Part shown: positions 1-63,722 of the stretch, piece by piece
How positions within the stretch are numbered: position 1 is the stretch's first letter
Layout: each line of letters opens with the position of its first letter
NCBI RefSeq assembly: GCF_018977255.1
Contig: NW_024705191.1
Location: forward strand, 1-63,722
Source of the DNA: Callorhinchus milii
Lineage: Eukaryota
Direction: 5' to 3'
DNA length: 63,722 bases
Notes under the pieces: generated by a model
Seen by the model: only the letters and a program-made list of their open reading frames with translations
Databases searched by the model: none
Told to the model about the DNA's origin: nothing
Made by a program: the position numbers and the translations under genes

Positions 1-119
1 AATAATGTATAATGTTAATAAATACATAGGAGGTTTGATGAAACAAAGTAGTTGTACTTACGTGCCCGTGCTGAATTTGCAGTTTCGATGATTTACTTTC
101 TAAAAATAATGACCATGTC

Positions 120-180
120 TCGCACCCCAGTGCAGCTCGCACCCTCAGGAGTTGTGTGCACCCCAGGTTAAGAACCACTA
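120..180. mobile_element. End of a hAT (Charlie-like) element or MITE
   Basis: Ends in ccccaggttaagaaccacta (reverse complement TAGTGGTTCTTAACCTGGGG), resembling the Charlie-type TIR CAGTGGTTCTCAACCT. Repeated gcaccc subterminal motifs. The other end is not visible. Confidence 0.5.
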
Positions 181-313
181 GTCTCAATAATTACGTGAAT
201 AATGGTTAGTTTTACATTGCCTCATTCACGCAAATTGCATCTTACAGTCACTGAGGAACCACAGCCAAGTTGGAATGGCAGCCAGGCGGCGAGCCAGCAC
301 AACCAATAACTGC

Positions 314-343
314 NNNNNNNNNNNNNNNNNNNNNNNNNNNNNN
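314..343. other. Assembly gap (30 N)
   Basis: Run of 30 n. Confidence 1.
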
Positions 344-3300
344 AGCTATATACGGCTCACTGTTATGGACCGTCACCACAGGATTAGAGCTTGGTAAGTC
401 AAGAGCCCGTGTTCGCTTCCTTTAAGTTTAGGAATGTCTGTGAGACTACTTGCGGCTAATACAAGGTATACATAAATTCAAGGACACATACTGTGACTGT
501 ACCGTAAAGTCGATCCTAATAATGGGGGCCACCGGCAATGACAATTTTTCGATCCAAACAGCTATAAATTCGTTATCGAGAAGTGAACGAATCTGCGCAT
601 AATACGCGGTGGGTTTCAACTGACTACGCACATGCAGATATATTTCCTGGCTTCTAGGACTCAGTATTGACGTATGTCGACTGCTGCGCTCCAGTAGGTA
701 AGAGTTTACCAAGACAGTAGTCCGCAGTAACACCGTGCGCTACCCGTGCGCCCATGTACTGCGACACCTTAGTCAGGGCTCTCGTCCGCGCTCGTCCTCC
801 AACAAATGTGCCAAACATGACCACCCTTTAAGCTGGCGGTTGACGCCGTTCGGCTGTCTGGATTGTGAGCCCAGAGAAAACAACTAAGCCTATCCACGCC
901 TATTATTTACTTAGCTCGGGACATGATGGCTTACGCCCTGGACGTAATCGAATGCTACTCACTTTAAAACTGCCCAATAGCCCATTATTTCAACCTTAGT
1001 ATTTGCTAGCAGCTAACGTTAATTTGCCTACACGCGGCCAAAAAGATGCCGTACTATTACTGACCAACCAGCCTCTTATAAAATCCTGGATCCATTTAAT
1101 AGTTGCGATTGGCCGGAGGTGGCGGTGATAGTTTATCAGTCGGAGGATAATCTGATCTTAAAGCTTATGCAAACGCGAGCCATTGCCATAATGAACCGGG
1201 CGGGCACCGCCGCGACGTCTAAGAAGGCTTCATCAAACGAGACCAAGACCGATAAAATAGTAGTACTAAACCGGTATGAGGTTATGCAATGCATGGAGCA
1301 GTGATCGCCTATTCTGCTGGTGATGAGATTGTGGCCTACGTATCGGCGGATGCCTGCGAATCCAGGGGGTCTTATAACACGTACAATCGCACGAATTACG
1401 GGCGGATGAGCCGTGGGTCGCCGCGCGCATCTACGTGCCGAAATTTGGGGGAAACACGTAAATAACATTACTAGGACCCCACGTCGCCCCCCTTTCGGAG
1501 CTGACGGCGATGTTTGTAATTGATTTGACACGCGGCATCGCCGAGTCTATAGTTTAGTACGCCTTAATTTAAGATACAAGGGATCACGTGAGGTTGAATC
1601 ACTATAGAAGCTGTAACATGACAATTAATTGGATGGGTAATTCAAATTTCTAAGGGTCTCTTGGGTTGATAAAGTTGTCTTAGACAAGAGGAGCTATGCA
1701 AATTACTACTGGCCGTAACTGGACTCTGTGTACGCACAAGAGAAATTTAGAGCTAAGGTCGCCTCCTCTAGACCTAGTCCTTCAGGTCAACATCTTTTCT
1801 ATATTTCCTAATTCTCCGCTTTCCGTGGGCTCGTACAAACTGATGGTAATTAGCGAAGTGCTGGTCACGGCGGTTTGGTCAATTCCGCTTTTGACTGGTT
1901 CACCAGGGACTCAGTTAAAAAATGAACGGGTGACCGCCTTCATTATATTCAATGTTGGTCACAAATCAAGCAACCGGAGTTCTATCCAGGGTTTCCATGC
2001 CCGACCGCGGTTATCCGGACAGGATTCGGTGAACTGCAGTTCGTCACTAACGGTCAACCAAGGGAAGGACACTACCTGGGAGTCATTATAAGTGTCGACA
2101 CGATTACGAGTCCTGATAAAGCTGGTCGGGATGCCAGTTAAGCCAATAGGCGCACGACTAATTATTCGCCTCAGAAGACTATCGAAGTCATGTGTAGTAG
2201 GAAGAAGAGAATTGTCTAGGGGCGAAAAGTTAGTACCATGGTTTCCGAATTGCCAAGAAAGGGGTAGAGTGGGCAGCCGCAGGCAGCAGTGTGTGGATTT
2301 GTCGCGTAGACGGATAACGTTTACACGTAATGTACAGTGGTCAGGATAATCTGCCGTCCTGCTCCAGCAGTGGATAAATCGTTACAGGATGTAATCCACT
2401 TTTAGGGTAGATGATATGAGAGGAACAAGGTTGGAAGTATTTCTACTTGGATTAAGAGATGGCTGATAGACGGATGCGGTAAACCTTTCCTTAGTCCGCG
2501 ATTTCAGCCCCATTACTATCTCCAATCCACAGTCACATTGGAACTATCCATACTCAGGTTAAATGCTCCATGAAGTATTATGGGTACCTTTTAAGGGCGA
2601 TTTGTCAGCCTGTCGTGAGTCCTACAGTGGGCATGTCTGTAGCCAAACGTGAGGTTTCGGAGGCCCGGAGTCAATCCCTGGCTGTTCACCGGAACGCTGT
2701 AACAGTCGAGGCAAGTTAAATTATATTAAGGAGAGGTCATTCTATACCAAACAGTTTACCGCGGCGCGGAGCAACGAGATTAACACTGCCATCAACTTCC
2801 AACTTGCGACAAATCACTCGTCCTCGTAAACAGTGTTGTATCTGTGTAAGGCCTAGGCCTTGATCTCGTGGAATAAGCAAGGTGGAAGCACGAAGGCTAG
2901 GTCAAAGCCGTGTCCAGAGCCATAGGGCCTGCGTTCCCCCCGCGTGCCCCTTTGACGTTCATAGTCCGCATCTCGGCCAGGACGCTGGTTACGAATTGTG
3001 CAGAAGAAACTTATGCTGAAGTACGCCATGGCTGTTACGCGGGTTAGGGAGATAAGCAGTCAGGACACGTCGTTCGCAGCACCTAACTGATGCGAACTCG
3101 GTCCTACACCGCCAGCCGAGAAACTCCTTAGAGTAATGTCAGAGGCGGCGGCCATTACCAAACAAATGAGTGGCTTGTAATCTTCCGCTCGTCCTATAAT
3201 AAAATCGGAAGTTACGATGCTTCCCCCTTCCCGCACGCACGTCTCCCAAGGGCGTCACGGAGAAGGTTTTTAGGGTGTAGTTGTCTTTGCCGGTCATTAG

Positions 3301-6300
3301 GGCAAGTCTACTTCATCCTGCCCACCTACCGCATTTTAGGAGCTGAATTTATGATTCCATTGCAGTGAGAATATGACTTCCATTCTTCTACTCGGCGCAT
3401 CGATTGTGACAAATCTCCCAGGTCGTACGCCGATCCGTTCATGGCATTCCTAGGTATCCCTAAAGTAAAGCAGAACTCTACAGCCACTCAAATAACTCCT
3501 TCATATGACCTTCCATATCTGCGCTTGGCATTATTGCCACTGGACCTGTTAACATGACTTCCCTCCGAATACGAAAGTGTCAAGGTCGCGGGAACTGTTC
3601 CGATTCAGACATTAGGAGGGGTAAATGGTGAACGGTGGGGGTACCTGGCGCGTCGGGATCTATATTACTTTCCAAAATCAGGAGAGAACGGAGACGCGAT
3701 TACCACTCTGAGTCGGTCTTCGTAAATCCCGCTGGTGTTGTACAGGCGTTCAAATAAGCCTCAGATCGCTAGTGCCGAAAGGGAATTCTAGTGGCGTTGA
3801 TCCTCGAAATTATTAATTCAGCTTGGCACTAATGTTGTGCCTGGGGTGACGCCAGCTGTGAATGGCCTACGTACATGCCAAAATCCAGCCCGGGAGTTCC
3901 TCACCCGGGGATATTGAATTATTATGCCAGTCACAGTATCACCGCTTGACCCGCTCAGGATAGGGGCGAAGCCGGACTGGCACCGGATGAACGCGATGGT
4001 GGTGGGCCAGAGAACAGCGTTGGCCTCCACGGGTAGCATTCAATACGTTCCACCCATTCAGCAAGTGATATGTGCTGAATTTTTATTTGCTCGACAAGCC
4101 AATGAAATGCCCATGACGCTTCCGGGCCGACACTGCAGATACGCCACGTGCATTTTCAGTTTAATAAAATACCCACCCAGCGGAGATATCCGCATCGCAT
4201 TAACATGGGTAAAGAGACGTGCGATCATGAGCGGGGTGATGGTTCGAGGCGTTCGTGTACCTGAGTATTGGTGACCCCTAATATTAATCAGGCTCGTGGA
4301 ACTCTCGCTGTTCGGCGGCAAACCGCGGCACCGCCTTACCGTGGTGACTATTAAATCATGCTTCGGGATCCTCAGAAAAAACAGGTATCTCCCACCAGAA
4401 ATCTCCCCTAGAGCTCTTATCCAGCCACCAGCACCTAAGAGAACGCAGCTTATATAGCTATAGGGTTCTTTTGCCTGCTGAGGGAATGTATCGGTAATTA
4501 GATCGCGTCTATTCTCTGTGTGTTTCTTACGCTACGTATTTATTACCCACATTACGGTCGCTCCTTACTCCATGGGAGAAAACTAAATGACAAAGCTGTG
4601 CCTTCCCAAAGCCGACCAGATCGAGCGGATTTAGTTCAGCCAGCGGTATTCGGGGCAATTCACCTTAAGTGAGACAGATCCGGCTTGCTTTCGGTGAGAA
4701 GCGGAATCAAAGCGCCGCCCGGCTAAGGCTTTATGAGTTCAGATCAAATCCTTATTTATGCTGATCATACTCCCCCGGTATAACTGTGCAAAATCAACCT
4801 GAGAACCGTTCTGTAGGTCCCAAGTTAGGTACGTTAATGTATTGGTGGACCGACGGTACAAAACGTAGGAACAAGCATTTGACGGATCTTCGCTATTTCT
4901 GAAGCTAGCACCTAAGTTCAATCCGCTCGTGCCACGTAAAGCCACGGGACTCAAACACGTTTTGACTCGGCAATGGGACTCCGCCGTTAAGCTCGTTCTC
5001 GTGCACTCATCTTACCATACCCAAAAAGGACTGGTCTCATTACAGCTTGTAGGCCTTAAGCCATCCTTCCTTGCTCTGGACACGTAAAACACGCTGCTGA
5101 ATCTAGAAGACGTTGTACGCCTGACCTACCAACAACAATGTAGACGCTGCTTCTCTCCCCAGATGTTGATGTTGAATCTCGAGGATGTTGAATTTCGAGA
5201 TGCGAACTTTAATGGTTCCAATGTATATTCGCGGCCAGGAGCCTTTTTCTTAGAGTAAACTCAGTACGCTACAAAATCCAACTGAATTGGGCCATGCACC
5301 GAGTAGGCTGGCGAGTTTCTCTTAGGAGCAGTGCCGAGCTGGTTCGCTATCCCATGGGTCTCGTGGGAGAATGCCGTGTACCATTCCAGGGCCCCCCTCA
5401 GTGTATCATCGTGGAAGCCTGAGTGACAGGTAGGAGGCGCAGTGTAGGACGATTGCACGTATAACGTCACAGCCGACGTCAACCCAGAAGTGCGCCGGGG
5501 ATACTCGAGACATAGATTCAGAGTGCCATCCAGCCCAACACAAGAAATATACAGTGGCGGTTGTCTTCTTTGCCATTGGGTAAGGCGGCGCGACACCACT
5601 GTGTAAAAGCGAATAAGACGGGCAACGTACAGGAAAGCTCCATTGGAGCCTGACTCTCGCTCCTTCAAAACTCTTATGTGCACATATTCCCTAATGGCTT
5701 CCTGCACCAGATGTCGTACGAAACAAAGTTTCTGTGGAATAACAAAAGCTAGGCACGCTGGGGCCGCGTTATTCGGCAGCAATAAAGGGACAGCACGCTT
5801 CCGCCTATGTACGGTGCGCTAGTACTAACGGTCAGTGTGGCCGCACTGTTTCCTACCATAAATTGAAGGTAAGGAGCGTGATAAATTGATGACGTCATTT
5901 ACGCAGGCGGGTTTCAACAGTGCAATATGAAGACCCCATCTGGGTGCGCTAAGGTCTCTGAGAGTCCCTCTAGCTTGCTCTGGATGCACCATCTGGGCAG
6001 TAAGAGTACATATCGGCAGTTGCCATCTTATATCAAAGCTGTTATGCTGTCATTATTTATGTGCATGCCGGAGCAATCGTCGTCACTACAAAGCACACAT
6101 CTTTAAGCATTGAGCGCACAATAAAACATCAGTCTTGTAGAATGAAGGTGCAACGATGTCGAATGCGATGAAGGACCCTCCTGCAGTATCGGTGCGCTCT
6201 CTCCTCTTCGCTGTCGAAACCTGCCGACAAACGCCGTAGTAAAAAACACACATCTTTAACGGATGTGTCATCTGTCACTAAAGACCCCCAAATTACATTT

Positions 6301-9300
6301 CCGACCCACGTCCGTGCATGGTTCGTCGAATTACCATGGGACGTTGCCAACATGGCTTCAAGGAAATAGCCCGCAAAAAGTAATCTATTGACTACTGTGT
6401 TCCTCGGGGCCGTTACTCACACACTCATTATCTCCCCTAGCCGTGCGTACCCCAATGATTGATCTTAGCCGTGTAAGCACTCTGGCAGTTGTAGTATTAT
6501 CGATAAGAGACGAATCGTAGTGATTACGTTACAAGTCCCCTTATTCACTGACGGCTCCTACAGTACCAACGGTCGATCTACACCGAGCCTCAGTGTGCGA
6601 TCCCCTCTTTTACTCACCCCATAATTCACGGTCGCCGCATTCAGAACACTGGTTTTGTAGAGCACCGTGACGCCTGCCAAAATCCAAAGTTTTGCACAGA
6701 TACCGCAATGAGATAGTCCCTGCTTCATTAAACCGGTCTATAGTAGCACCATAACCGTCTATACAGAACAATTGGCCTCAGTCTATCAGGGGAGTACCGT
6801 CTGAGGCGCTGGGAGCCACAGACAGAGCTCCTTCAGATTTCCCTAAGCGAGTTTGCACCGAAATGCAGTAGGGGTAATTCAATGATGATCCTAACCATTT
6901 CAGAAACGCGACCGAGGCCATACGGAATAGTATATGGCTTTGGCTCCAGGACAGACGCAAGCCACCCCCGCGCAATGCACAATAGCAGAGCTTTATCGAT
7001 GGTTAGACGCTGGACCAAGCCGGGACCGGATGGTTACGCATGGCCCCTTGGGACGATTTGCACTAATTCCACTTCCTACCACTGATTAGGACCATGTATT
7101 GGGAAGTCATCCCTAAGGTACAGCGCACAGTCGGCCCAATGACTCCTTCACTATGTTTGGAGTGCCACGCGACACAAATTCTGCCAACGGGCCATATCCA
7201 CCAGCACCTGCAGCATACCATTGACGCGAGCCTTTACGCCTGACTTTCGCATTGCGGCTCGGTTCCCGCACTGGAGGGCTCGTCGGGCAACTGACTTGGA
7301 CTTCTATCTGAATCATGCTCTACTGTTTCCCCAAGAGTCTTTAGCGAACTTGGAGGTTTAGTAGGGATCGCTGTGCCTGTATGTTTAAAAGATTAAGTGG
7401 CGACCGTATACATTACTGCAGAGACCCGTTGAAACTAATAAGCCGTCCGTCACCTGGATAACCGAGATCTTCAGGCGTAGTCTGACCAACGAACCGAGCC
7501 ATTCCGCGGGAGTAAGCTATCCTCACCTAAATCGTTCACCCATATTCAGCTGAGATGTATGGATGATGCACGCAACAAACTCGACCGAAACTAGGTAATG
7601 GCAGGCGATAAAGATGCTCCTCGGGTATAGTTGGCGGTTACTAAACTTTATTAAGCGGCCCTGAGTGGTTATACTAGATCATATATGATGCCGAGCGTGT
7701 TTGGGTTTGGTAATGCGGGGGCACTTTCGAAAGTAGCTTGGGGGGGTAATGTCAACATACTCCACCGGGCCGTTCGAATCTCCCATCGCTGGATGTGGGT
7801 CAGTTGAATGCTTTCGCTCGGACCAAACATTGACGTGTGTATTACGTGGTCTAGTTTATAATTAGTTCCTCGCTTCGGTAGTGAGGAGAAGGTCGAGCCG
7901 CCAAAGGAGTAACCAGTGAGATGGTTCCCGTAGTGACAGTATCTTAGTAGCTAGATAAGCCTCAGAATATTTGGTCCTATTTGCAAACTGCCACACCCAC
8001 TCACTACCTCGAGTGTAAGATCGTATAGGGCTTCTGCTGCAAGTTATCCTTCGAGAAATCTCATAGTGGTCAGCGGCGTATAAGAAGCCATATTGTCAAA
8101 AATCCGAACGACGCTGGTTGCAGTTCAAAAGCCCGCATGTACTCCTTGAGGGTACATAGCGTTTGAAGAATGTCCCATAATTGTCTAACGTCGATCCAAT
8201 CAGTAGATCAGACTTAATTTTGTTCGCACGATAATGCACCCGGACCTGAGTCTCTTCCTTTTCGCTATTAATATAGGCCTTGTCGATAGCGTACAGCTGC
8301 ACCCAAGCTCAGACCTTCCAACCAACGAGACTATAGCACTGACTAGAGTAGCAACTTTGTGGCTTACCGCGGCGACCCGTAAACGTTATTATTGTAGATC
8401 ATGGATTAGGGCATTTGTGCGTGGGGCCCTGTGGGATCTCCAGTAATTAACTCTGAGACGTGCGATCGGAGCCACTCTGCGTGATGCTCGCTAGCTGAAG
8501 GGGCTAGCCGACCTAGGAGAATATCCCAGCCAAGGATAATCTCCTATGAATCACAATGGGAGGACTTTGCTTGTAGTATCCTTGTCCAACTAAAAAGCGC
8601 ACTAGGTAGATGGCCGAGACAGAGGGGATACCTCGTTTTGACATGATCGAATCTATACGCACCGGGAGGGCGCGTTTTGGCTAATCACTGATGAGCTTAA
8701 CTGACTTCATGTGGCGAACCTTAAAGGATGGGGGGTGACAGGCTTTAACAATCTGATACTAAATGGCTCACCAGTTCCCGGGTAGTCTCGGTACATACGT
8801 AGTTGTAGGCGTTTGCGAACCTTATAGGAAAGTATTGCGGCGTGTAGAGACAAACGCAATATCCAACGCGGTTCCTCATGTGATCACGGCGGCGTTGGCC
8901 TTCTCGAGAGGGGTGTTGCTTGCCACTTGGTGATGCCCCAAGTTCCGCGTAATATGCGTCCAAGGTTCGTACAGGAGAAACTACAGGGTAATGAACTGCC
9001 TAACAAATACGTCAGGCTGCTGAGGCCATTAGTGAATCTGCTCCGGTTTTGCGCAGGATGTGCGCAGTGTCATCGATCAGATAGTCTAAGAAGACCTGAG
9101 CATTATGTCAAGGATCGAGCGCTAGCCGCTTGACAGGAATAACCTTTCGCACGAAGCTGATATAGTAGTAGGGGTATCCAATCTTCGCGTATTTGAACAG
9201 GTTACAATAATATAATTAGAAGCTAACGACAGCGGGGGGTGTTACCGAAATCACGCCGGACTATTAACCGCCAATCTAACTCCAACGGACAATAATCCTC

Positions 9301-12300
9301 GGCACGCCGTGTATCGCCACCAGTCGAGGGTTTTTTCCATATGAATCAGTCCGGACATAGCGTAGGTGGACTATGGAGGTTGCAACTTTCTTGCCACTTG
9401 GCCTGATCATATGATCGCATTCTCTACTCTGATCACTAGTACTAAACTCACACGACGCTCGTCTGCGTGCACATAGCAAGAATAAATATCTGTCTGTCCT
9501 AGTGGATTTCTGTATGACAAAGCCCTGTCTGACCGTTTATGTTAGCAGCAGTTACAACGAGATGGAAACGGCTACAGCCTCAACTTAGGAGTTCGACGAC
9601 ACGTCCCTTAGGCAACGACCCATTATTACGGGATGGCTCAGCGTACGAACAACACTACTGGGCGACAACTTTCAAGCTGATGAGAACCTCTTGGTGCTTT
9701 TGGATCCCAGGTAGGAGAGAGACACGAGTGGATTTCTGAATTTGCATTACGATCTCAGGGCAAGAAACAAAAGTTGCGGCTAACTTGGATGACACAACGG
9801 AGTAGGAGTTTATGAACAATGGGTCCGTAATCGCTCCAAAGAGAGTCATTTGCTAAAGGCGGAGAGCTTTTACGACTCGCAATACTAGATAGTGCGCAAG
9901 CCGATTCTGAACAGGTACCATGCGGGTCCCTTGCACCGTCTAAGCCCGCTCCCTATCTGGACGGGCATTAAAGCAGCGCTGGAAACTGTTGGGGTACATC
10001 CTTTGGAGTTCTCTGTTGCCGCTTAGGCATCAAGATGAACCATGTGTCGCGTGTAGCAAAACGGATTCCCGAACTGGAAGCGAGAACATACAATCATCCG
10101 CGGTAATTACTGTCATGTTGCAAGACTGCAGGTCAAAAAAGGGTTGTGGGACCTTTCGTTTGTATTACCAATGATCCTCAAACCACTCAACTTCTATGCC
10201 TGCGCAGCACTACAAGTAGCTTTGAATTCTCTAGGCATAAATATATGTGCCGTGCTGATATCTTGCCGATGCCACCCCAACCTGGGTGCAAAGCAGTTTT
10301 CTGGTGGCAACCCGACCACTTTGGCCCCACCTGAGTTACTGGACGCGGATAGCGTTATTCTCATCTGATCTAGCAAAGCACTATGGTCACTGCAGCCGCA
10401 TAGGTCCCCTATCCTTTGGGGCAGTCTTCAAGTCTCGCTTTGTCCCTAAAGTTTGATCTACATAGGGAACGGGCTTAACAGGGAATCATATTACCGGCTA
10501 CCCAGAGGGGAAGAAGCGACAAAACGGCGATAGAAATTCCGCACACATTGAGCGGGTAGGCAGAATACATGTACACTGCCGCAATTCGACAAACTTGCAT
10601 TGCGCCAGTGGGGTCCAAAGCGTACTTTACCGGATAATTATCAAAGGTTCAGCAACATAGTTCGTTAGCTCCTGAGGCACCACTGTCGCAAAACATACCC
10701 GCCCAGTACTCCGACCCGCGTAGTTGCAAACGGACACGCATTTTCTATTACCAACATCATGATTCTCGAGTCATGTGTAGTAGCCCGCAGCTGCTTGTCC
10801 TAGAATGTGCTGAGAGGAACTTCTGCGGCGAACTAAAAAACTTATGAAGGCGCAGCGGAGCTGAACGGGAAAAGCACACCTAGTCGATCGGCACCAAGGC
10901 AGCCACATATCATCGGCATGTTCCATACGGCGCTTGTGTGCCGTTGGGGGAGCAAGCGTTAAGAAGCCTGTGCTCATGAGTATAACCGCTGACTCAAATA
11001 GCCTCTGATCCTGCAGTATGGTATGGTTCGCATCGGCGATTTCCCCCGATGGGTCACATCCTACAAAACCCTCAATAAAGGCGTCGCGTTTCAGTGTGAT
11101 GTTCCATAATCGCTGAGGGAAGTAGTTACAGAGTCCAAGTATTAGGTGCATCCTGGTATGATAGCTGGGTATGTGATTACAGGGTTCACACGATGTGAGT
11201 AATTTACCTCAACGGGCGATGACACAAGCTTGGCAGGCATTGATGCAAACGGGTAAGACTGTGCTAATGAATCTTGCAGAATGCGAGCATAAGCACTACA
11301 AGATGAGTATTTGAGGCAGAGCTCTATACAAGCCGTTCCCCCCAAATTGGGTGGTAGTTTCGACGGGGACGAGCAGGAATTAGGCCCGCAAAACATGTTC
11401 GCCGTCGTTATGAGAATAGTCAGCATCACTGTTATGCAACGCCCCGTCCATTACTATGGTTACGTGATAAAGATATGTCGCAGCGCCGAAGCAGCGTCAT
11501 TACTTCCCGCTACGATCTGATGAGAGCTTTTACGTACGCTCCGTAGCCGGGGCGTACTTGCTCACCGTATAGTTCGGCGTCAGGGTGTGATACGCTGGAC
11601 CACCCTGGGAATTAAAGGTCGGCCTTAGCAATGCTAAAGACGGGGTCGAGAAAGACGATCTACACTACGTTTCGAGCGGGCCAGGCTTACCCGCCGAGAT
11701 GAACGGGCTATCCCCATATGAGTCCAAAATCAGTCCGGTCCCGCCTACGTTCTTATAACTTCCAAGCAGGATAAGCCCTGTGAAGGTTAGGCCCTTTGAG
11801 GGTGAACGGCCGACACTACGCTTACTATTAAAACATCAGTACTAACGGCACTGCGGAATAAAGTGATGGCAATGGTTTCTTTTTCCAGCAACACTGTACC
11901 CTGGCTTGGTAGTGATTGTATGTCCTAAGCTGCGGTGGTGAATCCAGATGCACCATGGAAACCACTCAACTGCCTGTTGGTATCCTCTACTTCCGGTCCC
12001 TTTTAAGCTTTTTAGCTAAATTTTACCCGTGATGACTTAGGGGAGAGTCTAAATTATCACTGGATGAGCGTACTCTCCGTACAATTCGTGAACGCTCACG
12101 GTCAAGTAAGACCAGTGTATGCGGACATCCCTTAGATTCCAGCCGTGGCTATGTGCTCATTTGACTCGGGGACTATCCTGAGTAGATCCCTAAATTAATA
12201 CACATCTGGAACAGAAATGAACCCACACGGGAGAGTTTGACAACAGTAACAGTGACCATCCTAGGCTTCAGGAATGCTACTTTTGATGGTGAGATGGCGA

Positions 12301-15300
12301 TTGGGCTCTTGTGATAATGGAACAGCGCACGATTACAGAACTACCGATCTGGTGATTACAAGAGTGCCTATAGAGTTTTGGTCGACCTTGGCAGGCCTCT
12401 GGGCTTGTATGAATGCTGTATACAGGTGTGCAGTTCATGCTCAAATGAGTATCGTAAAAATAGTACGTATTCGTACAACGTATGCCGCCTGGTTCGTAGT
12501 ATAAGGGAGAAACGGTAGCACGCCGTTGACCGGCCAGGGCCTCGTTAGTAGTTCCAATGACCTAGTATTACAGGCAGAATTGACAACGGTGCGAACGCCA
12601 ATAAATAATGGCCGCGGAGGCCCCGAAATATACCTAACTTACATTTCCATCAGTACTGTAATATGAATCCGGCGACTGCAGTCCGGTATGGCGATGATGA
12701 ACAACGCGGCAATAGCGACCGGTGACGAAGAATATTCACTGATTTGTACGGTACGATCATTATTAGGGTTATTGCATTCGGTCGCACACCATTGTAGGTT
12801 TCAATTAACTACTCCTCGAGGAACCAGCAGGGAGAGCTGAGTCGAGACAACAAGAGTTTTATTTAAAAGCTCAAGCAGCCAATCCTTGGCGCTAGTACAA
12901 TGCTCGCTAGCATCCTCTAGTAAGCGCAACGCAGACACACGCCTTGCCATATAGGCCTAAATTATCTATCTGAAGTCACCCCTGCTCCATCGAAGAGTTG
13001 CGAGCTAGTACCTAGACTAGTGCGAGACATCGTAAGTAAATATGGTCGTACTCCGCGGCAGGAGGCGCATTTCGCGATTAGGTGTCCGGACGGATAGCGG
13101 CAAACTGCGTGACGCTTCGTTTCACCTAAAATGGTCAATTTGGAGTATCAATTGTCCTCGTGACCGGCCAGTACATCCTTAATATGTTAGATACATAAGA
13201 GTCAAAGTGAAACCCGTCGAGAATTAGTGGGTCGGGCCCTAATTATGAGAAACAGAATATATTAGCAATTAAAGCCAACCACGAAGCTGAGCTTGTCAGA
13301 CCTGAAACCCAAAAGTGTTAACTTAATTGTTTGCAAAATCGTGTCTATCTCGTCATGAGGCTCAAAAGATGTTCTGTTCCAGGACCTCCATTGCCTCTTT
13401 ACTCAACTAACACCGCACGTACCTTGAGGTCAAGGGACCCTCAATATTCGGTATTGTGTAAACAAGTACATCCACGAGGACTCTCCAGCGAAACTGGCAT
13501 CCGAGCTAGGGACCTTTAAAATAGTAACTCCGGCGTGTTTTACCCCCATATCGGAAGTTCAGACGGAAACAATCTATTTAGTGCAAATGCGTCGATACGG
13601 TTAGGACCTACGAGCATTTTAGGTAGAGAAGTCGAAGTGGGAGAATTTTAGGAGGTTGGACAACAATTCTAACGATATGCTCGTGCTGTGGAGCGGTGTC
13701 CTGATTGTTTTGCAGACATACACTCTTACAAGACCGTACTAAATGACAACAGGCTGCGTCCTAGAGCCTCGACTTGTCGCATCCTTTAGGACGGCTTTGC
13801 CATAAACTTTGACGTGGATCTCGAGGGGCGGGCCGACATTGCCTTCTCTGCACTAATACGGATGGCTACGCGATTCGTAGCTCGTGGGGAAGAGAGGTCC
13901 GTTTGCAAGTGGACTGTGTGACGGTATCCTACAGGGGGGAAACGTTTGATCTTATGCCTCTAGACTCTGACATCGGGTCGACTCGATGCGAACGCCGTTT
14001 CCCCCAAGCACCGGGTCAAAATCGGCGGCCGCCTACTTCGTCTGCCTTGGTAGCATTCTGTGGGTTTTTCAGGGGCACAAAGACTTGAATTGTATTCCGG
14101 ACCAATCGCGCCATTGAAGTCTTTGTACACACGCGAGTCGCACGACTGCATACCAGCTAAAGGGCCCAACATACCAAATCTTGGTACTAAAAAAGGTTGA
14201 CCGGCGTTGTACTGCTCGGCCCTAACGACGGCTGAATATCTACAAGAAACAGGGGCACAACATAAATGACAATATTTCACCAAGGAGCATTTCCCTAGCG
14301 AGCGTAATGCTAATTACCTGCTAGAGCACAATTGGGCTGACGCTGACACGGTACTAAAGGTTCCTAGCCTAAATACAAGTCGGCTCGGCATATTCAGGCT
14401 GACTCCTAGCTTAATTGGGCCGATCTCCGGCACCCGTGGCGCAAGCAATGACGGTGTGGTCTTCGGTGCTCTAGGCACCACTATACGGGCTCGGCGCTGA
14501 ATCGTCTAAACACATTACATACTGAAAGGCCTGCATTGGAGCCCCAGCTTTCCATTACTAGCTGAGTGTCTAGTATTATCGAGCCCTGATATCCGCCGAG
14601 TGATCTGAAACGTGTTTACCGCAAAGCCCCCGGGCGGTCGAAGACGGCGGAAAGCGGTCATTCTGCGGTTATTAAGGCTATATCTTCGGGGAGGTATTCC
14701 CCTTTGCCATGAGTCATAATGTCATTATAAGTGCCGTGCTATTCAGGTCGACAAGCTTCTGCCCGGGTACATGGGAGTCAGAAGTCACTACATGGTGTGA
14801 AGATGTCAGTAAAGGAGACGCAACCTGAACATCCCGCACACGACCGATATACGATAAAATCACTCACCCTACCTGGTCAAATGGTTCGGATAGCAGGATA
14901 AAGGAGGGATGAGTGTAACACCAGACCATGGCGTTTACTTACTACTGTTTTAACTCTCTCACGGGGTGTCGGGTAATGATCAGTCAGTCATTGCCCCCAA
15001 GCAATCTACCATATGGAGGGACGTGCGGTACATTAGGACAAAATTGCCGTCCTCAGATAGTTAAACTGGAAGTTCGAGCCTCCGGAACGAAAAGACACTT
15101 GTGTCAAGGGCGCCAATCCAGCCCTCCTTCCTCGCATACGAAGATAATAAGGGGGTTCCAAAAATTTTAGCCACCACAGTCAGAACAATTCTTCTATATC
15201 TCTGGGTGTCTAATAGCTGGGACGCGGATTGTTTGGTACCCAAATGCAACATCGGGGGTGATGCCGGAAGCCGCTATCAATTCACACACGAAGTGGACTT

Positions 15301-18300
15301 GAACGGTTGAGCACATTTACCCATGTGTAACAGCTCTACGAAATCCTGTCCAGTCTGCTAGAATGCGCTGTCATTCGCCCATGCGCTCTTGCCGTCACTT
15401 GAGTGCGCGCACGTCCAAAGAGTTTAAAGCCCACGTCTGAGGTTGTATGCGCACCGGCAGCTTACGAGACGAGCATTCCACTTGATGATATTACGACGTA
15501 ACCACCATTACGGGAGAATCTGGGCATCTTTACCGGGAATCTGCGGAGTACCCGGCTCATGAGATTGATACAATACAGTGGTATTGCTAGGCGCGGTAAC
15601 CACCAGCCTCAATTCCGCTGCATACGATTTCACTGCAACGGGTCACTACACTAATATCACGACACAATCTCGGTTCCGGCTAACTGCTTATGGAACACCG
15701 CCCAGTAGCAAAGTTAGCGTAGAGACGGCGTATAACATGCAGAATTATTGCAGTATGGAGGAAACAGACTCATGTTTACGTAGGATTGTGCGCCGGTGCG
15801 AGGGCATAGCAGGCAACGATCCTTCTGTGTTCGGCCTCACGTATGGTGTCTGGTCCCCTAGGTGAGCTAGTATGAATTAGCAAGCCGTCTGGTCGATCTT
15901 GCGTCAACTTCCGAGGTCAGGCACGTATCGTCTTAATCTTTTCTGGTAGTCTAACAGAAACGTTGGTAGCGGGCTCGGACTGGGATGGTACCAGGCACAG
16001 AGTGTCAATTCAAATCTACAGTATTCGTATACGGTTAACCACTACACTGTTCACATCCCCAACCTTCGATGGAACCGCCACGACTGATTTGCCACCGTGA
16101 GGGAAGATAGTGCCGAGAGGGTAATTGGGATCTCGCGAACATCAAAGTGATACAAACCACTTAAGTCGGTTAACCTAAGGCCCAAAGTGTGGCTATATGT
16201 TCCTTTGCCTTAGGGAAGTCGACATGGATCGTTCCCTTCAATGCCGAAGAGACAGCCTACCGCGTGATTGCAGCCTCCACCTGACCTTCACTGAACGTCG
16301 TCTCCGAACATCATTCAGGGCCGATGTTCGCTATTGCGTACCGTTCTAAGCGTTGTACGTTGGCTATAAGGCTGTCCCTCTTCCACCTTCTACGCTGATT
16401 CCCGGTAGATGGGTCCATTTCTTCAGCGTCGTTGAAACAAGGGACGTTGCATAGCCAATATCTGCGTTACTCCCCTGAGTACGATCGGAGGCACCGACAT
16501 CATGCCGATGATCAGTCCTGTGCCCCATACTATTTATGAACAGCGTTGATCTATTTTATACCTAAGATTTTCACCACGAGTGCATTTACTTTTGATATCC
16601 AATTCAAGGAAGGCCACAGCTAGCCCGCATCATTTAACCATTGCTTTCGGACTGCGAGAAACTAAATCGGTGCCATCGTGATTCCCGATAGCTCGGTAGA
16701 GTCCATCGGACCGGTTCCTTTACTCTGCCCGTATTGATATTAGCCTTGCTAGATAGAAAGGCCCCTAACCTCTTGTGCAGACGGATTAGTCAGCAGTTTA
16801 GTCCAGGTGGCGAGTCGCGCTCGAGGGAGAGAGCCTACGAATTAGTTGACACGTCGTCGAGCTAGCGGAGTGACACCGTTCTTTTAATAAGAGGATGGAA
16901 GTGGGGGAACCTAGAGACCTCTTTTGCTCACCTCCGGACTTATATTCCTTGAGAGACCAAAGTCCGTACATTTCAGCCCAACCTGTATTTCTCCAATCGA
17001 ACACAACGGTCTAAACTCGGCGTCGCCTACTGCCAATGACGGTCAGGACCCTGGAACCTAAGTCCGGAAGTAGTAGTCGTTCGTGTTCAGCAGAGATGTC
17101 AGCCTAGCATCGCGTCCGAGCAAGAGCTAGACCCGCCGGAAGAACTGCATAGCTGCTGTAACCACAGAGATTATCTCTCTCGTTGATTAGGTTGCATTAT
17201 TCGTTGGCTGCAGTGTCTCAGCACGGTCGGTCGCCGCCTCACCGGCCAGCGGACATAGTTGCGTCAAATGAAGATCTGTCTAATCGGGGTAGGTTCCGTG
17301 GGCATAGGATCGAAATCTTACATCATGCCTGCCAAGTGCAAGAAACAGTTTGAACATAGGGCGGCGCCCAGGAGGCTTGACGTCAGGCAAGTGCATCGTT
17401 TGGAACGCAGCTCGTTGGATTCATCCAACGATTAGGCTAGGCAAGCTTATTTGCCTTGGAGTGCCGGAACTCTCCGCCGGAAAGCTCGATCTACATTAGT
17501 TCTCAGGTCACTCCTGACTATTAAGGACTCAGAATGCCTTTTTGCTGAATGGAATGAGGACGTGTGGGTAGTGTAAGGGTCACGGTGTAAAACCTGTCTT
17601 ATAAAGCCTCAACGATCGTAAGAGTCTTGTTTGATCGGGAACTCACACATGATAAATTCCGAGGTACTCTCCTAGACCTATCGCTGAATAACTTTAGGAA
17701 CACTACGAGAGCGACCCACATGTTACTGCAAGGAGGAAGCTCCGTCAACGGAGGTGTAAGCAGTTTCAAAAATTCGCGCTAAAGTGGAAATGGCGTACTC
17801 AACTCCATCTAAACCATAAGTGACAATATCCCGTATAGTGGATGCATCCTTTAACATGGCTACCGTCTCACATTTACGACTGCAGCACCTGCGGGATGAG
17901 GCGAGAAAAGACGCGTCCAGTTGGTGGATGGCCGATAGGTTAAGTACGGGCGACCTTCGGGATCCGCTCCAGTTTATACGTCAGGCAGCGGTACGGCCGT
18001 GCTCCGTCGTTTTCTGCTGTTACGAGAGATCGAACTTTATCTCAGCCCTCCTTTTCCGCATGAAGTGAGCTTCGTAAATCTGTTCGAACTGGTGTTCTGG
18101 ACTAGAGTTTCGGCCAAGTGGGCTTTCACGGGACCGACCTTAAGGCTCAAAGTATATACGCAGTCGAGCTGAGCTTTACTTGCCTTTAACGCTCTTGCGG
18201 TCGATTGTGGTGTAGTGGCTGTATGGACTTAAGAGAAGACGGGCAAATAGGACCCGATTATATCAGCAAAGGCCGCTAATCGCTGCACTGGTACGGCCTA

Positions 18301-21300
18301 GGCTCATTAATGTACCTTACAAGCCTTAGTCAACAGTGATGCGGACGCAATAGGCTGGTAGAGTACCTGGGAATTACTCAGAAATTGTACCGTTAGCTTC
18401 GTTAAGTGCTCAACTGGTGTGCTGAGCTAGCACCGGTAACTTTGACTCAGTAAGCTTCATGCCCATCAGTGGGGTTGGACGCGCAGCGTTTCACCGAATA
18501 GCGCATCGTTCCCAACAAAACACCATATCAGCCGTTCAGGCAGGGCAAAGACTACCCGTAAGTAAAATGCACCCATAGAAGCTCATACATAGGAGACGGT
18601 GGGCACGGACGTCGTTCATAAATCGCCGAGATGTCACACTATTGGAGGCGGGGGCTTGCTGAGCTAGACAGGTCGGTCGTGTGCTACGTATATCAGGTAG
18701 AGGCTACCAAATAGTTTAAATTTGTCCGTCGCCTCATGGCGAGTCTTAGGGGTTGAGAAAGTTCTGTAAGGCTCAACCTCCCCTTGTCCAGAAAAGTTAA
18801 ACTACGTAGAGATTGCTTGGTGTAGGGGCCTATTCCACTGGCGTTTTCTCGTACTTGCGTGTCTGTACAAGAATCCCGACATTATGGATCGGTCTACGCC
18901 TGATATCTCTCGATACTTGCTCACTTGTTGTAACACCCAGTTTTGCGACTGAGTTCTCGTCCCAGCCGACTTAGACAACAATTCTAGGAGTGTTATGGCG
19001 TTTTCTGGGTAACCGGGCGTCTCCATCGGAGCGTTGCACTCAGCGTTAGTCGTTGTTCGTATAACTAGAAATTACATACCATATTGATAGAGCTTGCGAT
19101 TCACGGGCGGATCGGTTTGCGATATTAAAACGTCTAACAATCACCCTTGTTCATATGGAAACCAACGTGACCCAAAACTGTTGTTGGTACGATCTAACAC
19201 TAGCTAATGACAGGGCTACAAATCGGGGACAAGCGTTCTTGGCGGGGCCCTAGATTGAGCACACCGGGACTCAGTCGAAGCTTTAATGTATAACCTATCC
19301 GACTCGTCACTTAATGCGTACGAGCTTAGCGTCATTGCATTGTAAGATGTGACTATTGAGCCTTAACCAGGAATGGTCCGCGCAGTCCCCTCTTTCACGA
19401 TCTGCGCGCTATCCTTCGATCCTGTTCAAAACACGCAGTCTTTTAGGCCGTACCGGCTGATTGGTCCTCTCACCATATACATTAAGAATGCGAATCAACG
19501 AGGATGCAGTTCATGCGATCCAGTCCTCATCTATGGGATCGCAAATAGCATTGTCGGCGATCTTTTAAGTAATTAGTTCTCAATTCGGGGATGGGACGTA
19601 CGTTATCCGTACCCAGCTCGGCGTCCCCACGTTGATTTGGATCCCCGCGGACTGGTGAAAAAAGAATGAGCCACAACAACGCTGTCTCAGTTTACACGAT
19701 CCCGCCATCGCGCGGCATGAACAGGAGCGGGCCACTTAGCCGATCATCGCTAGAACTCCCGTGGCCGTTCGAGTCGTATGTTAAACAAGCTTTAATAAAG
19801 TTGATATAGACAGGCATGATGTTACTAGAGCCTGTTATACCCACGACGTCAAAGCCGCTGGCTTCCACATTATTAAGACTAAGACAGGTTTGCCAAATGA
19901 TTAGGTCTTATCCTTCGCACCGAGTCTCAAAGTAAACTGTGATATAAATATCACATGATCCACGACTATGGGTGGCCATCTAAAAGACGTGATTGCATAA
20001 CGACACACGCGAGCTAGAGTGCTAGACACTCGGCGAGGTCGCACTTTCGAAATTATGAGTTAAATACCATAATATCCAGACCTAATAGCTAGGTATACAA
20101 CCATATGGTAAACATAGGGGTCCTGCAATCGACCACTATCATTTACGCTCACTGGATTTAATCTTAGAGGACTCGCCATTGTGAGGACGCCGTGACTCTA
20201 AGCATCGCGCCCGATGGTGTGCTGGCATTGACTGGATTTCACGCTGAGGCGAACCTGGTGAAGGTTAATTCAAGGGATAGGTTGGGCCGTGGAACGTAAA
20301 GACGAAACTTGAGTACCATACACTATAGCCCCAGACATCGGTTCGGCCAGCTAGATTAATGCGTGTAGAACTCAAGTCGGGATACTTTGGGAACAACGAT
20401 CGTGATGAAGATCCAGAGCACCGGCTCGAGTTTCTTCCATTGTGGTGTTAGATTGACGTCAGGGACCAGAGCCTTTCTCCAAGACGTACACGCATTCCTT
20501 GCGAGAGACGTCTGAGGTCCACAAAGGGAACCTCTCAGGACTCCAAGAGCAGCCTTAGAAACTCAAGGTCTTTGCCAATTAGCCTGAATCCCTGGTTTGT
20601 GTAGTCATAGTAGCTTGTTCTCGTCTTTCAAAATCCACGTAGTTTTCCACAAGGAGGTATCATGCCTTATACGATCGGCCCAAACTAACGCACAGTCCCT
20701 GCGCGATTGCTTGGTTGTGCGGTCACTAATGAAACGCTAATAAAATCTGTTGTTGCAGCTGTGAGGGCTAACAATCCGTCATTAGGACTGCAGCTGATCG
20801 TAGTGTAATATTAATGAGATACGTGTGTCGTGTGGCCACCTAACAGTGGCCGATCGAGAACTGGGGATGCGCTATCGTACATACTGGCGGCGAGGATACA
20901 AACAACGAAGGGGCTCTCACGGCTTTACAATATTATCGGGTCTCGTCCCTAACGTCGTAATCAGGTCGTCATCCTAAGAGCCTGTCGTTCCGCAGGGTTC
21001 TCCTGATTCGCGTGCGCAGTCCGGCTTGAACGTGTTCGCGTTAAGCTATGTAGCACCGGAACGGGACTCCCAGTCTTTGAGCCCGGGCCATAGGAGGGCA
21101 ATCGCACCCCCACTACTCCTGGCCGTCGTGGATAGCGATTATGACTCACGCGCTCGTTAGATGACTCACTTCAGTTTGATTAACAAGTTCCAGTTCCATG
21201 AATACACCGAGGGTCGAACCCGTGCCCATGCCAGCTGTCACCTAAAGTTAATCATAGATCGGACTAAGCGTTAGCATCCATCATAAAAACCGGTGGCGCC

Positions 21301-24300
21301 AACAAGCACTTAACGCATTATATCTGTCAGTCAGAGCCAACCTATGTCCATTCAGGCGATTCCCAGGTCTATATCGTAATCGTGGTGAGCGGGCAAATTC
21401 CGATTAAATTTCGATGAATTTAGGTGCGTTTATTTAAGCGCACTGCCACGATGGCAATCGGCGTGACGCTCGAGACACAGCTTAGGGACGACAGCTCGGT
21501 AACCTCCTACCCTCGCGTCTAGAAAGTAAAGGCTGTTGACGGCATATCTATCCTCTACAGTATAGTTTTAGAGTGACCAACACGGAAATCTTCATATTTA
21601 ACGTACCAGCACGCACAGAAGTGCGTACAAAGGAAGCCACATGCTATCCAAAACGTTGGTGGAACGTAAATCATATTACGCCAAGCCTGGAGGGGATCTC
21701 TTATAATGGATATGACTCCCACCCGCAAACAACACTTTATATACATTTGTTAAGAGTGACACCGCCCATAGGTTTACAGCATTCTCGGACAACTAGTAGC
21801 CGTTGGGGTCCACAACAGTGGAATATATCGTGGTGCTCAGACGCCCACGACTAGGGGTTCTCCTCTCCCCCACAATTGTCGGCGCGACCCAACCGAGGTA
21901 CATGGGAATCTTTCAATGCGGCATGAATGAAGACGACTTAAGGTGCTTTCGCAGTTTTAGGACATCTTGGTCCGACACCACATGCCTTGGTTTAAGTCGA
22001 GTTATGAAACGTGGCGAAGCCCGCTTTTGAGGACACATAATGTTTCCAACCGGCATGTACGTAGGGATCACTCGAGATGTTCTTCGTTATGAGCGTCTAC
22101 GGAGTCCTGGCTGCTTTCGGAGAAACATCGCAGCTGTGTGATGAAAACCTGCATGACACATCTCCGGTCCCTGCGTGTTTTGGTCTGAAATCTGGCCTAG
22201 CATTTTTAGTAATCTCCGCGACCAGAGCCCAACCATTGCCTTCAGTGCTGGTATTCGGTCTTTTAGTTCTCCCGCAATGGATGGCGAGAACAATGTACCC
22301 GAATATCCCTAAACGACCCGCCTGACGCCCCTCACCACCACAATGGGAGCCTAATGCTGCTGACAAAAGCCTTGATGTCACGGCCCCGCGGAAACGGTTA
22401 TTCTAGTATGAATAGAGAGCTTTCGAGACGTAGTGTAGCACGGGATTGACCAGAATCACCTGATGCCCTTCGAACCGCTACAATTAAATCGGTGCGTGCG
22501 AATACCGCGATAGTGGTTATCCAAGACACCGACGGAACCTTATTAAGAGCCGCAACTACTCCTTAATCGTCCTGTTTAAGTCGCCCACTCCATGACCAGG
22601 AGAGCTTGTTATTCGTAGTGATAATATTTAAAACGGCGCGCTCCCTCCGAGCTCCGTCTGATACGGTCTCTTCTCACGATGTTATCTTGACTCATACTTA
22701 CACTGAGCTAAGCTAGGTATCATAAAGTTCGCACGATTATGCCCATAGAGCGGTTATCTCGTGTCATCTCTAGTTGCCCCCGCACACTCGAAAACACTGA
22801 GCCCGCCTAGATCGGTCTTGGTAGTATGGCCGATAGGATAGAATCATGCTCACCACCATTTGTCTCATGCCGCATTATCTAGCTGGGTACAGGTGCAGAG
22901 ATACGATTGACATATTGGCGTGGCAAACGTCGAGGATGTCTAACGGACGGATAGCTAATAGTGTTGAAGAGGCGTGGGAAATAGACCGGTTTGCGAACTG
23001 CGTGCTATATGACCCAAAATTTCACGAAGTAGTCGGCGACGCTGGGTCCTGGCTCGAGTGGATGCGCTAGAATGCTAAATACTCTAGGGTGAGAACGGCA
23101 GCAGGAGAATAACCTCTGCGATCGGAGTTAAGACGAGGTACCCTGGCTTTTAATTGTTTGCACCGGCAGCCTGATACAAGAGGAGCCAGTCCATTTCATT
23201 GGTACAGGAAAGGTGCAAGAAGAAATTGGGTTTCGGGCCGTTGTGGCCGGTGCGAGCTCATAAGATCACACGCCGGATCCGTAATGACGGTAAAGAAGTG
23301 GTTCAAACCAGTTGGCACTGTTCATGGTTTTGTTCACCCAAAAATTTAGTACCAGGACGGCTCTATACCTCAGCAGATGCACTCGCCGGTAGTCATGATT
23401 CGAGCGCAGTAAGAAGCTAGCGATTGGAGAAACCCAAATCCTTGGATTTCAGGAAATATCATGATAGGTAACCCGGTCCACCTTTGTGCCCCGTGGGTCG
23501 AAGTGAATCCCTATAAGTGTGGTGAGCTCCAGGGAGCCTAGACACTACGCATAAGCCTAGGAGCGCGACCGTCGGTCTTCACAGGGATGGTGCTATGTAC
23601 ATGCTCACCTAGAAGATTAGTCCCTGAATGCTAGTCGACCACTTCTGACACAAGTCACTTGAGAAACTCGTGCGTGTCCCATGTCGGCTCCTTTACGACG
23701 ACGCAAAAAGCCGGTAACTTGACACCCTAGCAAAGCCATATGCTTACCGTACAGACGGAAGACGGTCTATTGGTATTTGAACACGGCACGTAAACGTGGT
23801 CCAAGAACCGGAGGAATAAATAGCGAGACATTTATCAATCGCAGCCACCTTATGTGCCAAATCCATCCAATACCGGGAGGGCGTATCCGACATTAAGAAG
23901 TCCAAGATCGAGGGCAACTACTGTAAAATCATCGAAACCCCTACTAGCACAGGTGTACGATTCTTGAGCCGTCTAGCAATCTTATTCGTGGTTCGCAACC
24001 TCGTTCAAGTTGGTATCCTATCTCGCTGCGTGGGCTAACTCCCAGGATATTTGTATTATTCCTTGTTTATATATCACTTCATTTTCATAAACGGAGTGCT
24101 CGACTTGTCATCGCGCTTCAAGTCAATTATTCCTGTTGTCGTAGCCGCGCAAGAGGGGAAGGAAGCAGGCGCATCGGAGCACACCCCGTCTCAAATGCGT
24201 GCGAGTATAAAGCGTTTGAGCTGACCGCTAACCGTACACAGAGGTTGAATTGGCCGCGTAGGGTCGCCAATCCCAGCATTTCGCCAACTACTCGGACTCT

Positions 24301-27300
24301 AACCGTGTTACCAAAGACGCTTATGTACGCCTGTCTGGGTCCCCTCTTCACGCAGTCGATCACTGTTAAAAGACACAGCTAATCGAAGCATAGCATGTGT
24401 AAAAAAGGTACGTGGGTTAGTGAAATGGCCGATTATGAAGCATTGCGTCCGTGGGGTCGAGGTCGCATCGCAATTGAGCAGTGACGCACCAATGAGAAGG
24501 TATAGCAGCTCTTGCTACGATGAACTTCGAACCGTCGCACGTTAACCAGAGCAGCCCAGAATACTACATAGCACAGCAATATGTTGATATTTCTAACATT
24601 AGTATGGGGAACTGCTCATGCGCCGCTTTAGACTCTGGCATTACGCCGGGAACCTCTCCTGACCTATTAATGCTTTGGGGGTGCTGTATGGGGTAAATCA
24701 GAAATAGCCATTAGGAACTGATGCGATGGAATCTATGAAAAGCATACCCCGTGACTTGACTCGATGGAAAAGCGAGCACGTAGTCGTGCGGTCGCTATTG
24801 TAGAGCATTGTAATGTAACCCCTAGTAGAAATTGCATAAACCCTCCCACGCGCATTACTTAATTTTTTTTCTCGGAATAAATACTTCGTCCCTCCGCACC
24901 CGGTCTCATGGATTTAATCTAGACGTGTCACGGTCATATACCCGATAATGAGATAGAGATACTCTACGTACATGAAACAGTCACATTTACCCAGTTTAGC
25001 ACACACTAGAACATAACTGGATAGAGACAGCGGCTGACTCGTGTTGTAGTGTGCGGCAAAGACCATCCGAGGTAAGAAAAGCGTCTGATGCGTAGCCGTT
25101 GCATAGTCTATTTGCTGTCTGGGACATTAGACGTTGGCTAGATCCACGTATGACGGCGTACGTCACATTTAGCCAGAAGCCTGGCGGGGGATGGCTAAGA
25201 GTTTCGGGAGACTATATAGTCAGAGTATCGGGTGTTTGGTGAACGCGGGTTCCGAGAGCTTGGTATGGGCAATCGTCTCTCTGGCATGGACGTTCTACAC
25301 GCACCTCTTTTAGTCCTCACAGAGAATGCAAAAGCGTCCGCGCGCGTAATTGCCTTGTGTGGCTGATAAAAGCGGTTGGGCGGCCAGAGCCCCGTGTACA
25401 GGAAGAAAGGCGCCTGCAGCAGTCGGTTGCGCCGGCTCGTCGTGCCTTAGCCCATTATGCGGGAAGATACTTATGAGGTTACTTCAGCCGGCGTTCGTCC
25501 TTAAAGGCGCCACCGACCCTGTAGTTCTAATAACCACCTAAGGGTGGTTCCCCATCGAAATTTTGGCCCTGGGGAATGTCGTGGTGGATAAGGGAGGAGG
25601 ATCGCGATTAGCTGGGTTATGTTGTTTTAGCTTTAGACCACAAATCGACTGCAACTGAAAACCATGCATTATTGACTTTTTGCGATCACGTGCGGTACGT
25701 AGCTACGGTCAAGGGCCGCTCGAGTTTAGGCTTTTCGACCGGCCGGACTTACATCGAATTTTTTTGATAGCTAATCATCCTCGTTCTACCGTCAAGAACT
25801 GTCACGCATGCAAAAGCGGAATGCTGTGTCTCTTGCGATGTTTAACGGCAAACGTTTAATGTCTCGCTCAAAGTGCCTGTAGTGATGCGGCTTGATCTTG
25901 TAAACTTGCGTATGTAACATCAACCGTGATAGTAGCTTAAAGTGTTCAAGAATGTAGAGGAGGGTTACTTGATATCGCCAAGAAAGGCGTAGAGGTCGCA
26001 TTATACGTTAAACGCTGGGACGCGGCTATTATAATCGCGTATGTTCTGCCTGTGTCTTGTCATCTACACAACGGCGCGTACAATCACTGAATTATAACAT
26101 CGACCCAATAGGGTGCCTTATTGAATTCCTACCCATTTCAGCATATATAATTTATATGTACGGTCCTGGATTAGGTTTATGAAAGTCGGGTAGCGCCTTC
26201 GGCGTCGGCTAAAAATGTCGGTGACAAGGAATGCCTGCCTATGATGAGCTCTGAGTCTCCACCTTTATTACTTGCGAACTGGGAAAGTACGCAGGTCATA
26301 GCCCAAGGTTGGAAACGAAGATTGGGGAGAGTTAAAGGGGTTACCTCAGGGTTATCAACGGCACGTAACTTCTCGGACCGCTCCAGTCCCTAGCTTTATA
26401 TTGACGGAAACGCTTAGCATATTGACACATGGTGTGACGTGTATCCCAGAAGTACACAGAAAATCCACCTTTTCGACACCCGACTATCACACGACTCGTG
26501 CACAGGTTAGCAGGGACTCATGCGTAGATCATAAACAGAGACTCAGTGTTTATTTTGAAAGTCTGGCGACAGCCCCGACGATAAGTATCGGGTTGGAGGC
26601 AACGAACTAACAGAGTGGGTACGGAACTAAACATCACGTCAACCGTCTCGGGTTTGAACCCACAATCAGGCAGCTTAGGTAGGGACGTCACAATCTAATC
26701 TCGCCCAGAGACCGGCTATTCACAGTGGCCGACGGTGTAACTTCCACATACGAATCAGACGTTGCGCTATCCCGATTCTTGGACTACATTAAGCTGACGA
26801 CGTTTCACCATAGTTGCAAGAAGTACTGACAGATCTAAGGGCATTCAAATTTCTATCCGACGCTCGGATGATCCAGAGCACACAGGTATACTGAGTTAGT
26901 CTATCGTCACATTATCTCCGTCCCGACTCCGTGATCTAGGTTCGGCTAGAATACTTCACAAGCCGTATGGTTTGTGAGTGTAAGAGCTTCAATCTTCAAG
27001 CAGCAAAGGTCCACATTTAGAATAATGTACTTCAACTCAGTAGTGGCCATAACAAACATACTATATCACCGGCTCTTAGATATTCACGGTCCTCCCATCG
27101 GGGCAACTCAGGATATTTTCTGGGTCACACTGCGCCATTGTGGAACTAAATTTACCCTATGAATATTGCACCGCGACTGTATATTCTGAGTGGTAAGTGG
27201 CTCTTAGTACATCTGAACGTGGGGTATTACCTGCAAGACGGCCAAGTACCGATCCGTTAAGTGCATAGTTTATTCTCCCTCGGGCATGAACTGTGAAAAC

Positions 27301-29975
27301 TTCCGGAAGACATACACACAATATCGCCTCTTAGTACAACACGCGCTGTGGGAAGCCCAGAGATGCGTCCGCAGATTATCAGGGTGGTGTTGCGAATACT
27401 GGTGGGGGGTTAGCGTTTAGGACCTGGCGGGCGAATAAGTCTATAGGGGTCAGTGGGGGTCGACAATATAACTGCTGGCCACAAGCTTAAGGCTTGAGCG
27501 AACGGAGACGCGACCTATTCTATTATGCTAACTAACTAGCTATCATATTAGGCAAGTGTCTCGCATAGATCAACTTGTGCAAAGCGTCCGTTGATAGAGC
27601 GTAAAGTCAGCGTGCCACATTAGTCTGCGGCCCCCATAAGATGCTGTGAGGACAGAGAACAATCGCTTGCTTGCCCCGTTCTAACAGTTCAATTTCAACA
27701 GGCGAGGGAGTCCCCATTATGAAAGGAAGTTCTTACAATAGAAAGATCTAACCTTCTAACTACGGCGACATTCTTGGCCACCATTTCGACGTCCTGCTGT
27801 AGACGTGGGCCGAGTCTCTACACTTAGGCAGGTTGACCAGAAAAGCTGCAATCGGTATAGCTTTCATGATCTATCGGCAACTGCCACACATAAAATAGTA
27901 CGTCACGGAGCTGGCCTAGCATGTGTCGGCATACACGACGGTAAGTGAGCGTTAAGCGGTTAAACGACCGGTGACGCCGATACTGAAGAGTTGTACCCGC
28001 CCGGCAAGACGCCCGCTCAAAGTAACATAACAGGAAGTAGGTGTGCGTGTCCGATACCCAGAGTACTTTTCTGAATTTGAAAGCAGCCACAGGAGAGCCT
28101 CGAGAGGTGACTACCTCGCGCACATATTCCGATACGGGCAAAGCGAATATATAACACTTTATGGGTCAGCAGATGACATTGACCAGGTTAATTGTTGACG
28201 GGCTCATAGGTGGTTATATACCATCGTAACCTATAACCCTGCTATCCACTGTCGGAGGTGGACAAGTCTTTCGCACCCGACTCCCTTCCCACTATTCGCG
28301 TAGGTCGAGACTGGACTACTCTCCTAGCAACTACCACACATGATGTGTACAGTCCCGTGAATTTATCGGGCCTCCACACAATGTATGGTCGCGCAATTTG
28401 GCTATGCTAATGAACGTCGACTCGAGAGGATTTGGGCAAAACTACGAGGCCTGACTCTTCCCAACTTGAATGGTTCAGGATGCTAGCGCCTTGAAGGAAA
28501 ACACTATATCCTACGTCCCGCATGACATCGCACGACAGTAGCTTTCGATTCCATGAGTCATCGTTTCTATGGTATGCAACTAGCATTTTAGGTATTATGT
28601 ACTTACAAGCGTACCGATATCGTGCAGTAATTGAAACCGCTCGAGGGCTGGCGACCCGGTACAAGCTCCGTCTAATATAATGAGTGAATAATTCCTATCC
28701 TGACTTAAGTATTGGTTCAAAATACAATACACACGCAGGTTATCACGGTACCAGGGTGGCGTCTGGTAGTTCTCCCGCAAACCGCGGCTTCACCGGATGA
28801 CTCTTTTGGTTTGGCGTTCCCACACTCACAGCTCTGGGTACGTTGAATTGGTTCAGCACAGCAGACATGCTTTCGAGGACCAGACCACTTCCTCGCGTCT
28901 CACCGTATAACGTCTATGGGGATGTGGAGCTTGGTAGGTGAATTCATGTACGGTCTTGAGCTATACTTTTAGCGATGCGAATAGCCCCCGTGAGATTGCC
29001 GTCACACGGCAACGGTTTGCGTTCTACCCCCTCCCGGCATCATCCTGCGGTGAACATTACACCGTCAGCAACCGCATGGCCATTAAAGCATCAGCTGGGG
29101 CATCTAATAATTGCGAAATGAGATGAGTTGTTGTAAGCCCTGTAGGACGGAGCGAACATTAATGTCGGGCCACTCTACCGTCCCCGCTCCTGAAGTTATA
29201 TCGGTGGTCAAATCGTTGTCCTTCCTGATTGATTAGGTACGGTTGATTTTGCGCGCCCGTCCCGCAATTGAAGCTGATACGTCTCATATTAGCGCCTCAC
29301 AAAGATTCGAAGATAGGCCGACACGGGGTGGGGGAGTTTATTAACATGGGTATGCAGCGTTTTGCTAGACCCTCAAGAATCGACCTCTAAGTACCACACC
29401 GATTCTGATGCTGGCGTGTTCCTCATCTGATTGGTACCACCGATGTGGGCGAAGCATCGTTAAACTGGAGAGGCAAACCAAAACTTATGCCACAAACCAA
29501 ACCCAGCCCTAATTCCTGCGGCCACAAGCACGGTGGTCGGATCGCTAAGTCTCACAATATCGGTCAGACAAATCAATACCCCCAAGCGTTTTAAGTCTTG
29601 TTAATGTTGGTAAGGGAGACTGTGGGGCCGGGTCGTATGAAACGTGGCCCGAATCCTTCGGGGCATAAATCTGCAATCATAAGTGAAGGGTGTCTGTGGC
29701 TCTAACTCCTCATCTTCGTTGCGCCTCTTCAGCATAAAGTAAGGTTTATAGGACACTAAAGCCGGTAACATCACTTAATCATGTAAGACGTCATGTACCT
29801 TACCGACCGTACGCGGAGCTTTACAAGCGACACAAATAGTCTAAGCTACGACGGCCAACATCGCAAGGTCATGGGTGTAGGGGATCTCCACATGATGCAA
29901 GTTATGTCCTAGTCAACATAACATGTCTTGTTTCGCCGCTACAGCTTAGACGTGGTGGGTCACCGAAACCTCCTT
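344..29975. other. Random-like sequence block, probably non-biological filler
   Basis: Starts exactly at the N gap. Balanced composition by eye, CpG and TA not depleted, no microsatellites or long homopolymers, none of the repeat families that fill the other half, longest ORF 173 aa with no recognisable protein. Right boundary is approximate. Confidence 0.85.
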
Positions 29976-29982
29976 GTTAAAC

Positions 29983-30215
29983 TGGAGTTTTCTACGGGTT
30001 CTCCGGTTTTCTTCCATAGCTCAAAGGGAACATGCAATGCAACCAGTATTGGCGAAACATCCGAGCGCTAAAAAAAATATTTGCAATTACTCAATCGGTT
30101 ACACATTGAAACATCACCTCCTACTGTCAAAAGAAACGTGGCAGGACCCTCATCAACAAAAGAGTCTTGAGACTCCCGCGTAAGCTGGTAAAATATGGAC
30201 ACCTCTTTTAGGATG
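29983..30215 (+). mobile_element. Degenerate V-SINE-like fragment
   Basis: tggagttttctacgggttctccggttttcttcca resembles the V-domain seen at 31025-31060. Tail-like gctggtaaaata near 30204-30215. Confidence 0.45.
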
Positions 30216-30907
30216 CACATGTAGTCGCGAATCTCATGATGCATCTACACACGTGCACTACTGTGCCTTGTGTACATCCCCTGAGTCGTGTTTGCATACA
30301 AGGGCTCATGCATTTCAAAATGAATATGGAATTGCATCGCACATGGTTGAAACCGCAAATATCAACATAAAAATAGAACTTGACTGGACTGCCTGCCTTT
30401 TACCACGAAACTGCTGCCACAGTGAGCATTTAACTTAACGTTTTATGTTTTTTTGGACATTGAACAAAATGCTATCTTGAATGAATGACAGTGTAGCAAC
30501 GATTTCCTTATCTCTGCCTCTTCCCTCTTGAACTTCAGTTATTTGCCTATCCAATAGATCCGGTCCCCCTCGGACGCGACATAAATCCAAATTGTTTAAT
30601 TGTAAACAACTATCATAAACGTGTTGTTTTTTTGGTGACTTACATATAGCTAACAGAAAAATAATATTATTTGCATTTATTTGGCTCTGAAATGCCTCGG
30701 CAAGTCAAAGCGCCTTCAATCGCGTCTCATCCCGAACATTTGAAGGGCACCCCCAGCAGTGACACAGCACCACAGGTGGGCATCACGCTGCCAGTGGGGT
30801 GCAATTATTGCTCTGTGTTTATAATCCCGGTTGAGTAATTTTAATTTGGTCGCTGTGTGTGTTGGTGTTTGGTTGACACCGTGATTAAAGTTAATACCGA
30901 TATAGAG

Positions 30908-31165
30908 GGTGCCACGGTAACAAGATGTTAACAACCTCACCTAGTATGCCGGATGTCGTGGGTTCGATTCTGACCCTGACGCCTGCTGTATATTTGGAGT
31001 TTGCATGTTCTCCCTGTGGTTGCGTGGATTTTTCTCCGGGTCCTCCGGCTTTTTCCCCCACATTTAGAATCAACGTGCGTTTAAGAGTATTTGGCTGCTA
31101 CTATCAATTTCCACGTGATGATAAGCCACAATTTGTTCATTTTCCATTTGTGATAGCCATGTCGC
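30908..31165 (+). mobile_element. tRNA-derived V-SINE
   Basis: B-box ggttcgattc at 30961, followed by ggagtttgcatgttctccctgtgg...ctccgggtcctccgg (V-SINE core). Homologous to the copies at 45893 and 57255. Confidence 0.8.
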
Positions 31166-31260
31166 TAAAATTGTAGAGTACTTTTAATGTGGTAGCTGTG
31201 TGTGTGTTGTGTTTGGTCAATACCGATATTAAACATCGCTGTTTTTTGCTTTGTGTCCAG

Positions 31261-31552
31261 CCCGCAGTCCCAGTTGCCCATGTCCTCGGCCAGCATGGTC
31301 TACCCTGGCACCTTCGCCATGGCCAGCTCGGCACCGTCGCCTCAGATCTCGGAGCGCTCCAGCGGCTCGGGCAGCCCTCAGTCCGGCCTGCCCCCCCCCG
31401 TCTTTGCCAACATGAGCTACGGCCTGGGGGCACCGGCAGTGCAGCCCAAGGAGGAACTCAATGGGGACGACAGCGAAATGTATGAGTATGAGGATGAGGA
31501 GGCTGTGGAATACAGCAGTGGGAATGAGCAGGAGAGCGAGCACCACGCCTAG
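31261..31552 (+). CDS. soxD: Terminal coding exon of a SoxD-group HMG-box transcription factor (SOX5/SOX6-like)
   Basis: Polypyrimidine tract and acceptor ttgtgtccag end at 31260. A phase-2 entry gives PQSQLPMSSASMVYPGTFAMASSAPSPQISERSS...NGDDSEMYEYEDEEAVEYSSGNE, matching the SOX5/SOX6 C-terminus as I recall it (QIPI..GVVYPGAI.MA...PSP...NGEDEMEMYDDYEDD...YSSENE). GC-rich codons; TAG at 31550-31552. Confidence 0.88.
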
Positions 31553-32113
31553 CACGGGCGAGCGAGCGGGCAGGCGGGCGGGTGTGGGCGCATGCCCACG
31601 CGGGGCACCGAGAACAAGCGGCAGCCAGTCGTGTACGCTTCAAACTCCAGACCCAGCCAGACGACGATGAACAATTTAACGCAATTTTGAACCCCCTTCG
31701 TGTACACAGAGATTAAAAACCCAGCCTTTACAAGCAGGATCATGGGCCAAAAGCCTGCGGTAACCAGCCAAATTATTTTCTACAAATTATTATTTCTTAA
31801 ATGATGCCCTCCTATTAAGTTGTGATTTAAAAAGACAAGAGATGTGCTGGACAGAATGTGCACCAAAGCGTTATGACTCGATGCTCAAAATATACTTCTG
31901 CACAGAAATACATATCTAGTGAATACAGACTTTGACTGCATTAGAAGGAACATATCGTAATGCCATGACACAATTAAGTGATGCAGTGTACGCATTTTAT
32001 TTTGTCAATTCAAAACCTGATGTGATTAAAAATAAGCTTTCATAATGAGTGTATCCCAGGTCTTGCATGAAAATAGTGCAAGAAATAAAGCGACAGCATG
32101 AATACTTTTTTTT

Positions 32114-32268
32114 CGATTTAAAGCTTTCGTGACTGCAGGGATTCATCTTCTTGGTTCTTTCGGTAAAGTCACGTAGAAGGGAAATAATAAAATAATAAAA
32201 ATAAAACATAATAAAATAATTCTCACGACGTTTCTGCCACAACGCAAGCAGCCATCCTCAGGTGAAGA
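32114..32268 (-). mobile_element. Penelope-like terminal repeat (pLTR) fragment with tail and mutated hammerhead
   Basis: Near-identical to the copies at 37528, 45709 and 61546. The minus strand reads CTGAGGAtggctgc...gtggcaGAAACGTC, with the stem II closing pair disrupted. Confidence 0.8.
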
Positions 32269-34687
32269 CCAATAAGCATTAATACTGTACAACAAACGAA
32301 AGTATGACCATATTAAATAACTCATCGTTTACTGAGCTGAATATAGTTCACATTTTCATACATTTTAAATAAGTCATATAGGAGCTTACAGAAAATAGTG
32401 TTGTTATTGTTTTCCATTTCTTTCTCATAGATTTGCCCAAAGCCTTGATTGGGCACGCTGTGGCCCTGTCTGCCAGTTAGCTCAGCAAACTATCTGCCAC
32501 GTTCCGTATGTCATGTCCATGCGGTGGTTGAGATGTAAACGCATGGAGCGCCGCTGTAAAACCTCTTCGTTCTGCAACAGCCCATGTTCACTGCAGTTTA
32601 TCCTCGGCGTAAACATCACAGCGTAGCAATGGAACCCGTTCTGAATAGTCTCGGTACACACGTGTGATGGTCTGTGCCAGTATGGAGTACCGTCGAATTG
32701 TACGACCCAAGACGTACATTCATATACTAGTACACAAGAAGTAGTCATATCATATTCCGACTGGTATGCACAAACTCAAACTCTTATAGTCACTGAACTT
32801 CTAGAATACAATATTAGATTATTATATGCCCTTTTACTTATACTTAAGTCTAACATGGAGTGATCCAGTTGGTTAATTCCAGTGTTAATGTCCACTGATA
32901 TCCAGAAAACAAATCCTAATCACTGCAAAGTAAGAAAAGTTTTGGAGTGTGGTGAGTTGATGTTCTCAGCACCGAATCTCCATGTACTGTACACACATAG
33001 ATATATCTGATATTTGGTATTTCGCTTAATTTTGCCTTGCCCAGCTCTTGACCAGACAGAAAAACACCCCAACAACAGCCATGCCAAGGCATGCTATTTG
33101 GTGTCTGGAACAGGCAGACCGATTGAGAGACAAGCACTATTGTGAAATGCACTGTCGAAGGTAATTAAGGACAAAGACGTCTCGTCTCTCAATAGTGAGA
33201 CGAGACCGAAAGGCTCGCCTGTTACCTTCCAGCGACGCAGCGCACTTGAGATATTTCGACATAATCGCACGTTCTTTCAATGTCTTAATTATTATCATTC
33301 TCTGGGCAAAGACGTAACTGTTGCCAAAAGGGAGTTCACAACGGTGTTCGTCATTTGATCAGGAATCCGAGTAGTTCATTCTGGATAAAATTACTGGCGA
33401 AACGTCGTACTCAGATTGTAAATTCTGAGGCTTGGCTCTCCAAACACACCGGTGTGCTGTACTAGCGACGAATTGGCCACGTTCTGTTTACGTGACAACC
33501 CTTAGTAGTTGGCTGTGTTGGGTGGTGGCGGGTTTTAACGACACATTAACCAAAAGAAACCTTCTTATGGATATATAAGCGACGTATAACATTTGGATTA
33601 TGCAAGGTGTTTTTGTTTCTTTATGAAGACTTTCACCAACATTATTGGAGGCAGTAAAAATATGTTGTACTCTTGTACAGATTCACACTCACCGTCCGTG
33701 ATATGCCAAGCTGGTGTAGTAATATCATTTGCTATGTTACAGTGTTATTCCACAAAAGAAGTAACTTTAAATTACACACATACACCCTGGACACACTTAC
33801 AAATGAGATCTTCCATCTGAAGGGATTTTCCAGGTGAAAATATTTGAATAAATAATTAAAATAGCCACACACAAACAATGCTGAGATCGAAACAGGGACT
33901 AAACAAATAACTACACGCCTCGTGTATCCATAGTGTAACGAAACTCACTATATAATGTTAATGTGTTTCTGGATATTGTTTTAAATTATATCAACTAAAA
34001 CAAATCTAAAAGACAAATGGAAGGTTATGTTCCTCCTATAATTTTACAATTCAAGGTGGCATCTCGGCGTCAGTAATGGTTTGGGTTCGCCTGTCCAGTG
34101 CATCGTCTGTCGAGATAGTTTGGCTGAGTGTACAGGCTAAGGCTTCGTCAATGTGTTCGGCTTGATTGTATTTAAAGATATAACTTTTATCTTTGTAAAG
34201 TATAAAAATGCAACTTTAGCGAATATATTTCCCATCTTTGCTCTGGTGCGGTGAGAGTTATAGAGGAACCAAGTGGAGGTAAATTTTGCCCTCCGGATAT
34301 CGTACACTGTCACTCAATTTGTCACCGCTTGGCGGGACGTCTTTTCTGGTGCACGCCTTCAAAAAGGGAACAGGTGCACTAAGATGTCAAGAGTCGGTGC
34401 CAGCCTGCAGCAACGTGTAACACAGTGTTAATGCCGTTGGCTTATGTGTTTAGCTAGAAATCTTGCTGCTTTTGCTCCATTTTATTGGCAACAAATGTGT
34501 AACGGAAAATGTTGGCAAAAGAGCAAAGAAATATATATAATGATTTTAAGTGCCAAATAACCCCCACTTTAATGCTGCTCTTCATACCCAGCAGCATCAA
34601 CAGCAGCTTCCAAGACTGACGAGTCACCACCTAGCGCACGTGGACTGGCTGGAGTGTCGCGCGGAGGGGCCAGAGCCCTCCCCACTG

Positions 34688-34833
34688 TTGGTCACGTACA
34701 CACACAGGAGGTCGTGGTGTGTTGGTCACACACACACACACACAGGCGGTCACACACACAGGAGGTCGTGGTGTGTTGGTCACACACACACACACACAGG
34801 AGGTAACACACACACACACACAGGAGGTCGTGG
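34688..34833. repeat. Compound (CA)n minisatellite
   Basis: Repeated ggtca(ca)n-ggaggtcgtggtgtgtt units. Confidence 0.9.
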
Positions 34834-37633
34834 TCTGTCTGCTCGATGAAAATATAGAACTGAGTTTTTTTCTTGTCTAGCACTTCAAAGCAGTTTTTTT
34901 TTATTTTTGGTTTTTATTTTTATTTATTTTGAAATAAATCATAAAATAGGTACTTGCTTTTAAAGCTGCATAGGTACAGAATTTCAACAAACATCTGATT
35001 TTGGAGATAAAACTAACATTTTACAGTTATATTGAGCACAATGAAAAGTTGTTTACATTTTATCCTCTAAGCGAAATAAAGTAGAAAGTGCTATATACAT
35101 ATTGGGAGTGTGAATGTGACCGATATTTGCAGTGTATATCGCTTAAAATAGTCCCAACTTTATTCTTGTTAAAGCATATAGCTTTTTTTTAAGACTTCAT
35201 CCGGACTCTGTGAAAAACCATGAACTCGCCATCCCGGCCATCGCCCATTCGTCAACAAAATCGCAGCACTCGGTGGATTCACTGTTGTGATGAATCCGAG
35301 CAATGTGTAACAACATTGTAGGAGACGTTACATCCCTCGAAAACTGCCGTTGGCAAAGTTGTGTGTCAACGATGCTCTGTCGTTTGGTGATGAGATCGCT
35401 TGAGGGTTGACAATGGAATGAAAACGAGACACGTTAAGGAAGTCTACTATTGTATCTTAGACACAATGAACGGAGTTTCTCTTGCGTTGGCATACCTCTG
35501 TTTTTATACATGTCAAAGCGCACGTTCAACACACTCCAGTGTCAATTACTGCTACTCTTAATAAAAATAATAATTTAAATGTCTTTAATATTTCAATTGT
35601 TATCTTGGCTTTGGCAGATTGGTACGGTTTTGTAATTGTTAGAGACTTGAAAAGGCTGTCATGTTAGTGATGTATGTGAGGCACAACATGGCTTAAAAGG
35701 AGAGCGCAGGTCTTTCTTAATTGACACAGGCCTCTGTGTTGTGGGCCTCCCTGCTTAGGACTCAGGTACATGAATGCCCATCAGCTGGCTCATGGAGTGT
35801 GCTTAGTGAATCTAACCTATTCTAATGCCGACGTCAGTTCAACGCATACGTTCGACTCCCATTACGCATAGAACAACCGACAAGTATCGTAAACATTTTG
35901 TAGAATGGAAACAAATGACAATTAGAATTTTCCTTCTTGTATTTTGAATTTAGAGTGCCAAACATGTTTTTATTACTATTTCAAGACTAAGTCATAATGA
36001 ATTAGATTAATATCGTCTTAGTACCCCCAAGTTCCTTCCATTATATGCACAGGCTGCTACATATTTCAACGTAATAAATGACAAACTCAGGTAAAGGTTT
36101 TCACAATTTGTAATTGATCAGCATAGACGAACTTCACTTCCTCGTGGGGTGTTAAACAAGAGACGCTTAGAAATGAATAGAAGCACAAACTGCATGCCTT
36201 CTGCCACCAGTAGTCCAGTCGATGCTAATATAATGGACCGTGCTGCTTTATAGGTCCTTGCTTATTGTATTTAACAGCCTTTTGTTATTAGGTTTTTCTT
36301 ACAAATCCCTATTTATTTATTCAGCTTTGCCCTGTATCGTACGTCCAATTTATGTGTAGATACTGTAGATATTAGTCCATATGTTGGCCATGCCAACACA
36401 AATAGATTTCCTAGCTGCATTTCAAAATATGAAAATTTTTCAGTTTGGTTAAGTTGTGTCACATGGACTGTTATTTGGAATGTTGCTCGTTTCGGTTTCT
36501 TGCTTTTCATGTAGCTATCCGCCGTCGTGCAACCACAGTCAAAACTGGTGTGTTGAGAGAGCACTGTTTTAATGAAAAATGCTTAAATCAATAGTGTAAA
36601 CTGTTCACAAAACATATGCGATGTGTGTGAATACTGTTCATATTGCTTGTGGGACTTGCTCACAGCTGCTGTGTAAGAGTGTTAAAATGTTCGTGTTATT
36701 TATGCAACTTTGTCTCTGCAGAGTTTTTTAGCTCCATAGTTCCCCGTGATTAAAAGGAATTGGACAAAAGCACAATGCCTACTGTCATCATATTTATTCA
36801 CATCCCGCTATGAGGCATTCCACGGGCGATATGAACAATAATTTTGACTTGTAATATGTAAAAAAAAGACCGTTTTAAAAAGTAACTTTTATTTTAAAAA
36901 AAAACATGAAAAAAGACAATCATATCTCAGTGTTTATTGACTTGGAGCTAAAAAAGATGAAAATAAAAGTTGACAATAACCATCTGTATGTGTAACATAG
37001 GGAAAATAGAGTTTTATTTTTGTTTGTAACAGTGTAATATAAGTTATGTATTTACCATGTTCGTTTTTACTTTTCTAACGTAATGCTTTATTTTAAGTGG
37101 ACCTTCAGTATTACGTCCAGAGTAAAAGTTTGGTGCGGTCATTGTTGATCAAAAATAAAAAATAAATTCGCATTGCAATGCAGATAATAGAGTATTTGCT
37201 ATTGTTTTGCAAACCAATCTAGTGCCACTTAAAATGAAGTATTATCACTCTCATGCTGGGCTGTGCTTGGTACTAGCTGCCTATTGGTAGACACAGTACA
37301 GTTCGTGTGATGTCCTTGGTGCGTACGGTCTGAAAACTGATTCGACATGACAGACACTAATAAATGTTTCTTCAGCCATCACTCCTCGTGTCCTGCACGT
37401 GATGTTTTTTTACGTTTTTTAAGAAGCAGCTCAAACTTCATGGCAAATTGTAAATATTGCCACCATTTGCTGTCATAAGTAATGTCCAAGAGCAGCGGTT
37501 GCCAAACTCTTAACAGATTATATACCTCGATTTAAAGCTTTCGTGACTGCAGGGATTCATCTTCTTTGTTCTTTTGGTAAAGTCACGTAGAAGGGAAGTA
37601 ATACAATAATAAAAATAAAACATAATAAAATAA

Positions 37634-37683
37634 TTCTCACGACGTTTCGGCCACAACGCAAGCAGCCGTCCTCAGGTGAAGAA
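37634..37683 (-). ncRNA. Minimal type I hammerhead ribozyme
   Basis: Reverse complement reads ttcttcac CTGAGGA c ggctgc ttgcgtt gtggcc GAAA cg TC gtgagaa. Confidence 0.75.
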
Positions 37684-38726
37684 TGAAACACCACCAAGCT
37701 TGGAGAGTATATTTAAGCTGGGTTGGAGGGGGGGAGGTGGGAAGAAGAGAGCCTTGACAAAATAATTTGGATATCAAGAGGAATTTAGCATATGCAAAAT
37801 ACGTAGGAGGTAGGCGGGGGGTTTCAAATTAATATTATGCCCGTGCATTATGCAGGATTAGCAGCATCAAAGGGAGGGGAAGGGGGGTAGCATTAACAAA
37901 GGAAAGGAATGTTAATAGTATGTAGCTGCAGTTACTAAACAACCACGTAAAAAACTAAAGTATAAACTACATAAACAACTAAAGTATAAACTACATAGCA
38001 TCATCAATATACTTACTATACTCTACAATAAGCTGAGTTACTAACAGTAAGTAATACATTACAATTCTACGTCGTAAAAATTATATAATATGCTTCCATC
38101 TAAACTTTATTCTCTTACATCACACAAGTCTACACCGTACTATATACTGCCATAGACAAACCCAACATTAAATTATATACTGTATTGCTATGTTATATTA
38201 AAATGTATAAGGTGGTTTATAGCAATACAGTATATAATTTAATGTTGGGTTTGTCTATGGCAGTATATAGTACGGTGTAGACTGTGTGATGTAAGAGAAT
38301 AAAGTTTAGATGGAAGCATATTATATAATTTTTACGACATAGAATTGTAATGTATTACTTACTGTTAGTAACTCAGCTTATTGTAGAGTATAGTAAGTAT
38401 ACTGATGATGCTATGTAGTTTATACTTTAGTTGTTTATGTAGTTTATACTTTAGTTTTTTACGTGGTTGTTTAGTAACTGCAGCTACATACTATTAACAT
38501 TCCTTTCCTTTGTTAATGCTACCCCCTTCCCCCTCCCTTTGATGCTGCTAATCCTGCATAATGCACGGGCATAATATTAATTTGAAACCCCCCCGCCCAC
38601 CTCCTACGCATTTTCCATATGCTAAATTTCTCTTGATATGCAAATTATTTCGTCAAGGCTCTCTTCTTCCCACCTCCCCCCCTCCAACCCAGCTTAAATA
38701 TACGCTCCAAGCTTGGTGGTGTTTCA

Positions 38727-38776
38727 TTCTTCACCTGAGGACGGCTGCTTGCATTGTGGCCGAAACGTCGTGATAA
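38727..38776 (+). ncRNA. Minimal type I hammerhead ribozyme
   Basis: Core CTGAGGA at 38735-38741, stem II ggctgc/gtggcc, GAAACGTC at 38762-38769, stem I tcac/gtga. Confidence 0.72.
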
Positions 38777-39004
38777 TTATTTTATTATGTTTTATTTTTA
38801 TTATTTTATTACTTCTCTTCTACGTGACTTTACCGAAAGAACCAAGAAGATTATATATCCACCAATTTAACACAATACAACCTCAAGTACAACCACAGCA
38901 AAAAATATATCCTCATAATTAACAGACTATATTAAAACAACATCACAACCTTCAGCATTCATTAAATATATTTTTTATCAATGACGGCTATGTACAATTT
39001 ATAA

Positions 39005-39040
39005 TTGATGTAAAGCGCCTTGATAAAGGCGCTATATAAA
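39005..39040 (+). mobile_element. L2/CR1-type LINE or SINE 3' tail remnant
   Basis: gtaaagcgccttgataaaggcgctatataaat is the typical stem-loop 3' end of such elements. Confidence 0.45.
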
Positions 39041-39735
39041 TGTCATTGAGATAAGATATAAAACAGTTAAAAATTAGAAAAAGACAGAACAAACTTACCC
39101 CCTCCAGAGATCCTTTTGGCGTTTTTGGGACGTCTTTAATTGGACTGCTTGACGGGGCGCAGTTGTCGCTTGTCTGGTGAAATCTAGCTTAATTTCAGCC
39201 GGAGGTCTGCTTCTACATTCAGCGTTGTCCTGTGTGTGGTTTGTAATGGAAATCATAGCAGTGAATTTCGATAAGTTGTACAGAATGGAGTAAAAAATGA
39301 CAATGGCCCTGTCTGATTCACCTGAAGTCCAGCTGAAGCTGACCGTCACATGAAACTTCGATTGGACGCTCCCCTTCCTTAAGCGGTTTGGCAAAGTGTT
39401 CTTCAAGTGAAAACGGGTCTCCGATCCAATTTTCTTTCGTGGCATCTTCAGGGCAGGAGTCACTGAAATCTGCAACCAGGCAATGGCAGTGCTCTTTCAT
39501 GTCAGCAATCAGGTCCGGGTGCAGTTTCAGTTAATTTTCAACCTTAGAAATGATTGACAATTATCTCTCTCTACTTGCAGAATAATAAACTGCAGTTTGT
39601 TTTTCAACAAATTATCTTGTTTTGTCACAAACGTTAAAATGATTTGTTTTCAGGCCTTGTAGACTAGCAATCAGTTGATTAAGACAATCAGAAAATTTAT
39701 ACCGGAGGAATCCGATGAGCTACGAAGCTCTTTTT

Positions 39736-41069
39736 AAATCCTTTATTAAATCCTTTATATTAAGTTCGCGTGCTTGCTTGCTTGCTTAGGACCGTGCAAA
39801 TCTTTCGGTCGTTTTTTAACCCACTTCCCGTGATCCAATCGAGCTGACATTTTCCACACAGACTCGTTGTGCCAGACAATTATTGTTCGTGAAAAAAATT
39901 CCCAAAATTTTACACTTTTTAGCCAAAAAAAATTTATTTTACATATATTCAAATAGAACGCATTCATGGCTTTGGCTGAACATCACAGTGCAAGAGCCCA
40001 GAGCGTAACCCCTCCACAGGCCGTGGTGGAGTAGCGCAGTTGGTAGTGCCCTCGCTTCCCATGCCAAAGGTCGCAGGATCGGTCCCCGCGTCCTCCACAG
40101 GCGAATATATTTTCAAATCCTTTATATTAAGTTCGCTTGCTTGCTTAGGACCGTGCAAATCTTTCGCTCGTTTTTTAACCCACTTCCCGTGATCCAATCG
40201 AGCTGACATTTTCCACACAGACTCGTTGTGCGTGACAATTAATGTTCGTGAAAAAAATTCCAAAATGTTACACTTTTTAGGACAAAATATTATATTTAAT
40301 TACCAATTGCTTAATGGTGCAATGCAATCATCTGACCCACAGGTGGCAGCCATCTCAAGCCAGAGGACGAGAGGACTCTAGCCGCCACGCATATAAAGGA
40401 TTTATAGTGAAAAACTTTGTTTTTACGGGTTATACTTGTATTAAGTTCACTTGCTTGCGTGCTTGCATGCTTGCTTGCTTGCTTACGACCGTGCAAATCT
40501 TTCGGTCGTTTTTTAACCCACTTCCCGTGATCCAATCGAGCTGACATTTTGCACACAGACTCGTTGTGCGTGACAATTTATTTTCGTGAAAAAAAATCCA
40601 AAATTTTCCACTTTTTAGGTTTTTTTTTTTATAAATCCTTTATATTAAGTTCACTTGCTTGCGCGCTTACGACCGTGCAAATCTTTCGGTCGTTTTTTAA
40701 CCCACTTCCCGTGATCCAATCGAGCTGACATTTTGCACACAGACTCGTTGTGCGTGACAATTCATTTTCGTGAAAAAAAATCCAAAATTTTCCACTTTTT
40801 AGGAAAAAATTAATTTCACTAACACAATCACATATTTTTCCTAAACACAGAAAATTATTCAAGAAAACAACAAAAATGTACAATATAAACAATCATACAA
40901 AAACTGAAAACCTTATAATCCTTATATACGACTTTCCTTATATTTAATTTAAAATACCAATGTGATAAAAATGAAACTCTTACTTAAGAAAAACAGAAAT
41001 GAATAATAAAATAAAACCGATGCCACGCATATAAAGCATTTATAGTGAAAAACTTTGTTTTTACGGGTT
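39736..41069 (+). mobile_element. Cluster of four tandem or nested Helentron/DINE-1-like non-autonomous elements
   Basis: Each unit has a 13-bp subTIR aaatcctttatat, a (gctt)n microsatellite and the core ccaatcgagctgacatttt. Complete units end with inverted atataaaggattt, the hairpin gtgaaaaac-ttt-gtttttac and gggtt (complete at 40115-40431 and 40633-41069). T-rich junctions, no TSD. Confidence 0.72.
40025..40098 (+). pseudogene. tRNA-like sequence (SINE head or tRNA pseudogene)
   Basis: A-box tagcgcagttgg, D-stem gcgc/gtgc, variable region aggtc, degenerate B-box ggatcggtccc. Anticodon and acceptor stems pair poorly, so it is not a functional tRNA. Confidence 0.55.
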
Positions 41070-42588
41070 AATTTTTAACATGTCCAGTAGGGGCGGGTAA
41101 GAACGTTACAAGAACAAACAGTACAAAACACGATAGTATACAGAACCATGTAAACACGTCCACAAAATAGGCAAGCATTTGCAACCACAGCTCATCGGTG
41201 AAAACGGTCAGAAAAACACAAACTTAATTTCACTTAAGAAAAATGTGCGTCTCAGAATGGAGTTCAAACAGGCGGGCCAACAACACCTTGCCACTTCAAG
41301 TATGCAGAAGACGCTTTTCGTGGTCGGTCCCCATTTCGTTGCACAAAAGAGAAAATAACCGTGAATTTGAGGTGGCCGTGCTTTTACGACATTGACCACA
41401 TTTATGCTCCCTGAATTAAAATTACCTTGAGGTTGGCAGGCATTGTTTGGTTGCTAGAGCCTCACGATGTATACTGCAGTGTGTGAATTTGGTAGTGGGT
41501 GCAACTTCTATTACTTGTGCCAGAACTCCTCCTGACTTGCTAGTCATAACTAGAGCCCCATTAGGTGCCCACACCAATGCATTTTTGCCACTGTAGTCCG
41601 TTCTTGTTCATCAGGTTATCCAGTTTCTTGAATATCTCTTCTGATGTTGTACGACTTGACAAAAGCTTCACAAAATAAAAATAAACTTTCTTTAACTTCC
41701 ATATCTGCTTCAAACTTTACATATGCAAGAATTTCAGCAACAATTTGCCCTCTCATCTGATTGCAATGAAAACTACTTGCTTTTCTCGATGTTTTCAATT
41801 CGCTTTTTCTTTTACTTGACAAGTCATATCTAAAATTGTTCTTGACACTGTTGTTCGACAAAGGAACAACGTCCAACTTGCCTTGCAGCGTCCTCTCCAA
41901 GAACGGATGAAGCAACACATCTCTTGCAGTTAGAAGCACCGGGGTATCACCTTGTGTGTGTGCATTCCCCATCTGAGCAATCCTTAAAATTACTTCAAGC
42001 GACCCAAAGCTCTTGCATTAACACCACTTCGAGTGGTTTTGTTTTCTCACCCGTCTTGGATACTTGCTGAGTTTTTTTAATCAAGAGCTTTATCTTTGGG
42101 AGAGTTATGCTTTGTATGAAGAAATTTCTGCTGGAGAAGTGGAAGGTTTTCATGTGGTGGCTTGCAAGGGATTCATAGCTATTACCATTACGAATCAAAG
42201 CATAGTTAATAAATGCCAACTCTTGTTAAGATTCATTGTATTCTGGATCGAGTTATTGGCATTCGTTCAGTCGCCGGTAAAGCACGTTTAAAACATCCAC
42301 ATTGGTGTCCCATAAAAAAAATAGAGGGGATTACTTGGGAGAGAAAATTGGACCGAATTACTCACTCTCCCATATTAAAAATGAGCAACCGTCATAAGAA
42401 CGAGTTCCGTTTCCTCACCACTCCAAGTAATTCTGAATGCCAAACAACTGGCATCATATATTCTGGTAACTTCGCGCATACCCAACTGTTGTAGCAGCAG
42501 GACATGTTTCAGAACTGCCAGCGGGCCCTCCTCACTTAATCCAGTGGCATGAGCTGGCACGACTTTCCGGAAAATCAAAGGGTTTTTT

Positions 42589-42994
42589 AAATCCTTTATA
42601 TTAAGTTCGCTTGCTTGCTTGCTTGCTTACGACCGTGCAAATCTTTCGGTCGTTTTTTATTTAAATCCTTTATATTAAGTTCGCTTGCTTGCTTGCTTGC
42701 GCACTTACGATCGTGCAAATCTTTTGGTCGTTTTTTACCCACTTCCCGTGATCCAATCGAGCTGACATTTTCCACACAGACTCGTTGTGCGTGACAATAT
42801 AATTTTCGTGAAAAAAATTTTCCAAAATTTTACACTTTTTAGGAACAAAAAATTATATGTAATTACCAATTGCTTAATGGTGCCAAGCAATCATCTGACC
42901 CATAGGTGGCAGCCATCTCAAGCCAGAGGACGAGAGGACTCTAGCCGCCACTCATATAAAGGATTTATAGTGAAAAACTTTGTTTTTACGGGTT
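42589..42994 (+). mobile_element. Helentron/DINE-1-like element (partial 5' duplicate plus full copy 42663-42994)
   Basis: Same subTIRs, microsatellite and 3' hairpin as 40115-40431. Confidence 0.75.
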
Positions 42995-43380
42995 AATTTT
43001 TTGTTTCCGTGTGGTTTCTCTTCAGAGACGTTGCAGTCAGCCACCTCTCCATTAGTATATTACTTGTATTGAACACTACAGGAGCTCAGGCGAAATACAA
43101 ATCAAATCACCCTCACGCGGTACCTGTGTGTTTCGCTGTGTTTGTCTGTCTCCATGTACAGCACTCGTCTGTCTCTCTGTATGCGGTCAGTCTCCGTGAC
43201 CAGTATCCGTGTCTGCTGTGTTTTGTCTTGCTGTCTGCCTCCCTGTTTGTCTCTGATTCGTGATTAACCAAAAAGCGGTCAATCTTTACATGAAAAATCA
43301 ACAAATCTTCAACTTCTGTGTAAAACACGTGCTCAGCAACGTGCCAGGAGCGCTGATAATCTGTCTGCGTGCCACTAGTG

Positions 43381-43712
43381 CAAGGGTGGGAACGTCCGGT
43401 CCACAGACCGTATAAGGCCCGCGAAAAAATTTGGTGTGGCCCTGCCAAGGCAACCGCAGGCGGGACTCGAAATTCAATCAAGCTAGGAGCAAACCTGGAA
43501 AAGCAGTTGCGAGTAGCAGCATCATCAATACCAGCTAACATCACACGCCTCACCAAAGAGAAGCAGTTCCAGCCATCACATTAGCTGTGAGTTAATTAAA
43601 TGTTTGACCAAATATAACAGGCTAATTGTTAAGTTGATAATTTTGTATGGCCCGCGAATGATGTTATAAATATCCAAATGGCCCTTGGCAGAAAAAAGGT
43701 TCCCCACCCCTG
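43381..43712. mobile_element. hAT MITE
   Basis: TIRs caagggtgggaacgt / aggttccccacccctg. Perfect 8-bp TSD cactagtg at 43373-43380 and 43713-43720. Confidence 0.9.
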
Positions 43713-44002
43713 CACTAGTGGTACACGTGCCACAGTTTGGCAACCCTTGGCCTCGAGTTTCCTGATGGGAGCACACACGGTTCTATTTAATGCAACTTAC
43801 GTGCACAAACGTTAAGTACAATTTGGATTTGTAAAGCGTCTCTAAGAAAATCCTTCCCCATGTTGCTACAAATGGGGGTTATGCACGTCGAGAGGGTGTA
43901 GAAGGCTGCTGATGGTAATTACAAAAAAATATAGAGGGTCATTTTTGAGGACAGCGGGTTAATAGTAAGGGAGAGGGAAGACGAAAGTGTACAACTACAG
44001 TC

Positions 44003-45151
44003 ACTGGCGGAGCCAGTGGGGGGGAGGGGGGTGTCACGTGCCCCCCCCCCCCCAATTATCCGATCGAAATCCCTAATTTCGATCAGATCCATTGGGGTTT
44101 ATTAGTAATAAATTGGCATTTTGCGACCCCCACTGCCACTATGTAGCATATTATATGCCAAGGACTCTATGAGATGATAGGACGATAGTCTGAGTCCATA
44201 ATTGGCAATAAGTAACGGAAAAGCAGTTATAAGTGACTCACAGAATTGTGCGCAGTTGCGTAAACAGTACACGACTTCCCTGAAGGCAAACACCTTCAGC
44301 GAGCGCGATGCCGATCACACATGGGTCGAATTCGACCCTCGATCAATGGCTGCGCCATCGCCGCACATGCATCGAATAAAAAGCAAGGGACAAGTCTTTA
44401 CTATTGTAGTATTGTAAATAACAGATGAATAAACTCCTTTAAGGCACGCACTGGTTTATTGTCTTTCTTTAGACACAGTCCCTACACACACGGAGGGATA
44501 TACGGTTCCCTTACTCGTAGCCTAAGGAGGTACAGCCTCCGTACATTGCGGACCTATACACAGGTCTGGCTGCGAGCCTAGGGAGGTACAGCCTCCGAAC
44601 TGGCGGGAGCTATTCTCAGTCTACCGCTACCCAAGCGTCCTCCGGCTGGGACCTAGGGGAGGCTAGCTTGACCCACCACTGGCTCGGTGGGTCCACTGAC
44701 CACTGGTCGCGCAGAGCCTTAGCTCTTAGAAGAGCTGCAAGGCTTGGTCCAGGGTCCTAGCTTCTTCAGCCCGGCTTCGGTATTCGTGTGAGGAGAACTC
44801 CCACGCGCTCCCCGCACTCGCCCTTTTATACCCGTTTGTAACGGTCTTTATCCAATCCCACGCTCCCTCGTGGAACCCTCTGATTGGTTCTTTACAATCC
44901 GTGGTTTCGATCCTCTTTTACCTCATCTGACCCCTGGTCGTTGGTCTGGCGGGAATCTGTGTTTACGATCCGCTCTCACCTCTCCCTGACCCCAGCCGTT
45001 GGTCCCAGAGCGGTAACACTGCATTGACCCTCTTGATACATAGTGGCCCCGCAGGTTACCGAATAGAGTGTTTAGCACCTCTACACTAACAACTCCTATC
45101 ATTTTTCATTGCTGGAGGGGTTGCCCCCCGACCTGAATATTCCTGGTTCCG
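44003..45151. mobile_element. Possible degenerate PIF/Harbinger-like MITE hosting the solo LTR
   Basis: Ends actggcggagccag+G-run and C-run...cctggttccg. Only a partial TIR match and no TSD. Confidence 0.3.
44405..45085 (-). mobile_element. Solo LTR (probably Gypsy-type)
   Basis: TGTAG...CTACA inverted termini with flanks ctat/ctaa (imperfect 4-bp TSD). On the minus strand, CCAAT motifs (44852-44887), TATAAAA (44824-44830) and AATAAA (44455-44460) occur in U3-R-U5 order. Confidence 0.75.
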
Positions 45152-45708
45152 GAATATTCTGAAGTGAAGGATCGGTGAGAATGGCCATAGATAAAGACGG
45201 ACGTAATCATTGATTTACACAGCGGTAGGGGCATTATTCACCGTGCAGCCAGCAAGGTGGACGACGTTCCAAGGTGGCAGGTGCAGGGGAAGAGGAGCAG
45301 CCTGCCATGGCTCAACGGTGGTTGTAATGACTCAGTGAACGCTAAAACATCCCATTGAGCTGACTGCAAGAGACCATGTGCCAGGAGCAGCACAGGCAGA
45401 TGAGCAGCGTGGGGGCAGTGAGACGCGGCTGATTGTGGACTGCATTGGAATCCATTGTAGGGTCTCAGATATTGGAGCGATCGGTGAGAAATGTGGTGGC
45501 AGCATTGTGGATTATTTTGAGTTTGAAGCCGACTTAATTTACTGATTCCAGGAAATTCTGACATTCACAACATGGCATGTTGTAAACAATAAATGCATGA
45601 TCGTATTGCCATAGTTCTTGATCTTGGTGGGTTTTAGTTACAATTGTAATGTTTTTATTATTAATCTGTATTAATATCATTAGGACGCTGTCTTTCCGAC
45701 AGCTCTGT

Positions 45709-45857
45709 TTCTTCACCTGAGGACGGCTGATTGCGTTGTGGCCGAAACGTCGTGAGAATTATATTTAATTATTTACTATTTTATTATTTCCCTTCTACGT
45801 GACTTTACCGAAAGAACCAAGAATATGAATCCCTGCAGTCACGAAAGCTTTAAATCG
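45709..45857 (+). mobile_element. Penelope-like pLTR fragment with hammerhead and tail
   Basis: ttcttcacCTGAGGAcggctgattgcgttgtggccGAAACGTCgtgagaa...tccctgcagtcacgaaagctttaaatcg. Confidence 0.82.
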
Positions 45858-45892
45858 GCTTTATATCAGTCGAAAAAGTGTCTGTCTCTCTC

Positions 45893-46078
45893 TCTCCCCG
45901 TGGTCGCGTGGACTTTTCTCCGAGCCCTCCAGTTTTTCTCTCCACATTTAGTAAAATGCCTTTAGAGTATTTGGCTGCTATAAATTTCACATGATCAGCC
46001 ACACTTCGTTGAGCTATCATTTGTGGCGAGGTCGTTTCTGAAAAAGAGCTATATAGCTCAGTAGGCCTTACCTAGTAA
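45893..46078 (+). mobile_element. 5'-truncated V-SINE
   Basis: V-domain plus tail ctcagtaggccttacctagtaa; homologous to the copies at 30908 and 57255. Confidence 0.75.
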
Positions 46079-46273
46079 CATTTCTTTAAAATTATTTAGT
46101 TTGTACAGGTATCGGAATGGCTTTTCCCAATAATTTAATAATGTACTGTACTAGGGTGCGTTTCGTACAGTCTTTCCAACTCTACTCCTTACCTAAAAAA
46201 ATACACCTATATCACTTTTCACAACACAAACATAATAATAAAGAACATACACATTCAAACGATTGAACGATAA

Positions 46274-46424
46274 ATTTAGATTTTTCTAATTTTCTTGCTG
46301 TGGATTTCACACCTGATAATTGCTTGTGTTGCAGTCGAAACGTCTTGAGAATTTTTATTGTTTTATATTTATATTATTTTATTATTTCCCTTCTACGTGA
46401 CTTTACCGAAAGAACCAAGAATAT
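46274..46424 (+). mobile_element. Degenerate Penelope-like pLTR copy without tail
   Basis: 3' part matches the family; hammerhead is degenerate. Flanked by a 13-bp direct repeat gattgaacgataa (46261-46273 and 46425-46437). Confidence 0.75.
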
Positions 46425-46689
46425 GATTGAACGATAATTCATTTTAAACAAAAATAATGAACCCTTTCAGCCAATTCATCAAAAGATCTGCTTCATGTTG
46501 GAATGCCTGGAGAGGCGATGTGGAGGCGTTGCTGCTGTTGCGCTGCAGAGACACCGTGACGCCGTCGCGGATGGATGGCGACGCAGCCCTCCCGTGTGGC
46601 TTCTCGTTCAATCTCCTTCTTGTCGTACGGCGGTGGATGTAGATGCAGAGCAACAGCTACAATTTCACATGCAGGTGGTCAAGCCAAGA

Positions 46690-47135
46690 TGATCGTTTCA
46701 GGAGCAGCGGAGTGTATCGCTGTTGTGTCTCATTTCGTATTTGTGGATCGGGGCATTGCGTCCTTATACGTTTCACGGTCTCTGTTCTGGATGACCACAG
46801 TCGCACATTACTGGAGAGTTTAAAATGTTCCATTCGTGCATCATCAGATATCCACCTCTACCGCCATGGTTTGCGCAGTGGATGTGGGTTAGGGTGGACC
46901 ATGCACTTCGTGGAAGATCAAACCCCAGGCATCTTCTGCGTTCGGTCTTTCACAAGGTGTTCGTTTGGGAGTTCTCTTGAACTCCTTTCAGTTCTCCAAG
47001 ATTCATCGGGGTTGAACTCGCGTTGTTGAAGGTTAAGCGCATGGGTCTATACGGGCAACAAATGCAGCTCTCACCCCGGTGCCTCAGCAATGGATTGCCA
47101 CGAGGTTCAGTACTGGCGCCAACGCTCTTCAGTGT
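46690..47135 (-). mobile_element. RTE-X-like LINE 3' fragment with an inverted RT piece
   Basis: Minus strand: LVKD.TQKMPG.DLPRSAWSTL...CDCGHPEQ. Plus strand 47035-47135: NGLPRGSVLAPTLF (RT motif GLPQGSVLAP). Confidence 0.7.
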
Positions 47136-47285
47136 CTCGTTGTTTGATGATCTCGTGGCGAGCGCCGCAGTGAAGTTTCGTTCACGCAGAAATTCGATTT
47201 CGTGAATCGAAAAGTGTCCGTAAGCTGTCAATTGCGTGAACGCGACATTTCGTAAAGCGAGCGTTTGCAAATCCAGGGATACCTC

Positions 47286-47508
47286 CAGAGGTGTGGACTC
47301 GAGTCATGTGACTTGGACTCGAGTCAGACTCGAGTCATGAATTTGATGACTTCAGACTCGACTTGGACTTGCATAACAATGACTTTGTCCCACCTCTGAG
47401 GTGTGGACTCGAGTCATGTGACTTGGACTCGAGTCAGACTCGAGTCATGAATTTGATGACTTCAGACTCGACTTGGACTTGCATAACAATGACTTTGTCC
47501 CACCTCTG
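47286..47508. mobile_element. Head-to-tail dimer of a hAT-Ac-type MITE
   Basis: 110-bp period. TIRs cagaggtgtggac / gtcccacctctg, GACTCGAG subterminal repeats, one perfect TSD gatacctc (47278-47285 and 47509-47516). Confidence 0.88.
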
Positions 47509-47834
47509 GATACCTCTATAATGTTTCAGAGGTTGCAGAGGCAAGGACCCTCCTCCTTCTGGCGCTGCGGGGTTCCAGTTCAAAACAAATTCACGTGATA
47601 CTGCAACAACTCAACATCACCGATATCTCCATCACATATGCCACAATTGCGAATGCCGTAACGAGGGCTCCATTATGTCTCAGGCCGTGAATGCGGCACG
47701 GTTTATTGCCCTACATCTGTGCAAGGATTTGATTTGTACGTGTTATTATTTACGCCACTAATTATTACTAGCAGGAAGCTGCGGAACTTCTGCGGTCGAG
47801 GGTGGCGAATATGGACGTTTTATCATAACTCCTC

Positions 47835-48530
47835 CACCTCACCAATGTCGCGTGACGTCATAACCCTCTCCTCACCACGCCCACGTCTCTTGACGTCATC
47901 ACTCCCTGTCATACACCTCACCCGTGTCGCGTGACGTCATAACCCTCTCCTCACCACGCCCACGTCTCTTGACGCCATCACTCCCTGTCATACACCTCAC
48001 CAATGTCGCGTGACGTCATAACCCTCTCCTCACCACGCCCACGTCTCTTGACGTCATCACTCCCTGTCATACACCTCACCCGTGTCGCGTGACGTCATAA
48101 CCCTCTCCTCACCACGCCCACGTCTCTTGACGTCATCACTCCCTGTCATACACCTCACCCGTGTCGCGTGACGTCATAACCCTCTCCTCACCACGCCCAC
48201 GTCTCTTGACGTCATCACTCCCTGTCATACACCTCACCCGTGTCGCGTGCCGTCACCTCCTCTCCTCAGCACCCCTGCGTGTGGTGACGTCACTCAATCT
48301 CACCAAAGCATCCGCAATCTCGCGTGACGTCCTCACGCCTCTCTGCACCAACTCACCAGTGTCGCTTGAAGTCATCACTCCCGTCTCCTCACCACCTTCT
48401 ATGTCCCGTGACGTCATACCCCCTTCCTCACAACATCACATCAATGTTTCGTGACGTCAGTACCCCTTTCTCCAAAAGCCCAGTGTCTCTGTGAGGTCAT
48501 CAGCCCCCCCCTCCACCTCACCAGTGTGGC
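47835..48530. repeat. 79-bp minisatellite (5 full copies plus degenerate tail), rich in TGACGTCA
   Basis: Unit starts at 47846, 47925, 48004, 48083, 48162 and 48241. Confidence 0.92.
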
Positions 48531-48610
48531 GTTATAACCCTACATGACTTTACCGAAAGAACCAAAGTGTGGCGTTATAACCCTACATGACTTTACCGAA
48601 AGAACCAAAG
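48523..48610. repeat. 43-bp tandem duplication containing a pLTR 3' fragment
   Basis: agtgtggcgttataaccctacatgactttaccgaaagaaccaa twice. Confidence 0.85.
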
Positions 48611-48643
48611 AGTAAATAAACATCTTAAAGTGAAATAAATATA

Positions 48644-48948
48644 GACAACACGTTCTACTTAATTAAATAGACTTTTTTCAATAATTTTTTCTCCTACAAC
48701 ATGTGACGTCATATTTGACAACACGTTCTACTTAATTAAATATACTTTTTCATAATTTTTTTCTCCTACAACATGTGACGTCATATTTGACAACACGTTC
48801 TACTTAATTAAATAGACTTTTTTCAATAATTTTTTCTCCTACAACATGTGACGTCATATTTGAGAGGGGGGTCCTGACTTTTTGTGACGACCGGGGGGGG
48901 GGTCAAAAATCGTCCCAAATCGCGTGACATCATTTATGGACGGCCCCT
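48644..48948. mobile_element. Truncated Harbinger-like MITE with an internal 72-73-bp repeat (3 copies)
   Basis: Units start at 48644, 48717 and 48789. Terminus atttatggacggcccct (reverse complement AGGGGCCGTCCATAAAT). Confidence 0.65.
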
Positions 48949-49247
48949 TGTTAATAATCATGAACGGCTGACCTCACTCCATAGTGGGTACCCCCCGCGT
49001 CATAACGATGACGTAACTCCACAAGCAGAAAGGTGGAGCGGAGACTTACATTTGTTTAGGTATAATTGCTTGCACTTTGCCACTATTATAAAGTAATCTA
49101 CACGTCACCTGATGTAGCGTGCCAAAAACGTCTGTGTGTGTCTTCTGTGCGTCACGTCATAAATGCGTCGCTGCAGGAAGTTGGAGCGATTATTTCTGCT
49201 TTTGTAATGCCAATTCACCCATCTTTATACAGAGTTAACCATTACAT

Positions 49248-51871
49248 CACGGGTGTCCAACTTTTTGCAAAGAGGGCCAAATTTGATCAAGTGAAGATGC
49301 CCGGGGCAAATAGTTCCTTCTGAAATTTTTTTAACCACAAAAGTTACGTGAAAATACACACTGTTATAAAAAAAATTCATTGTCACAATTACCTTTATTT
49401 TTCAAATGACAATGTAACCAAATATAAGCTACTCAGGCAGACGTGAACAACTCTAAAAACACAATTCTGCCTTTCATTCAGTCAGATAACATTGAACAAA
49501 CTGTATAGAATACCTTAAATTTCCATGAGTTAAATATCTTTGCCTCATGAACATTTTAAACAGGAGTTATAAGTAATGCAAAGTGGTCTGTTATCATTAA
49601 ACTTTAAAACAAGTGAATTTTGCCCTTGTCTTTTACAAGATCTTTCAGAAAGCAATAGTTTGTGTCACATCTACAGGTACATAACATCAACAGTTATAAC
49701 CAAATCTTATTCAAGAGTTTAATAAAACAAGTGCCATAAGTCCAAGTGCATTAGTGTGCTTTAGGCTTTTCACTGTTAATAGTGACAGATGTTACCGTTC
49801 AAAACACTCAATTTCAGATTGATCAAGGAACAGATAACTTGCTGACACTAATGAGAAGGGTGATACTGAGATCTAGATTTCAGTAAAGAGACCAGGTCTG
49901 GCTTGAGGGCAGTGGTTGAGATGCGTAAAATGTCACGCAAGTGGGAGTCACTCATCCTTGACCTCAATCGGTTCTTGTTTAAGTTCATGACTGAGAATGT
50001 TTGCTCACACAAATATGTGGAGCCGAATAAGCTCAGCATTTTCTTAGCGAATGACCGCATTTCTGGAAACCTGCTTTTGTCCAGCTGCCGGTAAAAGTCA
50101 ACAAGAGAACACTGCTGGTGTTTTCCGCGGCACTCATCGTCACACTGCAGCTCAATGAGCTCCAGCTGCAGCTGTGGAGGAGCATCATCAGGGTCCACGG
50201 AGAAGGGAGAAGAGAAAAGCAACATGTCCTTTTCAATAACTGCAAAGTCCCGAAAGCGTTTGTTAAATTCCACAGAAAGAGATGCGATAGCTGTTGCATA
50301 ACTCTTCATTTGCGCACCGATGTTGTCCTGTGGGAAACTGTCAATGACCTCTTTCAAAGCTGGGAAGTGCGCAGTGCAGGGCTCTGTTTGGGACAAGTGT
50401 CTTTGGAAAAGTTGCAGTTTGGTTCCAAAGGCCTTGATGTGAGCGTATAGCTGGCTCACCACTGCATCTTTTCCTTGAAGATTAACATTCAGCGCATTCA
50501 GATGCTTCGTTATGTCAGCCAGATTTGCCAGCCATACAGGATCGGACAGTTCTTCCATTGGTTGTCCCTTCTCACCCAAAAAATGTCCAATTTCCTCTTT
50601 GAGAGAGAAAAATCGCTGCAGTGCGGACCCCCGACTTAGCCACCTCACATCGTTGTGATATATTACGTCACCGTATTCAGCCTGGATGTCACGCAAGAAC
50701 TGCTGAAACTGTCGGTGGTATAGAGCTTTAGAGCGAATAGAATTGATTGCCTTTGCCACTGGTTTCATAACATCGTCAAATTTGAGATGTTTGGCGCAGA
50801 GAGCCTGCTGGTGAATGATACAGTGAAGTTTAATAGCGTTGCCTGCTTCTTCGCTGACTTTATTGCAGATCAGTGTGGACAATCCACTTCGCTCACCAGC
50901 CATGGCAGGTGCACCATCGGTAATGATCCCAGAAACTTTACTCCATGGTAGTTTCATATCATCAACAGCTTCACAAACAGAAACGAATAAATCTGTTCCT
51001 CTGGTTTGCCCTTTAAGGCTTTTGAGGTCAAGCAGCTCCTCTGTCACGTTCATGTTGTCATCAACTCCTCTTAAAAAATAAGTAGTTGTGCAGTGTCAGA
51101 TGCATCGGTGCTTTCATCGCAGGCTAATGAGAAATAATCAAAAGCCACTCCCCTGTCCCCAGTTGTCTCTGAATATCTGACGATATGTCCTCAACTCTCC
51201 GTGCCACAGTGTTGCGTGCCAGGCAAACATTCATAAATTCTTGCTTCTTCTCGGGGCAAATGTTCTCCACCATTTTCATGACACAGTCTTTGATAAACGC
51301 ACCTTCAGTAAAAGGTTTGCCATGTTTAGCTATTAACATGGCCACTTCGTAGCTGGCTTTGGTGATGTTTTCCTTTGACTCACAGGCCCGCGTGAAGAAT
51401 CGCTGTTGCGATGCCAGAGCAGCGGAGTTGCTTCACTTTTTCAGCGCGGTCACTCCCTGTTAGCTTGTCGTATGTTGTAGCATGTTTAGTCTCGTAGTGT
51501 CTCTTTACGTTGAAATCCTTAAACAAGGCAACCGTCTCTTTACAAATTAGACAAACACAATTGCCTCGATTTTCAGTGAAGAAGTATTGTAATTCCCACC
51601 GCTCCTGAAAGCGGCGGCCCTCACTGTCAACTTTTCTCTTTTTTTTTGCAGTCGCCATGGCAGAAAATTCGAGAAGGGTTCGCGGCACAGATGCAGAGCC
51701 AGATAGCATTAGAATGGTGCTGCCACCGTGTGCTGAAAGGAGGAATTACATCTTTAAACGTTTATGATTTATTTATTCTGACAAAGCTAGCGAGCCATAA
51801 ATAACAAATTATAATACCGAAGCTGCGGGCCGTATGAAATCTGACCGCGGGCCGTACTTTGGACATGCCTG
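49248..51871 (-). mobile_element. Full-length hAT (Buster/Charlie) DNA transposon
   Basis: TIRs cacgggtgtccaa / ttggacatgcctg. Perfect 8-bp TSD cattacat (49240-49247 and 51872-51879). 2624 bp long. Confidence 0.93.
49848..51658 (-). pseudogene. Frameshifted hAT transposase (GTF2IRD2/EPM2AIP1-like, ~600 aa)
   Basis: MATAKKKRKVDSEGRRFQERW..CLIC..KRHYETKH; KPFTEG; TDGAPAM; HCIIHQ; VRWLSRG; FGSTYLCEQTFS. Split over three listed ORFs. Confidence 0.92.
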
Positions 51872-52249
51872 CATTACATTAATACAACGTCACATCGCAC
51901 TGCCTTTCCTGGCTTCGTTCCTTCTTCGTCACGTCTCACAAAAGGTAGGTCAACTTTACGCTTCCAAATTATGCTGAAGTCAAGTTTGTATGTTAAATCA
52001 ACATTTGTCAGCTGCTTTGCGGCCATTGACTCCAATTACAATTGCCTGCAACTCCGGCCAGCCAAAGCGGATAACGACGTCTCAGAGCAGTGCACCTAAA
52101 GTCTTTGAGTGTCTGTCTAATACAGTGGCACAGCGGCATTGCGCCAGCTGTTTCATCACATTGTTGCGTGCAACAATCTGCCATCACTGCAGTGCTGTAG
52201 TCTAATGCTGTGAGGTGATATTGGTAAAAAGACAAAATAATTTTTTAAA

Positions 52250-52790
52250 TAATGGTTTTCTGTATCGACACAAGCACTGCTTCCCACCTATGTTCCGTTT
52301 GTAATTGATAAAAGCTACTATACTGCCTCTACTTGATTACTGTGACATCGTGTATAAATCAGCCCAAAGTACTGTACTGAAGAATCTTGACTCAATTTAT
52401 CACTCGCCTTAACATTTGCATTGAACTGCCCATGTGATCTCTACGTTGGGCCAACTTAACATCTCTTAATGTTAAACGGCTTGTGAACCAGATCTTATTT
52501 ATTCACGATGCACTTACAAAAAAATCTGTAGACTACCTGCTGGATCTCCTCTGTTTCAAAGAATAAATTTGACCTAAGGTCTTCGCTCATTACCAGCTTC
52601 ACCTTCCTATTGCTGTACAAATACTGGAGAAGGCTTTTGCTATTGATGCCCCAAGGGTCTGGAATTCTATTGCCAATAAACTGCAACTTGAATCACTACC
52701 GATGAGATCTTCACTCAAAACTGCTCTAGAGGAGTTGTACACCCCTAGCTGCCACTACTATTCAGTGGCCTAAAATAAAATAAAATGTTT
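52250..52790 (+). mobile_element. L2/CR1-group LINE 3' fragment
   Basis: Reads KATILPLLDYCDIVYKSA..TVLKNLDSIYHS and later AFAIDAPRVWNS. Confidence 0.65.
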
Positions 52791-53487
52791 CACTCCGGAT
52801 GACCGCTGCAAAGTATTATTTGTGTTTTGCTTTATTGTGCTGATTTAAAGGTGCATTGAAAAAACTGATATTCCGACTGATGCTCCTGATGTTGTGGAGT
52901 GACTCATGCAGCCAGCTATGGCTGCAGGGTTTGGTGGTACATGTTTTTATGTTGTTTATTGTTAAAATTCGGTCAAAGTTCCTATGATCACTGTTACATT
53001 GCTTTTATGGCTTTATTTTGGTGATTTCGAAAAGTTTTTGGTTTGGCCATGTTTGTTTGTTGTAGTACAGAGTTAGACTGATAGCCTCAATCTAAGTTGT
53101 CTTGTGGTTGTTGTTGTTGTTTGATTTGCATACCACTGGGATTTTTGCACACAGCGTTGGTGTACAGTGTTTTTTTCTGGAAATTTTGCTGATTTTTTTC
53201 CTGGATTTTCAGTTTGCACATAGTCACATTAAGATATTTTCTTGTTCATGTTTTGTTTTTTTTTGTTGCGGTTGCACCCGATTCAAGAGCCGAATGCTCA
53301 CAGGGCTATACCTAATACATTAACTTGAAACTTGAGTGTTTTATGCCTTTCTTTTGTGCTACATTAACTCACATTAATACAGTGCTACAGTTACATACGG
53401 TATGGTGTTTTATTAATTTTTTTGCCAATATTCCCTGCCATTATATTCAGCTAATACCTACTATAATCACCAAGGAATGTCCTTAAC

Positions 53488-53715
53488 GCACGTGACGTCA
53501 CTCCACAGCGACCATCCCCCCTCATAAATATGCATGAGCAGTGACGTCCTCCAAATGGACACCCCCCACCCCTCATTCATAATCATAAGCAGGCGACATC
53601 ACTCAATATGGAGTACTCCCCCGCCCTCACTAATAATCATGAACAGGTGACGTCCACCAAATGAACACCCCACCGCCATTAATAATAATTAGCGGGTGAC
53701 GTCACTCCACATGGT
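53488..53715. repeat. Degenerate ~60-bp repeat with TGACGTCA-like cores
   Basis: Recurring taat(c)atga.caggtgacgtc..cca...ccccc units; similar to 48950-49025. Confidence 0.55.
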
Positions 53716-54179
53716 GGGGCGAGGCGCCTCCTCCCCCCTCTTCAGCGTCAACTTACAACCCTCACTACAAAGACAAAACCCTCACCTTACGCGATTTCCA
53801 TCACGCTGTTGAGACATCGAATAATGATGAACAAGGATTATAACCTTAAAATGAAATAGGCCTGTGTCACCGCGCCCTTACAAAGTGCACACGCGTTAAT
53901 GCAACGAATATCACGTCGCGGTCTGCTTTTCGCTTGCACGTTTCAGATTTACTGCAATAAACCCGTCCTTGGACGGGCAAAAGGCTAGTTTTATAGAGAT
54001 GTTTATCCCATTTGGCAAGGAGCTTTGCGTGTTTTGTGTGAATAACGTTTGTTTTCACATTCCCGCTCTGCAATCTCTGAGGTTTGGCCCTGCATGTGCT
54101 CAACAACCGTGATAGAAGACAAGTTATACACACACATAAAACAAAGACAAAGATCCACCGTATAGCATTAACATACTCT

Positions 54180-54435
54180 TGGGGCAAGTGCTTTTAGCGA
54201 GCACCTATGAAGGCCGGCACGGCACACGAAGGGGTGGTTGGCCAGCACCAGGCCAAGCCGCCTTTGTCTCCCAGTGGCGATGTTTACACATAATACTAGT
54301 TACTCGTTTGAGGCTGAATCGACCTAGGGGAGGCCCAGGACCGGTTCAGATAAAATCGTCACTGGTGTTGGCCGCGAGAGGGAACCGAACTCGGGTCGCA
54401 AAATCACTGAATTTAACACGCACTTCAACACCAAG
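54180..54435 (-). mobile_element. Possible degenerate tRNA-derived SINE
   Basis: Minus-strand B-box-like gagttcggttccc near 54380-54393; the body is not matched elsewhere in the window. Confidence 0.3.
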
Positions 54436-56359
54436 CATACGTATATGCATTCCTAAATTAATGATATTCATCTATTAAGCTAACGAGTTCATGTTTAAGT
54501 ATTCTACGTATGCTGTCTTTCCTTACGATTCAGGCGTTATTCTTGATTAGTTTTCTTAGATTTTTATGGGGGGGGAGGGCGAAACATCAAACCACAGTCT
54601 TGAGAAGTGCCTCAGTGCAAAACTAACATTCTTTACAGGAGATTGCATTTGTAAGCATTGAATATTTCTTAGCGAGGGTTTATAGAAATGTAATGATCAC
54701 CAATGATATCACATTTTCTACAAGTTGCCCCCTTAAACCACAGGCGCAGTGTCGCTTCACTCTCGTACCAGTTATTTCGCAATACTCTACATCCTTTCCA
54801 TGAAAATTCGGTTGGAAAAAAATAAATTCCTCTACATTTTATGCTGATGTGCAACAGAAATCTTTGCCTAAATGTTACAATATTCCACAAAGTGTGATAG
54901 GCCATGACAAAAATGTGAAGTTTATAAAAATGCATAAATGTACGTTAATTTTTAAAGTGGAATTCAGTTGGGCAGAATAATGAAATAGTTAATTTCAGCT
55001 GCTGAAATGTATCTAAAACTCCCACTTTAAAGCTCACTCATTTCCTCTTATGGGAATGCCTTTAATTTGTTAGCAGCTGTTAGAAAGATTTCAAGTGTGA
55101 AGCTGCGAGACTTCAATGTTAGGCTTAAATAAATTCTCCAAATTGAATATAAAGTCTCCACTGGCTGAGGCCTAATTAAAATAATTAACATCCAACATAT
55201 CGCTGGGACTAATTTGCCTCCCCGAACACATTACACCTGACGGGGTTATTTAGCTCCGTATTCCAAAGGATTGAACTTAATCCATACTGACACATCATTT
55301 TCACAGCAAACCCGATGAGACTAAAAATTAAAACAGAATAAAAGATGTGTTTATAAGCTTTAAATTCTTGCATTTATCCCCCGCTGGCATGGGCCCTACT
55401 TACTGGCGTACAACTGAACAATTGTCAGCATGAAGCCCATTTGTCTAACTTTTACAAAGCATTTAAAATTAATTAATTATATACATTTCTTATTAGTGCC
55501 ATAATAACAGCGAGCATGCCATTTTGCTTAGACTCCTGTCACGTGTGGAGATTTAAGTTGCAGTTAATGACCAACATCTGTTTCTTCACATGTTTAAACA
55601 ATTATTATCTTTAGCAGAATTAAAAATAAATTTGCCTTGATAAATTGATATCTTTTTCGAGAGCATTACATTTCAGTACTGGAAATGTGCACCTTGATCA
55701 TGACAGTATTTAGCGATGTATATTGTTATGGTTAGAGTAATTTCTTGCATCACAATGTAATTTGGCCACCGATGATAATAATAAGAACAAAAACCTCCAT
55801 CGGCGGCCACACCACTAATTCATAGCAGAATTTAAGATCAGAGTGCTTTCAAATAACGTTGGAAAGCCTCACCGAGTCTTGTGCCTCGTTTTCAGAAGGG
55901 TCCTGCCAGGCTTTCACAGTAGCGGGGAACATGACCCGTGGTGTATAATGCCCACTGAGACATTTGCGGATATTTTTTTTTTAAGTTTTGGCAAATTTGG
56001 ACCATGACGTTGGTTAGACCCGTTGGCAAACCCCGCGGGACCCCTAATGTACAGTTACAGCGGTAGAGGAGGTGGTGGGCGTTAATAACAATTATTAGTG
56101 GTGCAGGAGTCGAACTGTGAACCTCGACAACAGGGAAATGCGCTGCCTCTGGGCTACGTGCGTGTGGCGCCTGTGTTACGTTCTGATCACATTCTATTTG
56201 CTTCTGCCAGCATGTACGTTTGCAATTACCGTACAAAATGTGTGGAGTATTTCAACCTAAAACTAGGACCAATCGGCAATGATTAAAATGTGAAACACGA
56301 AGCAACGTGTGACAATATTTGGTATTGTTTTGAATTCGACAATATATAAATACCAAGTA

Positions 56360-56722
56360 CAGTCTGTTCTCCTATAACACCGCGTGTTGTTTTCATAACG
56401 CGAATTGGATATAACGTGATGAATGTATTAGGGAACACTTTTTATAACGCGGATGCGAATTGGATATAACGTGACTGAGTGAACAGAGCTACGTCGCGCG
56501 AGTAGAGATAAGCGGTTGTATGGCTTCCTTGGTTGACTACGGATGCTGCTGGATGCTTCTAGGTGCTACCCACGCGCCTCAGTCTTTGTTCGGCCTGCGT
56601 ATGCATATCACGTGTTATCGCGGACTGTGCTTTACCCTATATTATAATATATTATAAGGCAATGTTTCCATAACGCGGTGTTCTTCAGGAACGTAACTAC
56701 CGTGTTATAGGAGAACAGACTG
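56360..56722. mobile_element. Tc1/mariner (pogo/Tigger-type) MITE
   Basis: Perfect 21-bp TIR cagtctgttctcctataacac with TA on both sides. Confidence 0.92.
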
Positions 56723-57254
56723 TACTATTATAATGAACATGACAACCACGGGCTGTATTTTATAACTGCATTTCAAGACGTTCTCCAAAATGTTATCAAC
56801 ACAAGCAGCAGTAGCAATATCGTGATAATGGTGACAATAATCTTCATCAGTAACAGCAGAACTAACATGAGCAACAGTAAAATTATCACTTTCGGCATCA
56901 TTATTTTAGCAACTTCATCATCACCATCACGAACATCGTGGATCACGTTACATAGAATGGATCAATTTGGTTTTGGCAGGACATTTGGGGGCCACAGAAA
57001 TGACGTCCTGCTTCAACACTAAATTACGTGTCACAGAAAAAGTAATTTGCGCCGTTGTGGAGAAAATGAGTGACCAAATAAATAAGCAGACAATACGCCT
57101 GGTTCACAAATCTGTCCATACAAATATATCTGTAGTATTGTTGCTTATTTTGTTACTTATATTCTCCACGACACTCGCCGTGACTGTTACTCTGCTACCG
57201 TCGGCCCCACAACGCATCGCTGCTCGATTTCCCCCGAGGTCGGCCTCCACACCC

Positions 57255-57490
57255 GGGTGCCGCGGTGACGAGATGTTAACTGCTTCGCTTAGTATGCAGG
57301 AGGTCGTGGGTTCGATCCCGACCCTGATGCCTGTATAGTTTGTGTATTCTCCCCGTGGTTGCGTCGATTTTTCTCTGGGTACAGCGGGTTTTTTTCCACT
57401 TCGTTGAGCTATCATTTGTGACAGGCAGGTCGCTTCTAAAAAATAGCTAGATAGCAGCTCAGTGGGCCTTACCTGGTAAAATAAAAAAAA
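57255..57490 (+). mobile_element. V-SINE, internally deleted, with 3' tail
   Basis: B-box ggttcgatccc, V-domain, tail ccttacctggtaaaataaaaaaaa. Confidence 0.8.
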
Positions 57491-57929
57491 GTTAATAGTT
57501 TTAATAGTTTCATCCCTGTGCACTTCTGTCTCTTCTTCTCCTGGGCATCACTCTCGTCCCGTGCGGTGTGTGTTCTTCTGAGGCGCCCCGTGCGGATAGC
57601 TGAGTTTTGCTTGGATACTGATGAAACATATATTCCAGTTGGTGGGCTGTCATTGCTCGCTGTTGCATGCATTTATTAACATAGTGAACACATAATAAAC
57701 TAAACATCAGTGGTCAATGCTTTCCAGTTACCAGTCTACAAAATGTTGCTTTAGTCAATAGTTTCTGCGTAAAATTAGACGGGCGTTTTCTTTACAGCTT
57801 TCACGAATCATCAAACATTTGCATCATACCCAAAGAGTTCTGGAAATGCCATACTTACGGTTTAACTATCCTTCCATGAAGATCAACAACAACAGCCGCC
57901 ATTCGCTGCTAAGTGGCGGTGACGTCATC

Positions 57930-58540
57930 ACAGCGCTTGTGCCAGACTAGGTGCACTTTGAGGTCATGTGAAGTGTCAAACGCTGGCTGACAGGACACGG
58001 GACAAAACCACGTGCCATGAGCTGACTGGCAGACGCACCACCTGTGCTCCCTACCGTTCCAATATTTTAGCCACCCGGTGTTCCGCTCATTGTTATGATC
58101 GTCGCTCCTCTGCGCTCCATTGTTGTTGGAGGGCGACTGTAGTAGCATTCTTCACGAGCATCCTCCATAGAGGCAGATCTTGACACCGCAAGTACCAGTC
58201 TTCGGCAGGTTCACTCAGCTCCACATCCTCCTGTACTGCATCAGTCCATCTCTTCTCGAGCCCGTGCCACGCCCGTTTAGTCCCCTCTATGCGGCTAAAC
58301 AGAAGCTGCTTGGGCATTCAGTTGCTGGGCATGCGGACTGCATGACCAAGTCAATGCAGCCTTATTTGCCGGAGGAGCTCACTGATGGGAATGTGTCCAA
58401 ATCTTTCAAAGATTTGTGAGCTCCTCACACAATCCAGCTTAGGCAAACCCAGGATGGTTCGTAGGTAGGCAAGCCTGAATGTTTCAAACCAGCGCAGATG
58501 TTCCATTGGAACGGTCCACGTTCTGCAAGCAAAGTGAAGG
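57930..58540 (-). mobile_element. RTE-clade LINE 3' fragment
   Basis: WTV..HLR.FETFRLAYLRTILG...LRQIRLH*LGHAVRM..MPKQLLFS..KRWTDAV..W...CQD..LWR. Confidence 0.8.
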
Positions 58541-58744
58541 GAGGACATGACCAGGTAGTTTCCACACATCGTTACGCAGCTGATGAAAAGATAATGCCGC
58601 TTTACTGATTCGGAGTGAGACCTCCGCTGCAAAAATCGAAGCAGGTCATATGCAGATTACCTAGGTACGGGACCAGCTAGTTTTGCCTCAGGCTTGTTCC
58701 ATCTGGGCCGGCCCTCTAGCTGCTACCGTAGGCGCACACCAGAT

Positions 58745-58931
58745 TCAACATCCCTGGTGAGTCGGTGCAGTCAGCAGCTGACAACACACCAGGCTCAACA
58801 TCCCTGGTGAGTCGCTACAGTCAGCAGCTGACAACACACCAGGCTCAACATCCCTGGTGAGTCGCTACAGTCAGCAGCTGCCAACGCACCAGGCTCAACA
58901 TCCCTGGTGAGTCGGCACAGTCAGCAGCTGC
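58745..58931. repeat. 50-bp minisatellite (~3.7 copies)
   Basis: tcaacatccctggtgagtcg...caccaggc units start at 58745, 58795, 58845 and 58895. Confidence 0.92.
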
Positions 58932-59500
58932 CCACGCCGAACCCCGGACGGCGTTCACTAACCCGGAAAACTCAGCTTGTCTGAGCCTGGGCATGTGGAA
59001 CCCCTGGTGGAGGATATTCCACCAAAAGGGTCTTTGGACCTTCCACTTGCACCCAGGACCATCTCCAGTCGTCTTGACTACATCTTGCCACTGGGTACAG
59101 ATGGGGCTGGTCGAGAGAGTGAGGTTGATGCTGTGCAAATCACCCTCACTTAAATCCAAGTTCTCTGCACAAGTCATGGCACCTTTTACCAGCGCCATTA
59201 TCCAAGTACTGTGGCGATGGGTGAGCTACGAAGCAGCAGGTACGGATATGCTGGAAGCTGTAGCCGCAAACCTGCACGCAGGCGGCTTAGGATATTGGTC
59301 GTTCCCTCACTGGACCGAAGCAGCAGTGAGGTCCGGCAGCACCCTGAGTTACTGAGCAGCCCTATTCAGGATCACACTGCTCACCTCCCGAGTGAGGAAA
59401 GGGCTAGAACAGGTACCCTAAACATTGCCTGCTTCAAAACATCCTGACCAGCCTACTGCAGCTGGCAGGATTCCATACTTGCGGTCGAAAAACAAATAAA

Positions 59501-60409
59501 ATGAAAAAGACCAAAGTGACGCCACTCACTGTTAGCACCTGGAATATGCGTATTTTGATGGACACATCTGGATCAAAAAGACCTGAGAGACGCACTGCCC
59601 TCGTGAGCAGAGAGCTAGCCAGATATAATGTGGGTGTTGCCACCCTTAGTGAGACCCGACTGGCCAATACTGGACAGGTGACTGAAGTGGGTCCAGGTTA
59701 CACATTCTTCCAGAGCGGAAGAGGCCAGGAGGAGAGATGTGAAGCTGGTGTTGGTTTTGCAGTAAAAAACCACCTGGTCAACCAACTGGCAAGCAAACCC
59801 AAGGGTATAAACGACCGTTTAATGACCTTAAAGCTCCACCTATTGGGTAAAAAGGAGGCCACCATCATCAGTGCCTATGCCCCTACCATGACCAACTCTG
59901 ACGAAATCCAAACCAAGTTTTATAATGACCTGGAAGTCATTATTCCTGCCACAGCCAGCTCTGACAAACTCCTAATACTTAGTGACTTCAATGCCAGAGT
60001 TGGAAGTGACCATCAATCATGGAATGGAGTCATAGGTGCACATGGCATTGGAAAATGTAACAGCAACAGCCTTCTGCTGCTGAAAACATGCTCTGAATTT
60101 GACCTGCTCATCACCAACATGATATTTCAACTACCAAAGCGCAAGAAAACTTCATGGATGCATCTTCGTTCACACCAATGGCACTTGATTGACTACGTCA
60201 TCATGAGGAGGAGCAACCGGCATGATGTCAGGGTGACCAAGGAAATGTGTGGTGCTGAATGTTGGACTGACCATCGTCTCATCATCTCCAAACTTAACAT
60301 TCGGATTAAGCCTCCCAGATGCCCACAAGGAAAAAGACGTGTCAAGCGTCTTAACATCACTCGCCTACAACAGGAACACACCAGACTGGCCTTTGTTGAG
60401 GCTCTAGAC
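59501..60409 (+). mobile_element. RTE LINE ORF N-terminus (AP endonuclease), truncated by hAT insertion
   Basis: TWNMR, RPERRTALV, LSETR, GVGFAV, SAYAPT, DFNARVG, TSWMH, IDYVI, TDH. The listed ORF runs on into the hAT terminus to 60481. Confidence 0.9.
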
Positions 60410-61545
60410 CAGGGGTCCTCAAACTTTTTAAACAGGGGGCCAGTTCACTGTCCCTCAGACCGTTGGAGGGCCGGACTATAGTTAAAATAAACTATGAACA
60501 AATTGCTATGCACACTGCATATATCTTATTTTGAAGTGAAGAAACAAAACGGGAACAAATACAATATTTAAAATGAAGAACAAGTAAAGTTAAATCAACA
60601 AACTTGCCAGTATTTCAATGGGAACTATGGGCCTGCTTTTGTCTAATGAGATGGTCAATGTCCGGTTCCATATTTGTCACTGCTAGTCGTAACAAGTGAT
60701 GCAAGTGTGCATCCATTAGTCTAGATCTGGTTAGAGATTTCAAATGTTTCATTCTGGAAAAAGTCTGTTCACAGACATAAGTGCTGCCAAAGATGGTTGC
60801 CATTTTGAGTGCATGGTTCCTGAGATGAGGATATGTCTCAGAGGGGAGAGATGCATAGAAATTATGAAGGCTGCTTGACTTGAATGCGTCTTTCAGAGAG
60901 TCACAATTCTGCAGTTCAGCCAGTTCTATTTGGTAAATTGTATCCACATTTTCAATGTCAATAGAAAATTGGTTACGGAAAAGCTGTATGTCCTGTTCAT
61001 GGAGATGAAGCTCTTTAAATCTAAATTGGAACTCCTTTGGCAATTTTTCCAGTGAATCCACACATGTTTTGTTTGGGAATGCAACCAATGGTTTTTTCTG
61101 ATAACAGATTTTGAGTTGTGGGGAGATGGCAGAAGTTTTCCTCCTTCACTTGTTTGATGAGGAGGCCTAATTTTACTTCAAATGCTTTGACATGTGATTG
61201 CATATCACAAATTAGCTTCCCCTTTCCTTGAAGTTGCACATTGAAACTGTTGAGTAGCTCTGTTACATCTGTCAGAAAGGCAAGGTGCCATTTCCATTTT
61301 TGCATCCTTGAGCTCTGGTACTTCTTTGTTTTTGAAAGCAGAAAAGCTGTAATCTGTGGAAGTAAGTCATAGAAACGTTTAAAAACTCTCCCTCGACTCA
61401 GCCAACGGACTTCTGTGTGGTACAGAACATCTTCATAGTCAACATTTAGCTCAGACAGAAATTCCTGAAATTGTCTGTGGTTTAGTACATGAGCTCTAAT
61501 GAAGTTAACACAAGATACCACAATTTTCATAACAAAGTTCCATTT

Positions 61546-61813
61546 CGATTTAAAGCTTTCGTGACTGCAGGGATTCATCTTCTTGGTTCTTTCGGTAAAG
61601 TCACGTAGAAGGGAAGTAATAAAATAATAAAAATAAAACATAATAAAACAATTCTCACGACGTTTCGGCCACAACGCAAGCAGCCGTCCTCACCTGAGGA
61701 CGGCTGCTTGCGTTGTGGCCGAAACGTCGTGAGAATTGTTTTATTATGTTTTATTTTTATTATTTTATTACTTCCCTTCTACGTGACTTTACCGAAAGAA
61801 CCAAGAAGATGAA
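61546..61813. mobile_element. Penelope-like palindromic pLTR insertion
   Basis: 119-bp arms 61574-61692 and 61695-61813 around a central cc. 28-nt one-sided tail. Imperfect ~15-bp TSD aacaaagttccattt / aacagagttccactt. Confidence 0.9.
61689..61733 (+). ncRNA. Minimal type I hammerhead ribozyme
   Basis: Stem I ctcac/gtgag, CTGAGGA at 61694-61700, stem II ggctgc/gtggcc, GAAA-cg-TC at 61721-61728. Confidence 0.75.
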
Positions 61814-61872
61814 CAGAGTTCCACTTCAGTGATTTACTACACAGCGCTTGTTTGTGGATGAGGCAGTGTATG

Positions 61873-62024
61873 TAAATGTTGTGGCTTCAACACACCGGTG
61901 GGCTAAAGCAGTGAACTATTTGTCTTTGTCAACGTGACACTTTTTTACTGATTGGCCGTGTCGGGTGGTGGAGGGTTACGACACATTTATAAATAAACGC
62001 GATCTAAACCCAAAAACGTTGATT
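61873..62024. repeat. Unclassified ~150-bp interspersed repeat inserted in the transposase
   Basis: Interrupts the reading between HNHSP and IHCLIH; similar to 33440-33548. Confidence 0.6.
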
Positions 62025-63574
62025 ATGGAGAATGGTTATGTTTGTCCATCTCTTGGTTAATGCGAGCAATTACTCCTTTCTTAGACCCCAACATGCTAGG
62101 AGCACCATCAGTTGTCACACTGGCTAGTTTAGCCCAGTTCAGCTCCAAACCATTCACAGTTTGGCAAACCTTTTCATAGATATCCTCTCCTGTAGTTGTT
62201 CCTTTGATGCTTTGCAGTGCAGCAAGCTCTTCTGTGACTTCGAAATAGTCATTCGTCCCACGAATAAAAATTAGAAGTTGTGCAGAATCACGAACATCAT
62301 TGCTTTCGTCGAGTGCCAAGGAAAAATAGGAAAGTTTTTTTGTGGAGTTTTGCAAATGCTGATGGAAATTGTCTCCCATTTCTTCAATCCTCCGTGTAAT
62401 TGTAGGTCCTGAAAGACTCACTGTACTAAATAAATCGGCCTTCTCTGGACACATCTCTTTGGCAACAGAAAGAAGGCATTCTTTAACAAATTCTCCCTCA
62501 ACGAATGGTCTGCCAGTGCACACTATTAGCTTGGCAACTTGAAAACTTGCTCGCAGTGATGAAATATTTAGCTGCTTCTGCTTCACAAAAGTATTTTGCT
62601 GAGTTGTTAATGTATTTTTCAGTTTTAATATTTTATCTTTTCTCACTTCTCCGACCAAACAATCATATTTATCTTCATGTTGAGTTTCATAGTGTCGACG
62701 TAAATTGTATTCTTTGAACACAGACACTATATTCTGGCATATCAGACACACAGCTCTTTCCTTGTACTGCATGAAAAAGTAATCATAAGTCCACTGTTTT
62801 TGAATATCCTACACTCCGAGTCAATTTTTCTCTTTCTTGACATCATTGTTTCCTAGGGAGTCAAAATTGCTATTAGTAAAATACCAATATATATACAGCG
62901 CTACAAAAACAATATACCAGCAATAACTTTGCCCACACAGAGACATACAGACTGCACTGCCCATCAATGCAGTCTGATTGGGGGAACTCCGCTTTTACCC
63001 CAGGCTCACACTGGTGCGGGTGCCATTAAAAAGTTAATTACACCTGCAGTTTTGTTCACAGATCGCAGTGCGATCTGCGAACTCGCATAGGAATCTGATC
63101 GCATGGGGGAGAAGACCCATGCGATCCGATTCCACTGCAGGAAAAAAGAAGGCACATGTGCCTTTTTTCTTCCGAATCTAATGCAAGTTCAGCCATACAA
63201 GCATATGGCTGAACTCGCACTGCTCAGAGATCGCAACAGTATGAACCGGGGCTTACACAACATACAACATATAACCTCATATAATGAATAGCAATCAGAA
63301 TATAAATGCACTTACTGTCATTTAAATTGGGTTTCCTACTCCTCGGCTGTCTGTCACTGACCAGCACGGGAAAACAGCAGGCAGCCCCTCCAGAGATCAG
63401 AGATCACTCTGTTATTACCCCTCTATCATTTACTCAGCACACAGGAATATCACTGGGAGTGGAGCCGAGGGGCAAGTGAGGGAGCTGAGGGAGGGAGAGC
63501 CAGTCAAGCGCAGCCAGGGGAGGGCTGGCAGCCTTAGGCCTGGGGGCAAGTCCAGTCAATTGGCCCATTGAACC

Positions 63575-63722
63575 ATTCACCAGCGCAGCCCAATGAGTGC
63601 CCACCGCCGCAGCTCAATCATTGCCCACCGCGCAGCTCAATCAGTGCTCACCAGCGCAGCCAAATCAGTGCTCGCCACCGCAGCCCAATCAGTGCCCACC
63701 ACCGCAGCCCAATGAGTGCTCA
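63575..63722. repeat. ~23-bp minisatellite
   Basis: gcagcccaatcagtgcccacca variants running to the window end. Confidence 0.85.

Follow-up and report, generated by a model that had tools for sequence, protein, structure and literature searches.

The AT-rich repeats that recur in this window (the whole 63,722-nucleotide stretch that was analysed) are most probably retrocopies of the terminal repeat (pLTR) of a Penelope-like element of lamprey, dead ends that lack a promoter; the element is probably a Poseidon, and its coding master would lie elsewhere in the genome. The copies and their structure, the flanking TSDs, the inverted pairs, a tail on one side only and a split hAT gene are observed directly, and we assign them a Penelope origin because together they match the published signature of EN+ Penelope-like elements. 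The host is read as a lamprey given the near-identity of a neighbouring SoxD exon to the Petromyzon marinus protein.

Seven copies of the repeat derive from five insertions

The features are as follows.

31262 to 31552, plus strand: exon coding for the C terminus of a SoxD gene (SOX-5-like), 94/96 aa identical to a Petromyzon marinus protein
32114 to 32268, minus strand: tailed solo copy; relic of a hammerhead (C3 at 32261) in which the G10.1-C11.1 pair is broken; begins at predicted +3
32095-32106 / 32275-32286: TSD-like pair of this copy, 11/12 match
37528 to 38191, minus strand: left arm of a head-to-head palindrome inserted as a 1.3-kb unit; a 508-nt region lies upstream of its minimal hammerhead, which is intact (C3 at 37675)
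37528 to 37558: 31-nt tail of the left arm
38192 to 38218, no strand: non-palindromic 27-nt spacer between the arms
38219 to 38851, plus strand: tailless right arm; minimal hammerhead intact (C3 at 38735; cut predicted after 38769)
37515-37524 / 38848-38857: TSD enclosing both arms, 10/10
45709 to 45857, plus strand: tailed solo copy; minimal hammerhead intact, its stem II 5 bp long (C3 at 45717; cut predicted after 45751); begins at predicted +2
46274 to 46426, plus strand: degenerate sister-subfamily copy; core partly deleted; loop and stem II nearer the published lamprey motif
46261-46273 / 46425-46437: TSD of this copy, 13/13
48540 to 48608, plus strand: two 26-nt fragments of the repeat's distal end (at 48540 and 48583) within a 43-bp tandem duplication
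60618 to 62808, minus strand: hAT transposase remnant, split by the 61546-61813 insertion; context, older than the insertion
61546 to 61813, no strand: 268-bp fold-back insertion; arms 119/119 identical, axis 61693/61694
61531-61542 / 61812-61823: TSD-like pair of this insertion, 11/12 match

The initial annotation, made from the sequence alone, had reported a repeat of ~150 bp in about seven copies over 30 kb. BLAST with one copy as query indeed returned seven long copies at the positions first listed, 84-91% identical to the 45.7k copy, but these amount to only five insertions in ~33.7 kb of DNA, since 37528-38851 and 61546-61813 are each a single palindrome inside one TSD pair. The pattern CTGANGA..GAAAC has eight matches against 0.97 expected, five of them in the repeat family (32230, 37644 on the minus strand; 38735, 45717, 61694 on the plus strand) and three unrelated. 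TSDs of 10-13 bp accompany four of the five insertions (each p<=0.004 against random flank pairs), and none was found at the flanks of the 45709-45857 copy. Two of the five are inverted head-to-head pairs in which a tail of 28 or 31 nt is carried by one arm only; overall the tail is present in four of the seven copies. In the degenerate 46.3k copy, the loop is that of the published lamprey motif and the distal 74 nt are common to the main family at 82-93%; the 39 nt before its core have no match in the repeat family, and reading them as an inverted tail is unsupported (p=0.19).

That the family has been mobile is borne out by the TSDs and by the interrupted hAT gene: compared with a second hAT copy, residues 88-109 fall on one side of the 61546-61813 insertion and residues 105-259 on the other, with a 5-codon overlap. 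That it moved recently is only moderately borne out, copies differing from the majority by 1-3 of 117 bases. Short copies do begin a few bases upstream of the ribozyme, as first noted, but the 37.5k and 38.7k copies reach 508 nt upstream. This upstream region is found solely in the two arms of the 37528-38851 palindrome, carries no coding signal, and may be part of the element or captured host DNA. When sequencing runs were searched with the 664-nt arm, the arm or part of it appeared in 20 of 24 rows and at least half of its words in 16, under four organism labels, a count equally compatible with a family common to these organisms and with an orthologous locus. The four RNA rows, with word shares of 0.06-0.12, give no evidence of expression.

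A minimal hammerhead intact in four of the seven copies

The anatomy is as the initial annotation described it: stem I (UCAC/GUGA), CUGAGGA, one extra C, a 6-bp stem II (two of the pairs being G-U) and GAAA-CG-UC. The features of minimal hammerheads are present, namely the unpaired base between 9 and 10.1, the G10.1-C11.1 pair and a palindromic 15.2-16.2 without loop 3. Four of the seven copies (37.6k minus; 38.7k, 45.7k and 61.7k plus) match the full minimal-hammerhead descriptor, with the core CUGANGA / GAAA / UH and helices I and II intact. The others fail through loss of the G10.1-C11.1 pair (32.2k), a GUGAGGA core (the 61.6k minus arm, which also bears a 28-nt tail and faces an intact hammerhead in the plus arm) or a core deletion (46.3k). 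By the same descriptor the cut predicted after 61728 is correctly placed. Predicted pair probabilities are about 1.0 for stem II and 0.73-0.83 for stem I; for two free copies the folding model gives -37.3 kcal/mol to an extended duplex versus -21.8 / -23.3 kcal/mol to the active dimer.

Could the hammerhead look be a chance feature of a MITE-like or hairpin repeat? Of the two search routes, the descriptor was positive and Rfam was not: the Rfam scan returned no hammerhead family at E<=1, the palindromes matching miRNA hairpin models only, below the gathering score, and no covariation of stem II was seen within the main subfamily. Against this stand the four real descriptor matches versus none in 60 Markov nulls, the apparently compensatory changes relative to the published lamprey motif (below) and the existence of solo, non-palindromic copies, and we regard coincidence as extremely improbable. 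Over four copies, the ribozyme has 3 changes in 156 nt and the flank 7 in 312 nt (hand count); preferential conservation of the core across genomic copies was not seen, in a comparison of low power. Ribozyme and flank thus accumulate changes alike, and purifying selection has left no visible mark on the core.

A sister subfamily of the published sea-lamprey motif

These repeats are an ordinary example of a kind known since 2014, when minimal hammerheads were described in metazoan Penelope-like elements, lamprey included (Cervera and De la Pena, PMC4209133). A Petromyzon marinus motif is labelled 'Poseidon, partial' in Fig. S3/Table S1 of that work; stem I, the bulged C and CGUC are alike in the repeat, and the 7-nt loop differs by one base. 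In stem II, two pairs have both bases exchanged (G-C to A-U; C-G to U-A) and a third pair only one of its bases, as counted by eye against one published lamprey example. With N7 = G, and with three stem II pairs and one loop base different, the repeat forms a sister subfamily of this motif (PMC4209133). Further features shared with minimal hammerheads as presented there are type I topology, a helix I of 4-5 bp, a 6-bp helix II, U-rich 5' and AU-rich 3' flanks, the unpaired base between 9 and 10.1, G10.1-C11.1, the palindromic 15.2-16.2 and lack of loop 3, a mostly solo occurrence, opposite-strand pairs 100-700 bp apart and a lamprey host (PMC4209133). The exact subfamily may already be held in Repbase, in another supplement of PMC4209133 or in the supplements of 10.64898/2026.07.22.740005.

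The P. marinus motif is tied to Poseidon, whereas the repeat here is without a linked ORF (PMC4209133); the Poseidon label consequently rests on the published sister motif. Of the 156 stop-to-stop frames of 62 aa or more beyond 29.9 kb, 147 were scanned (the other nine overlap the AT-rich linkers) and none was a Penelope RT/GIY-YIG frame, in line with the initial annotation. Matches were to hAT and to a LINE endonuclease, with one weak match to an RT piece of LINE type. The latter, an RVT_1 match at 46981-47202 (E 0.03), was rejected as a master: it lies outside the TSDs and has a motif that we take to be LINE-type. Protein searches with the reading frame of the tail gave first one candidate, none at E<=10, and then two matches, both unrelated repeat proteins; pattern scans of viral contigs and of metagenome contigs (the latter twice) gave no matches. 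The suggested search for an adjacent PLE ORF has yielded no link in window frames, proteins, viral or metagenome contigs. The absence of an ORF from 34 kb says little, however, because most Penelope copies are 5'-truncated.

The insertions carry the Penelope signature

What supports a Penelope-type hammerhead, as first proposed, is this sister motif tied to Poseidon together with the full insertion signature. An inverted 5'-truncated copy and a 30-40 bp tail are described for Penelope-like elements (PMC8557442), as are a 31-bp tail, TSDs of 8-10 bp and junction palindromes (PMC3846280). The repeats share with EN+ Penelope-like elements the 5'-truncated copies, the inverted head-to-head partner, short TSDs, an optional tail of ~31 bp on one arm, a palindromic junction and a TATA/Inr-like motif in the pLTR (PMC8557442, PMC3846280, PMC2377424). 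In the same papers, Penelope's 34-bp repeat sits at its ORF start, and the repeat tail here begins at a conserved ATG; the partial tandem with ORF reported for these elements has no counterpart in this window. Poseidon of Anolis carolinensis (Frangieh et al. 2024, PMC11167929) likewise has two 3' ends separated by a tail and AT-rich targets. There, reverse transcription has two start sites, to which the two 3' ends of the repeats correspond, and unprocessed RNA is the main template; copies are made from uncut RNA, and our repeats also keep an uncut ribozyme. The ORF start lies inside the ribozyme in Anolis Poseidon, while the conserved ATG here, a candidate ORF start, is ~80 nt downstream of the cut site (PMC11167929). 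Lamprey terms had no match in that paper's supplement.

Two rival readings keep the ribozyme and change the mode of spread. Monomers left by a tandem non-LTR retrozyme, spreading via small circular RNAs, would also be short, non-coding, AT-rich and pLTR-related with a type I hammerhead (PMC7229834, 10.64898/2026.07.22.740005), and the preprint derives retrozymes from pLTRs and reports dispersed monomers (10.64898/2026.07.22.740005). But retrozymes are head-to-tail tandem repeats (PMC7229834, 10.64898/2026.07.22.740005), and the window holds no tandem array of the repeat unit and no head-to-tail units each with a hammerhead; being dispersed or inverted and not tandem, these copies fail the retrozyme definition. 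Their ends are fixed at two sites, neither permuted nor at the cleavage site, and their motif is a minimal hammerhead, a type kept apart in PMC7229834 from the canonical ones that retrozymes carry. We consider this origin very unlikely.

The second reading, a self-propagating non-autonomous family, is unlikely to a lesser degree. Promoter-bearing, ORF-less pLTR units would be transcribed and a Penelope protein would copy them in trans, most short copies descending from non-coding masters. Both arms of the 37528-38851 palindrome do hold a predicted TATA/Inr and an intact ribozyme next to 508 nt without coding signal, pLTR sequences were enough for mobilisation in trans (PMC3846280), and five events in 34 kb is dense. 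Short copies lack the predicted promoter, however, and are unable to re-copy themselves; each arm of the palindrome has private changes, as expected of decay; the core shows no sign of purifying selection; and an ordinary autonomous element would yield the same products. For the abundant, recently mobile non-autonomous retroelement of the initial annotation, mobility is borne out but a self-standing status is unlikely, its copies being dispersed and not tandem, the short ones lacking the predicted promoter and keeping the uncut ribozyme, and the core no better kept than the flank.

A possible start site shared by the short copies

38695 to 38730, plus strand: predicted core promoter, assigned by motif match: a perfect initiator with a TATA-like 8-mer (consensus match 7/8) 31 nt ahead of it

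The predicted initiator A is at 38726, 9 nt before the ribozyme core, and the whole predicted promoter is mirrored in the left arm. Three short insertions begin at or just past this predicted start, at +2, at +3 and, for the fold-back axis, at +8/+9. A TATA+Inr pair in such a position occurs at 0.12-0.16% of positions, in a post hoc test resting on three boundaries. The short copies lack the predicted promoter and keep the uncut ribozyme. In the lamprey motif already published, the 15 nt that precede the core contain no initiator A (PMC4209133), and the promoter of D. virilis Penelope is internal and TATA-less, while in the repeat the start is predicted 9 nt before the ribozyme (PMC8557442, PMC3846280, PMC2377424). 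That fold-back is caused by a stable hairpin in the cDNA is unsupported, DNA folding giving -0.4 kcal/mol at the axis.

In our preferred reading of the repeats as dead-end pLTR retrocopies, and by analogy with the Penelope literature, the RT/GIY-YIG protein of the element would nick AT-rich DNA, and reverse transcription would start at one of two internal RNA sites ~30 nt apart, giving ends with or without the tail. Copying would then pass through the uncut ribozyme and either stop or fold back into head-to-head pairs. Less firmly, three of the four main-subfamily insertions may end by cDNA run-off at the 5' end of an RNA begun at the pLTR initiator, 9 nt before the core. Cleavage by the ribozyme would be confined to the master transcript and would need either a dimer or the aid of a protein, and the solo copies are likely inert. 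We tentatively propose, at somewhat less than even chances, that the copies of ~125 and ~155 nt are a defined by-product of Penelope internal priming and not random truncations: reverse transcription would begin at the tail sites of the upstream pLTR, with strong-stop-like run-off at the capped 5' end, a process that promoter-bearing palindromes such as 37528-38851 could feed in trans. A run-off origin of such short copies was not found stated in the literature searched.

The ribozyme finding itself carries little weight, the motif, the Penelope link and the sea-lamprey example having been published in 2014; of modest value are the insertion footprints, which form a clean set. Should the short copies end at the start site, they would parallel in vivo the internal priming that the anole element displays in vitro, and insertion boundaries would map the start site of the element. 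If true, run-off would also explain the thousands of solo, uncut minimal hammerheads found per full element in animal genomes.

Host and sequence context

The host is a lamprey, since the product of the coding exon at 31262-31552 matches the C-terminal end of a SOX-5-like protein from Petromyzon marinus at 94/96 residues. From 344 to about 29,950 (~29.6 kb), 3' of a 30-base N run, the window has random-letter statistics, almost no repeats and tested dinucleotide ratios all near 1.0; the remainder is CpG- and TpA-poor. That first ~30 kb should not be taken as biology, so repeat density has to be reckoned on the remaining about 33.7 kb, which is rich in repeats, including hAT and LINE remnants:

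49851-51745, minus: broken hAT transposase with Spin-doc zinc fingers
60618-62808, minus: broken hAT transposase with Spin-doc zinc fingers
59408-60478, plus: LINE-type endonuclease ORF, 357 aa
46981-47202, plus: decayed RT fragment, separate from that ORF
30907-31053, 45893-45937, 57255-57392: tRNA-like SINE copies with a common core
47835-48255: 79-bp minisatellite
39742-43001: 150-180 bp repeat family around a tRNA-like piece (40025-40097)
58735-58930: 50-bp tandem array

The two hAT transposases are about 38% identical to each other, and the shared SINE core resembles V-SINEs.

A minimal hammerhead repeat

The hammerhead core pattern matches the window 8 times (0.97 expected), five of them within one short AT-rich family, for which BLAST finds seven long copies and two 26-nt fragments in the window. 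The motif comprises stem I (UCAC/GUGA), CUGAGGA, one C, a 6-bp stem II, a 7-nt loop and GAAA-CG-UC. The layout proposed in the initial annotation thus stands, but the full minimal-hammerhead descriptor is passed by only four of the seven copies (no match in 60 Markov nulls), and the others carry core defects: the G10.1-C11.1 pair is gone from the 32114-32268 copy, position 3 is occupied by G in the minus arm at 61.6k, and the 46274-46426 copy has a deletion within the core. Rfam models left the motif undetected. The 32114-32268 copy lies about 560 nt beyond the SoxD stop codon, antisense to that gene, and is therefore unable to cut SoxD mRNA.

Anatomy of the insertions

The seven copies, counted in the initial annotation as about 7 in 30 kb, resolve into five insertion events on about 33.7 kb. 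Target-site duplications (TSDs) flank four of the five (matching at 11/12, 10/10, 13/13 and 11/12 bases, with p<=0.004 in every case relative to randomly paired flanks), while flank comparison found none at the 45709-45857 copy. Two events are head-to-head palindromes, each enclosed by a single TSD pair: 37528-38851, whose arms align with 615 matches, 17 mismatches and 2 gaps around a 27-nt spacer, and 61546-61813, with arms 119/119 identical. Both have a 28-31 nt extension (the tail) on one arm. The 61546-61813 insertion interrupts a hAT transposase frame, duplicating five codons; this and the TSDs bear out the earlier view that the family was mobile.

Together, the TSDs, palindromes, one-arm extension and hAT split make up the signature published for Penelope-like elements that bear an endonuclease. 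These are described with an inverted 5'-truncated partner and a 30-40 bp tail (PMC8557442), and with a 31-bp tail, 8-10 bp TSDs and junction palindromes (PMC3846280). PMC11167929 explains the tail as the stretch separating two internal RT start sites; in that study the template was chiefly uncut RNA, and the ribozyme depended on the element's protein.

In the large palindrome, the inner arm parts (37816-38191, 38219-38593) are 371/376 identical and the outer parts 125/133 and 119/125, perhaps through homogenisation close to the centre of the hairpin. The 61546-61813 arms share one change from the majority sequence although their flanking duplication has a mismatch, and mutual correction between the arms may explain this. 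The 39 nt at 46274-46312, between TSD and relic core, have no match elsewhere in the window; their resemblance to an inverted tail is not significant (p=0.19).

Relation to published hammerheads

The motif follows the minimal hammerhead definition of Cervera and De la Pena (2014; PMC4209133), who note that solo copies are the majority. Their supplement lists a P. marinus motif taken from a partial Poseidon element; compared by eye, it has stem I, the bulged C, CGUC and 6/7 loop bases in common with our family, and differs in stem II, where both bases are altered in two pairs and one base in a third. The degenerate 46274-46426 copy carries the loop of this published motif and the AUUGC part of its stem, and its distal 74 nt are 82-93% identical to the main family, which ties the two subfamilies together. 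Definition, sister motif and insertion signature all agree with the Penelope-type hammerhead first proposed.

A scan of 147 out of 156 frames showed no Penelope ORF, in line with the initial annotation, and protein and contig searches found nothing continuing the tail. For these reasons the Poseidon label is borrowed from the P. marinus supplement entry (PMC4209133).

Starts of the short copies

The large palindrome retains 508 nt of upstream sequence, in contrast to the short copies, most of which the initial annotation described as starting a few bases before the ribozyme. Within this sequence, a perfect initiator has its A (38726) 9 nt ahead of the core, and a TATA-like word (7/8) stands 31 nt upstream of that initiator. 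The 45709-45857 copy begins at +2 of this predicted start and the 32114-32268 copy at +3, the fold-back axis of 61546-61813 falls at +8/+9 inside a near-palindrome, and the two 3' ends lie 126 and 157 nt from +1; such a TATA and initiator pair precedes an arbitrary position by 1-3 nt 0.12-0.16% of the time. Short copies could tentatively be read as cDNAs that would be primed at internal sites of the upstream terminal repeat (pLTR) and run off the RNA 5' end, an idea not found in the literature collection searched. Against this, the start-site test is post hoc and on three boundaries, folding predicts no stable hairpin at the fold-back axis, the published lamprey example has no initiator A (PMC4209133), and the D. 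virilis Penelope promoter is described as internal and TATA-less (PMC2377424).

The base after the predicted cut (61729; compare 45752-45839) opens GTGAGA, a splice-donor-like word, with CTGCAG in the tail about 85 nt downstream. Penelope elements can contain introns, but the splice-donor word is weaker in the lamprey motif from the literature (PMC4209133).

Arrangement, age and nature of the family

A folding model predicts stems I and II well and, for two free copies, an extended duplex in preference to the active dimer; a Schistosoma example reportedly did not cleave as a monomer and did so weakly as a dimer (PMC4209133). By hand count, four copies differ from the majority at 3 of 156 ribozyme bases and 7 of 312 flank bases, giving, at low power, no sign of selection after insertion or of the preferential core conservation raised earlier. 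No two copies in the window are in tandem, so the arrangement that defines non-LTR retrozymes (PMC7229834; bioRxiv 10.64898/2026.07.22.740005) is lacking there. That the repeats form a self-standing non-autonomous family appears improbable. Divergence from the majority (1-3 of 117 bases) suggests moderately recent copies, which upholds recent mobility in part but is no proof of present activity. Most probably, the repeats are retrocopies of the pLTR end of a Penelope-like element from lamprey, carrying the minimal hammerhead described in 2014, and thus of a known kind.
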